Below the pieces are notes generated by a model that was not told where the DNA came from, made no database searches, and saw nothing but the letters and a program-made list of their open reading frames with translations. A program made the translations under genes and the position numbers. A stretch of DNA of 64,000 nt, from assembly GCA_963851265.1 (NCBI GenBank), contig CAWKNZ010000003.1, positions 192,001 through 256,000 on the forward strand. Direction: 5' to 3'. Positions 1 through 64,000 of this stretch are shown one piece after another. This DNA is from an uncultured Gemmatimonadales bacterium. Its GTDB lineage: Bacteria; Gemmatimonadota; Gemmatimonadetes; Gemmatimonadales; Gemmatimonadaceae. The number at the start of each line of letters is the position of its first letter. Position 1 is the stretch's first letter.

Positions 1-1
1 C

Positions 2-1177
2 CTGCCGTGGACCATCCGCGAGCACAACGCGCGGCCGATGGACGTCGTCGCCTACGACCTGCGCTCGCGCACGCCCGGAGCGACCGACCTCGCGCGGCTT
101 CGGGCCGGGCACCTCGGCGCGCAGTTCTGGAGCGTCTACATCCCGGGCGAGCCCGACGACCCCGCGTACGCGCCCAACGGCAAGGTGACCGGCACGCCGG
201 GGTACGCGCGCGTGCAGCTGGAGCAGATCGACGTCGCGCGGCGCGTGATCGCGCGCTACCCGGACCGCCTCGCGCCGGCGTTGCGCGCGGCCGACGTCGC
301 GCCCGCGATGGCGGCCGGCAAGGTCGCGTCGTTTCTCGGGATGGAGGGCGGGCACGCGATCGAGAACTCGTTGGGCGCGCTCCGGGCGTACTACGACCTC
401 GGCGTGCGCTACATGACGCTCACCCACAACGTCACGCTCGACTGGGCCGACGCGGCGCTCGACGTGCCCAAGCACGGCGGGCTCACGCCGTTCGGCGAAG
501 CGGTGGTGCGCGAAATGAACCGGCTCGGCATGCTCGTCGACCTGTCGCACGTGAGCGACGGGACGATGAGCGCGGCGCTCCGCGTGAGCGAGGCGCCGGT
601 GATCTTCTCGCACTCGTCGGCGCGGGCGCTCTGCGACCACCGGCGCAACGTGCCGGACTCGATCCTCGCGAAGCTGCCGCGCAACGGCGGCGTGGTGATG
701 GTCAGCTTCGTGGGGGCGTTCACGTCGCAGGCGGTGAAGAATCATGACGACGCGCGGGCGGCCGAACGCGCGCGGCTGCGCGCGCGCTCGGGCGCGACCG
801 ACGCGTCGGTGCGCGCCGGGGTGGCCGCGTGGGCGGCGGCGCACCCGACGCCGCGCGCGACGGTGGCCCAGGTGGCCGATCACGTGGACCACGTGCGGCG
901 CGTGGCCGGGGTGGACCACGTAGGGATCGGGAGCGACTTCGACGGCACCACGGACGTCCCGGCGGGCCTCGAGGACGTGTCGAAGTTCCCGACGCTGTTC
1001 ACCGAACTCGCGCGCCGCGGGTGGACGGAGGACGACCTCGCGAAGCTGGCCGGCGGGAACGTGCTGCGTGCGTTAGGCGAGGCGGAGCGCGTCGCGGCGC
1101 GGCTGCAGCGCGAGCGGCCGGCCGGCACCGCGACGATCGAGGCGCTCGACGGCCCGCGCGGCGCCGGCACGCGGTAG
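2..1177 (+). CDS. Membrane dipeptidase (peptidase M19), 5'-partial
   Basis: Frame open from window start (LPWTIREH...); motifs AQFWSVY, GMEGGH, YMTLTH, MLVDLSH, FSHSS, HVGIGSDFDG. Confidence 0.93.
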   Translation: MPWTIREHNARPMDVVAYDLRSRTPGATDLARLRAGHLGAQFWSVYIPGEPDDPAYAPNGKVTGTPGYARVQLEQIDVARRVIARYPDRLAPALRAADVAPAMAAGKVASFLGMEGGHAIENSLGALRAYYDLGVRYMTLTHNVTLDWADAALDVPKHGGLTPFGEAVVREMNRLGMLVDLSHVSDGTMSAALRVSEAPVIFSHSSARALCDHRRNVPDSILAKLPRNGGVVMVSFVGAFTSQAVKNHDDARAAERARLRARSGATDASVRAGVAAWAAAHPTPRATVAQVADHVDHVRRVAGVDHVGIGSDFDGTTDVPAGLEDVSKFPTLFTELARRGWTEDDLAKLAGGNVLRALGEAERVAARLQRERPAGTATIEALDGPRGAGTR

Positions 1178-1370
1178 CCGGGGGCGTTCGTGGCGGGCGC
1201 TCGCCGCGGCGATTCGCGGCACGCGCGAACGGGGCGCCGCGCGGACGCCCGAACGGGTCGACGCGGTTCGGCGCGGTTCGGGTAGATCGGCGACGTGCGC
1301 CCGCTCCGCCCTGCGTGAAGTTCTGCTGCATGCAAGCACCACCAGCGGTGTTGCGCCCCGCACATGGATT

Positions 1371-1399
1371 TTCGACGCACGCGACGCGTTCGACATAAT
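1371..1399 (+). promoter_or_regulatory. sigma70-like promoter for aldo/keto reductase operon
   Basis: TTCGAC-N17-CATAAT about 40 nt upstream of ATG 1439. Confidence 0.45.
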
Positions 1400-1438
1400 C
1401 GCGCGACCGCGGCGTGAGGGTTGCGCGCTACGCGCGTC

Positions 1439-2323
1439 ATGACGATCACCTCGGCCGCCGCGGGCGGCACCTTCCCGATCGGCGGCGACCTGCCGGTCCA
1501 CCGCCTCGGCTTCGGCGCGATGCGCATTACTGGCCGCGGCATCTGGGGCCCACCGCAGGACCGCGACGAAGCGGTCCGCGTGCTGCGCCGCGCGGTCGAC
1601 CTCGGCGTCACCTTCATCGACACGGCGGACTCGTACGGCCCGAACGTGAGCGAGGAGTTGATCGCGGAGGCGCTCCACCCCTACCCCGACGGGCTCGTGA
1701 TCGCGACCAAGGGCGGACTGACGCGCCCCGGGCCCGACCAGTGGGTGCCCAACGGTCGCCCCGAGTACCTGCGGGCGCAGTGCGAGGGATCGCTGCGGCG
1801 GCTCAAGCTCGAGCGCATCGATCTGTGGCAGCTGCACCGTATCGACCCGCAGGTGCCGGCCGACGAGCAGTTCGGGCTGCTGACCGAGCTGGTGCGCGAG
1901 GGCAAGGTGCGGCACGTGGGGCTGAGCGAGGTGTCGGTCGACGAGGTGGAAGCGGCGCGGCGCGTGGTGCCGATCGTGTCGGTCCAGAACCGATACAACC
2001 TCGCCGAGCGCACGGCGGAGCCGCTCCTGGAGTACTGCGAGCGCGAGGAGATCGGGTTCATTCCGTGGTTCCCGCTCGTCGCGGGAAAGCTGGCCGAGCC
2101 GGGGGGCGCGCTGGCGCAGGCGGCCGTGCGGCACGGCGCGACGCCGGGGCAGGTGGCACTCGCGTGGCTGCTCGCGCGTTCGCGTGTGATGCTCCCCATT
2201 CCCGGCACCTCGCGCGTGACGCACCTGGAAGAGAACGTGGCCGCCGCCGGCTTGCAGCTGACGGCCGACGAGGTCGCGCGCATCGGCGGCGAGGCGGCCG
2301 AGGGCGGCCCGGTGGCCGCGTGA
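1439..2323 (+). CDS. Aldo/keto reductase
   Basis: [56 protein letters not shown]. Confidence 0.95.
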
Positions 2324-2802
2324 GCCGCGGCGGCGCGCGCGTCTGGGGGAACGACCACCCCGCCGCGCGACTCACCGATAAGAAGGTGATCCGCTACCGG
2401 AACCTCGTCCGGAGCGGCAAGGCCACGGTGGGGGAGATCGCGGCGAAGGAGGGGTGCTCGCACGGGCGGATCTCGATGGCCGTGCGCGGCGAGACCTGGC
2501 AGCACCTGAACGACCTCGCGCCGCCCGTGCCCACGACGCCACGGCGCACCGCCGCAGAGGTCGCGCAGGCCGCGGCGAAGAAGGCGACCGCACGGCCGGC
2601 GGCGAAGCGGCCCGCCGCCAAGCGAGCGGCGACCAAGCGAACGGCGACCGAGCGGGCGGCGGCCAAGAAGGTGACCGCCAAGCGGGCGGCGCTCAAGACG
2701 GCGGCGACCCGGACCGCCCCGGCCAAGCGCGCGCCGGTCAGGACGACGGCCGCGAAGACGGGGGCGAAGGCGGCCGCCAAGCGCGCGACGGGACGTCGTT
2801 AG
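2320..2802 (+). CDS. Small basic protein: HNH-endonuclease-type HTH domain plus histone H1-like K/A/R/T tail
   Basis: GTG overlaps the AKR stop (GTGA); N-terminal [14 protein letters not shown]...[25 protein letters not shown]-terminal AAKK/AAKR repeats; 160 aa. Confidence 0.75.
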
Positions 2803-3167
2803 GCGAGCTGCTCCTCGACGCTCCGCGTCCGCGCGTCCACGACGTCGCCGGTGTGGCGTGTGGCCGCGGGCTCGAACAGGAGCAGCCAGCACTCCTCGTC
2901 GGCCACGGGGTTGTGCCGGACGCCGCGCGGCACGACGCAGCACTCGCCGGGCCCGAGCGTCACCGTCCCGCCCTCGAACTGGATGGCGAGCGAGCCGCGC
3001 ACGACGAGAAACATCTCGTCCTCGCCCGCGTGGTCGTGCCAGACGAACTCGCCCTTGAGTTTGGCGGCCTTCACGTACTGCCCGTTCAACTCGGCGATCA
3101 CCTTGGGCGACCAGTGCTCGGTGACGCGGTCGAACGCGCGCTCGATGTTGATGGCGGCGGGGAGCAT
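2799..3167 (-). CDS. Cupin domain protein
   Basis: WSPKVIAELNGQYVK...GEFVWHDH...EDEMF...VVPRGVRHNP. Confidence 0.92.
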   Translation of the reverse strand: MLPAAINIERAFDRVTEHWSPKVIAELNGQYVKAAKLKGEFVWHDHAGEDEMFLVVRGSLAIQFEGGTVTLGPGECCVVPRGVRHNPVADEECWLLLFEPAATRHTGDVVDARTRSVEEQLA

Positions 3168-3184
3168 GACGGCGGGGCGCTGGG

Positions 3185-3715
3185 TTAGCGGGCGAGCCGC
3201 GCGAGGAGCCGCGTGGCGACGTGTTGAATCAACACGAGCGAGGCGGTGATGCCGAGGGCGAGGGCGAACAGGACCACTGCACGGGTCTGGCCGGCGCCGA
3301 GGGCGAACGAGAGCGCGGTGCTCGCGGCCGGCGGGTGCACGGCGTCGGCCGCGATCATCACGCCGATGGTCACGACCATCGCGCAGGCCGCGGCCGCGTA
3401 GCCGGGGCCGAGCGCGGCGACGAGCGCCCAGCCGCAGACCGCGGCCGCGCCCTGCGCGATGAACAGCGTGCGCACCGAGTTGGCCGGGTGGGTCGGGTCG
3501 AGGTAGATGAGGAAGGCGCTCGATGCGAGCGACGCGAAAAGCAGCCGCTGCCGCGCGAGCACCTCGACGAAGGCGAGCACGAGGAGCACGGTCGCGGTGG
3601 GGAGCGCGGCGAGCGCGAGTTCGCCGCCGATCCCGAGCCGGCGCCGCGCCTCGTGCGGAGCGTCGCCGACCGGGGAAGCCGTGGTCGCGTTAGGCGCAGG
3701 CCGCCGGTCAGCCAC
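3185..3715 (-). CDS. HPP family membrane protein
   Basis: ASLASSAFLIY..P.HP and VHPPA motifs, multiple TM helices. Confidence 0.88.
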   Translation of the reverse strand: MADRRPAPNATTASPVGDAPHEARRRLGIGGELALAALPTATVLLVLAFVEVLARQRLLFASLASSAFLIYLDPTHPANSVRTLFIAQGAAAVCGWALVAALGPGYAAAACAMVVTIGVMIAADAVHPPAASTALSFALGAGQTRAVVLFALALGITASLVLIQHVATRLLARLAR

Positions 3716-4157
3716 GGGACTCGGCCGGGCGGGCGCCGGTGGCGCGGCGCGCGGCGGCCTCGGGCGCCTCGCCGGTCGCGGTGAGGCGCGAGGCCTCCTC
3801 GCGCATCTCGCGGCCGAGGAAGTAGTTGAGGCCGGTGCGGATGACCGCGATCGCGGCGAGGTTGCGGATCGTGTTCCAGCTGGGCGCGACGGCGGTCGAG
3901 AGCAGGTCGGCGCCTAACTGGAATTCGAGCGCGACGGCCAGGAAGCGCGAGAGGCGGAGCCGGACGTCGTTGTACCCGTCGGGCTCGCGCGCGAACGACG
4001 CCCGCAGGAACTGCACGACGCCGACGACCACGCCGGCCGCGATCACGAGCGCGCCGACGGTCTCGACGCCGAGGCGGAGCCAGCTGAAGACGACGCGGGT
4101 GGTGTATTCGGCCGCCCGGAAGTGTGCGTCGTCGACGACGTCCGATTGGAGGAGCAT
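3708..4157 (-). CDS. DUF1622 family membrane protein
   Basis: RLRLSRFLAVALEFQLGADLLSTAVAPSW...IAVIRTGLNYFL.RE; ATG at 4157. Confidence 0.88.
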   Translation of the reverse strand: MLLQSDVVDDAHFRAAEYTTRVVFSWLRLGVETVGALVIAAGVVVGVVQFLRASFAREPDGYNDVRLRLSRFLAVALEFQLGADLLSTAVAPSWNTIRNLAAIAVIRTGLNYFLGREMREEASRLTATGEAPEAAARRATGARPAESRG

Positions 4158-4226
4158 GCGCGAACACCGAGCAAACCGGGGGCCGGGCGGTGGGCGGCGT
4201 GTCCGGCGCGCGAATAATGTTCCGCC

Positions 4227-7200
4227 ATGCGCCACCTCCGTTCCCTCGCCGTCCTGCTCGGCACCCTGATTTGCGTGGCCGCGACCGTCGGCCTGTTCGC
4301 CCGCGCGTACCCGATGGTCGACGTGGGCCTCACGCTCGACCGCGCGGGGGCGATCGCACGCGCCCGCGCGCTCGCCGCGCGCGCCGGGTTCGCGCCGACG
4401 CGCGCCGAGGCGGCGGCGCTGTTCGAGAGCGACGATTCGCTCAGCACGTACGTCGACTTCGCCGCGGGCGGCGCCGACTCGGTGCGCGCGCTCGCGCACG
4501 GGCGCGACCTGCCGCTCTACCGGTGGGTGGTGCGCCTGTATCGGCCGGGCGACGTGCACGAGACGCGGGTGGCGTTCGCGCCCGACGGGCGGGTGGTCGG
4601 ACTCGCGCGGCGCATTCCCGAGGCCGAGACGCGGCCGCTCGTCACCGACACGGCGGGTCGCCTGGCGGCCGACCTCGCCCTCGCGCGCTGGGGATCGCAG
4701 GACGTCGCGCGGTGGCGCCTCACCGGGCGCTCGGTGGTGACGCAGCCGCGGAGCGGGCGGGTCGACCGCACGTACCGCTACGAGCGCGTGGGCGCGCGTG
4801 TGGGCGACGCGCCGCTCCGGGCGGACGTGACCGTGACCGGGCCGGCGGGGTTCGACGTGCTGCGCGGCGGGGCGCGCGCGTTCGCGGGCGGCGGGCTCGC
4901 CGCGCCGCAACCCGACGGCCAGCTCGACGCCGCCGCGGGCGCGACGCCGTTCGTCGGCCGGTTCGGCGCAGAACCGCTCACCGTGCACGTGTACGCCGAC
5001 CTGCCCGACGCGTGGACCCGCCGGTACGGCGAGATGCGCGCGTCCAACGACACCTTCGCCCTGCTCGCGTACCCCGGGCTGACGGTGTTCGTGCTCGGCG
5101 CGCTCGCGGCGCTCGTCACGGCCGCGCGCGCCGGGCGCGTGCGCTGGCGCCCGGCGGCGATGGTCGGCGGGACGGTCGGCCTGTTGATGGCGGCCGCGGG
5201 TGTCAACGCGCTGCCGGTGGCGTGGTTCGGGTACGACACCGCGACCGCGCCGGGCACGTTCGTCGGCGGGATCGCGCTCGCGGCGGTCGCCGGCGGGGCG
5301 GCCGCGGGGGCGTGGGTGATGCTCGCCGTGGCGGCGGCGGAGGTGTGCGCGCGCCGTGCGTTCCCCGACCACTACGACTGGTTCTCGTACCTGCGCTTCG
5401 CGGGTGCGCCGCCGATCGCGCGGCGCATCCTGGCGGGGTACGCGCTCGCGGCGTTCGGGTTCGCGTACGTGACCGTGTTCTACGTGACCATGCGCGGCAC
5501 GTTCGGCTGGTGGGTGCCGGCGGGCACGCTCGACGACCCCAACCAGATCGCCACGCCGGCGCCGTGGGTGAGCGCGGCGGGCACCTCGTTGTTCGCGGGC
5601 ACCTGGGAGGAGGCGATCTTCCGCGGCGTGCCGCTCGCCCTGCTCGCGTACTGGGGGCGCGATCGCGGCTCGCGCCGGCTGTGGCTCGCCGCGGGCGTGG
5701 TGGTCACGGCGCTCACCTTCGGGTTCGGGCACGCCAACTACCCGTCGTGGCCCGCGTACTCGCGCGGTGTGGAGCTGTTTCTCGAAGCCGTGCTGTGGGC
5801 GGTGCTCGCGCTGCGGGTCGGGCTTCCGACGACGATCGTCGCGCACACGCTGTACGACCTCACGTGGTTTGGGCTGTTCGCCCTGCACGGGCGCGGCGCG
5901 GCATACCGGGCGACGGCCGGCGCGGTGCTGATCGCGTTCGCCCTGCCGGCGCTCGTCGTCGCGGTGAACTGGTGGCAGCGACGTGGCGCGGTGGCGGCGG
6001 GGATCATGCCGGCCGCGCCGCCGCGGTTCGCGGACGTGACGCGGGCGTTCGACGAGCAGGACGCGGCCGAGGCGACCGGCGTGGCGGAGCGAGGGAGCGG
6101 CGCGCCTGCGCAGGTGGCGCACATCGCGCCCGTGTCCGTGACGCCGGCGGCCTCGCGCGCGGCGATGTCGGGGGGGTCGGTGGCGACGACCGCCGTGGTC
6201 GGCCCGCGCACGCGCGTGGCCGCGGTGGTGGTCACGGCGCTCGCCCTCGTCGTCGCGCTCCTCGCCCCGCGCGCGAGGCCACTCGGCCCCGACTTCACCG
6301 CCTCGCGCGAGCGCGTGGCAGCAGCGGCAGACAGCGTACTCCGCACGCGCGGCGTCGACCCGGCGAACTGGGACCGCGCCGCGGCCGTGGGCGGCAGCGA
6401 GAACACCCGCGTGCTGCGTTTTCTCCGCGAATCGCTCGGCCGCACGCGCGCGGCCGCGGTCTTCGAGAGGTTGGGCGCGACGTACCTGGCGCCGGCGTTG
6501 TGGCAGGTGCGCTACGTCCACCGCCACGCCGGCCGCGACGCACGGCGCGAGACCTGGACGGTCGCGGTCGCGCCGGACGGCCGCGCACGCGCGGTGGTCC
6601 ACGACATCGCGGACGACGCCCCGGGCGCTACGCCGAGCGCGGATTCGGCGCGCGTGCTGGCCGCGGCGGCGGTGCGGACGCGCGGGTATGATCCGGCGAC
6701 GCTGCGCGAGGCGGAGTTCAGCCAGACCACGCGCCCGCACCGCCTCGACACCAACATCGACTACGTCGATCCGGCGGTCGTCCTTCCCGCGGGAGCGACG
6801 GCGCGGGTGGGGGTCACGCTCGCCGGGACGGAAGCCGTGAGCGTCGGGCGGGACCTGCGGCTGCCCGAGGCATGGATGCTTGCCGACCGGAAACGCGAGA
6901 CGTCGCAGACGCTCGTCGCCGGCGTCGCCTCGCTCGCCCTGGTGGCGCTGTTCCTCGGCCTGACGGTGCGGGCGATGCGCAGCGCGGCGCCGATGCTGCC
7001 CTCGCTCGTCGACCGCCGCGCGGGGGTGGCGATCGCGGTCGCCGTCGCGCTGCTCACGCTCGGCCGCACCGTGCTGACGCTCCCCGAGCGGTTTGCTGGG
7101 TGGGACACGGCGGTCCCGTGGAGCAACTTTCTCGCGATGCTCGCGATCGGCGCGCTGCTCGGCGCGGTGCTCGCCGGTGCGGCGAGCGGCGGCGCGTGGG

Positions 7201-7910
7201 CGCTCACCGACGCGCTCCGCCGGCGCGTGGGCGTCCCGGTGCTGCCTGCGTCGGGCGACGTGCGCGGCGCCGCCCTGCCGCCCGACGACGCCACGCGCCG
7301 CGTCCGGGACGGCGTGTTACTCGGCGCCGCGCTCGGCACGGCGCTCCCGGCCCTCGCGGGGCTCGGCGAATTCGTGCGGAGCGCGACGGGAACGCCGGCC
7401 GTGCCGACCACGTCGCTCGAGACGCTGCTGCCGTGGGCGGCCCCGGCGTTCGGGGCCGCGGCGTCGGCGGTGACCGCGCCGCTCGCGGCCATCCCCGCCC
7501 TCGCGATCGCGGGCGGCGCGCGCACGCCGCGCGAGCGCCTGCTCGCGCTCGTCGGCGTCGCGGTGTTGATGGCCGCGATCGCCCAGGCCGCCGCCGACGC
7601 GACCATCAGCGGGACCGCACTCGCCTTCGGTGCCGCGGCGAGCGTGGCGCTGGTAGCGGCGGTGGTGTGGGTGTTCGGGCGCGCGGCGGCTCTGCCCTGG
7701 ATCGTTGCGGGACCGGCGGCGGGCGCGGTCGCGGAGCTTCGCGCCGCCCGTGCGGGCGCCAACGCGACCGACCAGGTCGCGGCGCTGCTGGCCGCGGCGG
7801 TGTCCGGCGTGCTGATCGTGCTCGTCTACCGCGCCGCGCTGCGCTTCGCGCGCCGCGACGCGGGTGCGGCGGCAACGGACATCACACGCCGCGCCGATGC
7901 TGCCGCGTAG
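4227..7910 (+). CDS. Large CPBP (Abi/CAAX, type II) intramembrane metalloprotease with duplicated extracytoplasmic+TM module
   Basis: WEEAIFRG, FGFGH, AHTLYD motifs; many TM segments; internal repeat. Confidence 0.8.
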   Translation: MRHLRSLAVLLGTLICVAATVGLFARAYPMVDVGLTLDRAGAIARARALAARAGFAPTRAEAAALFESDDSLSTYVDFAAGGADSVRALAHGRDLPLYRWVVRLYRPGDVHETRVAFAPDGRVVGLARRIPEAETRPLVTDTAGRLAADLALARWGSQDVARWRLTGRSVVTQPRSGRVDRTYRYERVGARVGDAPLRADVTVTGPAGFDVLRGGARAFAGGGLAAPQPDGQLDAAAGATPFVGRFGAEPLTVHVYADLPDAWTRRYGEMRASNDTFALLAYPGLTVFVLGALAALVTAARAGRVRWRPAAMVGGTVGLLMAAAGVNALPVAWFGYDTATAPGTFVGGIALAAVAGGAAAGAWVMLAVAAAEVCARRAFPDHYDWFSYLRFAGAPPIARRILAGYALAAFGFAYVTVFYVTMRGTFGWWVPAGTLDDPNQIATPAPWVSAAGTSLFAGTWEEAIFRGVPLALLAYWGRDRGSRRLWLAAGVVVTALTFGFGHANYPSWPAYSRGVELFLEAVLWAVLALRVGLPTTIVAHTLYDLTWFGLFALHGRGAAYRATAGAVLIAFALPALVVAVNWWQRRGAVAAGIMPAAPPRFADVTRAFDEQDAAEATGVAERGSGAPAQVAHIAPVSVTPAASRAAMSGGSVATTAVVGPRTRVAAVVVTALALVVALLAPRARPLGPDFTASRERVAAAADSVLRTRGVDPANWDRAAAVGGSENTRVLRFLRESLGRTRAAAVFERLGATYLAPALWQVRYVHRHAGRDARRETWTVAVAPDGRARAVVHDIADDAPGATPSADSARVLAAAAVRTRGYDPATLREAEFSQTTRPHRLDTNIDYVDPAVVLPAGATARVGVTLAGTEAVSVGRDLRLPEAWMLADRKRETSQTLVAGVASLALVALFLGLTVRAMRSAAPMLPSLVDRRAGVAIAVAVALLTLGRTVLTLPERFAGWDTAVPWSNFLAMLAIGALLGAVLAGAASGGAWALTDALRRRVGVPVLPASGDVRGAALPPDDATRRVRDGVLLGAALGTALPALAGLGEFVRSATGTPAVPTTSLETLLPWAAPAFGAAASAVTAPLAAIPALAIAGGARTPRERLLALVGVAVLMAAIAQAAADATISGTALAFGAAASVALVAAVVWVFGRAAALPWIVAGPAAGAVAELRAARAGANATDQVAALLAAAVSGVLIVLVYRAALRFARRDAGAAATDITRRADAAA

Positions 7911-9159
7911 CCCGACGGTCCGCGTCCTCATCGCGATCACCGCGGGGGCGCTGCTCGGCATGCTCGCGCCGGCGGCGGGCGTGGCGACCAAGCCGCTCGC
8001 CGACGCGTTCGTCGCGCTCGTGAAGCTCGTCGTGGGGCCCGTGGTGTTCTGCACGATCGTGCTCGGCATCGCCGGGATGCGCGATCTGCGCACGGCCGGG
8101 CGCGTGGGCGGAAAGGCGATCCTCTACTTCGAGGTCACGACGACGTTCGCGCTCGCGTTGGGCCTGCTCGTCGTGAACGTGACGCGGCCCGGCGCGGGTC
8201 TCGACGCGTCGGCGCTGGTGAAGGGCGACGTGACCAAGTACGCCCAGGCCGCGCGCGAGGGGGGTGTGGTCGACCTGCTCGTGCACGCGGTGCCGTCGAG
8301 CGCGGTCGACGCGTTCGCGCGCGGCGACGTGATCCAGATCGTCGTCGTCGCGGTGCTCGCGGGCGTGGCGCTCGCGGGGATGGGGGAGCGCGGGCGCGGG
8401 CTCGCGGCGGGGCTGGGTCGCGTGCAGGAACTCGTCTTCCGCGTGGTCGCGATTGTGATGGCCGTCGCGCCGGTGGGCGCGTTCGCGGCGATGGCCTACA
8501 CGGTCGGGAGCTTCGGCGTGCGGACGCTGCTACCGTTAGGCCGGCTGATGCTCGACGTGTACGCGACGATGGCGCTGTTCGTGTTCGGCGTGCTCGGCCT
8601 CGTCGCGCGGCGCTGGGGGTTCCGGATCACGGCGCTGCTGCGGCACATCCGGGGCGAGATCGCGCTCGTGGTGGGCACGTCGTCGAGCGAGGCGGCGCTG
8701 CCGCGCCTGATCGCGAAGCTCGAGCAGTTCGGGTGCGCGCCGGAGGTGGTGGGGCTCGTGGTGCCGGCGGGCTACTCGTTCAACCTCGACGGGACGAGCA
8801 TCTACCTGTCGATGGCGGTGCTGTTCATCGCGCAGGTGTTCCGGATCGACCTTTCGTTCGGCCGCCAGCTCGAGGTGCTCGGCCTCTTGATGCTGACGAG
8901 CAAGGGCGCGGCCGGGGTGACGGGGAGCGGGTTCGTCGTGCTGGCGAGTACCCTCGCCGCGACGCACGCCGTGCCGGTAGAGGGGCTCGCGCTCGTGCTC
9001 GGCGTCGACCGCTTCATGAGCGAGGCGCGGGCGGTGGTGAACCTGATCGGGAACGCGGTCGCGACGGTGGTGGTCGCAAAAAGCGAGGGCGCGTTCGCCG
9101 AAGCGAACGCGCCCTCCACCGTGACGCGGCCGGCGACCGACGGTCGCGCGGCCGCGTAG
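7897..9159 (+). CDS. dctA: C4-dicarboxylate:cation symporter
   Basis: KAILYFEV, GTSSSEAALP, GYSFNLDGTSIY, SKGAAGVTGSGF, GVDRFMSEARA. Confidence 0.9.
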   Translation: MLPRSPTVRVLIAITAGALLGMLAPAAGVATKPLADAFVALVKLVVGPVVFCTIVLGIAGMRDLRTAGRVGGKAILYFEVTTTFALALGLLVVNVTRPGAGLDASALVKGDVTKYAQAAREGGVVDLLVHAVPSSAVDAFARGDVIQIVVVAVLAGVALAGMGERGRGLAAGLGRVQELVFRVVAIVMAVAPVGAFAAMAYTVGSFGVRTLLPLGRLMLDVYATMALFVFGVLGLVARRWGFRITALLRHIRGEIALVVGTSSSEAALPRLIAKLEQFGCAPEVVGLVVPAGYSFNLDGTSIYLSMAVLFIAQVFRIDLSFGRQLEVLGLLMLTSKGAAGVTGSGFVVLASTLAATHAVPVEGLALVLGVDRFMSEARAVVNLIGNAVATVVVAKSEGAFAEANAPSTVTRPATDGRAAA

Positions 9160-9173
9160 CCGTCGGCGAGTTC

Positions 9174-9752
9174 TTAGTGGAACGTGAAGAACGAGAACCC
9201 GGCGAGGATTCCGAGGCGCGCGGCCTTGTTGTTGAAGTCGTAGCCGAGGTTCGCCTCGCCGCGGAGGGCGATGTTGGGGCGGAACGGAAGCTTGAGTCCG
9301 AGACCGCCGCCGGCGGTGACGGCGTGGTCGCTGTTGCCGCCGCCGCTGAGGCCCGTGTAGTTGACGAACGGACGGACGTAGGCGACGGTCGCGCGGGTCG
9401 CGTTGGTCACGTCCTGCGGGGCGCGGAAGTGGTACAGGGCGCCGAGTTCGAGGTTGTAGTTGGTCACGCCCGACTGGCCGGTGACCTTGCCGTACGTGAG
9501 CCCGACGGCCGGCTCGATCTCGATCCGCGAGTTGTTGGGCAGGAAGAAGCCGGCGCGCACGCGCGAGCCCGGGATCTGGATGGTCGTGTACGAGTTATGG
9601 CCGAGACCGAACGTCGCGCCCGCGTCGGCGCCGAGTTCGAGCGTCGCAGGGTTGTTCACGATCGCCGCATTCTGCGCACGGGCGGCAGCGGGGACCACGA
9701 AAGCCGCCGCGACAGCGGCCGGCACGATGCGAAGCAGGAGCGAAGAGCGCAT
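9174..9752 (-). CDS. Outer membrane beta-barrel protein (OmpA/OmpW-like, 8-strand)
   Basis: Signal peptide (AARA|Q), amphipathic strands, PFV...GGGLGLK, aromatic C-terminus. Confidence 0.75.
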   Translation of the reverse strand: MRSSLLLRIVPAAVAAAFVVPAAARAQNAAIVNNPATLELGADAGATFGLGHNSYTTIQIPGSRVRAGFFLPNNSRIEIEPAVGLTYGKVTGQSGVTNYNLELGALYHFRAPQDVTNATRATVAYVRPFVNYTGLSGGGNSDHAVTAGGGLGLKLPFRPNIALRGEANLGYDFNNKAARLGILAGFSFFTFH

Positions 9753-9835
9753 TTCTCAAAGAACGGTGAAGGGAGTTCTGACCGGTACACCGACCTCAGC
9801 TATGACTGACCCGTCAGTCGGTAGCAAACACATGT

Positions 9836-9852
9836 AGCAACGTCCGGGCCAA
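9836..9852 (-). promoter_or_regulatory. sigma54 (-24/-12) promoter candidate for the OMP gene
   Basis: Minus strand TTGGCCCGGACGTTGCT: GG-N10-GC with TTGCT, about 85 nt upstream of ATG. Confidence 0.55.
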
Positions 9853-9905
9853 ACATTGCTGCTACGTGCGGCGGCCGGCCGGAACTCGGCGTGACGCGGC
9901 CACAC

Positions 9906-9950
9906 ACGACGGCGGGGCGGGCTCCGATTGGGAGCCCGCCCCGCCGTCGT
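9906..9950 (-). terminator. Strong hairpin downstream of degP-like gene
   Basis: Perfect 20-bp inverted repeat ACGACGGCGGGGCGGGCTCC with 5-nt loop; weak U-tract. Confidence 0.6.
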
Positions 9951-10014
9951 CTCTCAGGGGTCGCGGAGGACAGACCGCGATCGGGACCGCGTCCCGTCGT
10001 GCATCACCGCCGGG

Positions 10015-11586
10015 TTAGCGCGGGGTGAGCGGGATGTTCACCACGCGCTGGCCGTCGCGGAACTGCACGAGGAGCGAGACGACACCGCTGGACGAGGCGC
10101 TCGACAGGGTGCTCTGCAGATCGCTCGTCGTCCGGATCGGGCGCGAGCCAGACGCGCTGAGGACGGCGCGGATGACGTCCCCCTGCTGGAGGAACGCCGA
10201 CGACGGGCCGGTCGGATCGACGTCGGTGACGACGAGCCCCTGTGCCGGGGCCGTGAGCCGCAGCTCCTGCGCCAGTTCGGGGGTGACGGGGGCGAGCTGA
10301 ATGCCGAGCTTGGGCGCGGCGCTGCCGCGCTCCGGCGCGGTCGTCGGCGTGGCGGCTACCTGCTTGTCGGCCGGCGCCTCGCTGAGAGTGACCGTCGCGT
10401 TGCGCTGCGAACCGTAGCGCTGCGTGGTGAGCGCGACCGTGCTGCCCGGCGTGCGTCCGTAGATCGTGCGCTGGAGCGTGGCGACCGTCGCGATCGGCTC
10501 GCCGTCGACGGCGGTGATGATGTCGCCCGGCTGCAGGCCGGCCTTGGCGGCGCCGCTGCTCGGCTCCACCGAACCCACCAGGGCGCCGCGGATCTGCGTC
10601 AAGCCCGCCACGCGAGCGTCGGCCGGCTTCACGTCCGAGATGGTCACGCCGAGGAGCGCGCGGCGCACGTGGCCGTACTTGAGGAACTGGTCCATCGCGA
10701 TGCGCGCGATGCCGACCGGGACGGCGAACCCGTAGCCGGCGTAGACGCCCGTCGGGCTCTCGATGGCGGAGTTGATGCCGACCACGCGCCCGGCGAGGTC
10801 CACGAGCGGACCGCCGGAGTTGCCCGGGTTGATGACCGCGTCGGTCTGCAGGAAGTCGGCGACGGCGGCGCGCTGCCCTTCGAACAGGCCGGCCAGGTCG
10901 CCACCACGCTCCTTGGCCGAGATGATCCCGGTGGTGACCGTGGAGCGAAGGCCGAGCGGGTTGCCGATGGCGACGACCGGCTGACCGACCTGCACCTGGC
11001 GGTCGTCCCCGAGCGTCACCGTGGGCAGGTTCTGCCCGTCGATCTTGATGAGGGCGACGTCGGTGCTCGGGTCGCGGCCGATCACGCGGGCCGTGAACAG
11101 GCGACCGTCGGTGAGCGACACCTCGATCTTGTCCGCGTCGGCGACGACGTGGTTGTTGGTCAGGATGTAGCCGTCGGGCGCGACGATGAAGCCCGAGCCC
11201 GAGGCGCGCGCGGGGCCGCGCTGCTGCGGACGCGAAAATGGCGAGCCCGGGCCCTCGAAGCCCGGCGGCAGGAAGCCCGGCGGAAACGGGCTCGACCCAC
11301 CCTGCTCGCGGTTGGCGGTGCGACGCGGGATCTGGACGTCGATGTAGACGACGGCCGGGGTGACGCGGCGTGCGACGCCGACCACTCCACTGTCGGTGCG
11401 GGGCGTGGCCTCGTCGACGCGGACCGCGGCCGTGGGCGTCGTCTGTCCGTCGGCCGGGCGGCAGCCCGAGACGGCGGCACCACCGGCGACGGCGGCGAGG
11501 AGCGCGACCGCCGCGCCGTGGCGGCCGGTCGTGCCGAGGCGGATTTGGCCGGGACGGGGCTGACCGGGGCGGTTGTGGCGTGACAT
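10015..11586 (-). CDS. DegP/HtrA (Do family) serine protease with two PDZ domains, probable lipoprotein
   Basis: GSGFIV, LTNNHVV, TDVALIK, AIGNPLG, QTDAVINPGNSGGPL; lipobox AVSGC. Confidence 0.95.
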   Translation of the reverse strand: MSRHNRPGQPRPGQIRLGTTGRHGAAVALLAAVAGGAAVSGCRPADGQTTPTAAVRVDEATPRTDSGVVGVARRVTPAVVYIDVQIPRRTANREQGGSSPFPPGFLPPGFEGPGSPFSRPQQRGPARASGSGFIVAPDGYILTNNHVVADADKIEVSLTDGRLFTARVIGRDPSTDVALIKIDGQNLPTVTLGDDRQVQVGQPVVAIGNPLGLRSTVTTGIISAKERGGDLAGLFEGQRAAVADFLQTDAVINPGNSGGPLVDLAGRVVGINSAIESPTGVYAGYGFAVPVGIARIAMDQFLKYGHVRRALLGVTISDVKPADARVAGLTQIRGALVGSVEPSSGAAKAGLQPGDIITAVDGEPIATVATLQRTIYGRTPGSTVALTTQRYGSQRNATVTLSEAPADKQVAATPTTAPERGSAAPKLGIQLAPVTPELAQELRLTAPAQGLVVTDVDPTGPSSAFLQQGDVIRAVLSASGSRPIRTTSDLQSTLSSASSSGVVSLLVQFRDGQRVVNIPLTPR

Positions 11587-11805
11587 TGGGACAGGCGACG
11601 GGTCGGGTGGCGCGCGGAAGGTGGCGCGCGGGTGGTGGCCAAGCGTACGAACGGCAGGGCGCGTTCCATGAAACCTTCCATGACCACGCGCGGCGGGCCG
11701 TCACCGCTTACTCGCCACCCTCAACGTTCGGGAGCGAGAGTTGTACCCGCGACGCGAGCGGCCGTTCTCACCGTCAATCGGCTCGGGGCGCCTCGATGCC
11801 TGACG

Positions 11806-12522
11806 TCACGCGAGGCCGGGGAGCGCGAACACGGCCCACACGTGGCACGCGCTGCCGGCTGCGACGAAGAGGTGCCACACGGCGTGCCCGTACCGCACGC
11901 GCCAGTCGGTCGCATAGAACGCGACCCCCGCCGTGTAGCACACGCCGCCCGCGACCAGCCACAGCACGCCTTCGAGCGAGACCCGCTCGAGCAGCGGCTT
12001 GAGGGCGACGAGCGCGAGCCAGCCCATGCCGATGTACATCCACGTGGAGAGGCGCGGCCAGCGAAAGCCGTAGCGCAGCTTGACGACGATCCCGGCAGCC
12101 GCGAGCCCCCACTCCGCGGCCAGCAAGCTCCACCCCCACGCCCCGCGCAGCGCGCCCACGAGGATGGGCGTGTACGACCCCGCGATGAGCAGGTAGATGG
12201 CCGCGTGGTCGAGCGTGCGGAGTCGCTCCTTGCGTCGCACCCGCCGGTCGTCGGCCGCGTCGGCGGTCGCGTCGGCGGCCGCAGCGCCCGTCGCAGCGCC
12301 GCCTGTCGGGCAGGCGTGATAAAGCGTGGACGTCAGGTACATCAGCACGAGCGACGCGGCGAACACGGCCGCCCCGCCCACCCGCCACGCGTCGCCGCCA
12401 CGGCGGACGGTGGCCGCGACGACGAGTGGGCCAACGATCACCGCGGCGGCCAGCCCGAGCCCGTGCGTGATGCTGTTGGCGATCTCTTCGGGCGCGGACT
12501 GCGGCCGGCCGGGAACGAGCAT
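11806..12522 (-). CDS. Hemolysin III / PAQR family membrane protein
   Basis: EEIANSITHG, STLYH, DHAAIYLLIAGSYTP, HAVWHLFVAAGSACH. Confidence 0.93.
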   Translation of the reverse strand: MLVPGRPQSAPEEIANSITHGLGLAAAVIVGPLVVAATVRRGGDAWRVGGAAVFAASLVLMYLTSTLYHACPTGGAATGAAAADATADAADDRRVRRKERLRTLDHAAIYLLIAGSYTPILVGALRGAWGWSLLAAEWGLAAAGIVVKLRYGFRWPRLSTWMYIGMGWLALVALKPLLERVSLEGVLWLVAGGVCYTAGVAFYATDWRVRYGHAVWHLFVAAGSACHVWAVFALPGLA

Positions 12523-12595
12523 GATGGAGAGGAGCCTGATGACCTGGACGGACGCACGAGATACCGGCGAAACGACGCCGGCGCGTCATGGCGCG

Positions 12596-13060
12596 TTATG
12601 CGGCGGACTTACCCGGATCCTGCCGCAGCCAGTCCGCGATCTGGTTGTGATGTCGCGCGATGGTCGCCCAGTTCCGCTCGACGATCGCGCGCGTCTCGGC
12701 ACCGAGCGGTTGGCGCGACGCGAGCGCATAATTTCGCTCGGCCTGGTCAAGTCCGCTCTCGACCTCGCTGAGTGTCGCGCTGTCGTCGTGGCCGCTCACG
12801 GCCGCCTTCACGTTCTGCAACGCGCGCCGTGCCTTGGCCTCGAACTTCCCACCCGCCTCGGGAGCGCCGCCCAGGCGCCGGATTTCGGCCTCGAACTCGA
12901 CCGCGTGGGTCGCGGTCTCGACCGCGAACTCGCCGAGTGCGGCCTTGATGTCGGGACGCTGTACCGATTCGGCCGCGTCTCGATAGTTCTCCGCACCGTC
13001 ACGCGACCCCGTGAGCAGAGAGTTGAGAGCGTCGATCGCTCCGGAGTCAGGCGTGGTCAT
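12596..13060 (-). CDS. PA2169/DUF2383 four-helix-bundle (ferritin-like) protein
   Basis: LNSLL...RDGAENY..AAE; EIRRLGG.P; VKAAVSG.DD.A.L.EVE.G. Confidence 0.85.
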   Translation of the reverse strand: MTTPDSGAIDALNSLLTGSRDGAENYRDAAESVQRPDIKAALGEFAVETATHAVEFEAEIRRLGGAPEAGGKFEAKARRALQNVKAAVSGHDDSATLSEVESGLDQAERNYALASRQPLGAETRAIVERNWATIARHHNQIADWLRQDPGKSAA

Positions 13061-13139
13061 GCGGTGCCCTGTGAGGCGTGAAGTGGTGTGCGGCGACGTG
13101 AACCGCGCGCCGGTCCGCGCTCCCGAGCGAGTCGCGTGC

Positions 13140-14384
13140 CTACGCCGCCCGACGCGCGGCCGGCCGCGCCTCGCCTACGGCGAGTCCTGCCGCCGGCGCC
13201 GCGCGCAGCGTCACCGCCGCCACCTCGGGATACGCCCCAATCCGGAACGGCACGCCCCAGAAGCCCGTCCCGGGGTGCACGTAGAGCAGCGCGTCGCCGC
13301 GCTGATAGCCCCCCATCGCGTGCTCGAGGAACGGGGACGCGAGGCTCCAGCCGCGGCGCGGGAGGGCGAACTGACCCCAGTGCGTGTGCCCGCTCAGCGT
13401 GAGTGCGGCGCCGCGGTCGGCGAGCGCGGGCCAGAGCGCAGGATTGTGGGCGAAGGCGACCACCGGGACGCCGGCGGGGACGCGGGCGAAGGCGCGGCCG
13501 AGGTCGACCGCGGCCGATTCGCCCACGCCGGGCACGTCGGCGACGATGCGCCGCTGCGCGCCGGCGCCGCCCGCGGCGGGGTCGCCCGTGCCCAGCAGCG
13601 CGAGCGAGGCGCCACCGCGGCGAATGACGTGGACGTCGTTGACGAGGACGTGGGCCGCGGTGAGGCGGCGCAGGCCCTGCGCGACGGCCGGCCACCCGGC
13701 GTAGACGTCGTGGTTGCCGGGGATCAGCACCGTGCCGAGCTGTGGCGTGGCGACGCCCTGAAGCTCCGCCACCCACGCCGCGAACCCCGCCACGTCTTCG
13801 GCCCGATCGTCGACGAGGTCGCCGGTGAGCACGATGAGGTCGGGGCGGAGCGCGGCCGCGGCGCGCGCCGCACGCGCGAGGAAGTGTCGCGACGTCTGCG
13901 GCCCCACGTGGAGGTCGGAGAGCTGCACGACGCGCAGTCCGTCGAACGCGGCCGGCAGCCCGGGCACGCGCGCCTCGACCTCGCGCACGACGAGGCGGCG
14001 CGAGCCGATCCAGCCGAGGAAGAGGATGAGCGAGCCGACGATGAACGCGCTCGCGGCCGCCCACCGGCCCGCGACGAGCGTCCGCCCAAACGCCGCGCCC
14101 ACCAGCATCCCGAGGAGCGCCACGGAGGCGACGATCGGCAGCAGGAGCTGGGCGTACAGCGCGGGCCGGACGACGAACAGGCGGAACGCCGCCGTCGGGT
14201 AGCGGCGCCACGCGCCGCGCCGGGCGAGGAACGCGACGAGCGGTGCGGTGGTGTAGATCGCGGCCGCCGCGGCCGCGACACCCAGCGCCGCGTGCGCGGT
14301 CGCGGCGAGGGCGATGAGGACGCCCCACGACGCGACGAGATAAGCGGCGAGACGCGGGACGGCGGACGGGGGGCGGGTGGCCAT
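13140..14384 (-). CDS. Membrane-anchored metallophosphoesterase (YkuE-like)
   Basis: SDLHVG, TGDLVD, GNHD, AHNP, LSGHTHWGQ. Confidence 0.92.
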   Translation of the reverse strand: MATRPPSAVPRLAAYLVASWGVLIALAATAHAALGVAAAAAAIYTTAPLVAFLARRGAWRRYPTAAFRLFVVRPALYAQLLLPIVASVALLGMLVGAAFGRTLVAGRWAAASAFIVGSLILFLGWIGSRRLVVREVEARVPGLPAAFDGLRVVQLSDLHVGPQTSRHFLARAARAAAALRPDLIVLTGDLVDDRAEDVAGFAAWVAELQGVATPQLGTVLIPGNHDVYAGWPAVAQGLRRLTAAHVLVNDVHVIRRGGASLALLGTGDPAAGGAGAQRRIVADVPGVGESAAVDLGRAFARVPAGVPVVAFAHNPALWPALADRGAALTLSGHTHWGQFALPRRGWSLASPFLEHAMGGYQRGDALLYVHPGTGFWGVPFRIGAYPEVAAVTLRAAPAAGLAVGEARPAARRAA

Positions 14385-14453
14385 GGGCCTGCTACCCCGC
14401 ACGCGGCGCGCCGTGCGCCCGAGGTCGCGCGTCGCGAGGCGCCGTGCGGGCCG

Positions 14454-15200
14454 TCACGCGTCGCGCCGCACGGCGCCGCCGGCGTCGAGCACGTAGCGCG
14501 TGAGCCCCGCGACCGTGCGGATGCCGAGCTTGCGCATCAGGCTCTCGCGGTGGGTCTCGACGGTGCGGTGGCTGATGCCGAGCTCCGCGGCGATCTCCTT
14601 GTTGGTCGCGCCTCGGGCGATGCCGTCGAGCACGTCGCGCTCGCGCGCGGTGAGCACGTCCAGGGGGGGCGCGCCGCCCACCGCCGCGCCGGCCGCGCCC
14701 GCGTTCGGGAGATCGCCGTCGGCACCGGATGCGGCGCTCGCGCCGTCGTCCGGTGTCACGGGCGGCAGCGTCACGCCGGTGAGGCCGAGCGCGGCGGGGG
14801 TGCTGAAGTAGGTGCCCCCCGCATGCACGGCGCGCACGGCGAGGCGGAGTTCGGCGGCGGCGGAATCCTTGAGCAGGTAGCCACTCGCCCCCGCCCGAAC
14901 GCCCTCGCGCACGTACTCGGCGTTGTCGTGCATCGACAGGATGAGCACGCGCGTTTCGGGCACCGCGGCGCGAAGCCTGGGCGCGACGCGCAGGCCGCTC
15001 TCCCCCGGCATGGTCACGTCGAGGACGACGACGTCGGGCCGGTGTTCGGCGGCGAGCGCCAGGGCCTGCTCGCCGTTGGCGGCTTCGGCGACGACCTCGA
15101 ACCCGGGCTCGCCGGCGAGGACGTGACGGATGCCCTCGCGCACGACCGCGTGGTCGTCGCAGACGAGCACGCGGATGGACGGGGGGACGACCGCGCTCAC
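14454..15200 (-). CDS. NarL/LuxR-family response regulator
   Basis: VCDDHAVVREG, VLDVTMP, GYLLK; C-terminal LTARERDVL...GATNKEIA..L.IS.RTVETHR; GTG overlaps Uma2 stop. Confidence 0.95.
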   Translation of the reverse strand: MSAVVPPSIRVLVCDDHAVVREGIRHVLAGEPGFEVVAEAANGEQALALAAEHRPDVVVLDVTMPGESGLRVAPRLRAAVPETRVLILSMHDNAEYVREGVRAGASGYLLKDSAAAELRLAVRAVHAGGTYFSTPAALGLTGVTLPPVTPDDGASAASGADGDLPNAGAAGAAVGGAPPLDVLTARERDVLDGIARGATNKEIAAELGISHRTVETHRESLMRKLGIRTVAGLTRYVLDAGGAVRRDA

Positions 15201-15814
15201 TCGGTATCCCGTCCGCGACGCGGCGTCGGAGGCGGCGGTGCCTCGCCGCCCTCGTAGATCTCGTCGAAGGTCATCGTCACCGGCGCGCCGTCCGCGCCGG
15301 GCGGACAGGGGAACGTGATCGCCCCGTCCCCGACGACGTCCGTGACGAGCCACGTGCCGTCCGCCGGCCGCGTGTACCACTCCGCCCTGCGGCGCGGCTG
15401 GTGGACGACGACGTAGGCCCGGAGGGACGGAAGCGAACGGTACGCGGGCCCCTTCTCCCGCCGGTCGGTGCGCCGGGTGCTCGGCGAGAGCACCTCGACG
15501 AGCACGCAGGGCGCCGTCTCGATGTGCCGGTCGTCGGGGGGCGGGCCGCAGGCGACCATCACGTCGGGGTAGTACTCGGCGTTCGCGTTCACGACGAGCC
15601 GCACCGTCTCGAACGAGACCCGGCGTGGGCCGCCGCGCGCCGCCGCGAACAGTCGGGTGACGACGTTCAGTGCGACTCTGTTGTGGTCCCGGCTCTCGCC
15701 GGCCGTCGCGTGGACCTGCCCGGTCACGTACTCGTGCCGAACGTCCGCGCGCAGTTCGCGCGCGCGGTATTGCGCGACCGTGCGGAGCGGGCGGGGGGTG
15801 ACGGACGTCGTCAT
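15197..15814 (-). CDS. Uma2 family PD-(D/E)XK endonuclease
   Basis: RHEYVTG, YYPDVMVAC, LVEVLSPST...DR.EK..AY..LPSL..YVVV. Confidence 0.9.
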   Translation of the reverse strand: MTTSVTPRPLRTVAQYRARELRADVRHEYVTGQVHATAGESRDHNRVALNVVTRLFAAARGGPRRVSFETVRLVVNANAEYYPDVMVACGPPPDDRHIETAPCVLVEVLSPSTRRTDRREKGPAYRSLPSLRAYVVVHQPRRRAEWYTRPADGTWLVTDVVGDGAITFPCPPGADGAPVTMTFDEIYEGGEAPPPPTPRRGRDTE

Positions 15815-15909
15815 GCGGGCAAATTACCGTCACGCGCGAGGTGGGGAAGCCGAAACGGCGGCGTCCGCCACGCGTGCGGTCACAGCATCAATGTCGGGAG
15901 TCTGCACGC

Positions 15910-17244
15910 ATGTTGGCACGCCTTGGTTTCGCACGCCTTGGTTCGTTTCGGCCGCGCGGCGCGGCCCTGGTCGCCCTCGCCGCCGCATGCGGGGCGGCAG
16001 GGTGCGGCAGTTCGGACGCGATCACCGGCACCACGGGCGGGGGCTCGACCGGATCGGCGACGTTCACCTTCACACGACCGCCCGATCCCTCGCCGTCGCT
16101 CGCGGGGCGGGGCGCGCTCACGGCGTCGCAGGCGGGCACGCGCCTGCCGCGCCTCGCCATCGCCGCGCTCATCGCGACGAAAGGGGCCGGGAACGCGTTC
16201 AGCGCGCGCTACGACGCGCAGCCGTACCGCGTCACGTACCAGACGGTCGGCGTCGGCGGCACTCTCGCCACCGCGACGGGCGCCGTGTACTTCCCGGCGG
16301 GCGTCGCCGCGGGCGCCGCGATCCCGGTCGTGGTCTACCAGCACGGCACGGTCACCAACCGCACGGCGGTGCCGTCGACACTCGACCCGACGGACGAGGG
16401 CGCGCTGTTCGGCAGCGCGTACGCGGCGGACGGTTTCGCCGTGGTCCTGCCCGACTACCTCGGCTACGGCGGCAGCGCGGCGCCGTACCACCCGTACGTG
16501 CACGCGGCCACGGAGGCGTCGGCGGCCGCCGACCTGCTGCGCGCGGCGTTCGCGCTGGCCTCCCAGCAGGGGGTCACGCTCGACCGGTCGCAGCTGTTCA
16601 TCACCGGCTACTCCGAGGGCGGGCACGCGGCGGCGGCGCTGCAGCGCGCGCTCGAGCGCGATTACGCGACGGAGTTTCCGGTGCGCGCGTCGGCGCCGAT
16701 GTCAGGGCCGTACGACCTGAGCGGGACGGCGTCGCGGCTGCTCGCGGCCAACCCGTCGTACGCCTCGAGCGTCGTCTACAGCCTGCTGCTGGGGGCGGCG
16801 ATGACGCGCACGTACGGCCTCACGGCGAACCTGGGCAACGTGTTCGTGCCGCCGTCCGACGCCACGGCCGCGGCGCTCGTCGCGGGTTCGGTGAGCACCG
16901 CGCAGCTCACGGCGTTGCCGACGCAGGTGCGCGCGGTGTTCCAGCCGGCGCTACTCACGGCGCTCGCGGCCGACCAGAACCATCCCTTCTGGCAGGCGCT
17001 GCGGGACAACGACCTGCTGGACTGGGCGCCGAAAGCGCCGACACGGCTGTACTTCGGCGGGGCGGACCGCGACGTGGATCCGACCAACGCGCCGACGGCG
17101 GCGACGCGGATGCGGGCGGCGGGGGCGACGAACGTGGCCGCGGTGAACGTGGGGGCCACGTTAGACCACGGCGGGGCGGTGGTGCCGGCCACCGTCGCGG
17201 GGCGGCTGTTCTTCGATAGCGTGCGGGCGGGGCTGGTGCGGTAG
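15910..17244 (+). CDS. Secreted alpha/beta hydrolase (secretory lipase-like) lipoprotein
   Basis: Lipobox LAAAC; YQHGT, PDYLGYG, GYSEGG nucleophile elbow, GPYDL, D..V, DH. Confidence 0.85.
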   Translation: MLARLGFARLGSFRPRGAALVALAAACGAAGCGSSDAITGTTGGGSTGSATFTFTRPPDPSPSLAGRGALTASQAGTRLPRLAIAALIATKGAGNAFSARYDAQPYRVTYQTVGVGGTLATATGAVYFPAGVAAGAAIPVVVYQHGTVTNRTAVPSTLDPTDEGALFGSAYAADGFAVVLPDYLGYGGSAAPYHPYVHAATEASAAADLLRAAFALASQQGVTLDRSQLFITGYSEGGHAAAALQRALERDYATEFPVRASAPMSGPYDLSGTASRLLAANPSYASSVVYSLLLGAAMTRTYGLTANLGNVFVPPSDATAAALVAGSVSTAQLTALPTQVRAVFQPALLTALAADQNHPFWQALRDNDLLDWAPKAPTRLYFGGADRDVDPTNAPTAATRMRAAGATNVAAVNVGATLDHGGAVVPATVAGRLFFDSVRAGLVR

Positions 17245-17279
17245 CAGAGACGCGCGTCGATCGACGTCCGCGCGACCAA

Positions 17280-17409
17280 CGAAGGCCCTGTGCTTTCCGC
17301 CGGCGGGAGCCATCGTGTGCAGCGCTCCGTCGATCAGTTCGTACAACACGTCGCGCTCGGGGAGCGCGAGCAGCTCGTCAGCCGCCGTCAGCCGCGTCGC
17401 GGTCGTCAT
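17280..17409 (-). pseudogene. Truncated Uma2 endonuclease (N-terminal about 40 codons)
   Basis: MTTATRLTAADELLALPE...YELIDGALHTMAPAGGKH is a typical Uma2 N-terminus; similarity then stops at the convergent lipase 3' end. Confidence 0.7.
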
Positions 17410-19319
17410 GTCACCCTCCCGGAGGGCGTCCCAGCCCCGACCAAGCTAGCCGAGTCGCCGCCCACGGCCGAGCCCGGGCGCCCGGGCGCCGAGGGCACCC
17501 GCACGCGGACCTCCGCCCCGCCCCGCGCCGCATCGCCCACCACCACGCTCCCGCCTAACGCCCCGATCCGCTCGCGCATGCCGACGAGCCCCATGTGCCC
17601 GTCGCGCTCGTAGCGCGCGAGGTCGGCCGGCGCGCCGAGGCCGGCGCCGTCGTCGCGCACGGTGAGGGCAAGGCCGCCCGATTCGCGCGCGAGGGCGACG
17701 GCCACGCGCGTCGCCCCCGCCGCGTGCCGCGCGACGTTGGACAGCGCCTCCTGGACGGCGCGGAAGAGGGCGAGGTCGGCGTCTTCGGGGAGGGCCGGGA
17801 GGGTGTCGGGCACGTCGAGCGCGACGGCGATGCCGGTGCGCTCCTCGAAGTCGGCGGCGAGCGAGCGGAGCGCCGGGAGCAGGCCGAGGTCGTCGAGCAG
17901 CGACGGGCGCAGGGCGTTCGTCACGCCGCGGATGCTGCGGATGCCCGTGTCGATGAGGCCGAGCACGCGGTCGAAGCGCGCGCGCTGCGCCTCGCGCTCG
18001 CCGTCGTGCGCGGGGTCGCGCGGCGCGTCGCCGCCGGGGTCGCGGCCGGCGAGGTCGCGCAGGACGCCGAGCTGCATCTTCACCGCCGAAAACACCTGCG
18101 CCGTCTCGTCGTGCAGCTCGCGCGACAGTCGGCGCCGCTCGTTCTCGTGCGCGCGGAGCATGCGCGACGAGAGGCGCTCGAGTTCCGCCGTGCGCGCCTC
18201 GAGCGCGTGGTAGAGGGCGGCCGAGTGGAGCGCCGCGCCGACCTGCTGGCCTAACGCGCGGAGGAAGCTCTCGTCGAGGGCCGTGAACGGGTCGCGCGCC
18301 TCGCCGGCGAGGACGAGCGCGGCCTCGGGCGCCCCCTCGGGCGCCCCCTCGGCCGGCACGGGGAGCGCGGCGACCGAGGCGTGGCCGGCGATCCCCTGCG
18401 CGACTTCGGGGCGCCCCGTCGCCCGGAGCCTGCCTAACAATGCGGCGAGCGCCCCGCCGGGCTCGGTGCCGCTCCACCCGGCGCACGTGCCCGCCCCCGC
18501 CGCGCAGACGAAGTGCGCCGCGCCGTTCGCCGCCGCGCCGTTCGCCGCCGGGGAGACGACGTAGTACGCGGTCCCGCGCACCGCCGGCAGGGACAGCGGG
18601 CGCGCGAGGAGGGCCGCGAGCGGGTCGGCGAGCTGCGGGGCGCGCTGCAGGTCGCCCGACAGCGCCGAAAGCGCGCCGAGTCCGCGGCGCAGGTCGTCCA
18701 TCACGAGGAGCATGATCCCGCCGCCCACGGCGAGCTCGAACGCGATGTCGAGGTAGTAGCCCCACGGGCTCCACGCCCCGCGCGCGCGGAGGAACGGGTA
18801 GTCGAGGTGGTGCAGCGCCCAGAGGCCGAACGCCACGCCCAACACGAGCGCGCCGGCCGAGCCGACCTGGCGGTGGTAGCGCCAGAAGGCCGCGCCCGCC
18901 CACGCCGTCGCGAGGGCGAGGAAGACGACCATCGGCGCGGCCGCGAGCGCGAAGTTGTCGAGCCGGTAGATGGCGACGAGCGACCACGCGGTCGGGAAGA
19001 GCGCGGCCGCGAGGTACCGCCAGCGCCACGCGAGCTGCCGCGAGAAGACGAGCGCGGCCCAGAGCAGGGTGAGCGCCGTGAGGCCCGTGACCACCTGGTG
19101 CAGGTACAGCCACTCGCGCTCGCCGCGGACGAGGAAGCTGCCGATCGCGACGAGGCGCACGACGTAGAGCGTCCAGGCCGCCGCGAACCACGCGAAGTAG
19201 GGCTTGCCGTGCCGCCGGTACAGGAACAGGCAGAGCAGGCCGAGTCCGGCCGTGATCGCGGTCTGGAGCGCGGCGGCGGCGAACTCGGTGCGCGCGAGGT
19301 CGGGCAGGTGCCAGGGCAT
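17406..19319 (-). CDS. Membrane sensor histidine kinase (7TM + GAF-like + HisKA_3 + HATPase)
   Basis: ENERRRLSRELHDETAQ, LRPSLLDDLGL, QEALSNVARHA, DDGAG, GLVGMRER. Confidence 0.93.
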   Translation of the reverse strand: MPWHLPDLARTEFAAAALQTAITAGLGLLCLFLYRRHGKPYFAWFAAAWTLYVVRLVAIGSFLVRGEREWLYLHQVVTGLTALTLLWAALVFSRQLAWRWRYLAAALFPTAWSLVAIYRLDNFALAAAPMVVFLALATAWAGAAFWRYHRQVGSAGALVLGVAFGLWALHHLDYPFLRARGAWSPWGYYLDIAFELAVGGGIMLLVMDDLRRGLGALSALSGDLQRAPQLADPLAALLARPLSLPAVRGTAYYVVSPAANGAAANGAAHFVCAAGAGTCAGWSGTEPGGALAALLGRLRATGRPEVAQGIAGHASVAALPVPAEGAPEGAPEAALVLAGEARDPFTALDESFLRALGQQVGAALHSAALYHALEARTAELERLSSRMLRAHENERRRLSRELHDETAQVFSAVKMQLGVLRDLAGRDPGGDAPRDPAHDGEREAQRARFDRVLGLIDTGIRSIRGVTNALRPSLLDDLGLLPALRSLAADFEERTGIAVALDVPDTLPALPEDADLALFRAVQEALSNVARHAAGATRVAVALARESGGLALTVRDDGAGLGAPADLARYERDGHMGLVGMRERIGALGGSVVVGDAARGGAEVRVRVPSAPGRPGSAVGGDSASLVGAGTPSGRVT

Positions 19320-19446
19320 GGGGCAAGCTACCCCGTGCGGGTCTCGCGGCTCCGGCGCGCGGCGCCGCGCCGCCGCGCCGCAAAGATCGACACCGCCGGC
19401 GGCGCGGCGGTGCCGGCGCCGTGACCGGCGCGTGTATCGTGCAGGC

Positions 19447-20847
19447 ATGTTGCGTCATGGTCGCGCGCGCCTCGGAATCCTCCTGGGGGCGGCGCTCGGC
19501 GCGTGCCGGTCGGCGCCTCCAGCGCCGCCGGCCGCGCCGACGCCGGCGACGGTCGTGCTCGTGTCGCTGGACGGCTTTCGCGCCGACTACCTCGACCGCC
19601 GACTGCCGCTGCCCGCGTTCGCGCGGCTCGAGGCGGCGGGCGTGCGGGCGCGGGCGCTCGTGCCGAGCTTTCCGAGCAAGACGTTCCCGAACCACTGGAC
19701 GCTCGTCACCGGGCTGCGGCCGGGACGCCACGGCATCGTCGCCAACGCGTTCTGGGACCCGGTCACCCGGCGCGAGTACCGCATCCGCGACACGGCCGCG
19801 GTGCGCGACGCGTCGTGGTATGGCGGCGTGCCGCTGTGGGCGCTCGCGGAGCGCGCCGGCATCCGCACCGGGACGGTGTTCTGGCCGGGGTCGGAGGCGC
19901 CGGTGGGGGGCGTGCGCCCGTCGCGGTGGCTGCGCTACGATGGCGCGATGCCCGACTCCGCGCGCGTCGACACGGTGGTCGCGTGGCTGGCGCTGCCGGC
20001 GGCCGAGCGGCCGCGGTTCGTGGCGCTGTACGTGAGCGTGGCGGACGACTCGGGGCACGCCGCGGGCCCCGACGCGCCCGCGACCGACAGCGCGGTCGTC
20101 GAGGCCGACCGTACGTTAGGCCGCCTGCTCGACCGGCTCGACGCGATGCCCGGAGGCAACGCGGTCGACGTGGTGGTCGTGAGCGACCACGGCATGGACG
20201 CGGTCGCACCCGAACGCACCGTCGATCTGTCGCGGTGCGACCGGCGCGACGCGTTCGCCGACGCGCGCACGGGCGACGCGGGGCCGGTGCTCTCGATGTG
20301 GTTCGACGAACCGGGTGGCGGAGTGGCGGGGGGCGACGCCGCGGGGACCGACGCGGCGTCGCGGGCGGCCAACGCGGAGGCGGTACTGCGGAGCTGCCTC
20401 GCCCCCGCCGCCGCGGGCGCGCCCTTCAATCCGCTGGCCCACGCGCGCGTCTACGCGCGGGCGGAAACGCCCGCGCGCTGGGCGCTGCGCGCGCAGCCGC
20501 GGGCGGGCGACCTGCTCATCGTCGCCGACTCGGGGTGGACCGTGGTGCCCGCGCCGCCCGCCCGGCCGCTGCACGGCGGCGGCCACGGCTGGGACCCGGC
20601 CGCAGACCGCGCGATGCGCGCCATCTTCCTTGCGGCGGGTCCTCACGTGCGCGCCCGCGGCGAGATTGCGGCCGTCGAGAACGTCCACGTCGCCCCCTTC
20701 CTCGGCGCGCTCCTCGGCGTCGCCTGGCCGGCCGGGGCGACCGACGGCGACGTGCGCGTGCTCGCGCCGCTCCTCGACGTCCGACGGCTGCGGGCGCGCC
20801 GCGGCGGCACGCGCGGCCGCGCCGTGCCGACCGCCGGACCGTCCTGA
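19447..20847 (+). CDS. Ectonucleotide pyrophosphatase/phosphodiesterase (alkaline phosphatase superfamily) lipoprotein
   Basis: VSLDGFR, PSKTFPNHWTLVTG, DDSGH..GP, SDHGM, GHGWDP; lipobox LGAC. Confidence 0.93.
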   Translation: MLRHGRARLGILLGAALGACRSAPPAPPAAPTPATVVLVSLDGFRADYLDRRLPLPAFARLEAAGVRARALVPSFPSKTFPNHWTLVTGLRPGRHGIVANAFWDPVTRREYRIRDTAAVRDASWYGGVPLWALAERAGIRTGTVFWPGSEAPVGGVRPSRWLRYDGAMPDSARVDTVVAWLALPAAERPRFVALYVSVADDSGHAAGPDAPATDSAVVEADRTLGRLLDRLDAMPGGNAVDVVVVSDHGMDAVAPERTVDLSRCDRRDAFADARTGDAGPVLSMWFDEPGGGVAGGDAAGTDAASRAANAEAVLRSCLAPAAAGAPFNPLAHARVYARAETPARWALRAQPRAGDLLIVADSGWTVVPAPPARPLHGGGHGWDPAADRAMRAIFLAAGPHVRARGEIAAVENVHVAPFLGALLGVAWPAGATDGDVRVLAPLLDVRRLRARRGGTRGRAVPTAGPS

Positions 20848-20909
20848 CGGCCGCCCGCCGCCGGCCGCCGGCCGCCGGCCGCTCCACCCTCGCCTCCCCG
20901 CACCGCTCC

Positions 20910-22355
20910 GTGCCCCGCCCGATCTTCCGCTCCGTCGCCGCCGCCCTGCTCACCGCCGCGTCGGCGCACGCGGCCGCCGCCCAGGCGCCCGCGGCGCGGG
21001 TGCCCGGCGCCGACTCCGGCCGCTACGCCGGCTACCAGCCCGCGGCCGACCGCATCGTCACCGCGGCGATGGCCGACAGCACGGCCTGGCGGCGCGTGGC
21101 CGAAATCACCGACGCCTACGGGCCGCGCCTGTCGGGGTCCGACGCGCTCGAGCGGGCCATCGACCGGATGCTCGCGATGCTCCGCGCCGACGGCCTCGCC
21201 AACGTGCGCGGCGAGCCGGTGATGGTGCCGCACTGGGTGCGCGGCGAGGAGCGCGCGGAGCTCGTCGTGCGGGACGCGCGCGGGGCGGTCACGCGACGCA
21301 AACCGCTCCACGTGCTCGCGTTAGGCGGGAGCGTCGGCACGCCCGGCGCCGGGGTCGAGGCGCCGGTGCTCGTCGTGACGAGCTTCGACGACCTCGCGCG
21401 GCGGGCGGGCGAGGCGCGCGGGCGGGCCGTGCTCTTCGACGTGCCGTTCACCACGTACGACCAGACGGTGCGCTACCGCGCGCTGGGCCCGAGCGCGGCC
21501 GCGCGCGCCGGGGCCGTGGCCGCGCTCGTCCGCTCGGTGACGCCCAATTCGATGGACTCGCCGCACACGGGCGCGCTGCGCTACGACACCGCCGCGGCGC
21601 GCATCCCCGCCGCGGCGGTCACGGTCGAGGACGCGGAGCTGATGCACCGCCTGCAGGACCGCGGGCTCACGCCGACCGTCAGTCTGCGGCTCGGCGCGCA
21701 GACGCTGCCCGACGCGCCGTCGCGCAACGTCGTGGCCGAGCTGGTCGGGCGCGAGCGGCCCCAGGAGTTCGTCGTCCTCGGCGGCCACATCGACTCGTGG
21801 GACGTGGGCCAGGGCGCGATGGACGACCTCGGCGGCTTCGTCGCGGCGTGGGAGGCGGTGCGCCTGCTCAAGCGGCTCGGCCTCACCCCGCGGCGCACGG
21901 TGCGCGTGGTGGGGTGGACGAACGAGGAGAACGGGGGCCGCGGCGGCCGCGGCTACCTCGCCGCGCACCGCGCCGAGCTGGCCGACCACGTGTTCGCGAT
22001 GGAGAGCGACAACGGGGTGTTCCGGCCGAGCGGGATGCGGCTGGTGGGCACCCCCGCTGCGGTGGCGCAGGTCGCGCCGCTCGGCCGGCTGCTGCGCGCG
22101 TTAGGCGCCGCGGCGGCCACCGCGGGCGAGGGGGAAGCGGACATCGAGCCGCTGCTCGCGGCGGGCGTGCCGGGGGCCGCGCTCGACGTCGACGGTTCGC
22201 GCTACTTCTGGTATCACCACACGAACGCCGACACGCCCGACAAGCTCGACCCGGCCGACGTGGCGCGGTGCGTGGCGACGTTCGCGGTGTGGGCGTACGT
22301 GCTCGCCGACGCGCCCGACCGGCCGCCGCACGGGGCGCCGGCGCCCGGTCGGTGA
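20910..22355 (+). CDS. M28 family peptidase (carboxypeptidase Q-like)
   Basis: GPRLSGS, PHWVRG, PHTG, GGHIDSWDVGQGAMDD, NEENG, ESD.G, YHHT.AD. Confidence 0.92.
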   Translation: MPRPIFRSVAAALLTAASAHAAAAQAPAARVPGADSGRYAGYQPAADRIVTAAMADSTAWRRVAEITDAYGPRLSGSDALERAIDRMLAMLRADGLANVRGEPVMVPHWVRGEERAELVVRDARGAVTRRKPLHVLALGGSVGTPGAGVEAPVLVVTSFDDLARRAGEARGRAVLFDVPFTTYDQTVRYRALGPSAAARAGAVAALVRSVTPNSMDSPHTGALRYDTAAARIPAAAVTVEDAELMHRLQDRGLTPTVSLRLGAQTLPDAPSRNVVAELVGRERPQEFVVLGGHIDSWDVGQGAMDDLGGFVAAWEAVRLLKRLGLTPRRTVRVVGWTNEENGGRGGRGYLAAHRAELADHVFAMESDNGVFRPSGMRLVGTPAAVAQVAPLGRLLRALGAAAATAGEGEADIEPLLAAGVPGAALDVDGSRYFWYHHTNADTPDKLDPADVARCVATFAVWAYVLADAPDRPPHGAPAPGR

Positions 22356-22388
22356 CGGGCGCCGGGGCCGAGCGCGGTGCGGCTCGGC

Positions 22389-24185
22389 CTAGGGCATCCA
22401 GACCGGCGTCGGGAAGCCGCGGTCGGTGCCCGCGCCGCCGGTGCCGTCGCCAATCTGGCCGAAGTCGTTGGAGCCCCAGCAGTACGCGGTGCCGGTGTTC
22501 GCGATGGCGCAGCTGTGGTAGGCCCCCGCCGCGAGTTGGACGATGGTCGACCCCGGCGCGAGTGACGCCAGCACGGCCGTCGGCGCGAAGTGGTTCGAGA
22601 ACAGGTTGTCGCCCAGGCGGCCGTACGTCCCCTCGCCCCAGCAGTAGGCGTTCCCGTCGTTGCCCATCGCGCAGGCGTGGGTGGCGCCCACGACGAGCTG
22701 TGTGAAGGCCACGCCCGCCGGCAACTGCACGGCGGCCGGCGTGACGTGCGGCGTCTGCGTCCCGTCGCCGAGCTGGCCGTACGTGTTGTCGCCCCAACAG
22801 TAGGCGGCGCCCGAGCCCGAGAGTCCACAGGTGAAGGCCACGCCGGCCGCGATGCGCGTGAGCGTCACTCCCCCGGGGAGCTGCACGGGCACGGGGGCCG
22901 CCGTGTCCGCCCCGGCGCCCGAAGCCCCGTTCCCGAGTTCACCGTCGGCGTTGAGCCCCCAGCAGTAGGCGGCGCCGGTGGTCGTGATCGCACAGCTGTG
23001 AAGCTGGCCGGCCGCGATCTGGGCGAAGTGGATACCCGCGGGCGTCTGCACGGCGACGGGTGTGGCGCTCGAGTTACGCGTGCCGTCGCCGAGCTGGCCG
23101 AGGCCGTCGTAGCCCCAGCAGTATGCGGCGCCCGCGCCGGACAGGGCGCAGCTGTGCTGGCCGCCGGTGGCGAGCCCGGCGAACGAGGCGATGCCCGGCA
23201 TCTGGACCGCGCGGGCCGTCAGGGTCGGCGTCGCGGGGGTTGCGCCGTCGCCAAGCTGGCCGAACTCGTCGTGCCCGACGCACGCGGCGCCGCCGGCGGC
23301 GGTGAGCCAGCACGCGTGGTTGGCGCTGCTCCCGGCCGCGAGCGCGACCGCACCGGCGCTGCCCGGAATGAGCAGCGGGACGGCCGAGGTCGAGTCGGTC
23401 ATCGATCCGCCCGCGCCCGCGATGCCGGTCCCACCCCAGCAGTACACGCCCGCCCCGGGGCGCACGGCGCAGCTGTGATACAGGCCGCCGACGATGCCCG
23501 CGTTGGCGGAGCCGGCGAAGGCGTGCGCCGGCTGGGCGGCGAGCGGCGTCGCCTCGTCGGGCATCTGCGCGCGCACGAAGGCGGTGAACTGGAACGCGGT
23601 CACGCCGCTCGGCACCGAGAACAGCCACGTCTTCACCGCGGACGTCTGGTTCCCGGCGAGGAGCTGCGGGTAGACGAACGCCTGCTGCCCCGACGCGGTG
23701 AAGGTGCCCGTCGTGTCGGCGTTGAGAATCGTGACCGTGCCCGCGCCGCCCGACGTGGTCGGCGCCTGCGGGAAGAACACCATCACGCCCTGCCCGTCGT
23801 ACGTGGTGCCGTCGGTGGTGCCGAGCGGTTGCGCGAGGAGATTCTGGACGGTGACCGGGACGGCGAGGGTGTCGCCCGAGGGCGGCGCGGTGGCCGTTGC
23901 GTTGAGGCGCACGTAGACGCCCTGCTGACCGAAGACGAGCGTGCGCGAGAGCCCGGCCGGGGCGGATGCGCCTGCCCCCTTGGTGGCCGGGGACGTCGCG
24001 GCCGGGGTGCAGCCGAGCGTGTGAGCGCGGACGTCGACCGTGCAGGCGAGCGCCTGCATGCCGGCCACGCTGCCGGCCGGGGCGGTGAGCGTGCGGGTCG
24101 GGGCGGTGGGCGCATCCTGACACGCGCTCGCGATGAGGGCGAGGGCGAGCGCGGGGAGCGGACCGGCGGAACGGCGAACGGGCAT
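22389..24185 (-). CDS. Lipoprotein with N-terminal beta-sandwich and RCC1 repeats
   Basis: Lipobox ASAC; 6-7 repeats of HSCA...GAAYCWG.N..GQLGDG. Confidence 0.88.
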   Translation of the reverse strand: MPVRRSAGPLPALALALIASACQDAPTAPTRTLTAPAGSVAGMQALACTVDVRAHTLGCTPAATSPATKGAGASAPAGLSRTLVFGQQGVYVRLNATATAPPSGDTLAVPVTVQNLLAQPLGTTDGTTYDGQGVMVFFPQAPTTSGGAGTVTILNADTTGTFTASGQQAFVYPQLLAGNQTSAVKTWLFSVPSGVTAFQFTAFVRAQMPDEATPLAAQPAHAFAGSANAGIVGGLYHSCAVRPGAGVYCWGGTGIAGAGGSMTDSTSAVPLLIPGSAGAVALAAGSSANHACWLTAAGGAACVGHDEFGQLGDGATPATPTLTARAVQMPGIASFAGLATGGQHSCALSGAGAAYCWGYDGLGQLGDGTRNSSATPVAVQTPAGIHFAQIAAGQLHSCAITTTGAAYCWGLNADGELGNGASGAGADTAAPVPVQLPGGVTLTRIAAGVAFTCGLSGSGAAYCWGDNTYGQLGDGTQTPHVTPAAVQLPAGVAFTQLVVGATHACAMGNDGNAYCWGEGTYGRLGDNLFSNHFAPTAVLASLAPGSTIVQLAAGAYHSCAIANTGTAYCWGSNDFGQIGDGTGGAGTDRGFPTPVWMP

Positions 24186-24369
24186 GAGAGCGAACACGCG
24201 ACGGGGTGCGCGGAAGCCGGCATACGGCCGGCGGTGAACTGCGGCACAGACGCCACAGTCCAGCCGGGGTCACGGCGGCCCCACGCGGCCGCCGCCGTGC
24301 GCGCCTCGCACGCTCGCCCGGTCACGGCGGTGTTGCGCGCGCGCCACACCGCGCGTCTCCGCCCCTGTC

Positions 24370-25611
24370 ATGCGCCACGTCGTACTGTTCCCGCCCTGCC
24401 GGGCCGTCGCGCTCCGCCGCGCGCGGCGGGCCCGCGCGCTCACCCCCGTCGTGCTCACGACGGCCGCGTTCGGCTGTACGGGCGGCGACCGGGGCGTGGT
24501 CGACCCCGGCGTTCCGACGCGGAGCGATCCCGCCCCGGCGGTCGCGTTGCTGTACACCCTGTCGAGCACGGGCCGCGTCGAGCGCGGCGATTCGGTGCGC
24601 GTGGTGGCCGTTCGCGGAGCCGACACGCTCGCCGTCGACAGCGTCACCGTCGCGCCCGCGGGCGCGGCCGCCGTCGCGCCGGGCGGGTGGCTGCGCCTGC
24701 GCACGGAAGGCAGCCTGGCCGTGACGGCGGCCGTGCGCGACACCGTACACGGCCGCGCCGGCGCCGTGACGCTCGTCGCGGGCACCGTTGCGGTGGCCGA
24801 ACCGCCGACGATCGTGTTCGACCTCCTGCAGAACGGCAACCGCGACATCTGGCGCGTGGCGCTCGACGGCGGCGGGCTGCTGCGGCTGACCACGGCGACG
24901 GCCGACGATCAGCACCCGACGGCCGCCGGCGGAACGGTCGTGTTCACGAGCTACCGCACGGGACGGGCGCAGCTGTTCGCCGTCGCGCTCGACGGGTCCG
25001 GGGAGCGCCGCCTCACGACGACCGCCGACAACCTCGTCGAGCCCGCGCTCTCGCCCGATGGGCGGCGCCTGGCGTACGTACGCGACACCTCGGGCGCCCG
25101 CCGCCTCTGGTGGTCGGCGGCCGACGGCACCGCGCCGGCGGCGGCCGCGACCGCGCCGTGGGCGGGCGCAATCGACGGCGCACCGGCGTGGGCGCCGGAC
25201 GGCAGCCGGCTGGCGTACATGTCGACGCGCAGCGGACCGGTCACCGTGTTCGTGCTCGATGCGGGCGCTGGCGCGGGGCCGACCGCGGCGTCCGGCGCCA
25301 CACCCGATCCGCAGTCGGTCACGGTGGAGCCTGCGTGGAGTCCGGACGGCCGCCAGATGGCCGTGACGTCGACGCGCAGCGGCGGGAGCGAGCTGTTCGT
25401 GATCGATGTGGCAAGCGGCATCGCGACACAGCTGACCCGTTCGGGCGGCACCGTCGGACAGCCCGCGTGGCTTCCGGACGGCCGCATCGTGTTCACGGCG
25501 TTCGCGGCGGCCGGATCGCGACTGCGCTGGCTCGACCCCCGCGCGCCCGGCGTGCTGCACGACGTGCCGACCGGCGCGGGCAGCGCCGCGCACGCGGCTC
25601 CCGCGCGCTGA
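24370..25611 (+). CDS. TolB-like PD40 beta-propeller lipoprotein
   Basis: Lipobox AFGC; PALSPDG, PAWAPDG, PAWSPDG, PAWLPDG repeats. Confidence 0.85.
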   Translation: MRHVVLFPPCRAVALRRARRARALTPVVLTTAAFGCTGGDRGVVDPGVPTRSDPAPAVALLYTLSSTGRVERGDSVRVVAVRGADTLAVDSVTVAPAGAAAVAPGGWLRLRTEGSLAVTAAVRDTVHGRAGAVTLVAGTVAVAEPPTIVFDLLQNGNRDIWRVALDGGGLLRLTTATADDQHPTAAGGTVVFTSYRTGRAQLFAVALDGSGERRLTTTADNLVEPALSPDGRRLAYVRDTSGARRLWWSAADGTAPAAAATAPWAGAIDGAPAWAPDGSRLAYMSTRSGPVTVFVLDAGAGAGPTAASGATPDPQSVTVEPAWSPDGRQMAVTSTRSGGSELFVIDVASGIATQLTRSGGTVGQPAWLPDGRIVFTAFAAAGSRLRWLDPRAPGVLHDVPTGAGSAAHAAPAR

Positions 25612-25679
25612 GCGCCGCGCACCCGACCTCCGCCGTAGCCCTCACCGTCCGACCACGCCATTCCCCTCTCCTTCTGCCG

Positions 25680-25946
25680 ATGGCCGCCACTCTCGCGCCC
25701 GCGCCGCACGCTCTCGCCGCCCATCTCGACGACGGGACGGTGCTGCTCGACCTGCACACGCGCTCCTATTTCCAGCTCAACGCGACCGGCGCCGTCGTGT
25801 GGCAGAGCGTCGAAGCGCGCGACGACCGCACGGCGGCGATCGCGCGCCTGGTCGACGCGTTCGACGTGGCGCATGCGGACGCCGCGACCGGCTACGACGC
25901 GCTCGTCGCGGAGCTGCGGGCGCGCGCGCTCGTCGTGCCGGGGTGA
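25680..25946 (+). CDS. PqqD-family RiPP recognition element (lasso B1-like)
   Basis: DDGTVLLDL....YFQLNATGAVVW...LVDAFDV....A...DALVAELRARALV; 88 aa. Confidence 0.9.
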   Translation: MAATLAPAPHALAAHLDDGTVLLDLHTRSYFQLNATGAVVWQSVEARDDRTAAIARLVDAFDVAHADAATGYDALVAELRARALVVPG

Positions 25947-26404
25947 CGGGCCTGCGGGCGTCCGACGTCGCGTGCGCATGGTCGGCCGTCGCGCACGGCG
26001 TGTTCGCGGCGCTCCTCACCCGGCGCGTCGTGCACGGCCGCGGCCTCGACGCGCTGCTCACCGCGCCTCACGCGCGCGCGGCCCGGGCGCCGTCGGCCGC
26101 CGATGCGGCCCGGGCCCATCAGAGCACGGCGGTCGCGTTCGCCGCGCTTCGGTTGCTCGCCCGCCTGCCAGGCTGGCGAAACACGTGCCTGTACCGTGCG
26201 GTGGCGGAGTGCCTCGTCCTCCGCGGGCGTGGCATGCCGGCCGTGCTCCGAGTGGGCGTCGCGCGGGCGGCGGGGCCGGTCGCGGCCCACGCGTGGACGG
26301 AATGCGCCGGCCACCGTTGCCAGAGCGCGACCGGGAGCGAGGGAAACGCGTACGCGCCGCTGCGGCGCACGGTGGCACACGCGGCCGAAGGGGCGGTCGC
26401 GTGA
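25943..26404 (+). CDS. Lasso peptide B2-like transglutaminase-fold cysteine peptidase
   Basis: NTCLYRA...LR.RG....LRVGV......AHAW; GTGA overlap with upstream gene. Confidence 0.88.
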   Translation: MTGLRASDVACAWSAVAHGVFAALLTRRVVHGRGLDALLTAPHARAARAPSAADAARAHQSTAVAFAALRLLARLPGWRNTCLYRAVAECLVLRGRGMPAVLRVGVARAAGPVAAHAWTECAGHRCQSATGSEGNAYAPLRRTVAHAAEGAVA

Positions 26405-27414
26405 GTTCGGCGCCGGACGCGATCGCGGCGCACCAGCACGTGTCGCTCACCGGGGACGGCGCGCTCGCGCTCACCGTGGACGCCGATCTCGCCGACGCGG
26501 TCGCCGCGTGGCTGCCGTCGCACCTGCGCCTGTCCGCACGGGCGAGCGCCGCAGTGCCGGAAGCGCGGATCGTGGCGCGACGTGGAGCCGGGCCCGCGTC
26601 CGCTTCGTCCAACGTCGCGGGCACCGGCGCCCCGCGCGGACCGGACCTCGTGGCGGGCAACGTCGCCCTCTGGCGCGAGGGCGACGCCATGCGGCTTCAG
26701 ACGCTTGGTGCGCGCGGCCCGGCGGGGGTCGTCGAACTCGCGGCCCGGCACGCCGTCCTCACCGTACCCGGTGGGCACGGCGCCGATGCGCCTGAGGTGA
26801 CCGCCGCGCTCCACACGATGTTGTTGCTCGCGAGCGCGTACCTGCTCGGGCGGCTCGGGCGCGCGCTCGTGCACGGCGCGTCACTCGTCGCACCCGACGG
26901 CCGCGCGTGGCTGCTCGTCGGCGACACGCACGCGGGCAAGACGACCACGTGCGCAACGCTCGTCGACGCCGGGTGGCAGTACTGCGCCGACGACCACGCG
27001 ATCCTGCAGCCGACGCCCGCGGGCGTGGTCGTCGAGGGGTGGCCGCGGCTCTTCCACCTCGACGGCGGTTGGGACCACGGCGTACCCGTGGGTGGCGCGC
27101 GGCGGGACGTGGATGCGTTCGTCCGCTGGCCCGGCCGCTGGCGCCCGGCGGCTCCGCTCGCGGGCGTGCTCTGCCCACGCGTGGACGCCGACGCCGCCAC
27201 CGCACTCGCCCCGCTCGAGCCGACCGGGCGCCTCTCCGCGCTCCTGCGTCAGTCGCCGTGGCTCACCGCCGACCCGGGGGCGGCCCCGGCGCTGCTCGCC
27301 CTGTTGCAGCGCGTGGCCGCCCGGCCTGGCGCCGCGCTCCGCCTCGGGCGCGACACCTTTCGCCGGCCGGAGCCGCTCGCCGCCGTGCTCGCCCCCCTCA
27401 CCGCCCCCGCCTGA
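26401..27414 (+). CDS. HprK-related P-loop kinase
   Basis: LVHGASLV...AWLLVGDTHAGKTT...GWQYCADD; GTGA overlap. Confidence 0.82.
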   Translation: MSSAPDAIAAHQHVSLTGDGALALTVDADLADAVAAWLPSHLRLSARASAAVPEARIVARRGAGPASASSNVAGTGAPRGPDLVAGNVALWREGDAMRLQTLGARGPAGVVELAARHAVLTVPGGHGADAPEVTAALHTMLLLASAYLLGRLGRALVHGASLVAPDGRAWLLVGDTHAGKTTTCATLVDAGWQYCADDHAILQPTPAGVVVEGWPRLFHLDGGWDHGVPVGGARRDVDAFVRWPGRWRPAAPLAGVLCPRVDADAATALAPLEPTGRLSALLRQSPWLTADPGAAPALLALLQRVAARPGAALRLGRDTFRRPEPLAAVLAPLTAPA

Positions 27415-27415
27415 C

Positions 27416-28666
27416 GTGCCGCGTCTGCCCATTCTCTTCCGCCGGGCCGGCCGCGATGCCGCCGTGCGCGGCGCGCTCGCCCTCCGCGCCCCCGCGCTCG
27501 CGCTGCTCGCCGGCCGGGCGCCCGACGCCGCGGGCCGTGCCGCGCTCGGCGCGCCCGCGGCCGCGTGGGAGCTGTTCCTCGCGGCCGAGTGTTGCGCGAT
27601 CCCGGTGGCGCGCGCGCTGCGGATGGTCGGCGCGTGGGACTCGCTCTCGCCCGACGCCCGCGCCGCCGTCGCCGCCGCGGAATCGCGCGAGATGCAGCGC
27701 GTGCTGGCCGCGCGGGGGCAGCTGGCGGAGCTCGACCGCCTGGCTGCGGCGTTTGGCGTGATGCCGATCGTGCTGAAGGGCGGCGCCACCGTCGCCGAGG
27801 GCACCGCGCTGGACCTCGGCGACATCGACCTGCTCGTCACGGGCGACGTGGCGGCCACGCTCGCGGCGGCTCTCGTCGCGCGCGGGTACGCGCCCTCGGG
27901 TGACGCGCTGGTGCGCCCCGGGGCGCTGCCGATCGAGCTGCACGACCACGTGTCGTACGGCCGCGCCGGGGGCGCCGGCGACCGGGCCGCGCGTCCGGCC
28001 GAATCGTGCGCGGCGGGACCGTGGACGGGTGCGTCGTGTGTGTCCCTCGCGTGCGCCGACGAGCCGCCGCTGGTGCCGCTCGCGGGCTGCCGCGCGCTGC
28101 GGCGGCTCGTCGGCGCGCCGGCTGTGCTGCTGCTCCTCCGCCACGGCGTGCTGCACCACCCGTTCCGCCGCGGCCACCTGCGCGACCTCGTCGTGCTCGC
28201 GGAGGCGATCGGGCGCTGCACGCCCGACGCGGTCGACGCCGTGTCGCGGGCGTGCGCGGCGGATCCCGATGCGGCGGACCTCACCGAGACCCTCGCGCTC
28301 GCGCTGGCGATCCGCGCGGGGGCGGACGTCGCCGACCCGCCCGCGGTGCGGCGGATGGCGACCCACAAGTACCTGTTCGCGCTCGGGACGTGGCGGCGCG
28401 CGGTGCGCATCGCGCCGCGGTGGCCGACGCTCCTCTGCGCGGCGATCGACCGTCCCGCGGCCCGCCACGCGCCGCTTCGCGACGCGCTCGCGAGTCGGGA
28501 GCAGACGGACCCGCACTGGGAATTGCGCCGCCTGGCGAGGCACGCGCCGAGGCTCGCGGCGGCCGCGCGTGGCGCGGCGCGCCTTCCGTACCGCGTCGTA
28601 CTCGTGCTCTGCGCGCTCGGCGCGGGCCCGTTCGCGCGCCGCCGGGTCGCGCGCCTCGCCCGCTGA
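27416..28666 (+). CDS. Nucleotidyltransferase family protein (NTP_transf_5-like)
   Basis: PIVLKGG, GDIDLLV, L..RGY, IELH, LLRH..H, LRDL. Confidence 0.8.
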   Translation: MPRLPILFRRAGRDAAVRGALALRAPALALLAGRAPDAAGRAALGAPAAAWELFLAAECCAIPVARALRMVGAWDSLSPDARAAVAAAESREMQRVLAARGQLAELDRLAAAFGVMPIVLKGGATVAEGTALDLGDIDLLVTGDVAATLAAALVARGYAPSGDALVRPGALPIELHDHVSYGRAGGAGDRAARPAESCAAGPWTGASCVSLACADEPPLVPLAGCRALRRLVGAPAVLLLLRHGVLHHPFRRGHLRDLVVLAEAIGRCTPDAVDAVSRACAADPDAADLTETLALALAIRAGADVADPPAVRRMATHKYLFALGTWRRAVRIAPRWPTLLCAAIDRPAARHAPLRDALASREQTDPHWELRRLARHAPRLAAAARGAARLPYRVVLVLCALGAGPFARRRVARLAR

Positions 28667-28860
28667 CGCAGCGACGGACCGGGCCGTCGGTTAGAACCTG
28701 GGTGCGCGATTACTCACGATCGCACGCGAAGTTCCACGGCCCGGTACGCCTTTGTGAGATCTTTACGACGGGTTGATGCCACGGGGCCGTGCGCAGGCGG
28801 AGTATACGGGAGCGTCCCCGGTACGCCGGCGCCGCGTCTCCTCACTTCCCGCCCCGTCCC

Positions 28861-29886
28861 ATGCCCGTCCGGTTCACCACCGCTCGTCGCGGCACCCTCC
28901 GCGCGTCCGCCGCCCTCGCCGCCGCCTGCGCATTCGCGGCGTGCACCGACGGCGCCACCGCCCCGTCGGCCAGCAGCAATCTGTCGCCCGACGGCCCCTC
29001 GCTGAGCGCGGCGCCCGAGCTCAACCCCGGTGTGCGCCACGTGCACCACGTGCGCGACTACAGCGCGACCCACAACGCCGGGACCGGGACGGGCATCTCG
29101 TACCACGGCGGCGCGCTGCTGACCGCGCAGACCAACGTCGCGGCCGTGTACTGGGGCGGGAGCCCGATCTATACGAACGGCCCCGCCGCGGGCACGCACG
29201 GCGCCGGATCGACCGACGGGTCGCTCGTCGGCTTCTTCCTGAGCCACATCGGCGGCTCGCCGTACTTCAACATCAACACGACGTACTACAACGCCTCCGG
29301 CACGCACGTGGCGAACGTCGTCAACTACACGCAGTACTGGGCGGCCAACACGAGCGTGCCGGCGTCGGGCGCGAGCGTCACCGACGCGCAGATGGTCGCC
29401 CTGCTGCAGGCCGGCATCAACAGCGGGGCCCTCACGTACGACGCCAGCACGGTCTACGCGATCTTCACGGCCGGCGGGGTGAACCTCGGCGGCGGGTTCG
29501 GGACGCAGTACTGCGCGTACCACACGACCGGCACCGTCACGGTGAACGGCGTGTCGCGTTCGGTGATCTACGCCGCGATGCCCTACAACAACTCGCAGCC
29601 GTCGGCGTGCACCGCCGGCACTGGCGCGCCTAACGGCGACCCCGGCGCGGACTACGAGGTGACCACCCTCGTCCACGAGATCGAGGAGAGCACCACCGAC
29701 TACCTCGGCAACGCCTGGTACGACCGCTCGGGCAACGAGAACGCCGACAAGTGCGCGTGGAACTTCGGCGCCACGGCCAGCGCCACGAACGGCGCGAAGT
29801 ACAACATCACGATCGGCGGGAAGAACTTCCTCGTGCAGCAGAACTGGGTGAACGCGGGGACGGGCGGCTGCGCGCTGAAGTACTGA
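28861..29886 (+). CDS. Phi-1/EXORDIUM-like secreted lipoprotein
   Basis: ISYHGG, YCAYH, YAAMPY, PNGDPGAD, HEIEE..TD, AWYD..G.ENADKC, FLVQQNW; lipobox FAAC. Confidence 0.78.
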   Translation: MPVRFTTARRGTLRASAALAAACAFAACTDGATAPSASSNLSPDGPSLSAAPELNPGVRHVHHVRDYSATHNAGTGTGISYHGGALLTAQTNVAAVYWGGSPIYTNGPAAGTHGAGSTDGSLVGFFLSHIGGSPYFNINTTYYNASGTHVANVVNYTQYWAANTSVPASGASVTDAQMVALLQAGINSGALTYDASTVYAIFTAGGVNLGGGFGTQYCAYHTTGTVTVNGVSRSVIYAAMPYNNSQPSACTAGTGAPNGDPGADYEVTTLVHEIEESTTDYLGNAWYDRSGNENADKCAWNFGATASATNGAKYNITIGGKNFLVQQNWVNAGTGGCALKY

Positions 29887-29887
29887 C

Positions 29888-29938
29888 GGGCTGAAGTTCC
29901 GAAGGGCTGAAGTTCCGAAGGGCCGAAGTTCCGAAGGG
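29888..29938. repeat. 16-bp tandem repeat x3
   Basis: GGGCTGAAGTTCCGAA, GGGCTGAAGTTCCGAA, GGGCCGAAGTTCCGAA contiguous, 1 nt after the stop codon. Confidence 0.9.
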
Positions 29939-29942
29939 TTGA

Positions 29943-30005
29943 CGAGCCCGACGTCGGGGATGCAGGGGCTGCAGCACGGGCCTCGGCTCCCCGACGTCGG
30001 GCTCG
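29943..30005. repeat. 18-bp inverted repeat with palindromic arms (REP-like or terminator)
   Basis: CGAGCCCGACGTCGGGGA-N27-TCCCCGACGTCGGGCTCG; each arm contains the palindrome CCCGACGTCGGG. Confidence 0.8.
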
Positions 30006-30070
30006 AACGCTTTCACGCCCCCGTCCCGGGCGAGCGCATCGGGCCCGCCTCATGCGTGACGCACGACGCC

Positions 30071-30367
30071 ATGAGCGCCTCATCCGTGCACGTCGAACAC
30101 CGCCCCGACGACCACCGCTTCGTTGCCGACGTGGCCGGCGGCGAGGCCGTTCTCGTCTACCAGCGCCTCGCCGACGGCGAGCTCGACCTCCAGCACACGA
30201 TCGTGCCCGAGGAAGCGCGCGGCGGTGGAGTGGGCGACGCGCTCGTCCGCGCCGCGGTCGACTACGCACGACGCGACGGGGTGACGCTCATCCCGACCTG
30301 CCCGTACGTGGCCGCCTGGCTGGCGCGTCATCCGAAGGAGCGGGCGGTCTTTTCCGACGACGAGTAG
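30071..30367 (+). CDS. Small GNAT acetyltransferase (YjdJ-like)
   Basis: HTIVPEEARGGGVG..LV..A, PTCPYV..W. Confidence 0.92.
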   Translation: MSASSVHVEHRPDDHRFVADVAGGEAVLVYQRLADGELDLQHTIVPEEARGGGVGDALVRAAVDYARRDGVTLIPTCPYVAAWLARHPKERAVFSDDE

Positions 30368-30477
30368 GCCGCGTTGCAGGCGGCGGCCGGCGGACCCCGC
30401 CGGCCGGCCGCAACTTCCGCCGAAGCGGCGCCGTACGGCTGGTCGCCGTCCTCCTCGCCCCGCTACCCCGCCGACCG

Positions 30478-30729
30478 ATGACCGCGCCGCGCTCCGTCTT
30501 CGAAGAGATTCCAGTCGCCGGGCACAAGCTGCTCGAAACGGTCCGCGAACTCGTGCGGGCGGGCAAGGTGCGCCGCATCGTGGTGCGCAACGCGAACGAC
30601 CGGGTGGTGCTGGACGTGCCGCTCACGGCCGGGGTGGTCGGCGCCGCGCTCCTGCCGATGTGGGCGGCGCTCGGCGGACTGGCCGCGCTGTCGGCGCGGT
30701 ACACGGTGGGCGTCGAGCGCGACGCCTGA
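30478..30729 (+). CDS. DUF4342 family protein
   Basis: LLETVRELVRAGKVRRIVVR...LDVPLTAGVVGA.L.P..AALG. Confidence 0.85.
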   Translation: MTAPRSVFEEIPVAGHKLLETVRELVRAGKVRRIVVRNANDRVVLDVPLTAGVVGAALLPMWAALGGLAALSARYTVGVERDA

Positions 30730-30766
30730 TCCCGTCGGCCCGACGCGGTCCCGCCTGGCCCGTGGC

Positions 30767-31219
30767 CTAGCCGGGGCCGGCCGCTCGACCGGCCGCCGCG
30801 CGCCGTCGGCTCGCCCGCCACTCGCCGATTCCTCCCGCGGCCACCCCGCCCGCGTACGCGAGCAGGTCTCGCCAATCGAAGTCCGCGCCCAACACCAGGT
30901 GCCCGAGCGTCGTGGCCCGTACGGCGTCGATGCCAGGCGCGTGATAGCACTGGCTGAACTCGATCGCGAACGAGAACGCCAGCGCCGTCCCGATCCGGGT
31001 CGTCAGCCCCGCCGTCGGCCATCCGGCTCCGATCCACCAGTAGACCATCGCCGCCCAGAGCGCGTCGCCGAGCACGTCGCGGACGGCTGGCGGCAGTGCC
31101 GCACCGCGGAAGTGGACCGCGAGCCCGACCGCCATCGTCCCGAGCGCCGCGGCCGTATACGCGAGGCGCGCCGGGAGCGTCTCGCGCAGAGTGCGCGCGG
31201 CACGCACGTTTCCGCTCAT
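30767..31219 (-). CDS. DUF2809 family membrane protein
   Basis: GDALWAAMVY, IEFSQ.YHAP.ID.VR.TTLG.LVLG..F.W.DL.AY; start uncertain. Confidence 0.85.
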   Translation of the reverse strand: MSGNVRAARTLRETLPARLAYTAAALGTMAVGLAVHFRGAALPPAVRDVLGDALWAAMVYWWIGAGWPTAGLTTRIGTALAFSFAIEFSQCYHAPGIDAVRATTLGHLVLGADFDWRDLLAYAGGVAAGGIGEWRASRRRAAAGRAAGPG

Positions 31220-31541
31220 GCCCTACGATAGCGGACTCGTCGAGCGCGTCGCCGACGCCCTCGCCCCGATCGGCGTGCGCGGCGCGCGCCAGCGCAGCAT
31301 GTTCGGCGGGCGCGGCTTCATGCTCGGCAAGCAGACGTTCGTGATCGTCTGGGGCGAGGGGCTCATCGTCAAGGTCCCGCGCGCCGAATACGACGCGGCG
31401 CTCGCCGAACCTGGCGCCTCGCCGTTCGCCCCCGGCGGGGGGCGGCCGATGGGGACGTGGGTGGTGGTCACGGCGGAGGCCGTCGCCGACGACCCGGAGT
31501 TGCAGGCGTGGGTCGCACGCGGGGTGCGCGCGGTGGCCTGA
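31218..31541 (+). CDS. TfoX/Sxy N-terminal domain protein
   Basis: MPYD..L.ERV, MFGG.GFML, LIVKV, PF...GRPM..WV.V. Confidence 0.85.
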   Translation: MPYDSGLVERVADALAPIGVRGARQRSMFGGRGFMLGKQTFVIVWGEGLIVKVPRAEYDAALAEPGASPFAPGGGRPMGTWVVVTAEAVADDPELQAWVARGVRAVA

Positions 31542-31753
31542 GCCGACCCGCGCGGGTGCCCGCGCGCGTGAGTGGTCGACCGATTGCGCGACCCGCTGCT
31601 CACGCGTCACTCTCGGGCGAGCAGGCGGCCCCGCTCGCGGTGCCCCGCTCGCGGTGTCGTTGCGCCCCGGCCGATCCGACGCCACGCGGAGGCATCGACG
31701 GAGCGCGCGCCGTACCCGAGCGTGCACCCTCTGCCACCCTGTCGGACCCCGTC

Positions 31754-32443
31754 GTGCCGTACCCAACTCCCGCGTACCCGCTCGAGCTGTCGCCGGCCGA
31801 CGCGTTCCGCCGCGCCGCAGCCCATCTGACGCCGCACGCGTCCCGCCCGGCCGTCCCGCCCCCCGTCGTGCTCGGCGGCGTGCTGCGCAGCGACTCGCCG
31901 TTCCTCGACGTGACGCCGTCCCAGGCGGCGCTCCCCCCCGAGGACGGGATGGTGTTCCTGCCCTACGAACCGGTCGCCCCCGAACCACTGGGTCAGACCC
32001 GCATCGAGGTGCCGTTGCCCGACACGCCGTTCGACCGCGCGGCGGTTGCACGCGCCCGGGCGCGCGCGCGGCGGGCGGTCGAACACGTCGAAGCGACGGT
32101 GATGAGTGACGACGGGGTGGCCGAACACATCTGTGACGTCACCGAGTGGCTCGCGGGTGCGACCGTGCGGGAGCTCGACGCGCTCGCGCGCGCCGGGTGG
32201 TCCGGGGACGAGGCGCTCGACGTGGCCGACACCCTCGCGGACGACGACCCCGAGGTGGCCGACGTGCTGCGGCACGCACGCCGCACCGACGCCGGCGTGA
32301 GCGTCGAGATCGACGGCGGGGCGGTGATGGAGTGGCTCGCACGGCACCGGCCCGCGGTCGCCGCTGCCCTCGCCGACACGACCGACGCGGCCGACGACGA
32401 CGCGGTCGAGCACGAGACGGACGAGGCGTCGGACGAGGGCTGA
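31754..32443 (+). CDS. Hypothetical acidic protein
   Basis: GC3-biased ORF; globular-looking C-terminal part (SDDG...DVTEWL...GWSGDEA.DVAD...WL..HRP); start uncertain. Confidence 0.6.
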   Translation: MPYPTPAYPLELSPADAFRRAAAHLTPHASRPAVPPPVVLGGVLRSDSPFLDVTPSQAALPPEDGMVFLPYEPVAPEPLGQTRIEVPLPDTPFDRAAVARARARARRAVEHVEATVMSDDGVAEHICDVTEWLAGATVRELDALARAGWSGDEALDVADTLADDDPEVADVLRHARRTDAGVSVEIDGGAVMEWLARHRPAVAAALADTTDAADDDAVEHETDEASDEG

Positions 32444-32479
32444 GGCGGGCACCCGCGCATCCCGCGGGGTATCACCGAC

Positions 32480-33691
32480 GTGACCACTTCGACGCTCCGA
32501 CCGACCCCGCGTACGCTCCCGCTGTTCGACCCTGCGCCGGCGGAGGCCGGCCCCGCGGCCGCGGGGGGCAAGCCCGGCGTGCGGCACCGCTGGATGCCCG
32601 ACCGCGTGCTGTTCACGCGCGACGCGCTCGCCGAGCGCTGGGGGTGCCGCATTCACGACCGCGTCGCCGCGTTAGGGCTGCACGTCGAGGCGCTCCGCGG
32701 CAACCGCCTGCCGAGTCTTGCGGGCGCGGACGAGCGGGCGACGTACCGCCTGGCCAAGCGCACGCTCGCCGTCGTCAACGCGCCGGCCGGACAGCTCAAG
32801 CTGTCGCCCATCCCGCCGTCGGCCGACTGGCAGTTCCACCTCGCGCAGGGCTGCCCGGCCCATTGCCACTACTGCTACCTCGCGGGCTCGCTCGCCGGGC
32901 CGCCGGTGGTGCGCGCGTACGCCAACCTCGACGCGATCCTCGGCAACCTGGCCGGCTACGCGGGGCAACGCACGGGCGGGCGCGCCGCCGCCGAGTGGGC
33001 CGACGGCGGCGCGGACCCGGACGGCGGCCGCGCGCTCACCACGTTCGAGGCGAGCTGCTACACCGACCCGCTCGCGCTCGAGCACCTCACCGGATCGTTA
33101 GGCGCGGCGGTCGAGCGCTTCGGGACGGACCCGGCGCTCGCCGGCGCGCGGCTGCGCTGGACGACCAAGTTCTCGTCGCCGGCGCTCGTCGCGCCGCTGC
33201 TCGACCTGCCGCACGCGGGGCGCACGCGTTGCCGCGTCAGCCTCAACGCCGACCCCGTCGCGCGCCGGTTCGAGGGCGGCACGGCGACCGTCGCGGAGCG
33301 ACTCGCCGGGGCGACGCAGCTCGCCGGGGCGGGCTACCCGGTGGGGCTCGTGCTCGCGCCCATCATGCCGGTCGAGGGGTGGGAGGGCGAGTACGGCGCC
33401 CTGCTCGACGCCGCGCGCGCCGCGCTGCCGCCGGAGGCGCTCGCGCCGGGGACGCGCCTGACCGTCGAGTGCATCACGCACCGCTACACCGAGGGCTCGC
33501 GCGACGTGCTGCGCGGGTGGTACCCGAACACCGCGCTCGAGATGGACGACGAGAAGCGGGCGGCCAAGCGGACGAAGTTCGGGAACGCGAAGTATGTGTA
33601 TCCCCGCGACGTGATGGGGGAGTTGAAGGCGTGGTTCACGGCCGCGGTGCGGGCGCGGTGGCCGGAGGCGGCGTTGTTGTACTGGACGTGA
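32480..33691 (+). CDS. Spore photoproduct lyase family radical SAM protein (SplB-like, copy 1)
   Basis: PIPPSADWQ, GCPAHCHYCYL (CxxxCxxC), FEASCYTDP, TTKF, ITHRYT, KFG..KYVY. Confidence 0.88.
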   Translation: MTTSTLRPTPRTLPLFDPAPAEAGPAAAGGKPGVRHRWMPDRVLFTRDALAERWGCRIHDRVAALGLHVEALRGNRLPSLAGADERATYRLAKRTLAVVNAPAGQLKLSPIPPSADWQFHLAQGCPAHCHYCYLAGSLAGPPVVRAYANLDAILGNLAGYAGQRTGGRAAAEWADGGADPDGGRALTTFEASCYTDPLALEHLTGSLGAAVERFGTDPALAGARLRWTTKFSSPALVAPLLDLPHAGRTRCRVSLNADPVARRFEGGTATVAERLAGATQLAGAGYPVGLVLAPIMPVEGWEGEYGALLDAARAALPPEALAPGTRLTVECITHRYTEGSRDVLRGWYPNTALEMDDEKRAAKRTKFGNAKYVYPRDVMGELKAWFTAAVRARWPEAALLYWT

Positions 33692-34997
33692 GGGGTGCCC
33701 CGATCGCGGACCCGGGCACCACGCCATCCCCCGCCCCTCTCGCCAGTATCGCCGCGACCGTCATGTCCGCGGTCACGTTGACTAACGTGTTGAACACGTC
33801 GGGTATCGCGTCCGCGGCGATCAGCAGCCCGACCCCTTCGAGCGGCAGCCCCACCGCGAGCAGCACCGGCGCGGTCACCACGAACAGCCCCCCGCTCGGG
33901 ATCCCCGGGTTGCTGAAGCTCATCGCGATCGTGACGAGCGTCATCGTCGCGATCTGCCCCGGGCCGAGCGGTACGCCGTAGAGGTGGGCGAGAAAGAGCG
34001 GCCCGGCGAGGTCGGCGACCGGCGTGTTGAGCTTGAAGGTCGAGACCGCGAGCGGCAGCACGAAGCCCGTCACCGCGGGGCGGTCGCCTAACGTGTCGCG
34101 GAAGCCGGCGATGAGCGCGGGGAGCGAGGCGAGCGACGAGCGCGAGCTCACCGCGACCGCCTGCGCCGGCAATACGGCGCGCGCGAAGGTGCGCAGCGGG
34201 ACGCGGCCGAACAGCGCCGCGACGGGGTAGCACAGCAGCATCACCACGGTCGCGAGCCCGCAGAGGATCAGCACGTAGCCGCCCACCGCGCCGATCGCCC
34301 CCGCGCCGAGGTCGCGGCCGAGTCCGGCGGCGAGCGCGAGCACCCCGATCGGCGTGAGCGCGAGCACCCAGCCGACGACGACGAGCATGGCGTCGCTCAC
34401 GGCGCGGAAGAATCCCGTGACCAGCGCGCGGGGCTCGGGGGCGAGGCGCGTGACGGCGGCCGCGAACAGCAGCGTGAAGACGATGAGCGGGAGCATCGCG
34501 CCGTCGACCGCGGCCTTGATCGGGTTGACCGGCACGAGCCCGGTCAGGAAGCCGCCGATCGTGGGCACCTCGGCGGGCGCGCTGGCCGCGGCGCCCGCGT
34601 GCGCGCGGAGCGCGGCGGCCGCGGACGCGTCCACCGGCACGTAGCGGAAGAGCGCCGGCGCGGCGAGCGCCGAGATGAGCGCGCAGCCGACGAGCAGGAC
34701 GACGAACCAGACGAGGGCGCGCCCGCCGAGTCGCCCCACGGCGCGCACGTCGGCGACGCCCGCGACGCTCGTCACGAGCATCGAGACGACGAGCGGCACG
34801 AGCGTCATGCGGATCGCGTTCACCCACAGCGTGCCGAGCGGCGCGAGCGCTTCGACGGCCGCGCCGAGGGCGCGACTGCCGGAGCCGGCGGCGACGGCGC
34901 CGAGGGCGGTGCCCGCGACGAGCGCGAGCAGGGCGAGCACGGTCGCGCCGGGCAGACGCCGGGCGCGGACTGGGGGTTGGGCGGCAGATTCCGGCAC
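33636..34997 (-). CDS. Dicarboxylate/amino acid:cation symporter (GltP-like)
   Basis: [37 protein letters not shown]...T.VNVTAD; start uncertain. Confidence 0.85.
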
Positions 34998-35092
34998 GAC
35001 GGGGCGCGAGGCACGTTGAAGGCCACGGGCGGCGAGCCCATCATCCCCGGATGCCAGAGCCACACGGAACCGCGCCGCGCGCACGCGCCACC

Positions 35093-35494
35093 ATGCCAGA
35101 ACCCGCGGCCGAGCCCGCGCCAGGAACGTGGGAGATCTGGAAGGAGTTCACTTTCGAGGCCGCGCACCGGCTGCCGCACGTGCCCGACGGGCACAAGTGC
35201 CGGCGGCTGCACGGCCACTCGTTCCGCGTCGAGGTGCACGTGCGTGGGCCGCTCGCCGAGCGGGAGGGGTGGGTGATGGACTTCGGCGACCTCAAGACCG
35301 CGTGGATGCCCATCGACGCGGTGCTCGACCACCACTACCTCAACGACGTGCCCGGCCTGGAGAATCCGACGAGCGAGGTGATCGCGCGCTGGCTGTGGGA
35401 GCGGCTCCGGCCGACTCTCCCCGGACTCGCGCGCGTGGTCGTGCGCGAGACGTGCACCGCGGGGTGCGCGTACGTCGGGCCCGCCGCGGGATGA
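35093..35494 (+). CDS. queD: 6-carboxy-5,6,7,8-tetrahydropterin synthase
   Basis: [51 protein letters not shown]. Confidence 0.93.
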
Positions 35495-35515
35495 TCGCGT
35501 GAGCCGGGGCGTGAC

Positions 35516-36739
35516 GTGACGGGGGTTGGCGCCGTGCTCGTCGGCGCGTTCATCGCGCTGCAGCTGCTCGCGCTCGCGCGCGTGCTGTGGCGACTGCTGC
35601 CCGGACTCGTGCGGACGCCGCCGGTGACGCCGCTCGTCGACGAGGCCGACGCGCGGTGGGCCGGGCTCGGCGGCGCGGCCGGCGACGGCGTGCGCGTCAC
35701 GGTCATGGTCGCGACGATGAACGAGGCCGCGCGACTCGGGCCCTGTCTGGACGGCCTCGCGCGGCAGGGCGCGACGTTGGCCGAGGTGCTCGTCGTGGAT
35801 TCGCGCTCGACTGACGGCACGCGCGCGCTGGTCGAGGCCGCGGCCCGGCGTGACGCGCGCGTGCGACTGCTCACCGATCCGCCGCTGCCGCCGGGGTGGG
35901 TGGGCAAGGTGTGGGCGCTCGAACACGGCCTGCAGCACGCGACCGGCGACTGGGTGCTCGGCGTCGACGCCGACACGGCGCCCGCGCCCGGCATGGTGGC
36001 CGCCGTCGTCGCGGCGGCGGAGGCGTTCGGGCTCGACGTGGTGAGCTTCGCGCCGCGCTTCGCGGGGCAGTCGCCGGGGGAGCGGTTCATCCAGCCGGCG
36101 ATGCTCGCCACGCTCGTCTACCGGCTCGGCGCACCAACGCCGCGACCGAGCACGCCGAGCGACGTGCTCGCGAACGGACAGTGTTTTCTCGCGCGGCGCG
36201 ACCTGCTGGTGCGCCACGGCGGGTACGGGCCCGCACGCGCGAGCTGGGCCGACGACGTCGCGCTCGCGCGCCACCTCATGCGCCGCGGTGCGCGCGTCGG
36301 GTTTCTGGACGGCGCGCGCCTGTACGACGTGCGCGCCTACGCCTCCGCGCGCGAGGCGTGGCGGGAGTGGGGGCGGAGCTTCGACCTCGCCGACGCGACC
36401 GCGCCGGCGCGCCAGGCGCTCGACCTGGCCGTCGTCACGCTCGCGATGGGGGCGCCGCCGCTCGTCCTGGCGGGCGCGCTCGCGTGGGCGGCGGCGGGCG
36501 GGGGGGCGGGGGGCACGTTCGGCAGTGCGTTAGGCGCAGCGCTCGTCGTCGTCAACGCGGTTCTGCTCTCGGTCCGGCTCGGCGTGTTGGCGGCGACGCG
36601 CGGGTCGTACGCGCGCCGCGGGTTCCCGTACTGGTGCAGCCCGCTCGCCGACCCGGCGGCGACGGCGCGGCTCTGGCTCAGCACGCTCCGCCGGCCGCGC
36701 GCGTGGCGGGGGCGGGCGTTCGCGCTGGGCGCGCCGTAA
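35516..36739 (+). CDS. Family 2 glycosyltransferase (CruG/HpnB-like, membrane-bound)
   Basis: NEAARL, S.DGT, LPPGWVGK.WAL, DAD, ANGQC, DDVALAR, W.EW.RS. Confidence 0.85.
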   Translation: MTGVGAVLVGAFIALQLLALARVLWRLLPGLVRTPPVTPLVDEADARWAGLGGAAGDGVRVTVMVATMNEAARLGPCLDGLARQGATLAEVLVVDSRSTDGTRALVEAAARRDARVRLLTDPPLPPGWVGKVWALEHGLQHATGDWVLGVDADTAPAPGMVAAVVAAAEAFGLDVVSFAPRFAGQSPGERFIQPAMLATLVYRLGAPTPRPSTPSDVLANGQCFLARRDLLVRHGGYGPARASWADDVALARHLMRRGARVGFLDGARLYDVRAYASAREAWREWGRSFDLADATAPARQALDLAVVTLAMGAPPLVLAGALAWAAAGGGAGGTFGSALGAALVVVNAVLLSVRLGVLAATRGSYARRGFPYWCSPLADPAATARLWLSTLRRPRAWRGRAFALGAP

Positions 36740-36810
36740 CCCGAGCCCGCGCCGCGGTCGCCCGACCGGGGGACCCGGTGCGGGGCGCGGCGGTGCGGGC
36801 CGCACCGTCC

Positions 36811-39800
36811 CTACTGCCCGCCCTCCCGCCGGCCCCACGTCGGCGGCGGGGGCTCGTTCATCCGCCGGTCCACCGGGTGCTGGGCGAGCAGGCGCAGTGC
36901 TTCCTGAACCGCGCGTTCCAGCTGCGGGTCGCGCCCCGACGCGACCTCCCTGGGCCAGTTCTCGACCGCGACGTCGGGCGCGACGCCCTCGTTCTCGATC
37001 GCCCAGTGCCCCTCGCGCGTGAAGAAGCCGCCGCGCGGCGCGATCATCGACCCGCCGTCGAGGAAGAGCGGCGTGTCGGCCGTGTGCACCAGGCCGCCCC
37101 ACGTGCGCTCGCCGACGAGCGGGCCGATGTGGCGGTGGCGGAACATGTAGGGCATGAGGTCGCCGCCCGAACCGGCCATCTCGTTGATGATCATCACCTT
37201 GGGCCCCCAGATGCCCGCCGAAGGGCTCGTGAAGGGGACGCGCTGGTTGATGGCCGAGTTGAAGTAGCCGTCGAAATCGCGCTGCAGCAGGTCGATGATG
37301 TAGTCGGCCGCGGAGCCGCCGCCGTTGTAGCGCTCGTCGATCACGGCGCCCTGGCGGTCCTGCTGGGCGAAGTAGTAGCGGTTGAAGCTCTGGTAGCCCG
37401 GCTGCCCCGTGTTGGGCAGGTAGACGTAGGCGAGCTTGCCGCCGGACAGCGAGTCGACCGCGCGCCGGTTGTGCTCCACCCACGCGCGCGTGCGCAGCCC
37501 GGCCTCGCTGGCCACCGGGAGCACCGTGACGCGGCGCGCGCCGTCCATGCTGGGGCGCGCGTTGACGAGCAGCACCGTCTGGCGGTTGGCCGTGCCGTCG
37601 AGCAGGCGGTAGACGTCGTCGGTGCCGGCCAGTTCGGCGCCGTTCACCGCGAGCAGGTAGTCGCCGGGGCGCACGTCGATGCCGGGGCCGGCGAGCGGGG
37701 CGCGCAGCTCGGGGTTCCAGCTCTCGGCGTCGTAGATCTTGCGGATGCGGTAGCGGCCGTTCTCGACGGCGAGGTCGGCGCCTAACAGTCCGACGCCGGG
37801 GGCGCCGGTGCCGGTCTCGGGCAGGTCGCCGCCGCGCACGTAGGAGTGCCCGATGGCGAGCTCGGAGCCCATCCAGTCGAGCAGGTAGTTGAGGTCGGCG
37901 CGGTGCATGACGTACGGCAGGAGCGCGCCGTAGGTGCGTCCGACGGCCGGCCAGTCGGCGCCGTGCGCGTTGCGGACGTACAGGTAGTCGCGCTCGTTGC
38001 GCCACCCCTCGTGGAAGATCTCCGCGAACTCCGCCTTCGGGTCGACCCACATCCGCAGGGCGACGGCGAGGCGCCCCTTGGCGGCGTCGGCCGGGGTCGC
38101 GGCGGGCGGCGCGCCCGCGTCGACGACGAAGAGGGTGGTGCCGCCCGCGCCGGCGGCCCCTGCCCCGCCGCCCGCGGCGGGCGGCGCGGCGGGGGTGCGG
38201 TAGAGCAGCTTCTGCCCGTTGGCGCTGACGACGAACTCCGCGACGTTGGGCGCGAAGGCCACCGCGCGCCGGTCGCGCAGCGTGTAGCGGTGGAGCGTGC
38301 CGCCCGGCGCCGGCGCGGCGGCGGTGCCCGCGGGGGTCAGGGTCTCGAGGAAGAACACCGTGCCCGGCGCGCCGCTCCGGAGGTCGGCGTAGTCGCGCGC
38401 GGCCACGCCCGGCACGGGGAGGATGCGCTGGCGCATGCCGTCGAAATCGATGCGGACCGGGCGCGTGCCGTTGGGCGCGGGCGTGCGCGCGCTGTCGCGG
38501 TTGGCGGCCGCGGCGCGCGCGGTGTCGGCGCGCGTGCTGTCCACGCGCGCGCGGGCGGCCGCGCGGCGCGCCTGGTCCTCCTCGCGCGGCGGCTCGCCCG
38601 GGCGCTGCGGCGCGGGCGCCGCGCCCGCGAGGCTCGCCTCCTCGTCGCTCTCGGGGAGGAGCGGCGAGGGCTCGGCCTTCTGCAGCACCGCCATGTAGAG
38701 CGCCCGCGTCACGGGCCGCTCGTAGCTCGACATGTCGAGCCACTGCGAGGTGAGCGCGTAGTTGGTCGACGCGAGGAACCACAGGTACTTGCCCGACGCG
38801 TCCCACGCGGGCGCGACGGCGTCGGCGAGGCCGTCCGTGATCTGGCGCTTCTCGCCCGTCTCGACGTTGGCGACCACCACCGCGCGGTAGAGCGACGGCA
38901 GGCGCTTCGCGTAGGCGAGCCAGCGCCCGTCGGGGCTCCACACCGGCTCCAACTCGCGCCGCGGCACGAGGTACGTGTCCTGGTCGATCACGGTCGCCTT
39001 CCCCGACGCGACGTCGAGCGACCAGATGCGGAAGTCCGTGTCGGTGTAGGCGATGCGCCGCCCGTCGGGGCTCCAGGCCGGCGTGTAGTAGTGCGTGGGG
39101 TTGGGCAGCGCGATCTCGCGCGCGGGCGACACGCCGTCCTGGGGCGCGATGTAGAGGCGGTACTCGCCCGACTTGTCCCCGAAGTACGCGACGAAGCGCC
39201 CGTCGGGCGACCACACCGGGTCGCGCTCCGCCGACCCGCTCGACCGGGTCAGGTTGCGCGCGTCGCCCTTCTCCGCCGGCAGGGTGAAGATCTCGCCGCG
39301 CGCCTCGACCGCGGCGCGACGCCCCGTGGGCGAGATGGCGAGCGACGTCACGCGCCCCGAGACGTCCTTCCACTGCGGCATCATCCACGCGAAGTCGCCG
39401 GCCGCGGTGATGGGCACGACGCGCTCGCGCCCGCTCGCCGGGTCCAGCTCGTGGATCACGCCGGCCTGCTCGAACACCACTGCGTTAGGCGTCGCGTCGA
39501 GCGACTTGACGTCGAAGTCGCGCCCGTGGTAATGCGTCACCTCGCGCACCTGCTTCGACCGCGTGTCGTACGCCCACACGTTCTGCACCCCGTCGCGGTC
39601 CGACAGGAAGTACACGGCGTCGTTGCCCACCCACACGGGGTCGAGCTCCTTCGAGTCGGTCCACGGCACGGTCTCGACGGCCATCGTCTGCAGGTCGAGG
39701 ATCCACACCGGGCGGTTCTGCCCGCCGCGGTAGTGGCGGCGCTCCTCGTCCCAGCTGTTGGCCATCCGGTAGGCGAGGCGGCGGCCGTCGGGCGAGATCT

Positions 39801-40356
39801 TGCCCTGGTACGCGCGCGGCATCGGCATGGGCGTCTCAGGCCCGCCGTCGACCGCCACCGTCCAGAACCGCGGCACCGGCGTGGGCGCGTCGGTCGCGCG
39901 CCCCGACGCGAACACCACGCGCCGCCCGTCCGGCGTCCACCCCTGCACCATGTCGGCGCCCGGGTGCCACGTGAGCCGGCGCGGCTCGCCGCCCAACGCG
40001 GGCACGACGTACACGTCGGTATTGCCGCCGAGGTCGGCGCTGTAGGCGACCCAGCGGCCGTCGGGCGAGAGCTTGGGGTTGCTCGCCTCGCCGGGCGTGC
40101 TCGTGAGACGGCGGGCGGCCCCGCCCGCGCGGTCGACGATCCAGATGTTGCCGCCGTAGGCGAAGGCGATGTGCGCCGCGCTCACGCTCGGCGTTCGCAG
40201 CAGGCGCGTGGGGCCCGCGGGCGCGGGCTCCTGTCGGGGCGGGGGCGGCGCGTCCGCCTGCGCGGCCGCGGGCGACGGGCGGGCGGCGATCGCGGCGACG
40301 TGTGCGGCGACGAGCGCGGCGAGGACGGCAGGGGCGACGGCGGGGCGGATGGGCAT
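36811..40356 (-). CDS. Tricorn-like S41 protease
   Basis: PD40 propellers, PDZ-like GLLGADL, IDERYNGGG, AGSGGD, GERTWGG, IENEGV.PD, DPQLERAV. Confidence 0.93.
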   Translation of the reverse strand: MPIRPAVAPAVLAALVAAHVAAIAARPSPAAAQADAPPPPRQEPAPAGPTRLLRTPSVSAAHIAFAYGGNIWIVDRAGGAARRLTSTPGEASNPKLSPDGRWVAYSADLGGNTDVYVVPALGGEPRRLTWHPGADMVQGWTPDGRRVVFASGRATDAPTPVPRFWTVAVDGGPETPMPMPRAYQGKISPDGRRLAYRMANSWDEERRHYRGGQNRPVWILDLQTMAVETVPWTDSKELDPVWVGNDAVYFLSDRDGVQNVWAYDTRSKQVREVTHYHGRDFDVKSLDATPNAVVFEQAGVIHELDPASGRERVVPITAAGDFAWMMPQWKDVSGRVTSLAISPTGRRAAVEARGEIFTLPAEKGDARNLTRSSGSAERDPVWSPDGRFVAYFGDKSGEYRLYIAPQDGVSPAREIALPNPTHYYTPAWSPDGRRIAYTDTDFRIWSLDVASGKATVIDQDTYLVPRRELEPVWSPDGRWLAYAKRLPSLYRAVVVANVETGEKRQITDGLADAVAPAWDASGKYLWFLASTNYALTSQWLDMSSYERPVTRALYMAVLQKAEPSPLLPESDEEASLAGAAPAPQRPGEPPREEDQARRAAARARVDSTRADTARAAAANRDSARTPAPNGTRPVRIDFDGMRQRILPVPGVAARDYADLRSGAPGTVFFLETLTPAGTAAAPAPGGTLHRYTLRDRRAVAFAPNVAEFVVSANGQKLLYRTPAAPPAAGGGAGAAGAGGTTLFVVDAGAPPAATPADAAKGRLAVALRMWVDPKAEFAEIFHEGWRNERDYLYVRNAHGADWPAVGRTYGALLPYVMHRADLNYLLDWMGSELAIGHSYVRGGDLPETGTGAPGVGLLGADLAVENGRYRIRKIYDAESWNPELRAPLAGPGIDVRPGDYLLAVNGAELAGTDDVYRLLDGTANRQTVLLVNARPSMDGARRVTVLPVASEAGLRTRAWVEHNRRAVDSLSGGKLAYVYLPNTGQPGYQSFNRYYFAQQDRQGAVIDERYNGGGSAADYIIDLLQRDFDGYFNSAINQRVPFTSPSAGIWGPKVMIINEMAGSGGDLMPYMFRHRHIGPLVGERTWGGLVHTADTPLFLDGGSMIAPRGGFFTREGHWAIENEGVAPDVAVENWPREVASGRDPQLERAVQEALRLLAQHPVDRRMNEPPPPTWGRREGGQ

Positions 40357-40415
40357 GGGTGCGGGCGGGGGTGGGGACCGTGCATCGCTGTTACGCCGCG
40401 GAGCGCGAGGGCGCT

Positions 40416-40907
40416 GTGATCTCCGGTCTGGCGCGCACGCGGTCGGCGCGCGAAGCTTCCGGCGTGCCTTTCGCCGCCCCGCCCACCCCTCGCCGCCGCT
40501 GGCACGCGTGGTGGCTGTTTGCCGCCTGGGTCGCCTACTGGATCGCGCTCGCCGGTGCGGCGCTCGGACGCGCGGTACCTGCGGTCTGGCGCCTCGCCAG
40601 CGACCGCGCGAGCCACGGCGGTGTGAGCCTGAGCGCCGGCGACGCCGGCGTGTCGCTGCAGGTGACGGAACACGGCACGACCGCCTGGGCGGGCTCGGCG
40701 GGGCTGCTCGCCTTCGCGCTGTGTGTCGCGATCCCGCCGCTGGCGCTGTTTCTCCTCTGGCTGTGCGCCCGGCCGCGGGTCGCGGGCGGGGTGCTGCTCG
40801 AGACGGGGCCAGTCGTACGCCCGGCGGGCGTCACGGCCGGGCGCCCTCCCGACCCGCGCGCCGCGGACGCGGCCCGGTCGCCCGTGCCCGACGTTCGCTC
40901 TCCGTGA
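40416..40907 (+). CDS. Hypothetical membrane protein (2 TM)
   Basis: Two hydrophobic segments; GTGA-coupled to the downstream GNAT; start uncertain. Confidence 0.55.
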   Translation: MISGLARTRSAREASGVPFAAPPTPRRRWHAWWLFAAWVAYWIALAGAALGRAVPAVWRLASDRASHGGVSLSAGDAGVSLQVTEHGTTAWAGSAGLLAFALCVAIPPLALFLLWLCARPRVAGGVLLETGPVVRPAGVTAGRPPDPRAADAARSPVPDVRSP

Positions 40908-41458
40908 CCGCCGACGCGGGGGCTGGCGCCGTTCCGCGCCTCACGACCGAGCGCCTGCTGCTGCGCGGCTTCGCGCCACGCGACGTGGAGGCGTACGTCG
41001 CGATGATGGCCGACCCCGCGGTCACCCGGTACCTCGGCGACGGGCGGCCGCTGTCGCGCGCGGACGCGTGGCGGCAGCTGGCGCTCATCATCGGGCACTG
41101 GGGGCTGCGCGGCTTCGGGCTCTGGGCCGTCGAGGAGCGCGCCACAGGGACGCTCGTCGGGCGCGTCGGATGCTACGAGCCCGACGGATGGCCCGGGTGC
41201 GAGGTCGGGTACGTGCTCGCCCGCCCGTTCTGGGGGCGCGGGTACGCGACCGAGGGCGCGCGGGCGGCGCTGGAGTACGCGCGCGGGGTGCTCGCGCGCG
41301 ACCGCGTCATCAGCCTCATCCACCCCGACAACGTCGCCTCGGCGAGCGTCGCGACCCGCCTCGGCGCGACGGCCGACGAGACGATCGAGCTGTTCGGCCG
41401 GCCGGCGGCGGTGTACGCGTACCCGACCGGGTCCGGCGCGCCCGCGGCCATGCGTTAG
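40904..41458 (+). CDS. GNAT acetyltransferase (RimJ/RimL-like)
   Basis: LTTERLLLR, GHW.LRGFG.WAVE, WGRGYATE, I.PDN.AS..VA.RLG. Confidence 0.92.
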   Translation: MTADAGAGAVPRLTTERLLLRGFAPRDVEAYVAMMADPAVTRYLGDGRPLSRADAWRQLALIIGHWGLRGFGLWAVEERATGTLVGRVGCYEPDGWPGCEVGYVLARPFWGRGYATEGARAALEYARGVLARDRVISLIHPDNVASASVATRLGATADETIELFGRPAAVYAYPTGSGAPAAMR

Positions 41459-42345
41459 GCGGTCGCGGTCGCGTACCCGGCGAGCGCCTCGGGGTACGCG
41501 GCGACCACCCCGGGCGGCGCGGCCGCCGGCGCGCCCGCGAGCATCGCCTCGAGCATCAGCGCGTTGGTGACCGCCTGCCCGCGGTAGTGGTTGTTGGTGA
41601 CCACGTACACCTCGGGCGCGGCCGCGGCGACCTCGCGCGTGCGCTCCGCCCACGGCGCGAGCTCGGCGGCCGAGTAGAGGTAGTCGTAGCGCGCCTCCAC
41701 GCCGGCGTCGGGGCGCCACCAGTCCTCGTAGTTGCGGCCGTGGAGCCGCACGTAGCCGACCGGCGCGGTGGCCGTCGCGCTCGGGCCTAACGACCGGGCG
41801 AAGAGCGGCTGGTCGACGTTGACGAAGCCGATCCCGCGCTCGGCGAGCCCCCGGTAGAAGGCGGGCACGTTCCACGACGCGTGGCGCACCTCGAGCGCGA
41901 GCGGGTACCCCGCCCCGCCGCGGCCGAACGCCCGCGCGACGTCGTCGAGCCACTCGCGGCCGGCGTCGTCGCGCTTGAAGGACCAGGGGAACTGGACGAG
42001 CACCGCGCCGAGCCGTCCGGCGTCGGCGAGCACGTCGAAGCCGCGGCGCACGGCGTCGACGTCGGCCGGGGTGAAGGCGGCGTCTCGCTCGTGCGTGAAC
42101 CGCTGCCAGAGCTTCGCGGTGAAGCGGAAGCGGTCGCGGGCGCGCTCGCCGGCTGCGGCGCGCTCGACCCAGCCCCCGGCGGCCGCCGGGGAAGCCGGGC
42201 GGTAGAAGGTGCTGTTCACCTCGACGGTGTCGAAGTACCCCGCCACGTAGGTGAGCGGGTCGAAGTCGCGCGGGCGGGGCGCCGGGTACACGATGCCGTC
42301 CCAATCCTTGTAGGACCACCCGGCGGGGCCGATGCGGACGGTCAT
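41455..42345 (-). CDS. DUF72 family protein
   Basis: IGPAGWSYKDW, VEVNSTFY, LVQFP.SF, EVRH.SW, YVRLHGRN, RYDYLYS, NNHYRGQA. Confidence 0.93.
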   Translation of the reverse strand: MTVRIGPAGWSYKDWDGIVYPAPRPRDFDPLTYVAGYFDTVEVNSTFYRPASPAAAGGWVERAAAGERARDRFRFTAKLWQRFTHERDAAFTPADVDAVRRGFDVLADAGRLGAVLVQFPWSFKRDDAGREWLDDVARAFGRGGAGYPLALEVRHASWNVPAFYRGLAERGIGFVNVDQPLFARSLGPSATATAPVGYVRLHGRNYEDWWRPDAGVEARYDYLYSAAELAPWAERTREVAAAAPEVYVVTNNHYRGQAVTNALMLEAMLAGAPAAAPPGVVAAYPEALAGYATATA

Positions 42346-42506
42346 TCGGCATAATCTACCGATGCCCGAGAGGGAGTCAGCCGCGGCTGGACCTTCCAGC
42401 GCACGGCCCGGTCGCACGCGACCGGTCCACCGCGCCTCAACGCCGCCTGCGGCGCGGGCGTAAGGCCATCAACGCCCCTCCCCCGCCCCGCGCGCCCCGC
42501 CCCGCC

Positions 42507-45500
42507 ATGGCCACCCGCCTTCCGTCCGCCGCCTTCACCACCCGCGCGCTCGCCGTCGGAGCGCTCGCAGCCTCCGCCGCGGCCTCCGCCGCCGGCGCGC
42601 AGCCGGCCGAGCCCCTCGACTCGGCCTACACCGCGCAGATCCGCGCGCTGACGCCCACCGACCCGCACTGGAAGTTCTCCACCGAGTTGGTCGACCACCT
42701 GCCCGCATCGGCCGCGGTCCCGACCCCGCTCAAGTTCCTCGGCTACGTCCCGGGCACCGTCGGCCGGCTGAGCAAGGTGGCCGACATCAACCGGTACCTG
42801 CGCGCGGTCGCGGCGGCGTCGCCGCGGGTGAAGGTGTTCTCGTTAGGCACCAGCGAGGAGGGGCGCGAGATGCTCGCCGTCGCGGTCGCCGACGAGGCGA
42901 CCATCGCCCGGCTCGACGACTACCGCGCGATGGCCGGGCGGCTCGCCGACCCGCGCGGGCTCGCGGACGCGGAGCGCGCGCGGCTGATCGCGCAGGCCAA
43001 GCCCATCTACTGGCTCACCGGCTCCATCCACTCCCCCGAGACGGGGAGCCCCGAGATGCTGATGGAGCTCGTGTACCGGCTCGCGGTGAGCGACGCGCCC
43101 AACGTGCGGCGCGTCCGCGACGGCGTGATCACGCTCGTCACCCCCGTGACCGAGACCGACGGGCGCGACCGCGCCGTCGACGCGTACGCGCTCGAGCGCC
43201 AGCTCAAGGTCGGGCGCGGCGGCGTGCCGCTCGTGTACTGGGGCAAGTACGTCGCGCACGACAACAACCGCGACGGGCTGGTGCTGAGCCTGAAGCTGTC
43301 ACAGCACATCAACGACGGCGGGCTGTACTGGCACCCGACCGTGCTGCACGACCTGCACGAGAGCGTGCCCTTCCTGTACGCGAGCACCGGCACCGGCCCG
43401 TACAACGACGAGTTCGACCCGGTGGTGGTCGACGAGTGGCACACGCTCGCCTACCAGGAGATCACGGAGCTCACCAAGCGCGGGCTGCCGGGCGTGTGGA
43501 CGCACGGCTTCTACGACGGGTGGGCGCCCAACTACATGTTCGGGATCGCGCAGTTCCACAACGCGATCGGGCGCTTCTACGAGACGTACACGTCGTCGGG
43601 CGCCGACTGCCACGTCGTGAACCTCCCCGCCGCGCAGGTCTCGCGCGAGTGGGACCGGCCGAGCCCGCCGGTGAACGGGGTCAAGTGGTGCATCCGGAGC
43701 AACATCAACTACCAGGAGTCGGGCGTGCTGGTCGCGCTCGACTACGTGGCGCGCAACAAGGAGACGTTCCTCGAGAACTTCGCGCTCAAGGCGCGGCGCA
43801 TGGTCGACCGCGGGCGGACCTCGGCGCCCTACGCGTTCGTCATCCCGCGCGGGCAGCGGCGCGCGGCGGAGGCGGCGGACCTCGTCAACTACTTCCGCCG
43901 CACCGGGAGCGAGGTGCAGGTCGCGACCGGCGACTTCACCGTCGGGACGATGCCCGCGGTGGTCGAACGCGCCGCGCCGGCGAACCCGAACAGCGCGGGC
44001 GGCACGGGGCGGCGCGGAAGCGAGACGCTCGCGCGCGGCGCCGACGCCGACACGACGCACCGCGCCCGGCGCGACAGCGCCGGCGCGGCGTCCACCGTTC
44101 AGGTCCACGCCGGCGACTGGGTCGTGCGCATGGACCAGCCCTACACGGCACTCGTCCGCACCGTGCTCGCCGTGCAGCGCTACCGCCCCGACGACCCGTC
44201 GCCCTACGACGACACCGGGTGGTCGCTCGACAAGCTCCGGCACGTGACCGTCCACACGGTCAACGACTCGTCGGTGCTGACCCGCCCCATGCAGCGCCTG
44301 ACCGTCGAGGCGCGCGTGGCCGGCGCGGTCGCGGGCGCCGGGCCCACGCTCGCCGTCGCGCCGTTAGGCGACTGGCGGTCGGCGACGCTTCCCTGGCAGG
44401 TCGCCGGCGCGCGCGTGACGGTGGCCGACACCGCCTTCGCCGCCGGCGGCGCGAGCTTCCCGGCCGGCACGGCGCTCCTCGCCAACACGCCCGCCACGCG
44501 CGCCGCGGTCGAGCGGTTGGGGCTCGCCGCGACGGCGCTCGCCGCCGCGCCGGCCGTGCGCGCGCACGCCGTCGCGCTGCCGCGCATCGCCTTCGTGCAC
44601 ACCTGGCTCGAGACGCAGAACGAGGGCTGGCTGCGCCACGCACTCGACGAGATGGGCGTGCCGTTCACCTACGTCTCGACGCAGCGCCTGCGCGACCCGC
44701 GCTTCCTCGACCGCTTCGACGTGGTGCTCTTCCCGCACGCGAACGGCACGTCCGCGCAGCTCGTCAACGGCCGCCCGATGGTCGGGCCGCCGATCCCGTG
44801 GCGGCGCTCCGCGATCACGCCGAGTTTCGCGGGCACCCCCGACTCCACCGACGACCTGCGCCCGGGGATGGGCTACGAGGGCGTGGCCGCACTCCACCAC
44901 TTCGTCGAGCGCGGGGGCCTGCTGGTGACCGAAGGGAACTCGGTCCGCCTTCCGGTCGACATGGGCTTCAACCCGACGGTGAGCGTGGTCGCCACGCCGC
45001 GGCTCGTCGCGCACGGCGCGGTCTACCGCGCGCAGGCGGTCGAGCGCACGCACCCGGTGCTCTACGGCTACGAGGCCGGCTCCATGCCCGTGTACTTCAA
45101 CCAGGCGCCGGTGTTGGCGGTGCAGGCCAACGAGAACGCGGCGGCCGACGCGCGCACCCGCGCGGTGATGCAGAACGTGGCCGACACGGCCATCACCGGC
45201 GCGACCGAGCGCCAGCGCGCGCGCGTGGTGCTGCGGTTCGACCCGAACGCCGATTCGCTGCTCGTGTCGGGACAGCTGGAAAACGGTGGAGAGCTGGCGG
45301 GCAAGGCGGCGGTGGTCGACGCGCCGTTGGGCCGCGGGCACGTGATCCTCTTCGGCATCCGCCCGATGTGGCGCTACGAGACGCAGGGGAGCTACGCGAT
45401 GGTGCTCAACGCGCTCGCCAACTGGAACGCGCTCGACGTCAATCGCGACCGCTCCCCCGCGCCGGTGGCAGCGGCCGCCGCCCGCGCGACCGAGCCCGGG

Positions 45501-45518
45501 GAGGGGCGCGAGCACTGA
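42507..45518 (+). CDS. M14 family zinc carboxypeptidase (secreted, large)
   Basis: SIHSPE, HDNNRD, HDLHE; C-terminal GATase-like region; signal peptide. Confidence 0.88.
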   Translation: MATRLPSAAFTTRALAVGALAASAAASAAGAQPAEPLDSAYTAQIRALTPTDPHWKFSTELVDHLPASAAVPTPLKFLGYVPGTVGRLSKVADINRYLRAVAAASPRVKVFSLGTSEEGREMLAVAVADEATIARLDDYRAMAGRLADPRGLADAERARLIAQAKPIYWLTGSIHSPETGSPEMLMELVYRLAVSDAPNVRRVRDGVITLVTPVTETDGRDRAVDAYALERQLKVGRGGVPLVYWGKYVAHDNNRDGLVLSLKLSQHINDGGLYWHPTVLHDLHESVPFLYASTGTGPYNDEFDPVVVDEWHTLAYQEITELTKRGLPGVWTHGFYDGWAPNYMFGIAQFHNAIGRFYETYTSSGADCHVVNLPAAQVSREWDRPSPPVNGVKWCIRSNINYQESGVLVALDYVARNKETFLENFALKARRMVDRGRTSAPYAFVIPRGQRRAAEAADLVNYFRRTGSEVQVATGDFTVGTMPAVVERAAPANPNSAGGTGRRGSETLARGADADTTHRARRDSAGAASTVQVHAGDWVVRMDQPYTALVRTVLAVQRYRPDDPSPYDDTGWSLDKLRHVTVHTVNDSSVLTRPMQRLTVEARVAGAVAGAGPTLAVAPLGDWRSATLPWQVAGARVTVADTAFAAGGASFPAGTALLANTPATRAAVERLGLAATALAAAPAVRAHAVALPRIAFVHTWLETQNEGWLRHALDEMGVPFTYVSTQRLRDPRFLDRFDVVLFPHANGTSAQLVNGRPMVGPPIPWRRSAITPSFAGTPDSTDDLRPGMGYEGVAALHHFVERGGLLVTEGNSVRLPVDMGFNPTVSVVATPRLVAHGAVYRAQAVERTHPVLYGYEAGSMPVYFNQAPVLAVQANENAAADARTRAVMQNVADTAITGATERQRARVVLRFDPNADSLLVSGQLENGGELAGKAAVVDAPLGRGHVILFGIRPMWRYETQGSYAMVLNALANWNALDVNRDRSPAPVAAAAARATEPGEGREH

Positions 45519-45594
45519 GACGGGCGCGCGGGGTATCAGAAGCCAGTGCTACCTCGCGCCCCGCGTACGTCTCGTACCCGCACACCCAGCTCTC

Positions 45595-46119
45595 ATGACG
45601 ACCGCCTTCACCCCGCCCGACGCCGCCACCGGCGCGCGCTCCGCGTCGGGCTTCGACCTCACCCCGCCGGACGCCACCGAACGCCGCGCCCTCGCGGCCG
45701 ACCTGACGGACGAGGAGCGGCACGTGCTGCTCTCGCACGGCACGGAGGCGCCGTTCTGCGGCGTCTTCAACGCGCACAAGGAGGCGGGCACGTACACCTG
45801 CCGCCAGTGCGGGCTGCCGCTCTTCCGCTCCGACGCGAAGTTCGAGTCGGGCACGGGGTGGCCGAGCTTCTTCACGCCGCTCGACGCGCGGCACGTCGCG
45901 TTCGTGCGCGACACGAGCTTCGGCATGACGCGCGTCGAGATCTGCTGCGCCCGCTGCGACGGGCACCTCGGCCACGTCTTCCCCGATGGACCGCCGCCCA
46001 CGGGCGAGCGCTACTGCCTCAACTCGGTGTCGCTCGCCTTCACCGAGGACGGCACGCCGCTTCCGGACCTCCTGCACCGCGGCTCGCCCGAGGGCGTCCC
46101 GCTCGCGCACGGACGGTAG
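45595..46119 (+). CDS. msrB: Peptide-methionine (R)-S-oxide reductase
   Basis: CRQC, KFESGTGWPSF, CARCDGHLGHVFPDGP, RYCLNS. Confidence 0.96.
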   Translation: MTTAFTPPDAATGARSASGFDLTPPDATERRALAADLTDEERHVLLSHGTEAPFCGVFNAHKEAGTYTCRQCGLPLFRSDAKFESGTGWPSFFTPLDARHVAFVRDTSFGMTRVEICCARCDGHLGHVFPDGPPPTGERYCLNSVSLAFTEDGTPLPDLLHRGSPEGVPLAHGR

Positions 46120-46160
46120 CGGCTGCGGACCGCGCCGTCGCCGGCGCGGTCCGTTGGGCG

Positions 46161-46568
46161 CTACTGGGGCGGCTCCCAGAGCTCGAACCGCGTGCCCTCC
46201 GGGTCGGCCGCCCACCCGAAGCGCCCGTATGACTCCGCCTGCACCTCGTCGGAAACCCACACGCCCGCCGCGCGCAGCTGGGCGAGCATCGCGTCGAGGT
46301 CGGTCACGCGGTAGTTGACCATCCAGCCCGCGGGGCCCGCGCCGAAGTAGCCCGTGTCCGCGGGGAAGGTCGACCACACGGTGAGGAGCGGATCGTCGCT
46401 GGCTTCCTTGCCGCCCGGCCCGGCGCCGAACATGGCGTACGTCCCGCCCCCCTCGACGGGCACGCCCAGGTGCTCGCGGTACCAGGCCGCGAGCGCGGCG
46501 GGGTCGCGCGCCTTGAAGAACACGCCGCCGATACCCGTCACGCGGGCCCGTGCGCCGTCCGTGGTCAT
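46161..46568 (-). CDS. VOC (glyoxalase/bleomycin resistance) family protein
   Basis: VTGIGGVFFK..DP..L..WY, MVNYRV.DLD, YGRFGW..DPEG.R.ELWEP. Confidence 0.92.
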   Translation of the reverse strand: MTTDGARARVTGIGGVFFKARDPAALAAWYREHLGVPVEGGGTYAMFGAGPGGKEASDDPLLTVWSTFPADTGYFGAGPAGWMVNYRVTDLDAMLAQLRAAGVWVSDEVQAESYGRFGWAADPEGTRFELWEPPQ

Positions 46569-46745
46569 CGAAAACACTCCGGGGCAAATGGGAACAAGCG
46601 TCGGCGCGCCGTATACTGCCGCGCGCGCGCCGGAGCGCTACTCCCGGGGCGCGGCGAACGCCGGCCGCGAGGGTGAGCGTGGTCGCGCGGAAGTCGCCCT
46701 GCCGCCGTCCCGATGCGGCACGGGCCCTGCCCGGGACGTCGCGCC

Positions 46746-47945
46746 ATGGCCCGCCTCCCAGTGCTCGAGTCAGACGCCGAGACGCTCGACCTGTTCGATC
46801 CCCCGCCGGCGGCGCCACTCCCCGCCGCGGCGGACGCCCCGGAGAGCGCGGCCGAGGCGCTCGCCGCGCCGGCGGGCGGATCGCCGACGGGGCGCCTGCT
46901 CCGCGTCGGCCGCATCTACCTCGAGCCCGGGGTGGCCGCCTACCCGCGCGGCCGCGAGATCCTCGCCCGCTTCCCCGACGCGGAGCGCGTCGAGGTGCCG
47001 TCGCACTGGAACATCCCGGGGCTGCACGGCAACGAGGGGCTCGTGAAGGACTGGACGCGGGTGAAGCGCGACACGCTCGTGTTGGGCGTTCGCAAGTCGC
47101 TCTCGTGCCGGCCTAACGGGCGGAGCGCGGACTACATCGCGCCCGGACTGTCCAACGGCTGCGCCATGGCCTGCGCGTACTGCTACGTCCCGCGCCGCAA
47201 GGGCCACGCGAACCCGATCACCACGTTCGTGAACGCCGACGAGGTGCTCGGCTTCCTGGAGCGCCACGCGCGCCGGCTCGGCCCCAAGCGCGAGCCCAAC
47301 CAGGTGGACCCCGAGGCGTGGGTGTACGACGTCGGCGAGAACGGCGACTGCTCGGTCGACGCGCTCGTGAGCGACAACGTCCGCGACACCGTCGCGCGCT
47401 TCGGCGCCCTGCCCAACGTGAAGGCGAGCTTCGCCACGAAGTACGTGAACCCCGCCCTGCTCGACTACGACCCGCGCGGGCGGACGCGCGTGCGCTTCTC
47501 GCTCATGCCGCCCCGCGTGGCGCGCGTGCTCGACGTGCGCACGTCGCCCGTCCCGCGGCGGCTGGCCGCGGCGTCGGACTTCGTGGCCGCCGGGTACGAG
47601 GTGCACCTCAACTTCTCGCCGGTGGTCGTCTACGACGGGTGGCTCGACGACTGGCGGGCGCTGCTGCGAGACGTCGACGACGCACTGTCGCCCGCGGCCA
47701 AGGCGCAGCTCGCGTGCGAGGTCATCTTCCTCACGCACAACGAGGCGCTGCACCTGGTGAATCTCGGCTGGCACCCGGCCGCGGAGGCGCTGCTCTGGAC
47801 GCCCGACAACCAGGAGGCCAAGGAGAGCGAGCAGGGGCAGCGCAACGTGCGGTACCGGACCGGGACGAAGGGGCGCTACGTCCGGGCGTTGGGCGAGCTG
47901 TTAGGCACGGAGCTGCCGTACTGCCGCGTGCGGTACGCGTTCTAG
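46746..47945 (+). CDS. Spore photoproduct lyase family radical SAM protein (copy 2, divergent type)
   Basis: HWNIP, RPNGRSAD, NGCAMACAYCYV (CxxxCxxC), YDVGENGD, FATK.VN, EVIFLTHN, VRYAF. Confidence 0.85.
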   Translation: MARLPVLESDAETLDLFDPPPAAPLPAAADAPESAAEALAAPAGGSPTGRLLRVGRIYLEPGVAAYPRGREILARFPDAERVEVPSHWNIPGLHGNEGLVKDWTRVKRDTLVLGVRKSLSCRPNGRSADYIAPGLSNGCAMACAYCYVPRRKGHANPITTFVNADEVLGFLERHARRLGPKREPNQVDPEAWVYDVGENGDCSVDALVSDNVRDTVARFGALPNVKASFATKYVNPALLDYDPRGRTRVRFSLMPPRVARVLDVRTSPVPRRLAAASDFVAAGYEVHLNFSPVVVYDGWLDDWRALLRDVDDALSPAAKAQLACEVIFLTHNEALHLVNLGWHPAAEALLWTPDNQEAKESEQGQRNVRYRTGTKGRYVRALGELLGTELPYCRVRYAF

Positions 47946-47983
47946 GCGCGTGGCGCGGGCCGGCGGGCCGCGGTCGAGGAACG

Positions 47984-48709
47984 TCAAGGCGCGTGGTGGC
48001 GCCGCGCGAGGCGGGCGAGCCAGTGGCGCGTCGTGAAGCTCGCCGCGGTGCCGACGATCGCGCCCGCGACGACGTCGCTCGCCCAGTGCGCGTCGTCGTG
48101 CACGCGCGACCACCCGACGAGCGCCGCGGTGCCGTACGCGACCGCGCCGACCCACGGGCGGTGCGTCTCGTCGGCGATGCCGGCCGCGAGGGCGAACGCG
48201 TGCGTCGCGTGTCCCGATGCGAACGAGTGCTCGCGGTCGGTGCCCGCGAACGGGCGGAAGTGATACGCGCCGTCGCCGGCGTATGGTCGCGCCCTCCCGA
48301 CGAGGGGCTTGAGCACCGACGTCACCGCGTCGGCCGCGACGTAGCCCGCGGCGACGCGGAGCGTCGCGCGCGCCCACGCGGGTTGCCGGCTCAACTCCGC
48401 GGCGGCGAAGCTGCCGCCGAGTCCGATGAGCGCGGTGCGGGCGAGGCCGAGCGGCTCGACGGCGCGCGCGGTCGCCTGCACGACGGGCGCGCCCGGGCGA
48501 TGCAGTTCACGGCGGAGCCAGCCGTCCGTCGCGGCCGTGCCGGCGAGCGCCGCTCCCGCGGCCGCCCAGAACGCGCGGTCGGCCGGCTGCAGCTGGGCGA
48601 GGGCGCGCGCGGGGGCGAACGCGGGAGCGAGTGCGACGCCCGCGGCGAGTGCGAGGGTGCGCGTCGTGGGCGCGCCGCGCGGGCGCGGCGGGGCGGGGAT
48701 GGGGCGCAT
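47984..48709 (-). CDS. PAP2 family phosphatase
   Basis: K..VGRARP, SFASGH, SRV....HWASDV. Confidence 0.9.
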   Translation of the reverse strand: MRPIPAPPRPRGAPTTRTLALAAGVALAPAFAPARALAQLQPADRAFWAAAGAALAGTAATDGWLRRELHRPGAPVVQATARAVEPLGLARTALIGLGGSFAAAELSRQPAWARATLRVAAGYVAADAVTSVLKPLVGRARPYAGDGAYHFRPFAGTDREHSFASGHATHAFALAAGIADETHRPWVGAVAYGTAALVGWSRVHDDAHWASDVVAGAIVGTAASFTTRHWLARLARRHHAP

Positions 48710-48764
48710 TGCGGACGTCCTGTCGTGGTCCTGCGGTGGACCGGTCTCGCGTAAGTTAGGCCGG

Positions 48765-50027
48765 GTGGACAACATCACCCATTCGCTCGCCGGGCTGCTG
48801 CTCGCCGAATCGGCGTGGCGGGCGCGGCGGGTGTGGGACCGCGAGGCGCCGGGTGCCGCATACCGGCCGACGGCGGCGATCGCGGCCGTGGTCGCCGCCA
48901 ACCTGCCCGACGTGGACGTGCTATACGGCGCGGCCCGCCGGCTCGACCCGCTGGCATCGCTGCTCCAGCACCGGGGTTACACGCACACGCTGCTCGCCGC
49001 GGCCGCGGGAGCGGTCGTGACGTGGGGGGTGGCCGTCGCCGCGGCGCGAACCGCGACGCGCGCGGACCGGTGGTGGCTGCTGGCGCTGATCGTCGTCGCG
49101 GTGCTGAGCCACCTCGCGCTCGACTGGACCAACGACTACGGCGTGCACCCGTTCTCGCCGTTCGACAACACCTGGCACTACGGCGACTCGGTATTCATCG
49201 TCGAGCCGTGGCTGTGGGTGGCCGCGGTGCCGCCGCTGCTGTTCGCCGCGCGGCGCCCGGGCGCCCGCGTCGCCCTCGGCCTCGTGCTCGGCGCCGCACT
49301 CGCGCTCGCGTGGGGGGTGTCGCTCGTGCCCCGGCCCGCCGCGCTGGCGCTCACCGTGGGCGCTGCCCTCGCCGTGGCCGCGTGCGCCCGGCTCGGGGGC
49401 GGCGCGCGCGCCGCGCTCGGCGTCGCGGGCTGGCTCGCCGCCGAGCTGGCGTTCGGGGCGGGCGCGCGCGCGGCGCGGGCGCAGGTGGTCGCCGCGGCGG
49501 CGTTAGGCGGCGGGCCGGGCGGCGCGCGCGTGGTCGACGTCGTGATCACGCCCGCGCCCGCCGACCCGCTCTGCGCCCGCGCGATCGCGGTCGAGACGGC
49601 CGGCCCGGCGGGCGCGGCGACCTACCGCGTGACCACCGCGTGGGCCGCCGCGCTGCCCGGCCTCGTGCCGGCCGCGCGCTGCGCTCCCCCGCCCGGGGGG
49701 CTGGCCGGAGCGCCGAGCCTGCCGATGCGCGTCCCGACCCGGGCGTCGACGCCCGGTGTGCGGTGGGAGCGCACGTGGGCCGCGCCGCTCGCCGAGCTCG
49801 TCGCGCTCGGCCGCGACAACTGTTGGGCGGCGGCGGTGCTGCGCTTCGCGCGCGTGCCGGCGTGGGCGCCCGACGGGCCCGACGCCCTCACGCTCGAGGA
49901 CCTGCGCTACGACCGCGGCGGCGGGGCCGGATTCGCGGGGTTCCGCATCCCGGCGCACCCGACCTCGTGCCCCGCGGGCGTGCCGCCGTGGCGGCCGCCG
50001 CGCGCGGACGTGCTGGGCGCGCGATAG
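48765..50027 (+). CDS. Metal-dependent inner-membrane hydrolase (YdjM family)
   Basis: DNITHSL, NLPDVD, HRGYTH, SHLALDWTNDYG, FIVEPW, DLRY. Confidence 0.88.
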   Translation: MDNITHSLAGLLLAESAWRARRVWDREAPGAAYRPTAAIAAVVAANLPDVDVLYGAARRLDPLASLLQHRGYTHTLLAAAAGAVVTWGVAVAAARTATRADRWWLLALIVVAVLSHLALDWTNDYGVHPFSPFDNTWHYGDSVFIVEPWLWVAAVPPLLFAARRPGARVALGLVLGAALALAWGVSLVPRPAALALTVGAALAVAACARLGGGARAALGVAGWLAAELAFGAGARAARAQVVAAAALGGGPGGARVVDVVITPAPADPLCARAIAVETAGPAGAATYRVTTAWAAALPGLVPAARCAPPPGGLAGAPSLPMRVPTRASTPGVRWERTWAAPLAELVALGRDNCWAAAVLRFARVPAWAPDGPDALTLEDLRYDRGGGAGFAGFRIPAHPTSCPAGVPPWRPPRADVLGAR

Positions 50028-50034
50028 CCCGCCG

Positions 50035-50685
50035 TCAGGCGACCGCGCCGCCCGCCCCGCGCCGCACGACCCACGTCATCATCGTGCGGCGCCCGTGCAC
50101 GACGGTGCTCTTGATGGGGTCGAGCAGTTCGCCGCCTAACGAGTCCGTCGCGGCGCGCAGCGTCGCCTCGTCGGCCAGGAACCACTCGGCGCCGTCGGGG
50201 AGGAGGTAGCGGCCGCGGCCGAGCGGGTGCACGTGGTTGTCGAGCCCCGTGCGGCCGGCGAGACGGCAGAAGAGCAGGCCGCCGGGGCGGAGCACGCGCC
50301 ACGTGCCGCGCAGCATCGCCTCGAAGTGCGCGGCGTCGCGCGCGAAGTGCAGCACCGCGCTGCTGACGACGACGTCCGCGATGGCGTCGGGGAAGGTCAT
50401 CGCCTCCACGGGCTCCGCGCGGAACGCGTCGACCGGCGTGTCCGCGGCGGCGGGGGCGAGCTCCGAGGCGAGGCGTCGCACGTCCGCGATCGCGGCGGGG
50501 TCGGCGTCGGCGCCGAGCACGCGGTAGCCCTCACGGAGGAAGTAGACGAGGTTGCGGCCGCTGCCGCAGCCCGCCTCGAGGATCGTGCTGCCCGGCGGGA
50601 TGTTGCCGCGCAGGAGCTGGTCGAACAGATAGACGTCGATCGCGCCGAAGGCGGCGCGCAGATCGGCCACGGGCTCGGGCTCCAC
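50035..50685 (-). CDS. Class I SAM-dependent methyltransferase
   Basis: IDVYLFDQL, LEAGCGSGRN, SAVLHFA, LRPGG. Confidence 0.9.
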   Translation of the reverse strand: MEPEPVADLRAAFGAIDVYLFDQLLRGNIPPGSTILEAGCGSGRNLVYFLREGYRVLGADADPAAIADVRRLASELAPAAADTPVDAFRAEPVEAMTFPDAIADVVVSSAVLHFARDAAHFEAMLRGTWRVLRPGGLLFCRLAGRTGLDNHVHPLGRGRYLLPDGAEWFLADEATLRAATDSLGGELLDPIKSTVVHGRRTMMTWVVRRGAGGAVA

Positions 50686-50686
50686 G

Positions 50687-51670
50687 TCAGGCCACCCGGC
50701 GGTCGGGCACCAGCACGACCTTCCCCCGCGCGCCGCCCGCCACCCGCCCGTACGCCTCCGCCGCCTGCGACAGCGGGTACCGCTCCGTGAGCGGCAGCGG
50801 CCGCAGCGTGCCCTCGTCGAACAGCGGCGCGAGTTCGGCCAGGATGTGCGCGCCCCGCACTGCGTCGATCGCTCCCGTGTTGACGCCCAACAGCTGCAAC
50901 CGCCGCCGGTAGAAGGCGAGCAGGTCGAGCGTCACCTCGCGCCCCGCCACCGCGGCGTAGACCGCCAGCCGCCCACCCTCGACCAGCGCGTCGAGCAGCG
51001 GCTGGAAGATGGCCCCCCCGACCCCGTTGAGGGCCACGTCCGCGCCGCGCCCGCCGGTCGCCTCGCGCACCACGTCGCCGAGGTCGTTCGCGTCGGAGTG
51101 CGCCACCGCGGCGACCTTGCTCCGGTCGAGTCGCCCGTCCTCTTCCGCACCCCGCACGAGCGCGACCACGCGCGCGCCGCGCGCGGCCGCGATCTCGACC
51201 GCCGCGCGCCCGACCGCGCCCGCCGCGCCCGACACGATCACCCACTCGCCTTCCGCGAGCCGGGCCGTGTCGACGAGCGCCGTCCACGCCGTCACGAACG
51301 GCACGCCCACCCCGGCCGCCTCCGCCGCCGACAGTCGCGCCGGACGGCGCGACACCGCACCGGCCGGCAGCACCACCTGCTCGGCGTGCGTGCCGTCGCG
51401 ACTGATGCCGAGGTCGCCGCCCGATCCCCACACCGCAGCGCCGACCCACTCGGGCGGCCCCTCGATCACGCGCCCCGCGAAGTCGCGCCCGAGCACGCGC
51501 GGCAGGGGCGAGTGCGGGAAGCGGCCCTCCGCACTCACCACGTCGCTCGGGTTGACGCCCGCGGCCTCGATCTCGACGCGCACGTCGCCCGGACCGAGCG
51601 GAGGCGGAGCTACGTCGCGCGGGGTGAGCGTGTCGACGGGGCCGTGGCGATCGATCTGCAGTGCCTGCAT
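50687..51670 (-). CDS. MDR family NADPH:quinone oxidoreductase-like
   Basis: AGVNPSD, PRVLGRDFAG, GAAGAVG, GKVVL; no catalytic Zn ligands. Confidence 0.9.
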   Translation of the reverse strand: MQALQIDRHGPVDTLTPRDVAPPPLGPGDVRVEIEAAGVNPSDVVSAEGRFPHSPLPRVLGRDFAGRVIEGPPEWVGAAVWGSGGDLGISRDGTHAEQVVLPAGAVSRRPARLSAAEAAGVGVPFVTAWTALVDTARLAEGEWVIVSGAAGAVGRAAVEIAAARGARVVALVRGAEEDGRLDRSKVAAVAHSDANDLGDVVREATGGRGADVALNGVGGAIFQPLLDALVEGGRLAVYAAVAGREVTLDLLAFYRRRLQLLGVNTGAIDAVRGAHILAELAPLFDEGTLRPLPLTERYPLSQAAEAYGRVAGGARGKVVLVPDRRVA

Positions 51671-51774
51671 CGTCGGAGCGAACTGGACGGAGAAGGTGGT
51701 CGGCCGCGGTGGCACGCCGTGCGGCCGACTGACTCACGGCGCGACGAAGGATAAGCGGCCCGGGCGCGCCCGGT

Positions 51775-52500
51775 TCAGCCGCTCGCCACCACGCGACGCG
51801 GCGGGTACACCGCCACCGCCGAGCCCTCGGCGACGAACGCGCTCGCCGGCGCCGCCGCGAGCGCGCTTTCCCACGCCGCCCCGTACAGCCCGCGCACGTC
51901 GGCGTCGAACTCCGGGCGCTCCACGGCCCACGTTCGCCACGGCGGGTGCTCCACCTGATACTCGACCGTCCCGCCGTCGCGCTGGCGCGTGTACCCCCAG
52001 TAGTGCTCGGCGACGAACGCCGTCTCGGAACCGGCGGACGGCGCCGTGGGCGCGCCCACCGCCGTCGCGGCCGCGCGCTGCCAGCGGCCGGCGGTGCGCC
52101 ACTCGTACGCGACCCGCCCGGGTGCGTCCGTCGGCCCCCGCGGCGCGACGCTGCGCATCGGCACCGCGCGGTACGGCTCGTTGTACCCGAGGCGCGCGAC
52201 CACCGCGATCGCGGCCCGCGGCACGAGTTCGCGCACGAACGTCGCCGCGCGCCGCACCTCGCCGCCGGGCAGCTCGCGCCGCACGTAGAAGCGCAGGTTC
52301 ACCTCGTCGAAGTCGCGGTGGAACGGGACCGGGACGCCTAACAGCCGCGTGCGAAGGAAGCGGAAGCCGACGATGCTCGCGATCGCGCGACCGCGGTAGA
52401 GGTCGAGCACCGTGCCGCGGGGCGCGAGCGGCGCGAGCAGCGCCGGGTCGACGTCGTAGTTGAGCATCAGCAGGTAGCGCCACTCCGCCCGCAGAAACGG
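51775..52500 (-). CDS. DUF2071 (YqjF-like) protein; start unclear
   Basis: FL.AEWR.L.MLNY.VDP, F.EVNLRFYV, YNEPY, F..EHYWGY, YQVEHP.W. Confidence 0.85.
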   Translation of the reverse strand, partial: PFLRAEWRYLLMLNYDVDPALLAPLAPRGTVLDLYRGRAIASIVGFRFLRTRLLGVPVPFHRDFDEVNLRFYVRRELPGGEVRRAATFVRELVPRAAIAVVARLGYNEPYRAVPMRSVAPRGPTDAPGRVAYEWRTAGRWQRAAATAVGAPTAPSAGSETAFVAEHYWGYTRQRDGGTVEYQVEHPPWRTWAVERPEFDADVRGLYGAAWESALAAAPASAFVAEGSAVAVYPPRRVVASG

Positions 52501-52573
52501 AACGCGCGATCCCGCGCGCCGCGGCGCACCGACGGGCGGCGCAGGCCCCCGGCCGCCCCGCTCGTCGTTGGGC

Positions 52574-55500
52574 TCACGGCGCCGGCGCCCCGCGCGCCCG
52601 CTCCGCGGCCGCCGCCGCAGCGGTCGCGCGTAGCCGTGCTTCGACGGCGGCGCGCGCCGCCGCCACGGCGGCCGTGTCGAACTCGTGGCGCGACCCGCCG
52701 CCCGACGCGGGGAAGAAGAAGCTGAACGCCGCGGGCTCGGCGTGGATCGCGGCGAGGGCGGCCGCGTACAGCGCGCGCTGCGTCGCGTACCCCGCAGCCA
52801 CACCCGCCTCGCCCCCGGCCGCGACGCGGTTGGTCTTGTAGTCGAGCACCTCGACCGCGGACCCGCCCGCGCGCGCCGCGTCCGCCACTCGGGCGACGAG
52901 GTCCATCGCCCCGTGCAGCACGTGCGGCGTGCCGTCGACCACGGCGAACCAGGTGAACGCCAGCTCGCGCTCGACCGCCTCGGCGTCCAGCAGCCGCCGC
53001 ACGTCGGGGTGCGCGCGGGTCGCCTCGACGAGCCGCGCGATGCGTGCGACCTCCGCCGGCGGCAGCCCACCCATCCCTTCGCGCTCCAGCAGGGCTTCGA
53101 GGTCGCGCCGAGCGTCGCGCGCGACGCCGCCGTCCTCTTCGAGCAGCCGGTGCACGAGGTCGCCGGCGGTTCGGGCGTCGAGCGCGGGCGCCGCACCGGC
53201 TCCGCGCGCCTCGTGCGGCACGCCGGCCGCCGGCTCGGGGCGCAGGCCGAGCACGTACTGCCGCCGGTGCGCGGCGGGGTCCCGTTCGAAGGCCATCAGC
53301 TCCGTCGCCGACCGCCGCCCGAACGGCACCGCGTCCACCCCCGCCACACGCCGGAGCAGCGCGGGGTCGAGTCGCGCCTCGCCCGCCACGTCCGCGAACG
53401 CCAGCTCGGCGGCCGCCACCTCGGCGTGCTCCGGCCGTGCCTCGCCCGCGGCGTCGCCCGCCGCGCCCTGTGCGGCACTCCGTGCCGCGATCCCGTCCGT
53501 TAGGCCGAGTGCGCCGAGCAGCCAGCGCGCGGGGCACGCCGCCGCCGCCGGCTTCGCGCCCGCGCCGGCGACGCGCGCGGGGAGGATGAGCCGCGCGCGC
53601 GCCCGCGTCGCCGCGACGTACGCGACGCGCAGCTCCTCCGCCAGCTCGCGCGCCGCCGCGCCCGCCTGCGCGCACGTCCACGCGGCGGCGACGCGGGTGA
53701 CCTTCGCGCCGGGCGCGCGCTCCTGCAGCCGCAGCGTCGCGCCTAACGCCGGGTCGAGCAGGCACGCGGGCGGGCCGAACCCGCCGCCGGCCGCGTCGCG
53801 TTCGAGGTCGCAGAGCACGACGGCCTCCCACTCGAGCCCCTTCGCGCCGTGCACGGTGGCGAGCGTGACCACGTCCTCGCCGGCCCCGTACAGCGGCGCC
53901 TCGCCCTCGCGCGCCTCGCGCCGCGCCTCCGCCGCGCGCCGCCGGTCGAGCCACGCGACGAACGCGGCGAGCGACGCGCCGCCCGCGTCCGCGCTCGCGT
54001 CGAAGGCGTCGGCGAGTTGCACGAGCTTGCGCACGTTCGCGAGCGCGCGCGCGCCGTCGGGTCCGCGCAGCAGCACGGCCGCATAGCCCGTCCGCTCGAG
54101 CGCGCGCTCCAGCAGCGCGGCCACGGGCACGCGGTCGCGCAGAAGGGCGAGCTCGTCGAGCCACGCGCGCGCCGAGGCGATGGCGCGCGCGTCGTCGGGG
54201 GCGAACGCGTGCGCGGCCGCCCCGGGCGGCACGTCCGTCGCCCCGGCCGCGCGCGCGAACGCCAGCGCGAGCGGTGCCTCGGGGTCGGCCCGTCGCACGC
54301 GCAGCAGCGCGTCGTCCGTGAGCCCGACCAGCGGCGAGCGGAGTAGCCCGAGCCACGCCACGTCGTCGTGCGCGTCCGAGACCGCGCGCAGCAGGAGTCC
54401 GCAATCGAGCACCGCGCGCGCGCCGTAGAACCCGGCCCCGCCCGCGACGTGGCACGGCACCCCCGCCGCGCGCAGCGCGTCCTCGTAGGCGGCCATGTGC
54501 GTCCGGTTGCGAAAGAGCAGCGCGACCTCGCGCGGCCGTAGCCCCGCCGCGCCGTCGGGCGTGCCACCGGCGAGGAGCGCGCGGACGCGCGCGGCCACGG
54601 CGCGGGCCTCCGCCGTGCGGCGTACGTCCACGGTGCGTGCGTCGTCGGGAGAGTCGACGAGCAGTATCTCCACCGCGCCGTCCGCACGCGACGCGTCGGG
54701 CGCGGGGCGCAGCGGGCGGAACCGGACTTCGTGGCTCGGCGCCGCCTCGTCGTCCACGGCGGGCATGAGCGCGCCGAACGCCGCGTTCACGTAGTCGACG
54801 AGCGCGGCCCCGCTCCGAAAGCTCGTGTCGAGCGCGATCCGCGGCGCGCCGAGCCGGGCGAAGTCGCGGGCCACCGCGTCCCAGAGCGAGACGTCGGCCC
54901 CGCGGAACGCGTAGAGGCTCTGCTTCGGGTCGCCGACCACGCAGAGCGAGGGCGCGGACAGCGCGAACCCCCTCGGCGCGGGCGAGCCGCCGGGAGCGGC
55001 GTCCAGCGCGTCGAGCGCCTCGCGCACACCGCAGACGAGGTACGCGACGTCGCGCTGCGCGGGATCGGTGTCCTGGAATTCGTCGACGCACAGCCAGCGG
55101 AGCCGCGCGCGCACCGCGCGCCGCACGCCGGGGTGGTCGGTCAGGAGGGCGCGCGCGCCCGCGACGAGCGCGTCGTAGTCGAGCGCGCCCGCCGCGGCGA
55201 GCGCCGTCGCGTGCCGCGCCCGCACCTCGCCCGCGATGCCCAACAGCGTCGCGCCGAGCGCGGCGGCCTCGCCGTCGAGCCGCTCGTCCCACGCCGGCGC
55301 CGCGCCCGCGGACGCGGCGGCCGAAACGGCCGCGCGCAGCCGCTCGAGGTGCGCCGACGACGGCGCCGCGCGCGGCCCGTCGCGCCCGGGCGCGCAGCCG
55401 GCCTCGCGCGCGGCGTCCAGCGCGTCGCCCGCGGCGGCGAGGCGCGCGGCCTCGCGCACCAGGCCCTCCACGCCCAGTCGGAGCGCGAGCGCCGCGGCCG

Positions 55501-55996
55501 GCGCCGCGCCCCCCGCGGGGTCGCCTAACGTGCGGAGCACGACCTCGCGCGCCGCGCGCGTCCGGAACTCCGCCGCCTCCGCCTCGTCGAGGACGCGGAA
55601 CGCGGGGTCCAGCCCCGCACGCACCCCGAACTCGCGCAGCAGGCCGCCGCAGAACCCGTGGATCGTGCCGACGCGCGCGCCATCGACGGCGTAGGCCATC
55701 CGGCGCCAGCGCGCGTCGCGCGTCGCGCGGTACTCGCGGTGCAGCCGCTCGCGAAGCGCGCCCTTGAGGTCCGCGGCCGCCGCCTCGGTGAAGGTGATCG
55801 CGGCCACCTCGTCGAGCGTGCACGGGCGCGCGGCGCGCTCGCCCGGGAGGACGTCGGCGCCGAGGTGGTGCGCGAGCTTCGCGACGAGGGTGGTCGTCTT
55901 GCCCGAGCCCGCGCCCGCCTCGATGAGCGTGTGCCCCTCGCGGCGCACGGCCTCGCGCTGGGCGTCGGTGTAGGTGCGCTGCGCGGGCGCGGTCAC
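52574..55996 (-). CDS. addA: AddA-like UvrD/SF1 helicase with C-terminal RecB-type nuclease
   Basis: AGAGSGKT, TFT, TIHGFC, DEFQDT, VGDPKQSLY.FRGAD, TVHGAKGLE, VAATRAR; G.MDL...DYKT. Confidence 0.88.
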   Translation of the reverse strand: MTAPAQRTYTDAQREAVRREGHTLIEAGAGSGKTTTLVAKLAHHLGADVLPGERAARPCTLDEVAAITFTEAAAADLKGALRERLHREYRATRDARWRRMAYAVDGARVGTIHGFCGGLLREFGVRAGLDPAFRVLDEAEAAEFRTRAAREVVLRTLGDPAGGAAPAAALALRLGVEGLVREAARLAAAGDALDAAREAGCAPGRDGPRAAPSSAHLERLRAAVSAAASAGAAPAWDERLDGEAAALGATLLGIAGEVRARHATALAAAGALDYDALVAGARALLTDHPGVRRAVRARLRWLCVDEFQDTDPAQRDVAYLVCGVREALDALDAAPGGSPAPRGFALSAPSLCVVGDPKQSLYAFRGADVSLWDAVARDFARLGAPRIALDTSFRSGAALVDYVNAAFGALMPAVDDEAAPSHEVRFRPLRPAPDASRADGAVEILLVDSPDDARTVDVRRTAEARAVAARVRALLAGGTPDGAAGLRPREVALLFRNRTHMAAYEDALRAAGVPCHVAGGAGFYGARAVLDCGLLLRAVSDAHDDVAWLGLLRSPLVGLTDDALLRVRRADPEAPLALAFARAAGATDVPPGAAAHAFAPDDARAIASARAWLDELALLRDRVPVAALLERALERTGYAAVLLRGPDGARALANVRKLVQLADAFDASADAGGASLAAFVAWLDRRRAAEARREAREGEAPLYGAGEDVVTLATVHGAKGLEWEAVVLCDLERDAAGGGFGPPACLLDPALGATLRLQERAPGAKVTRVAAAWTCAQAGAAARELAEELRVAYVAATRARARLILPARVAGAGAKPAAAACPARWLLGALGLTDGIAARSAAQGAAGDAAGEARPEHAEVAAAELAFADVAGEARLDPALLRRVAGVDAVPFGRRSATELMAFERDPAAHRRQYVLGLRPEPAAGVPHEARGAGAAPALDARTAGDLVHRLLEEDGGVARDARRDLEALLEREGMGGLPPAEVARIARLVEATRAHPDVRRLLDAEAVERELAFTWFAVVDGTPHVLHGAMDLVARVADAARAGGSAVEVLDYKTNRVAAGGEAGVAAGYATQRALYAAALAAIHAEPAAFSFFFPASGGGSRHEFDTAAVAAARAAVEARLRATAAAAAAERARGAPAP

Positions 55997-58900
55997 GTCC
56001 GCACCTCGCGGCAGGCGTCGCGCACCGCGCAGTGGGGCGGGCACCCGGCCGTGACGCACGCGGGGATCTGCGCCGGAAACACGCCGGCGACGATGCCGTC
56101 CACGTGGTACAGCGCGTGGTCGAGCGCGTCGTGCAGCCGCCGTTCGGCCTCCTCCTGGCGCGCGCCCGGGGCCGCCGCCCGCGCCCGCTTGGCGGCCGCG
56201 CTCGCGAGGTGCAGGTGCGCGGTGCGCGCGCCGCCGTGCTTCACGATCTGGTACGCCCCGCCCCACACCCCCGACTTCCCCTCGGGCAGTCGGCCGAGCG
56301 CGTGGAGGTAGAGCGGCAACTGCAGGATCCCGCCGTGCTCGTACAGCCCGACCGGCGTGAGCGAGCCCGTCGACGTCTTGTAGTCGACGGCGTACGTGAG
56401 CCCCCGCAGGGCCGGGTCGACGAACTCGTCGACGCGGTCGATGCGGCCGCGCAGGCGCAGCGTGCGGCCGTCGCGCGTGAGCGTCACGGGCGCGATCCCG
56501 CCGACGCCGAACGCGACCTCGAACGCCGCCGGACGCCGCTGCGGGGTCGCGGCGCGCGACGTCCGCTCGTTCTCCTCCACCTCCCACGCCACGTACGCGA
56601 GCACCGACTCGGCCAGCTCGGCCGCCGCCACCGCGCGCAGCGCGGGCGGCACCGCCTGCCCGTCGGCCTCGGCCTCCGCGAGCGCACGCTCGACGTGGCG
56701 CGGCACGAGCCGGTCCGCCTGCCGCAGCGCGGCGCGCGTGAGCGCGGCGTCGCCGTGCGCCTCCGCGAGCCCGCGGTGCAGCAACTCGAGCACGCGGTGC
56801 ACGAGCGTGCCGCGCGCACGCGGACCGAACGCGCTGGCCTCGTCGTCGGCGTCGGCGGGCGGGGCGTCGGGTTCGCGCACGCCCAACACGTCGCGTGCGA
56901 AGAAGTCCCACGGGCAGCGGCCGTAGCGCTCCAACTCCGCCGCACTCCACACGCGGTCGCCGTAGCGCGCGGCGAGCCACGCGCGCAGGTCGGGGCTCGT
57001 CACCGCGCCGTTCCACGCGCGCACGCTCTCGCGCGGCAGGGACGCCGGGCGCACGGCCCGCCGCGCCGCGCGCGCGCGTTCCCGCTCCGCCACGGCGAGC
57101 ACGTGCGCCACGAGCGCGCGCTCGCCCGCCTCGGCGGCGAGGTGCGCCAGGACCGCGCGCGACTCCGCGCGCGCCGCGGCGCTGTCGGCCGCGGCACGTG
57201 CGGCCGCGACGAGGTGTAGGTCCGCCGCGCACCACGCGTCCGCGACGGTGTCGGGCGCGACGGCCGACGCGCGCGCGCGCTCGACCCACGAGGCCGGCTC
57301 ACCGGAGGGCGGCTCGCCCGCGCCCGGTGCCGATGCGGCGGGCCCGGCGAGGCGCCCGACCAGGTCGTCGAAGTACGCCGAGGGCAACTGCGGGCGGCCG
57401 CGCGCGTCGCCCGCCGCGTAGCTCAGGTGCAACGAGCGCGCGGCCCCTGCGGCGAGCGTGCGCCAGAGCGACGCCTCGCGCGCGGCCCACGCGTCGGGCG
57501 CGTCGACGGGAAGCCCCGCGCGCGCGAGCGCCCGCCGCTCGTGCGCCGCGAACAGCCCGCCCCCGTCACCCTCGGCGGGAAAGCTCCCCGCCTCCATGCC
57601 GACGACGAACAGGTGGTCGCACGTGCGCCAGACCGCGGCCGACGCTTCCGCCACCTGCACGCCCCGCCGGTGCGGCGTGGTGAGCGCGAGGTCCGCGTCC
57701 TCGAGCGCCTCGGCGAGTTCGTCGTGCCACGCGGCGGCGGTGAGCACCTCGCCCGACGCGTCCGGGGCGCCCGCCCCGCCGTCGCCCAGCGCGAGCGCCG
57801 TCCGCCACGCGGCGAGCGCGTCGCCGAGCGCCGCCAGCCCTTCGACGTCGCGCCGCACGGCGTCCACCGCGAGCGCGTCGCGCGCGAACGCCTGCGGGTC
57901 GCGGTGCGGCGCGCGGCACGCGATCCGACAGAGCCCGAACACGCCCTCACGCGCGCCCTCCGCACGTTCGCGCTCCGCCCGCAGCGCCGCCGCCGCCGCG
58001 CCCGAGCCGGCCCAGCGTGTGATCGATCCACGCGCGACGTGCGCGCGGCGCGTCCGCGTCGCCGACGGTCGCGGCGAACGCCGTGAATGCGTCGCGCAGC
58101 GCCTCCGCGCGCCCGCCGCCGAGCGCGGCCGGCGCGCGCTCGTCCTCGTCGGCCTCGTCGCAGAACGCCGCGATCGCGGCCGACCACTCCGAGAGCGGGA
58201 CGGCCCGCACCGCCCCCCACCCCCGCCGGCGTGCGACGGCGGCGAGCCCCGCGGCGTCGAGCCCCGTCGCGAAGTACGGCGACCCGGCGATTGCGCCTAA
58301 CGAGGCCGGCGACCACCCCGCGGCTGCGGCCGCGCTGAGGCGCAGCAGCGCGCCCACCGCGCCCACGCGCGGCAGCGCGACGCGGAGCCGCGCCGTGACC
58401 GGTACGCCGTACCGCCGGAGCGCTTCGACCACGCGCTCGCCATACGGGCGCGCCTGGCGCGAGACGACGAGCACGCGGTGGGGCGCGACCGGCCCGGCGC
58501 CGTCCCCCTCGACGAGCAGCCGCTTCACGCGCCGCGCGACGAGGTCGGCCTCGCGCGCGACGTCGGGCGCGGCGAGCGCGCGCACGGCCGCGGGGGCGTC
58601 GCCCTGCACCGGCGCCGCCACACGCTCGAACTCCGGGCCCAACGCGAGCGCCGACGCCGCGCCCGCCGCGCCGCCGAGCAAGGTGTCCTGCACGTGCGCG
58701 AGCACCGCCGGGCGCGCCGCGGCTTCGGGGTCGGGCGCGGCGCGCTCCACCCGCGCCGGCCCGCGCGCGAGCAGCGCGTGCGCGAGCGCGTCCTCCCCCA
58801 GCGGCTCCGCGTCGTCCGCGTCGGCGTCTGCCGCGTCCCACGGGTCGCGGCACCGCAGGGCCGCCGCGTGCCGCGACCCGTGGCGCGCCGCCGCGGCATG

Positions 58901-59686
58901 GACATCCTCGGCGAGCACCGACACGCGCAGCTCGTCCACGAACGGCGCGGCGTGCAGTGCGCCCACGAGCCGCGCCCACCCGCGCCGCAGGTCGCCGAGC
59001 CCGTGCACGCACACGGTTCGCGGCGCGTCCGCGGCACCGAACGGCACACGCAGGCGCTCGCGCACCGCGTCCGGCTCCGCCGCGACGGCCTCCGCGGCGC
59101 ACGCCACCGCGTCGCGCCCGTCCACGCGCCGCAGCGCGCCGAGCGGGGGCAGCGCGCCCAGGGCGTCGACGTACGCGGCGTAGATGGCCGCGACGTCGGC
59201 GTCGCGGAGGCGCGCCCACGGGTCGTCGTGCTCCGCGCCGGTCGACGCCGGGGAGAGCGCGGCGAACGCGGCGTCGGCCTCCGCGGGCGTGACGCGCTCC
59301 GCGACGAGGTCGCCGACGAGCGCGTCGAGCGCGCGCAGCACCCCGCGCGCCGGCCGGCCGCGCCCGTTCCCGCCCACGGCGAGCGCGCGCCCCGGCGCCG
59401 CCTCCGCGGCGCGCACCAGCAGCGCCCGCCGCTCGAACGCGGTGAGCGGCGCCATCGGGCCGGCGAGCACCTCGGGCAGCTCGTGGAAGACCACGACCGG
59501 CGCGCCGAGCCACCCCGCGCACCCGGCGCGCGCGGCGCGGTCGAGCAGCGCGTCGCGCACGCCGCCCTGCCGCACGGCCACGAGCGGCAGCGGCCCCGCG
59601 GGGCGTCCCGCCACGCAGAACGGAGCGGCTACGTGCGCGAGCAGCGCGGCAGGGTCGGACGAGTGGACGAGAACGAGATCGGCCAC
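55993..59686 (-). pseudogene. addB: AddB-like protein split by a 1-nt frameshift near 58002 (ORFs 57947-59686 and 55993-57942)
   Basis: C-terminal PD-(D/E)XK nuclease (RGRIDRVD, DYKT, LQLPLY) with Fe-S-type Cys (CPW...C....C...C.....C); reading frame switches at CTCGGGCGCG; could be an assembly error. Confidence 0.75.
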
Positions 59687-59714
59687 GAGGAGGGCAGAGG
59701 GAGGGTGACGCGGG

Positions 59715-59747
59715 ACGTTGGCGGCACGTTAGCAGTACGTTAGCACG
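59715..59747. repeat. Three 11-bp-phased direct repeats upstream of addB
   Basis: ACGTTGGCGGC ACGTTAGCAGT ACGTTAGCACG. Confidence 0.6.
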
Positions 59748-59801
59748 GCGGTCGCCGGCACGCGCGCGATCCTCCCCCGCCACTCCCCCGGCCCGCAGCG
59801 C

Positions 59802-61184
59802 CTAACAAATATCGTCCGCCCCCCGCAACACCCGCCCCACCCGCTCCGGCCCCACCAGATCCTCCGCGCTCGTCGCCCCCAACTCCCGCAACCGCCGCGC
59901 CTGCGGCAGCACCCGCAGCTCCAGCGATCCCACGGCCGAGTTGTACGCGTCGCTCGCCCGCTCCAGCCCCTTCCGCATGTCCCCGAAGTGGGCGGCGAAC
60001 ACGCGCACCCGGTCGTACAACTCCCGCCCGGCCGCGCTCACCTGCTCGGCGTTGCGCGCCACGCGCTCCTGCTGCCACCCGTACGCCACCGCGCGCAGGA
60101 GCGCGATCAGCGTCGTCGGACTCGCCGCGATCACGCGCTGCGCCGCCCCGGCCTCCAGCAGCGCCGGGTCGTGCGCGAGCGCCGCGCCGAACACCCCCTC
60201 GCCCGGCAGGAACATCACGACGAACTCCGGCGCCTCGGCGAACTGCCCCCAGTAGGCCTTCGCCGAGAGCTTCGCCACGTGGTCGCGCACGTGCCGCGCG
60301 TGGTCGCGCAGCCGCTCGGCCCGCGCGCCGTCGTCGGGGGCGTCGGTGGCCGCGAGGTACGCCTCCAGCGGCGCCTTCGCGTCGACGACCACCACCTTGC
60401 CGCCGGGGAGCTTCACGACGAGGTCCGGCCGCAGCCGCCCACCCCCCTCCGCGGGCCCGTCGAGCTGCACCTGCTCGACGAAGTCGCAGTGCTCCAGCAT
60501 CCCGGCCATCTCGCACACGCGCTTGAGCTGCACCTCGCCCCAGCGCCCCCGCGCGTGCGGCGTGCGCAGCGCGTCGACCAGCTGCTGCGTGCGCGCGCCT
60601 AACGCGCGCTGCCCGTCGGCCAGCGCGCGCACCTGCGCGAGCAGCCCCTCGTAGGCGCCCGCGCGCGCGACCTCGACGGCGTGCACCGCCCCGCCCACCC
60701 GCTCGAGCGACTCGCGCAGCGGCGCGACGAGCTCGGCCACCGCGCCCGCGCGCGCCGCGTCGCGCGCGTCGAGGTCCGCCATCCCGGCCTGCTTCGCCTC
60801 GCTCGCCGCACTCGCGAGCGCCGTCCGCGCGAGGGCGAGGAAGTGCGCGCCGTTCTCGCGCAGCGCCTCCGCACTCGCGCTCTGGAAGGTTTCGAGCAGC
60901 CGCGCGTGCCGCGCCGCGTCCCCCGCGGCGGCCCGGCGCTCGGCCGCGAGCTCCGCGCCTAACGCGGCCGCGGCGCGCTCCGCCTCGCCGCGCGCCGCCT
61001 GCGCCGCGGCCCGCTCCGCGTCGCCCCGGCGCAGCGCGTCCTCGCGCTCCGCCAGGCGCGCGGCGAGCGCGGCGGCCTGCGCCGCGCCGCGCGCCCGGGC
61101 CGCGGTCCAGGCGAGGGCGCCGGCGCCCGCGGCGCCGAGCAGCAGCCCGGCGGCGGCGCCGGCGACGAGGTCGGAGGTGGGCAT
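59802..61184 (-). CDS. rmuC: DNA recombination protein RmuC
   Basis: N-terminal TM + coiled coil; [51 protein letters not shown]. Confidence 0.95.
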
Positions 61185-61336
61185 CGGGCGGGCGAGACGT
61201 GGACGGGGCGGACGGAACCGACGCGCGAAGCTAAGCGCCGGCGGCACCCTCGAACGCGAGAATCCTCGCGCGTCGCCTGCCGCACCCGGGTCCGGGCGGC
61301 AGGCGCTGGCGGCGCCGTCGCGGCGGTCGCCCCGGC

Positions 61337-61918
61337 TCAGCCCCGCCGCCGCTCCTCGCCGCGGCCGCCCTGCGGCACCGGCACGCGCGCCGCCAACGCC
61401 CGCCCGACCAGCGCGTCGAGCGACTCGCCGTCGTCCCGCGTCACCCAGCCGAGCGCGAGCGCGCCCGGCGCCTTGTTGAAGGCGAGCAGCTGCAGACGCC
61501 GCGCGACGCGGTCCGTGTCGCGCCGGCCGGCACCGGGCAGCAGCAGCAGAAACTCGTCGGCGCCGATCCGCAGCAGCGGCTCCGTCCCGCGCACGTGGCG
61601 CATGAGGAAGCGCGCGGTCTGGACGCGGAGCGCGTCGCGCAACACGTCGTCCGGCACCCCGCGGTCGTCGCCCGCCGAGCCCTCGCCTTCGAGCAGCACC
61701 ACGATCGCGCCCACCGGGCCGCTGTTCTTCGCGAGCCGCGTTTCGAGCACGGCGAGGTGCGAACGCACCAGACACCCCGTGAGCGGGTCACGCTCCCCGA
61801 CGAGCGCCGCGGGATCGGCGAGCGGGTGCAGGGGTTCGTGCACCACCGTGCGCCCGTGCTCGGGCACGGAATGCAGGACGACGGCGGGCTGCGACACGGT
61901 AGGCGTGGCTGACGACAT
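61337..61918 (-). CDS. Degenerate GGDEF-domain protein
   Basis: [17 protein letters not shown]; lacks the first-strand DxDxFK..ND..GH motif. Confidence 0.7.
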
Positions 61919-62024
61919 GGACGGCGCCTCGGGAAACGGGGTGCGGGAATGTGCGTGCGGGACCGCGGCACGGCAAAGGTCCGACGTGCCCCCCCGACGG
62001 TAACCCGCGCCGCCGCACCGGGGT

Positions 62025-62912
62025 ATGAACACCGTGACTTCGACTACCGACGCCGCGACGCCGCGACTCTGGTCGCTCGGCTCCGGCTCCAAGGGCAACG
62101 CCATGGTGCTCGCCCACGCCGGGCACCACCTCATGTTCGACGCGGGCTTCGAGCTGCCCGCGCTCGTCGACCGGCTCCGCGACGCGGGGCTCCACCCCTG
62201 GGACATCGACGATGTCGTGCTCTCGCACGGGCACCGCGACCACGTGGTGGGCGCCGCGGCCGGCGCGCACGCCTACGGCTGGCGCGTGTGGGGCGCGCTC
62301 GGCACGGTCTGGCGCTGGCGCGCCCTGCGCGAGATTCCGCTGCTCCCGTTCGAGCCCGGCGGGTCGTTCGCGGCCGGGCCGTGGACGGTGCACACGACTC
62401 CCGTTCCGCACGACGTCGACGACGCGGCGGCGTTCCTCGCGGTCGCGGACGCCGACCCCGCCCTGCGCGTGGGCTACGCGACCGACCTCGGGCGCGCACC
62501 CGACGCCCTCGTCGACCTCTTCCGCGACGCGAGCGCCCTCGTGCTCGAGAGCAACCACGACCGCGAGTTGCTGCGCACCGGGCCCTATCCGCCCGACCGC
62601 CAGGCGCGCGTGGGTGGGGAGTACGGGCACCTGAGCAACGACCGCGCGGCCGCGGTGCTGCGCGCCGTCGCGCACCCGGGGCTCGCACAGGTCGTGCTCG
62701 CCCACGTCAGCCGGCACAACAACACGCCGGCGCTCGCCCTCGCCACAGCTCGCGCGGCCCTCGACGCGGCGGCCTACGCGGGCGCGCTCCACGCCGCGCC
62801 GCAGGATGCGGTGCTCGGGCCGCTCGACGCCGGACCGCTCCACGTCGCGCCGCTCGCCGCCGGGCTGGAGAGTGGACCGTCGCGAGTCCACGGGTGGTAT
62901 CAGGGAGTGTGA
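62025..62912 (+). CDS. MBL-fold metallo-hydrolase (YycJ/WalJ-like)
   Basis: LGSGSKGN, DAG, SHGHRDH, VPHD, TDLG, ESNHD, GHLSN, LAHVS..NNTP. Confidence 0.9.
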   Translation: MNTVTSTTDAATPRLWSLGSGSKGNAMVLAHAGHHLMFDAGFELPALVDRLRDAGLHPWDIDDVVLSHGHRDHVVGAAAGAHAYGWRVWGALGTVWRWRALREIPLLPFEPGGSFAAGPWTVHTTPVPHDVDDAAAFLAVADADPALRVGYATDLGRAPDALVDLFRDASALVLESNHDRELLRTGPYPPDRQARVGGEYGHLSNDRAAAVLRAVAHPGLAQVVLAHVSRHNNTPALALATARAALDAAAYAGALHAAPQDAVLGPLDAGPLHVAPLAAGLESGPSRVHGWYQGV

Positions 62913-63022
62913 CCGGCGCAACGCACCACCGCGCCGGCGCGTGTGCAGGGCAGGCGTGGCCGCGCGGCCTTCGTCGCGCGGCCGCTCCGGCCGCTCCGCC
63001 CCCTTCCTTCCCGAGCGCCACG

Positions 63023-63583
63023 ATGCCTCTCAACCGCCGCCACGTCCCGCTCTGTGCTGCCGCCGTCTTCGCGGCCGTCTCCGCCGCGGCCTGCAGCGGT
63101 GGCCACGCGGCAGCCAACGACGCGCTCCGTCGCGACCTCGACGCGGCCGGTGGCGACGGGCTCGCGCTCGCCCCACGCGCCTCGCAGACCCAGGTCGTGT
63201 CCCCGCTCGAGCTCGGGAACGGCAAAGCCAGCGCGGCCGGCACGCCGGCGCGCGCGGCCACGGGTACGCCAGCCCCGGCCCCCCGGCGTCTGGTGGCGCG
63301 CGCGCCGGCCCCGGTGGTCGAGCGGGTCCGGATCATCGAGCGCGTGATCGAGCGCGATCCCGCACCGGCGCCGGCGCCCACGCGCACCGAAGTCGCTGCC
63401 GCTCCGACCGCGGCGACGCCCGCGGCCCCCACCGCTGTGGACCCGGCGCCGGTGGCCGCCCCGTCGCCCGGCTCGCGCCACATGCCGCAGACCACGGATG
63501 CGCCTGCGCCCACCCGCGCCCGCCGCGGTGCGTGGAACATGGGCGACGTGATCCGCAACGCGCCCTTCCCGATCAACCCGTAA
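63023..63583 (+). CDS. Hypothetical Pro/Ala-rich lipoprotein
   Basis: Lipobox AAAC; L.RDL..A, VVSPLE, C-terminal VIRNAPFPINP. Confidence 0.65.
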   Translation: MPLNRRHVPLCAAAVFAAVSAAACSGGHAAANDALRRDLDAAGGDGLALAPRASQTQVVSPLELGNGKASAAGTPARAATGTPAPAPRRLVARAPAPVVERVRIIERVIERDPAPAPAPTRTEVAAAPTAATPAAPTAVDPAPVAAPSPGSRHMPQTTDAPAPTRARRGAWNMGDVIRNAPFPINP

Positions 63584-63719
63584 CCCCTCCTAAGTCGCTC
63601 GGCGCCAGCTACTTGCGCTGGATGGCCGAGTTGCGGGACGGGCTCCGCCGAGCGTAGTGTGGTGGCCCGCGCCGAGCGACGTGCTCGGCGCGGGCCACCG
63701 TCGTTCGGAGTGCACTCGG

Positions 63720-63959
63720 ATGGCCCTGCCGCTCCCACTGCCCGACCCCGGCCAGCACTCGCGAGTCGACGGCGCCGCGAACGCGGACCCCGTCGGCCCG
63801 ATGACGCCCGACGAGTACGACGCGTTCGAGGCGGAATCCGAGGTCCGCCACGAGTACGTCGACGTCCCGCGCGAGCCGCCGCCGCTCCCGCAGCTCCGCC
63901 GCGTTCGCGAGCCCGACGCCGAGTACGAGGTCGACGGCGTGCCCGAGTACGCCGACTGA
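63720..63959 (+). pseudogene. Internally deleted Uma2 endonuclease remnant
   Basis: MTPDEYDAFEAESEVRHEYVD (Uma2 N-terminus) joined directly to a PPPLPQLRRVREP tail; catalytic core absent. Confidence 0.55.
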
Positions 63960-64000
63960 CCCGGGCACACGCGTTGCACCCCCGCCCTGTCTCCCCAACG

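What the first reader, a model, noticed from the sequence alone, without database searches (positions are those of the whole stretch)
1072..60963. Heptamer GTTAGGC/GCCTAAC is strongly over-represented and written into genes through the rare TTA codon: candidate undescribed genome-wide DNA signal
Seen: by manual scan, 34 exact copies. GTTAGGC starts at 1072, 2798, 3689, 8535, 20115, 21320, 22100, 33097, 36529, 39484, 41454, 42842, 44363, 47900, 48755, 49502, 53499. GCCTAAC starts at 3912, 17553, 18249, 18432, 29628, 34086, 37780, 41785, 47111, 50134, 52336, 53741, 55523, 58295, 59800, 60597, 60957. A rough base-composition expectation at about 77% GC is about 4 copies. Of the 34, 25 read in frame as xxG-TTA-GGC (Leu-Gly), 4 as CCT-AAC (Pro-Asn), 3 supply stop codons, 1 is GGC-CTA-ACG and 1 is intergenic. 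I noticed only about 3 other TTA codons (near 7317, 17161, 32672), two of them in one-mismatch variants (GTTAGAC, GTTAGGG). So synonymous codon choice appears bent to create the motif regardless of gene function. Established: this pattern is typical of DNA uptake sequences (Neisseria, Pasteurellaceae) and of cyanobacterial HIP1, whereas Chi and KOPS are replichore-polarised; here the split is 17:17. Inference: a DUS-like uptake signal, a site maintained by a methyltransferase or other DNA modification, or a nucleoid-protein binding site.
Basis: partly seen in the sequence, partly recalled or inferred. Interest (0 to 1): 0.88.

Follow-up and report, generated by a model that had tools for sequence, protein, structure and literature searches.

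The report
Genome-wide DNA word YGTTAGGC, uptake-tag-like
A soil bacterium of the Gemmatimonadaceae keeps the exact DNA word (C)GTTAGGC written about every 2.6 kb through genes, stop codons and spacers against its own codon habits, evenly spaced and on both strands, which most resembles the DNA-uptake self tags of Neisseria and Haemophilus, but what reads it is unknown.

Summary
All 34 copies sit at the stated coordinates (shuffles give 2.05). The genome holds 1762 copies against 96 expected (order-2 Markov), and 1296 inside genes against 72 under synonymous codon shuffling.

It is a DNA-level signal, not a codon or RNA one:
- The same -1 C/T flank appears in every frame and in spacers.
- The word fills 9% of Leu-Gly and 14% of antisense Pro-Asn opportunities.
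- It shows no replication polarity.

New here:
- Sites repel each other below about 500 bp, in two genera.
- Turnover between congeners is fast, along the path CTG>TTG>TTA.
- Word-poor relatives have no other abundant word.
- No DNA methyltransferase family is shared by three word-rich genomes, and no Vsr or ComP family was found.
- Pili, ComEC and ComEA are present but do not track the word.
- Integron integrase does not track it either, although the word equals the attC core.

Best reading (about 0.4): an uptake-tag-like self mark spread by biased DNA exchange. By my count about 60 of 201 family genomes carry it. This scan reported the same word before: six times on other windows of this genome and once in another genome.

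The parts
1072..1078 (+). word, xxG-TTA-GGC (Leu-Gly) in + gene ending 1177
2798..2804 (+). word supplying the TAG stop of + gene 2320-2802
3689..3695 (+). word on template strand of - gene 3185-3715, read CCT-AAC (Pro-Asn)
3912..3918 (-). word, Leu-Gly in - gene 3708-4157
8535..8541 (+). word, Leu-Gly in + gene 7897-9159 (SDF symporter)
17553..17559 (-). word, Leu-Gly in - gene 17406-19319 (histidine kinase)
18249..18255 (-). word, Leu-Gly, same gene
18432..18438 (-). word, Leu-Gly, same gene (-1 = T)
20115..20121 (+). word, Leu-Gly in + gene 19555-20847
21320..21326 (+). word, Leu-Gly in + gene 20910-22355
22100..22106 (+). word, Leu-Gly, same gene
29628..29634 (-). word on template strand of + gene 28861-29886, read CCT-AAC
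33097..33103 (+). word, Leu-Gly in + gene 32480-33691 (SPL family)
34086..34092 (-). word, Leu-Gly in - gene 33636-34940
36529..36535 (+). word, Leu-Gly in + gene 35516-36739
37780..37786 (-). word, Leu-Gly in - gene 36811-40356 (tricorn-like protease)
39484..39490 (+). word on template strand of the same - gene, read CCT-AAC
41454..41460 (+). word supplying the TAG stop of + gene 40904-41458
41785..41791 (-). word, Leu-Gly in - gene 41455-42345
42842..42848 (+). word, Leu-Gly in + gene 42507-45518
44363..44369 (+). word, Leu-Gly, same gene
47111..47117 (-). word on template strand of + gene 46746-47945, read CCT-AAC
47900..47906 (+). word, Leu-Gly, same gene
48755..48761 (+). word, Leu-Gly in + gene 48657-50027 (-1 = A)
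49502..49508 (+). word, Leu-Gly, same gene
50134..50140 (-). word, Leu-Gly in - gene 50035-50685
52336..52342 (-). word, Leu-Gly in - gene 51775-52467
53499..53505 (+). word on template strand of - gene 52574-55996 (AddA-like), read xGC-CTA-ACx
53741..53747 (-). word, Leu-Gly, same gene
55523..55529 (-). word, Leu-Gly, same gene
58295..58301 (-). word, Leu-Gly in - gene 57947-59614
59800..59806 (-). word supplying the TAG stop of - gene 59802-61184 (RmuC)
60597..60603 (-). word, Leu-Gly in RmuC gene
60957..60963 (-). word, Leu-Gly in RmuC gene

Best explanation
YGTTAGGC is a double-stranded DNA mark read by an unidentified sequence-specific protein. It works per stretch of DNA of roughly 0.5-3 kb, not per gene or per transcript. 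The most likely mechanism is the one known for DNA uptake sequences. Fragments carrying the word are preferentially taken up or exchanged (type IV pili, ComEA and ComEC are encoded) and then recombined. Point mutations that create the word therefore spread wherever the protein code tolerates them, while mutation pressure towards GC erodes them. Shown: the statistics, strand symmetry, spacing, turnover and phyletic spread.
For: (1) Size of the excess: 1762 copies against 96 expected. Inside genes, 1296 against 72 under codon shuffling.
(2) It acts at DNA level. The word occurs in all frames, both gene orientations, stop codons (125 of 440 TAA stops are GCC-TAA-C; 84 of 754 TAG stops) and spacers (274 sites), always with the same -1 C/T flank. 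Occupancy of synonymous opportunities is as high antisense (13.7% of x-P-N) as sense (9.15% of x-L-G).
(3) No replication polarity. Beside the probable terminus on C2, L-G occupancy is 100/1145 in leading-strand genes against 11/175 in lagging-strand genes (P=0.31), and the reverse-oriented P-N class in leading-strand genes is 12/142.
(4) Even spacing. Against a null that redraws sites among codable places, gaps <=100 bp number 3 against 40 +/- 5.8, <=200 bp 11 against 77, and <=500 bp 88 against 177 +/- 10.7. The deficit also holds for mixed codon classes, for different genes (weaker: 15 against 26.1 +/- 4.6) and for opposite orientations, and in genus g9 (8 against 25.3 +/- 4.2 at <=100 bp).
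(5) Gain and loss by point mutation at pre-existing Leu-Gly. Against congeners at about 80% identity, 44 of 88 and 42 of 94 G000 sites are shared. The other genome most often has GTTGGGC (44), GCTCGGC (37) or GCTGGGC (22) of 276 unshared sites. Only 5 of 57 sites are shared by three species. CTG in the G_GGC context falls to 0.18-0.31 of its usual share, against 0.51-0.76 in word-poor genomes. The word is kept in 45-50% of aligned sites, against 0-44% for 12 control heptamers.
(6) Shared spelling across lineages: by my count of the table, about 60 of 201 genomes in 21 of 64 genera have at least 2x the control word.
(7) Machinery is present: pilin genes with PilS/PilR, ComEC and an HHH_3 (ComEA-type) protein.
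(8) A few inverted pairs form hairpins between convergent genes.
(9) Even spacing, lack of chromosome-wide orientation bias, few single-mismatch forms and growth by point mutation are described for DUS/USS in passages of PMC1939737.
Against: - Natural transformation has not been shown in this phylum. The three papers that hold all terms are, by title and abstract, not about uptake sequences in Gemmatimonadetes, and the listing showed no paper containing 'Gemmatirosa'.
- No ComP_DUS family member was found.
- Nothing tested tracks the word. The orphan pilin is found in 185 of 201 genomes regardless. The C9 pilin is in all 5 panel genomes. The C3 pilin is present in word-poor G006 and not found in word-rich G049. 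TfoX_N is present in G006 and not found in G058. ComEC and ComEA are also present in word-poor G106 and G006.
- The word is short: 396 copies are expected from base composition alone, so the contrast with foreign DNA is far weaker than for 9-12 bp DUS/USS.
- There are no dialects. Four word-poor genomes have no abundant word of their own, and the spelling is identical in all word-rich genera.
- One genome of genus g50 lacks the word (G106, 66 against control 190) while five congeners have 3244-4141. This demands fast gain or loss.
- Spacers are only mildly enriched (15.6% of sites in 11.4% of the genome).
- A 45-kb core region has none.
Confidence: 0.4

Rival explanations
1. The word is an intracellular chromosomal mark: an evenly spaced binding or loading site for a recombination/repair enzyme or a nucleoid-organising protein, kept by selection on the host chromosome and not by DNA exchange.
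For: Short-range repulsion and near-regular coverage in two genera. The length (7-8 bp) and density (1 per 2.6 kb) are, from recall, in the range of Chi-type sites. An AddAB-like pair and RmuC lie in the window. No extracellular receptor candidate was found.
Against: There is no replication polarity where fork direction is clear, unlike Chi or KOPS. No candidate reader was identified. The on/off pattern within genera is odd for a core chromosome function. Exclusion from the parAB/origin-type region is not conserved. Turnover is high: 35 of 57 sites are species-specific.
Confidence: 0.25
2. The word is read by an integron-integrase-type tyrosine recombinase, because it is spelled like the R' / R'' core of integron attC and attI sites. 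The dispersed copies would then be solitary recombinase-binding half-sites.
For: GTTAGGC fits the core-site consensus GTTRRRY, and GCCTAAC is the R'' of attC-aadB (passages of PMC12901181). G000 has folded attC-like pairs GCCTAAC..66-149 nt..GTTAGGC. In the integron-array loci fetched from word-poor G021/G023 I found 18 such pairs. GTTAGGC is the commonest GTTRRRY variant in those loci (59 of 110), and the cores carry -1 C50/T47 and +8 G56/T3, like the dispersed word (-1 C79/T14, +8 G54/T5).
Against: TIGR02249 over its cut-off does not track the word. It is intact in 11 word-poor genomes (G005-7, 9, 10, 14, 19, 20, 26, 28, 29). It is split in G000, partial with a stop in G001 and frameshifted in G012, all three word-rich. 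More than 1700 copies are solitary and lie inside genes, where cassette insertion would be harmful. The attC flanks +9 G83 and +10 C83 are not shared by the dispersed word. A heptamer matching some known site can arise by chance.
Confidence: 0.08
3. The word is a modification site kept abundant by a methyltransferase together with biased very-short-patch repair, as proposed for cyanobacterial HIP1.
For: Hyper-abundance inside genes against codon usage is also the HIP1 pattern (recalled). Some one-mismatch neighbours are below their Markov expectation, though that expectation is inflated by the word itself.
Against: G000 (94% complete) has no hit to PF01555, PF00145 or PF02086 and only frameshifted pieces of PF02384. 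G058 has none of the first three, and no family is common to G000, G012 and G058. No Vsr in 5 of 5 genomes. The word is not palindromic. A repair bias does not predict site-to-site repulsion. Other methyltransferase families were not searched.
Confidence: 0.05
4. The signal acts on RNA or translation: a TTA (rare tRNA-Leu) pause or regulatory codon in the context G-UUA-GGC.
For: 57% of sites (999 of 1762) are sense G-TTA-GGC, and 77% of TTA codons lie in the word.
Against: 382 sites lie antisense in genes, 274 are intergenic and 194 overlap stop codons, all with the same -1 flank. Antisense occupancy is higher than sense. Repulsion holds between opposite orientations and between different genes.
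Confidence: 0.02

Closest known systems
DNA uptake sequences (DUS of Neisseriaceae, USS of Pasteurellaceae; 'DUES')
   Same: An exact short word thousands of times per genome. It occurs on both strands equally, with no chromosome-wide orientation bias. It lies in genes and spacers, in frames set by codability. Spacing is even, near-miss forms are few, and growth is by point mutation at existing sequence. It is shared by related genera, and a few inverted pairs sit at gene ends (literature passages).
   Different: The core is 7-8 bp instead of 9-12 bp. The phylum is different. No ComP family was found. There are no dialects. One spelling is shared by 21 genera with on/off differences inside genera. 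Spacer enrichment is weak. Uptake bias is untested.
Integron attC / attI core site (R' GTTRRRY, R'' RYYYAAC)
   Same: Identical heptamer, with a similar -1 pyrimidine and a +8 that avoids T. Genuine attC-like pairs with this core exist in G000 and in relatives.
   Different: attC sites are paired, folded elements 60-150 nt long at cassette ends. Here more than 1700 copies are solitary and inside ordinary genes. Integrase presence does not track abundance.
HIP1 (GCGATCGC) of cyanobacteria
   Same: A hyper-abundant octamer written into genes against codon usage (recalled).
   Different: HIP1 is palindromic and linked to a methyltransferase. This word is asymmetric, and no shared methyltransferase or Vsr was found.
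Chi and KOPS/AIMS polar motifs
   Same: Short, over-represented words spread over the core genome. An AddAB-like enzyme is encoded.
   Different: Those motifs are skewed to the leading strand. Here there is no skew once codability is accounted for.

Membership tests
DNA uptake sequences (DUS/USS) | Exact short word far above expectation across the whole genome | tested here: met
   1762 against 96 (order-2 Markov); it is the top 7-mer. 1296 against 72 under codon shuffle.
DNA uptake sequences (DUS/USS) | Both orientations equal, no replichore polarity | tested here: met
   885 + and 877 -. Occupancy in leading- and lagging-strand genes does not differ (100/1145 against 11/175, P=0.31).
DNA uptake sequences (DUS/USS) | More even spacing than chance | tested here: met
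   Gaps <=200 bp: 11 against 77 +/- 8.1. G012: <=200 bp 22 against 48 +/- 4.6.
DNA uptake sequences (DUS/USS) | Preferential uptake of word-bearing DNA by competent cells | not testable with these tools
   This needs uptake or transformation assays. No report of competence in the phylum appeared in the library searches.
DNA uptake sequences (DUS/USS) | Cognate receptor (ComP-family minor pilin in Neisseriaceae) | tested here: not met
   PF16732 over its cut-off in 0 of 5 genomes; one sub-threshold hit in G058. The pilins tested do not track the word.
DNA uptake sequences (DUS/USS) | Uptake machinery encoded (type IV pilus, ComEA, ComEC) | tested here: met
   Pilin ORFs and PilS/PilR. ComEC and HHH_3 in 5 of 5 genomes, word-poor ones included, so this is not specific.
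DNA uptake sequences (DUS/USS) | Lineage-specific dialects among related genera | tested here: not met
   The spelling is the same in all word-rich genera. 200-kb samples of G006, G015, G028 and G029 show no abundant word.
Chi / KOPS polar motifs | Strand skew co-oriented with replication | tested here: not met
   The reverse-oriented P-N class in leading-strand genes is 12/142, as high as the forward L-G class at 100/1145.
HIP1-type methyltransferase-linked word | Cognate DNA methyltransferase present wherever the word is abundant | tested here: not met
   None of PF01555, PF02384, PF00145 or PF02086 is shared by G000, G012 and G058. Other families were not searched.
Integron attC / attI site | Heptamer fits GTTRRRY / RYYYAAC | tested here: met
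   Exact fit; consensus as quoted in PMC12901181.
Integron attC / attI site | Paired inverse core and core in a folded element at cassette boundaries | tested here: not met
   About 8 pairs fold as attC-like elements. The remaining sites, roughly 1750, are solitary: 46 of 1750 neighbour gaps are <=200 bp.
Integron attC / attI site | Abundance depends on an integron integrase | tested here: not met
   TIGR02249 is intact in 11 word-poor genomes and broken in word-rich G000, G001 and G012.
bldA-type TTA codon regulation | Signal confined to the sense strand of mRNAs | tested here: not met
   382 antisense genic and 274 intergenic sites carry the same flank.

The most novel reading that the evidence does not exclude
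The DNA-exchange machinery of many Gemmatimonadaceae may be tuned to the core recombination site of integron gene cassettes (Y-GTTAGGC-R). The receptor would first have served to capture cassette DNA from the soil gene pool. The thousands of copies in ordinary genes would be the by-product of the resulting uptake-and-recombination drive. That would link natural transformation and integrons mechanistically, and it would be the first uptake signal outside the Proteobacteria.
Probability: 0.08. Interest if true: 0.9.

Novelty: new variant of a known kind. Interest (0 to 1): 0.72.

Why it matters
Sequence-specific self tags for DNA exchange are known from only two proteobacterial families. A third, independent case, in an abundant but little-studied soil phylum, would be valuable for three reasons. 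It has a different word length. It switches on and off within genera. Its spelling equals the integron core site. Together these would give a natural experiment on how such tags arise, spread and decay, and a handle on gene flow in soil.

Tried and rejected
- Exclusion from the origin/ParB zone. The largest word-free gap of G000 (C1:182876-227962, 45 kb, 13.5 sites expected) holds mnmG, parA, parB and mnmE. The parB neighbourhood is only sparse in congeners G001 and G004 and has normal density in three other genera (G049, G175, G058). It is therefore not a conserved exclusion.
- Replication polarity (Chi/KOPS): none.
- Dialects in word-poor relatives: none in four 200-kb samples.
- Methyltransferase or Vsr drive: no shared family.
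- Neisseria-type receptor: PF16732 not found.
- Reader candidates by presence or absence, none of which tracks the word: orphan pilin, C9 and C3 minor pilins, TfoX_N of the window, ComEC and ComEA, integron integrase.
- Clusters of sites as a flag for an autoregulated reader gene: the 19 close pairs show hairpins at convergent gene ends and tandem copies, but no common neighbour.
- Reads for nicks or modification: the look-up of sequencing runs listed only contig-level holders with small shares (at most 0.15) and no RNA holder.
- Full-text search for the word itself gave only an integron paper and a primer.
- An unbiased whole-proteome phyletic profile could not be run, because other genomes can only be fetched in 20-kb pieces.

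Full report
**Observation.** Dinucleotide-preserving shuffles of the window give 2.05 on average and at most 9. The window is 72-80% GC. It is G000:C3:192001-256000 of a 4.60-Mb, 12-contig genome. Genome-wide there are 1762 copies, 885 + and 877 -. Expectations are 396 (base composition), 160 (order 1) and 96 (order 2), and this is the highest-scoring heptamer. TTAGG occurs 1925 times, 1762 of them inside the word. The octamer CGTTAGGC accounts for 1396 copies.

**Gene context.** No gene caller is provided, so I wrote a codon-log-odds ORF picker. It calls 3762 genes, 88.6% coding, with GC3 of 0.93. All frame statements depend on it. The 1762 sites fall as follows:
- 999 as sense xxG-TTA-GGC
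- 201 as antisense xxG-CCT-AAC
- 71 as antisense xGC-CTA-ACx
- 23 as GTT-AGG-C
- 194 overlapping stop codons
- 274 intergenic (15.6% of sites in 11.4% of the genome)

By a direct count, 125 of 440 TAA stops are GCC-TAA-C and 84 of 754 TAG stops are xGT-TAG-GC. TTA is used 1304 times, 999 of them in the word. In the window my calls give 26 Leu-Gly, 4 Pro-Asn, 3 TAG stops and 1 CTA. Four TTA codons lie outside the word, three of them in one-mismatch variants.

There are 1296 sites wholly inside genes. Within-gene synonymous shuffles, which keep every TTA, give 71.6 +/- 10.2 over 30 shuffles. Redrawing codons from non-word usage gives 31.2 +/- 4.0. For the window the figures are 31 against 1.27 and 0.40.

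**It is a DNA signal, not a codon or RNA signal.**
- The base before the word is C in 74-89% (T in 2-15%) of every class, spacers included. The base after it avoids T. The unit is therefore YGTTAGGC.
- I counted, for each frame, how many places in the proteome could hold the word synonymously. The word fills 994 of 10859 x-L-G places (9.15%), 197 of 1442 x-P-N places on the opposite strand (13.7%), 72 of 1889 [SCRG]-L-T places (3.8%) and 24 of 3429 V-R-x places (0.7%).
- The 3:1 excess of coding-strand copies thus reflects how common Leu-Gly is, not a strand preference.

**No replication polarity.** GC skew is weak. Contig C2, however, has a sharp convergence of gene orientation at about 1.35-1.40 Mb, next to a Xer-like gene, which I take as the terminus. 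In the flanking 590 kb, L-G occupancy is 100/1145 in leading-strand genes and 11/175 in lagging-strand genes (P=0.31). The reverse-oriented P-N class in leading-strand genes is 12/142. A Chi- or KOPS-like skew is not there.

**Spacing.**
- Neighbouring sites are farther apart than chance. Over all sites, 46 gaps are <=200 bp against 130 for an exponential model.
- Against a stricter null that redraws the same number of coding sites among codable places, gaps <=100 bp number 3 against 40.0 +/- 5.8, <=200 bp 11 against 77.3, <=500 bp 88 against 176.8 +/- 10.7, and <=1000 bp 271 against 318.
- The deficit holds for pairs of different codon classes (30 against 62.5), in different genes (15 against 26.1 +/- 4.6, the weakest of these) and of opposite orientation (26 against 55.7). 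It is therefore not a rare-codon effect.
- In a 236-kb sample of G012 (another genus, 62.8% GC, one site per 709 bp) the same holds at shorter range: <=100 bp 8 against 25.3 +/- 4.2, and <=300 bp 37 against 66. There the word fills 27.5% of L-G, 45% of P-N, 47.5% of L-T and 20.5% of V-R places in the genes my caller found. The caller was trained on G000 and reached only 63% coding there.
- Spacers are the exception. They hold tandem copies 12-43 bp apart and about six inverted pairs that form hairpins between convergent genes.

**Evolution of sites.** I fetched 400 kb each of two congeners and aligned them to G000 with blastn, keeping best non-overlapping HSPs of at least 400 bp and 72% identity.
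- G004: 215 kb aligned at 80.7% identity. 44 sites are shared, 44 are only in G000 and 95 only in G004.
- G001: 298 kb aligned at 79.6%. 42 are shared, 52 only in G000 and 85 only in G001.
- At the 276 unshared sites the other genome most often has GTTGGGC (44), GCTCGGC (37) or GCTGGGC (22). These are synonymous Leu codons before Gly. The rest differ more, and some change the protein.
- In 68 kb aligned in all three species, only 5 of 57 sites are in all three, 17 in two and 35 in one.
- The word is nevertheless kept more often (50% and 45%) than any of 12 control heptamers (0-44%), and more than its neighbour GTTGGGC (20% and 27%).
- In the G_GGC context, Leu is TTA 17.3% (0.24% elsewhere), TTG 7.8% (3.7%) and CTG 8.6% (34.9%). 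The CTG ratio is 0.18-0.31 in three word-rich genomes against 0.51-0.76 in four word-poor ones.
- I infer that most sites arise by two synonymous transitions, CTG>TTG>TTA, and decay back through TTG. This would also explain the genome-wide excess of GTTGGGC (1393 against 631).

**Who has it.** Contig titles of close relatives say Gemmatimonadaceae, with the nearest labelled Gemmatirosa sp..
- Among 31 relatives, all five genomes of the genus are rich in the word. So is G012 of another genus (7758 against 891 for the reversed control word). Most others are far below the control, and G030 of a second family is intermediate.
- In 201 genomes of the family (64 genera), the octamer is at least twice the control in about 60 genomes of 21 genera, by my count of the table.
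- There are sharp contrasts inside genera. In g50, G106 has 66 against control 190 while five congeners have 3244-4141. In g23, G031 has 173/226 while G160 has 1991/332.
- Four word-poor genomes (200 kb each) have no abundant word of their own. This is an on/off trait with a single spelling, not a set of dialects.

- Methylation: G000 has no hit to PF01555, PF00145 or PF02086 and only frameshifted pieces of PF02384. Word-rich G058 lacks the first three. No family is shared by G000, G012 and G058. Vsr is not found in any of 5 genomes.
- Uptake machinery: G000 encodes pilin-like proteins, PilS/PilR, ComEC and HHH_3 (ComEA-type) proteins. So do word-poor G106 and G006.
- The ComP_DUS family is not found.
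- An orphan pilin is conserved in 185 of 201 genomes regardless of the word.
- One minor pilin is in all five panel genomes. Another is in G012, G058 and word-poor G006, but was not found in word-rich G049 or in G106.
- The window's TfoX_N gene does not track the word.

**The integron coincidence.**
- GTTAGGC/GCCTAAC is a canonical spelling of the integron core and inverse core sites, GTTRRRY and RYYYAAC (passages of PMC12901181).
- G000 has about eight folded attC-like pairs and an integron integrase gene split into two pieces about 2 kb apart.
- In the integron-array loci fetched from word-poor G021 and G023 I found 18 attC pairs. Their cores carry -1 C50/T47 and +8 G56/C22/A19/T3, which resembles the dispersed word. 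They also carry +9 G83 and +10 C83, which the dispersed word lacks.
- Integrase over the family cut-off occurs in 18 of 31 relatives and does not follow the word.
- I keep this as an unexplained coincidence. It underlies the boldest reading that is still allowed.

**A lead that failed.** The largest word-free gap (45 kb, 152 codable places, 13.5 sites expected) is not a foreign island. It is a core region holding mnmG, parA, parB and mnmE. If the word were barred from the origin/ParB zone, that would favour a chromosome-organisation role. The parB neighbourhood is only sparse in congeners G001 and G004, and it has normal density, with sites within 1-3 kb of parB, in G049, G175 and G058 of three other genera. 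The idea is rejected. The gap itself stays unexplained.

**Verdict.**
- The features measured match the published description of DUS/USS: no orientation bias, even spacing, scarce near-misses and growth by point mutation (passages of PMC1939737).
- I rate an uptake-tag-like self mark spread by biased DNA exchange at about 0.4.
- A cytoplasmic evenly spaced mark is the main rival (0.25).
- Integrase-type reading (0.08), methylation or repair drive (0.05) and RNA-level readings (0.02) are weaker.
- I found nothing in print on this word in the Gemmatimonadota. One search listed two unrelated papers. I saw search listings only.
- This scan has reported the same word before: six times on other windows of this genome and once in another Gemmatimonadaceae genome. 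Those notes reached the same closest-known family. My own tests agree with them and add the spacing, polarity, turnover, dialect, methyltransferase and candidate-reader results.

Noticed in passing
G000:C1:182876-227962 (outside the window): This 45-kb stretch has no copy of the word although 13.5 are expected. It holds core genes (mnmG, parA, parB, mnmE), has native GC, and GC3 of 0.90 against 0.92 genome-wide. The matching zone is sparse in congeners but normal in three other genera.
   Followed up: yes
G000:C6:3005-3166 and 5244-6044; C6:1592-1708; C10:188936-203792: The integron integrase gene is split into two pieces about 2 kb apart. attC-like folded sites carrying the word as inverse core and core lie nearby, so this is probably a decayed chromosomal integron with cassettes.
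   Followed up: partly
window 52574-61184 (- strand): A recombination gene cluster: an AddA-like helicase-nuclease, an AddB-like nuclease whose N-terminal 555-aa part is a separate ORF in another frame 4 nt upstream (57947-59614 against 55993-57942), and RmuC. The split could be real, a frameshift or an assembly error.
   Followed up: no
window 25680-28666 (+ strand): A small operon of a PqqD-like protein, a transglutaminase-like (Transglut_core3) protein, an unknown 337-aa protein and an NTP_transf_5 protein. The first two are, from recall, the pair seen in lasso-peptide type clusters. No precursor peptide was looked for.
   Followed up: no
window 32480-33691 and 46746-47945; 31191-31541: Two spore-photoproduct-lyase-family genes lie 13 kb apart, along with a stand-alone TfoX_N domain gene. 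The latter does not track the word in relatives.
   Followed up: partly
G000:C7:771474-772495 and C9:923-1858: The only PF02384 (N6 DNA methyltransferase) matches in the genome are broken into several frames near contig ends. They are pseudogenes or assembly errors.
   Followed up: no
G000:C2 about 1.35-1.40 Mb: Gene orientation switches from about 95% + to about 90% - (a convergence), next to a Xer-like recombinase gene at C2:1346667-1347503. This is the probable replication terminus.
   Followed up: partly
G106 against G058, G140, G168, G191, G212 (genus g50): One genome of the genus has baseline counts of the word (66) while five congeners have 3244-4141.
   Followed up: partly
G021 loci L179-L183 and G023 loci L184-L186: These loci hold dense integron cassette arrays with attC sites mostly 83 nt apart core-to-core, in genomes that are otherwise poor in the word. 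GTTAGGC is the commonest GTTRRRY variant there (59 of 110).
   Followed up: partly
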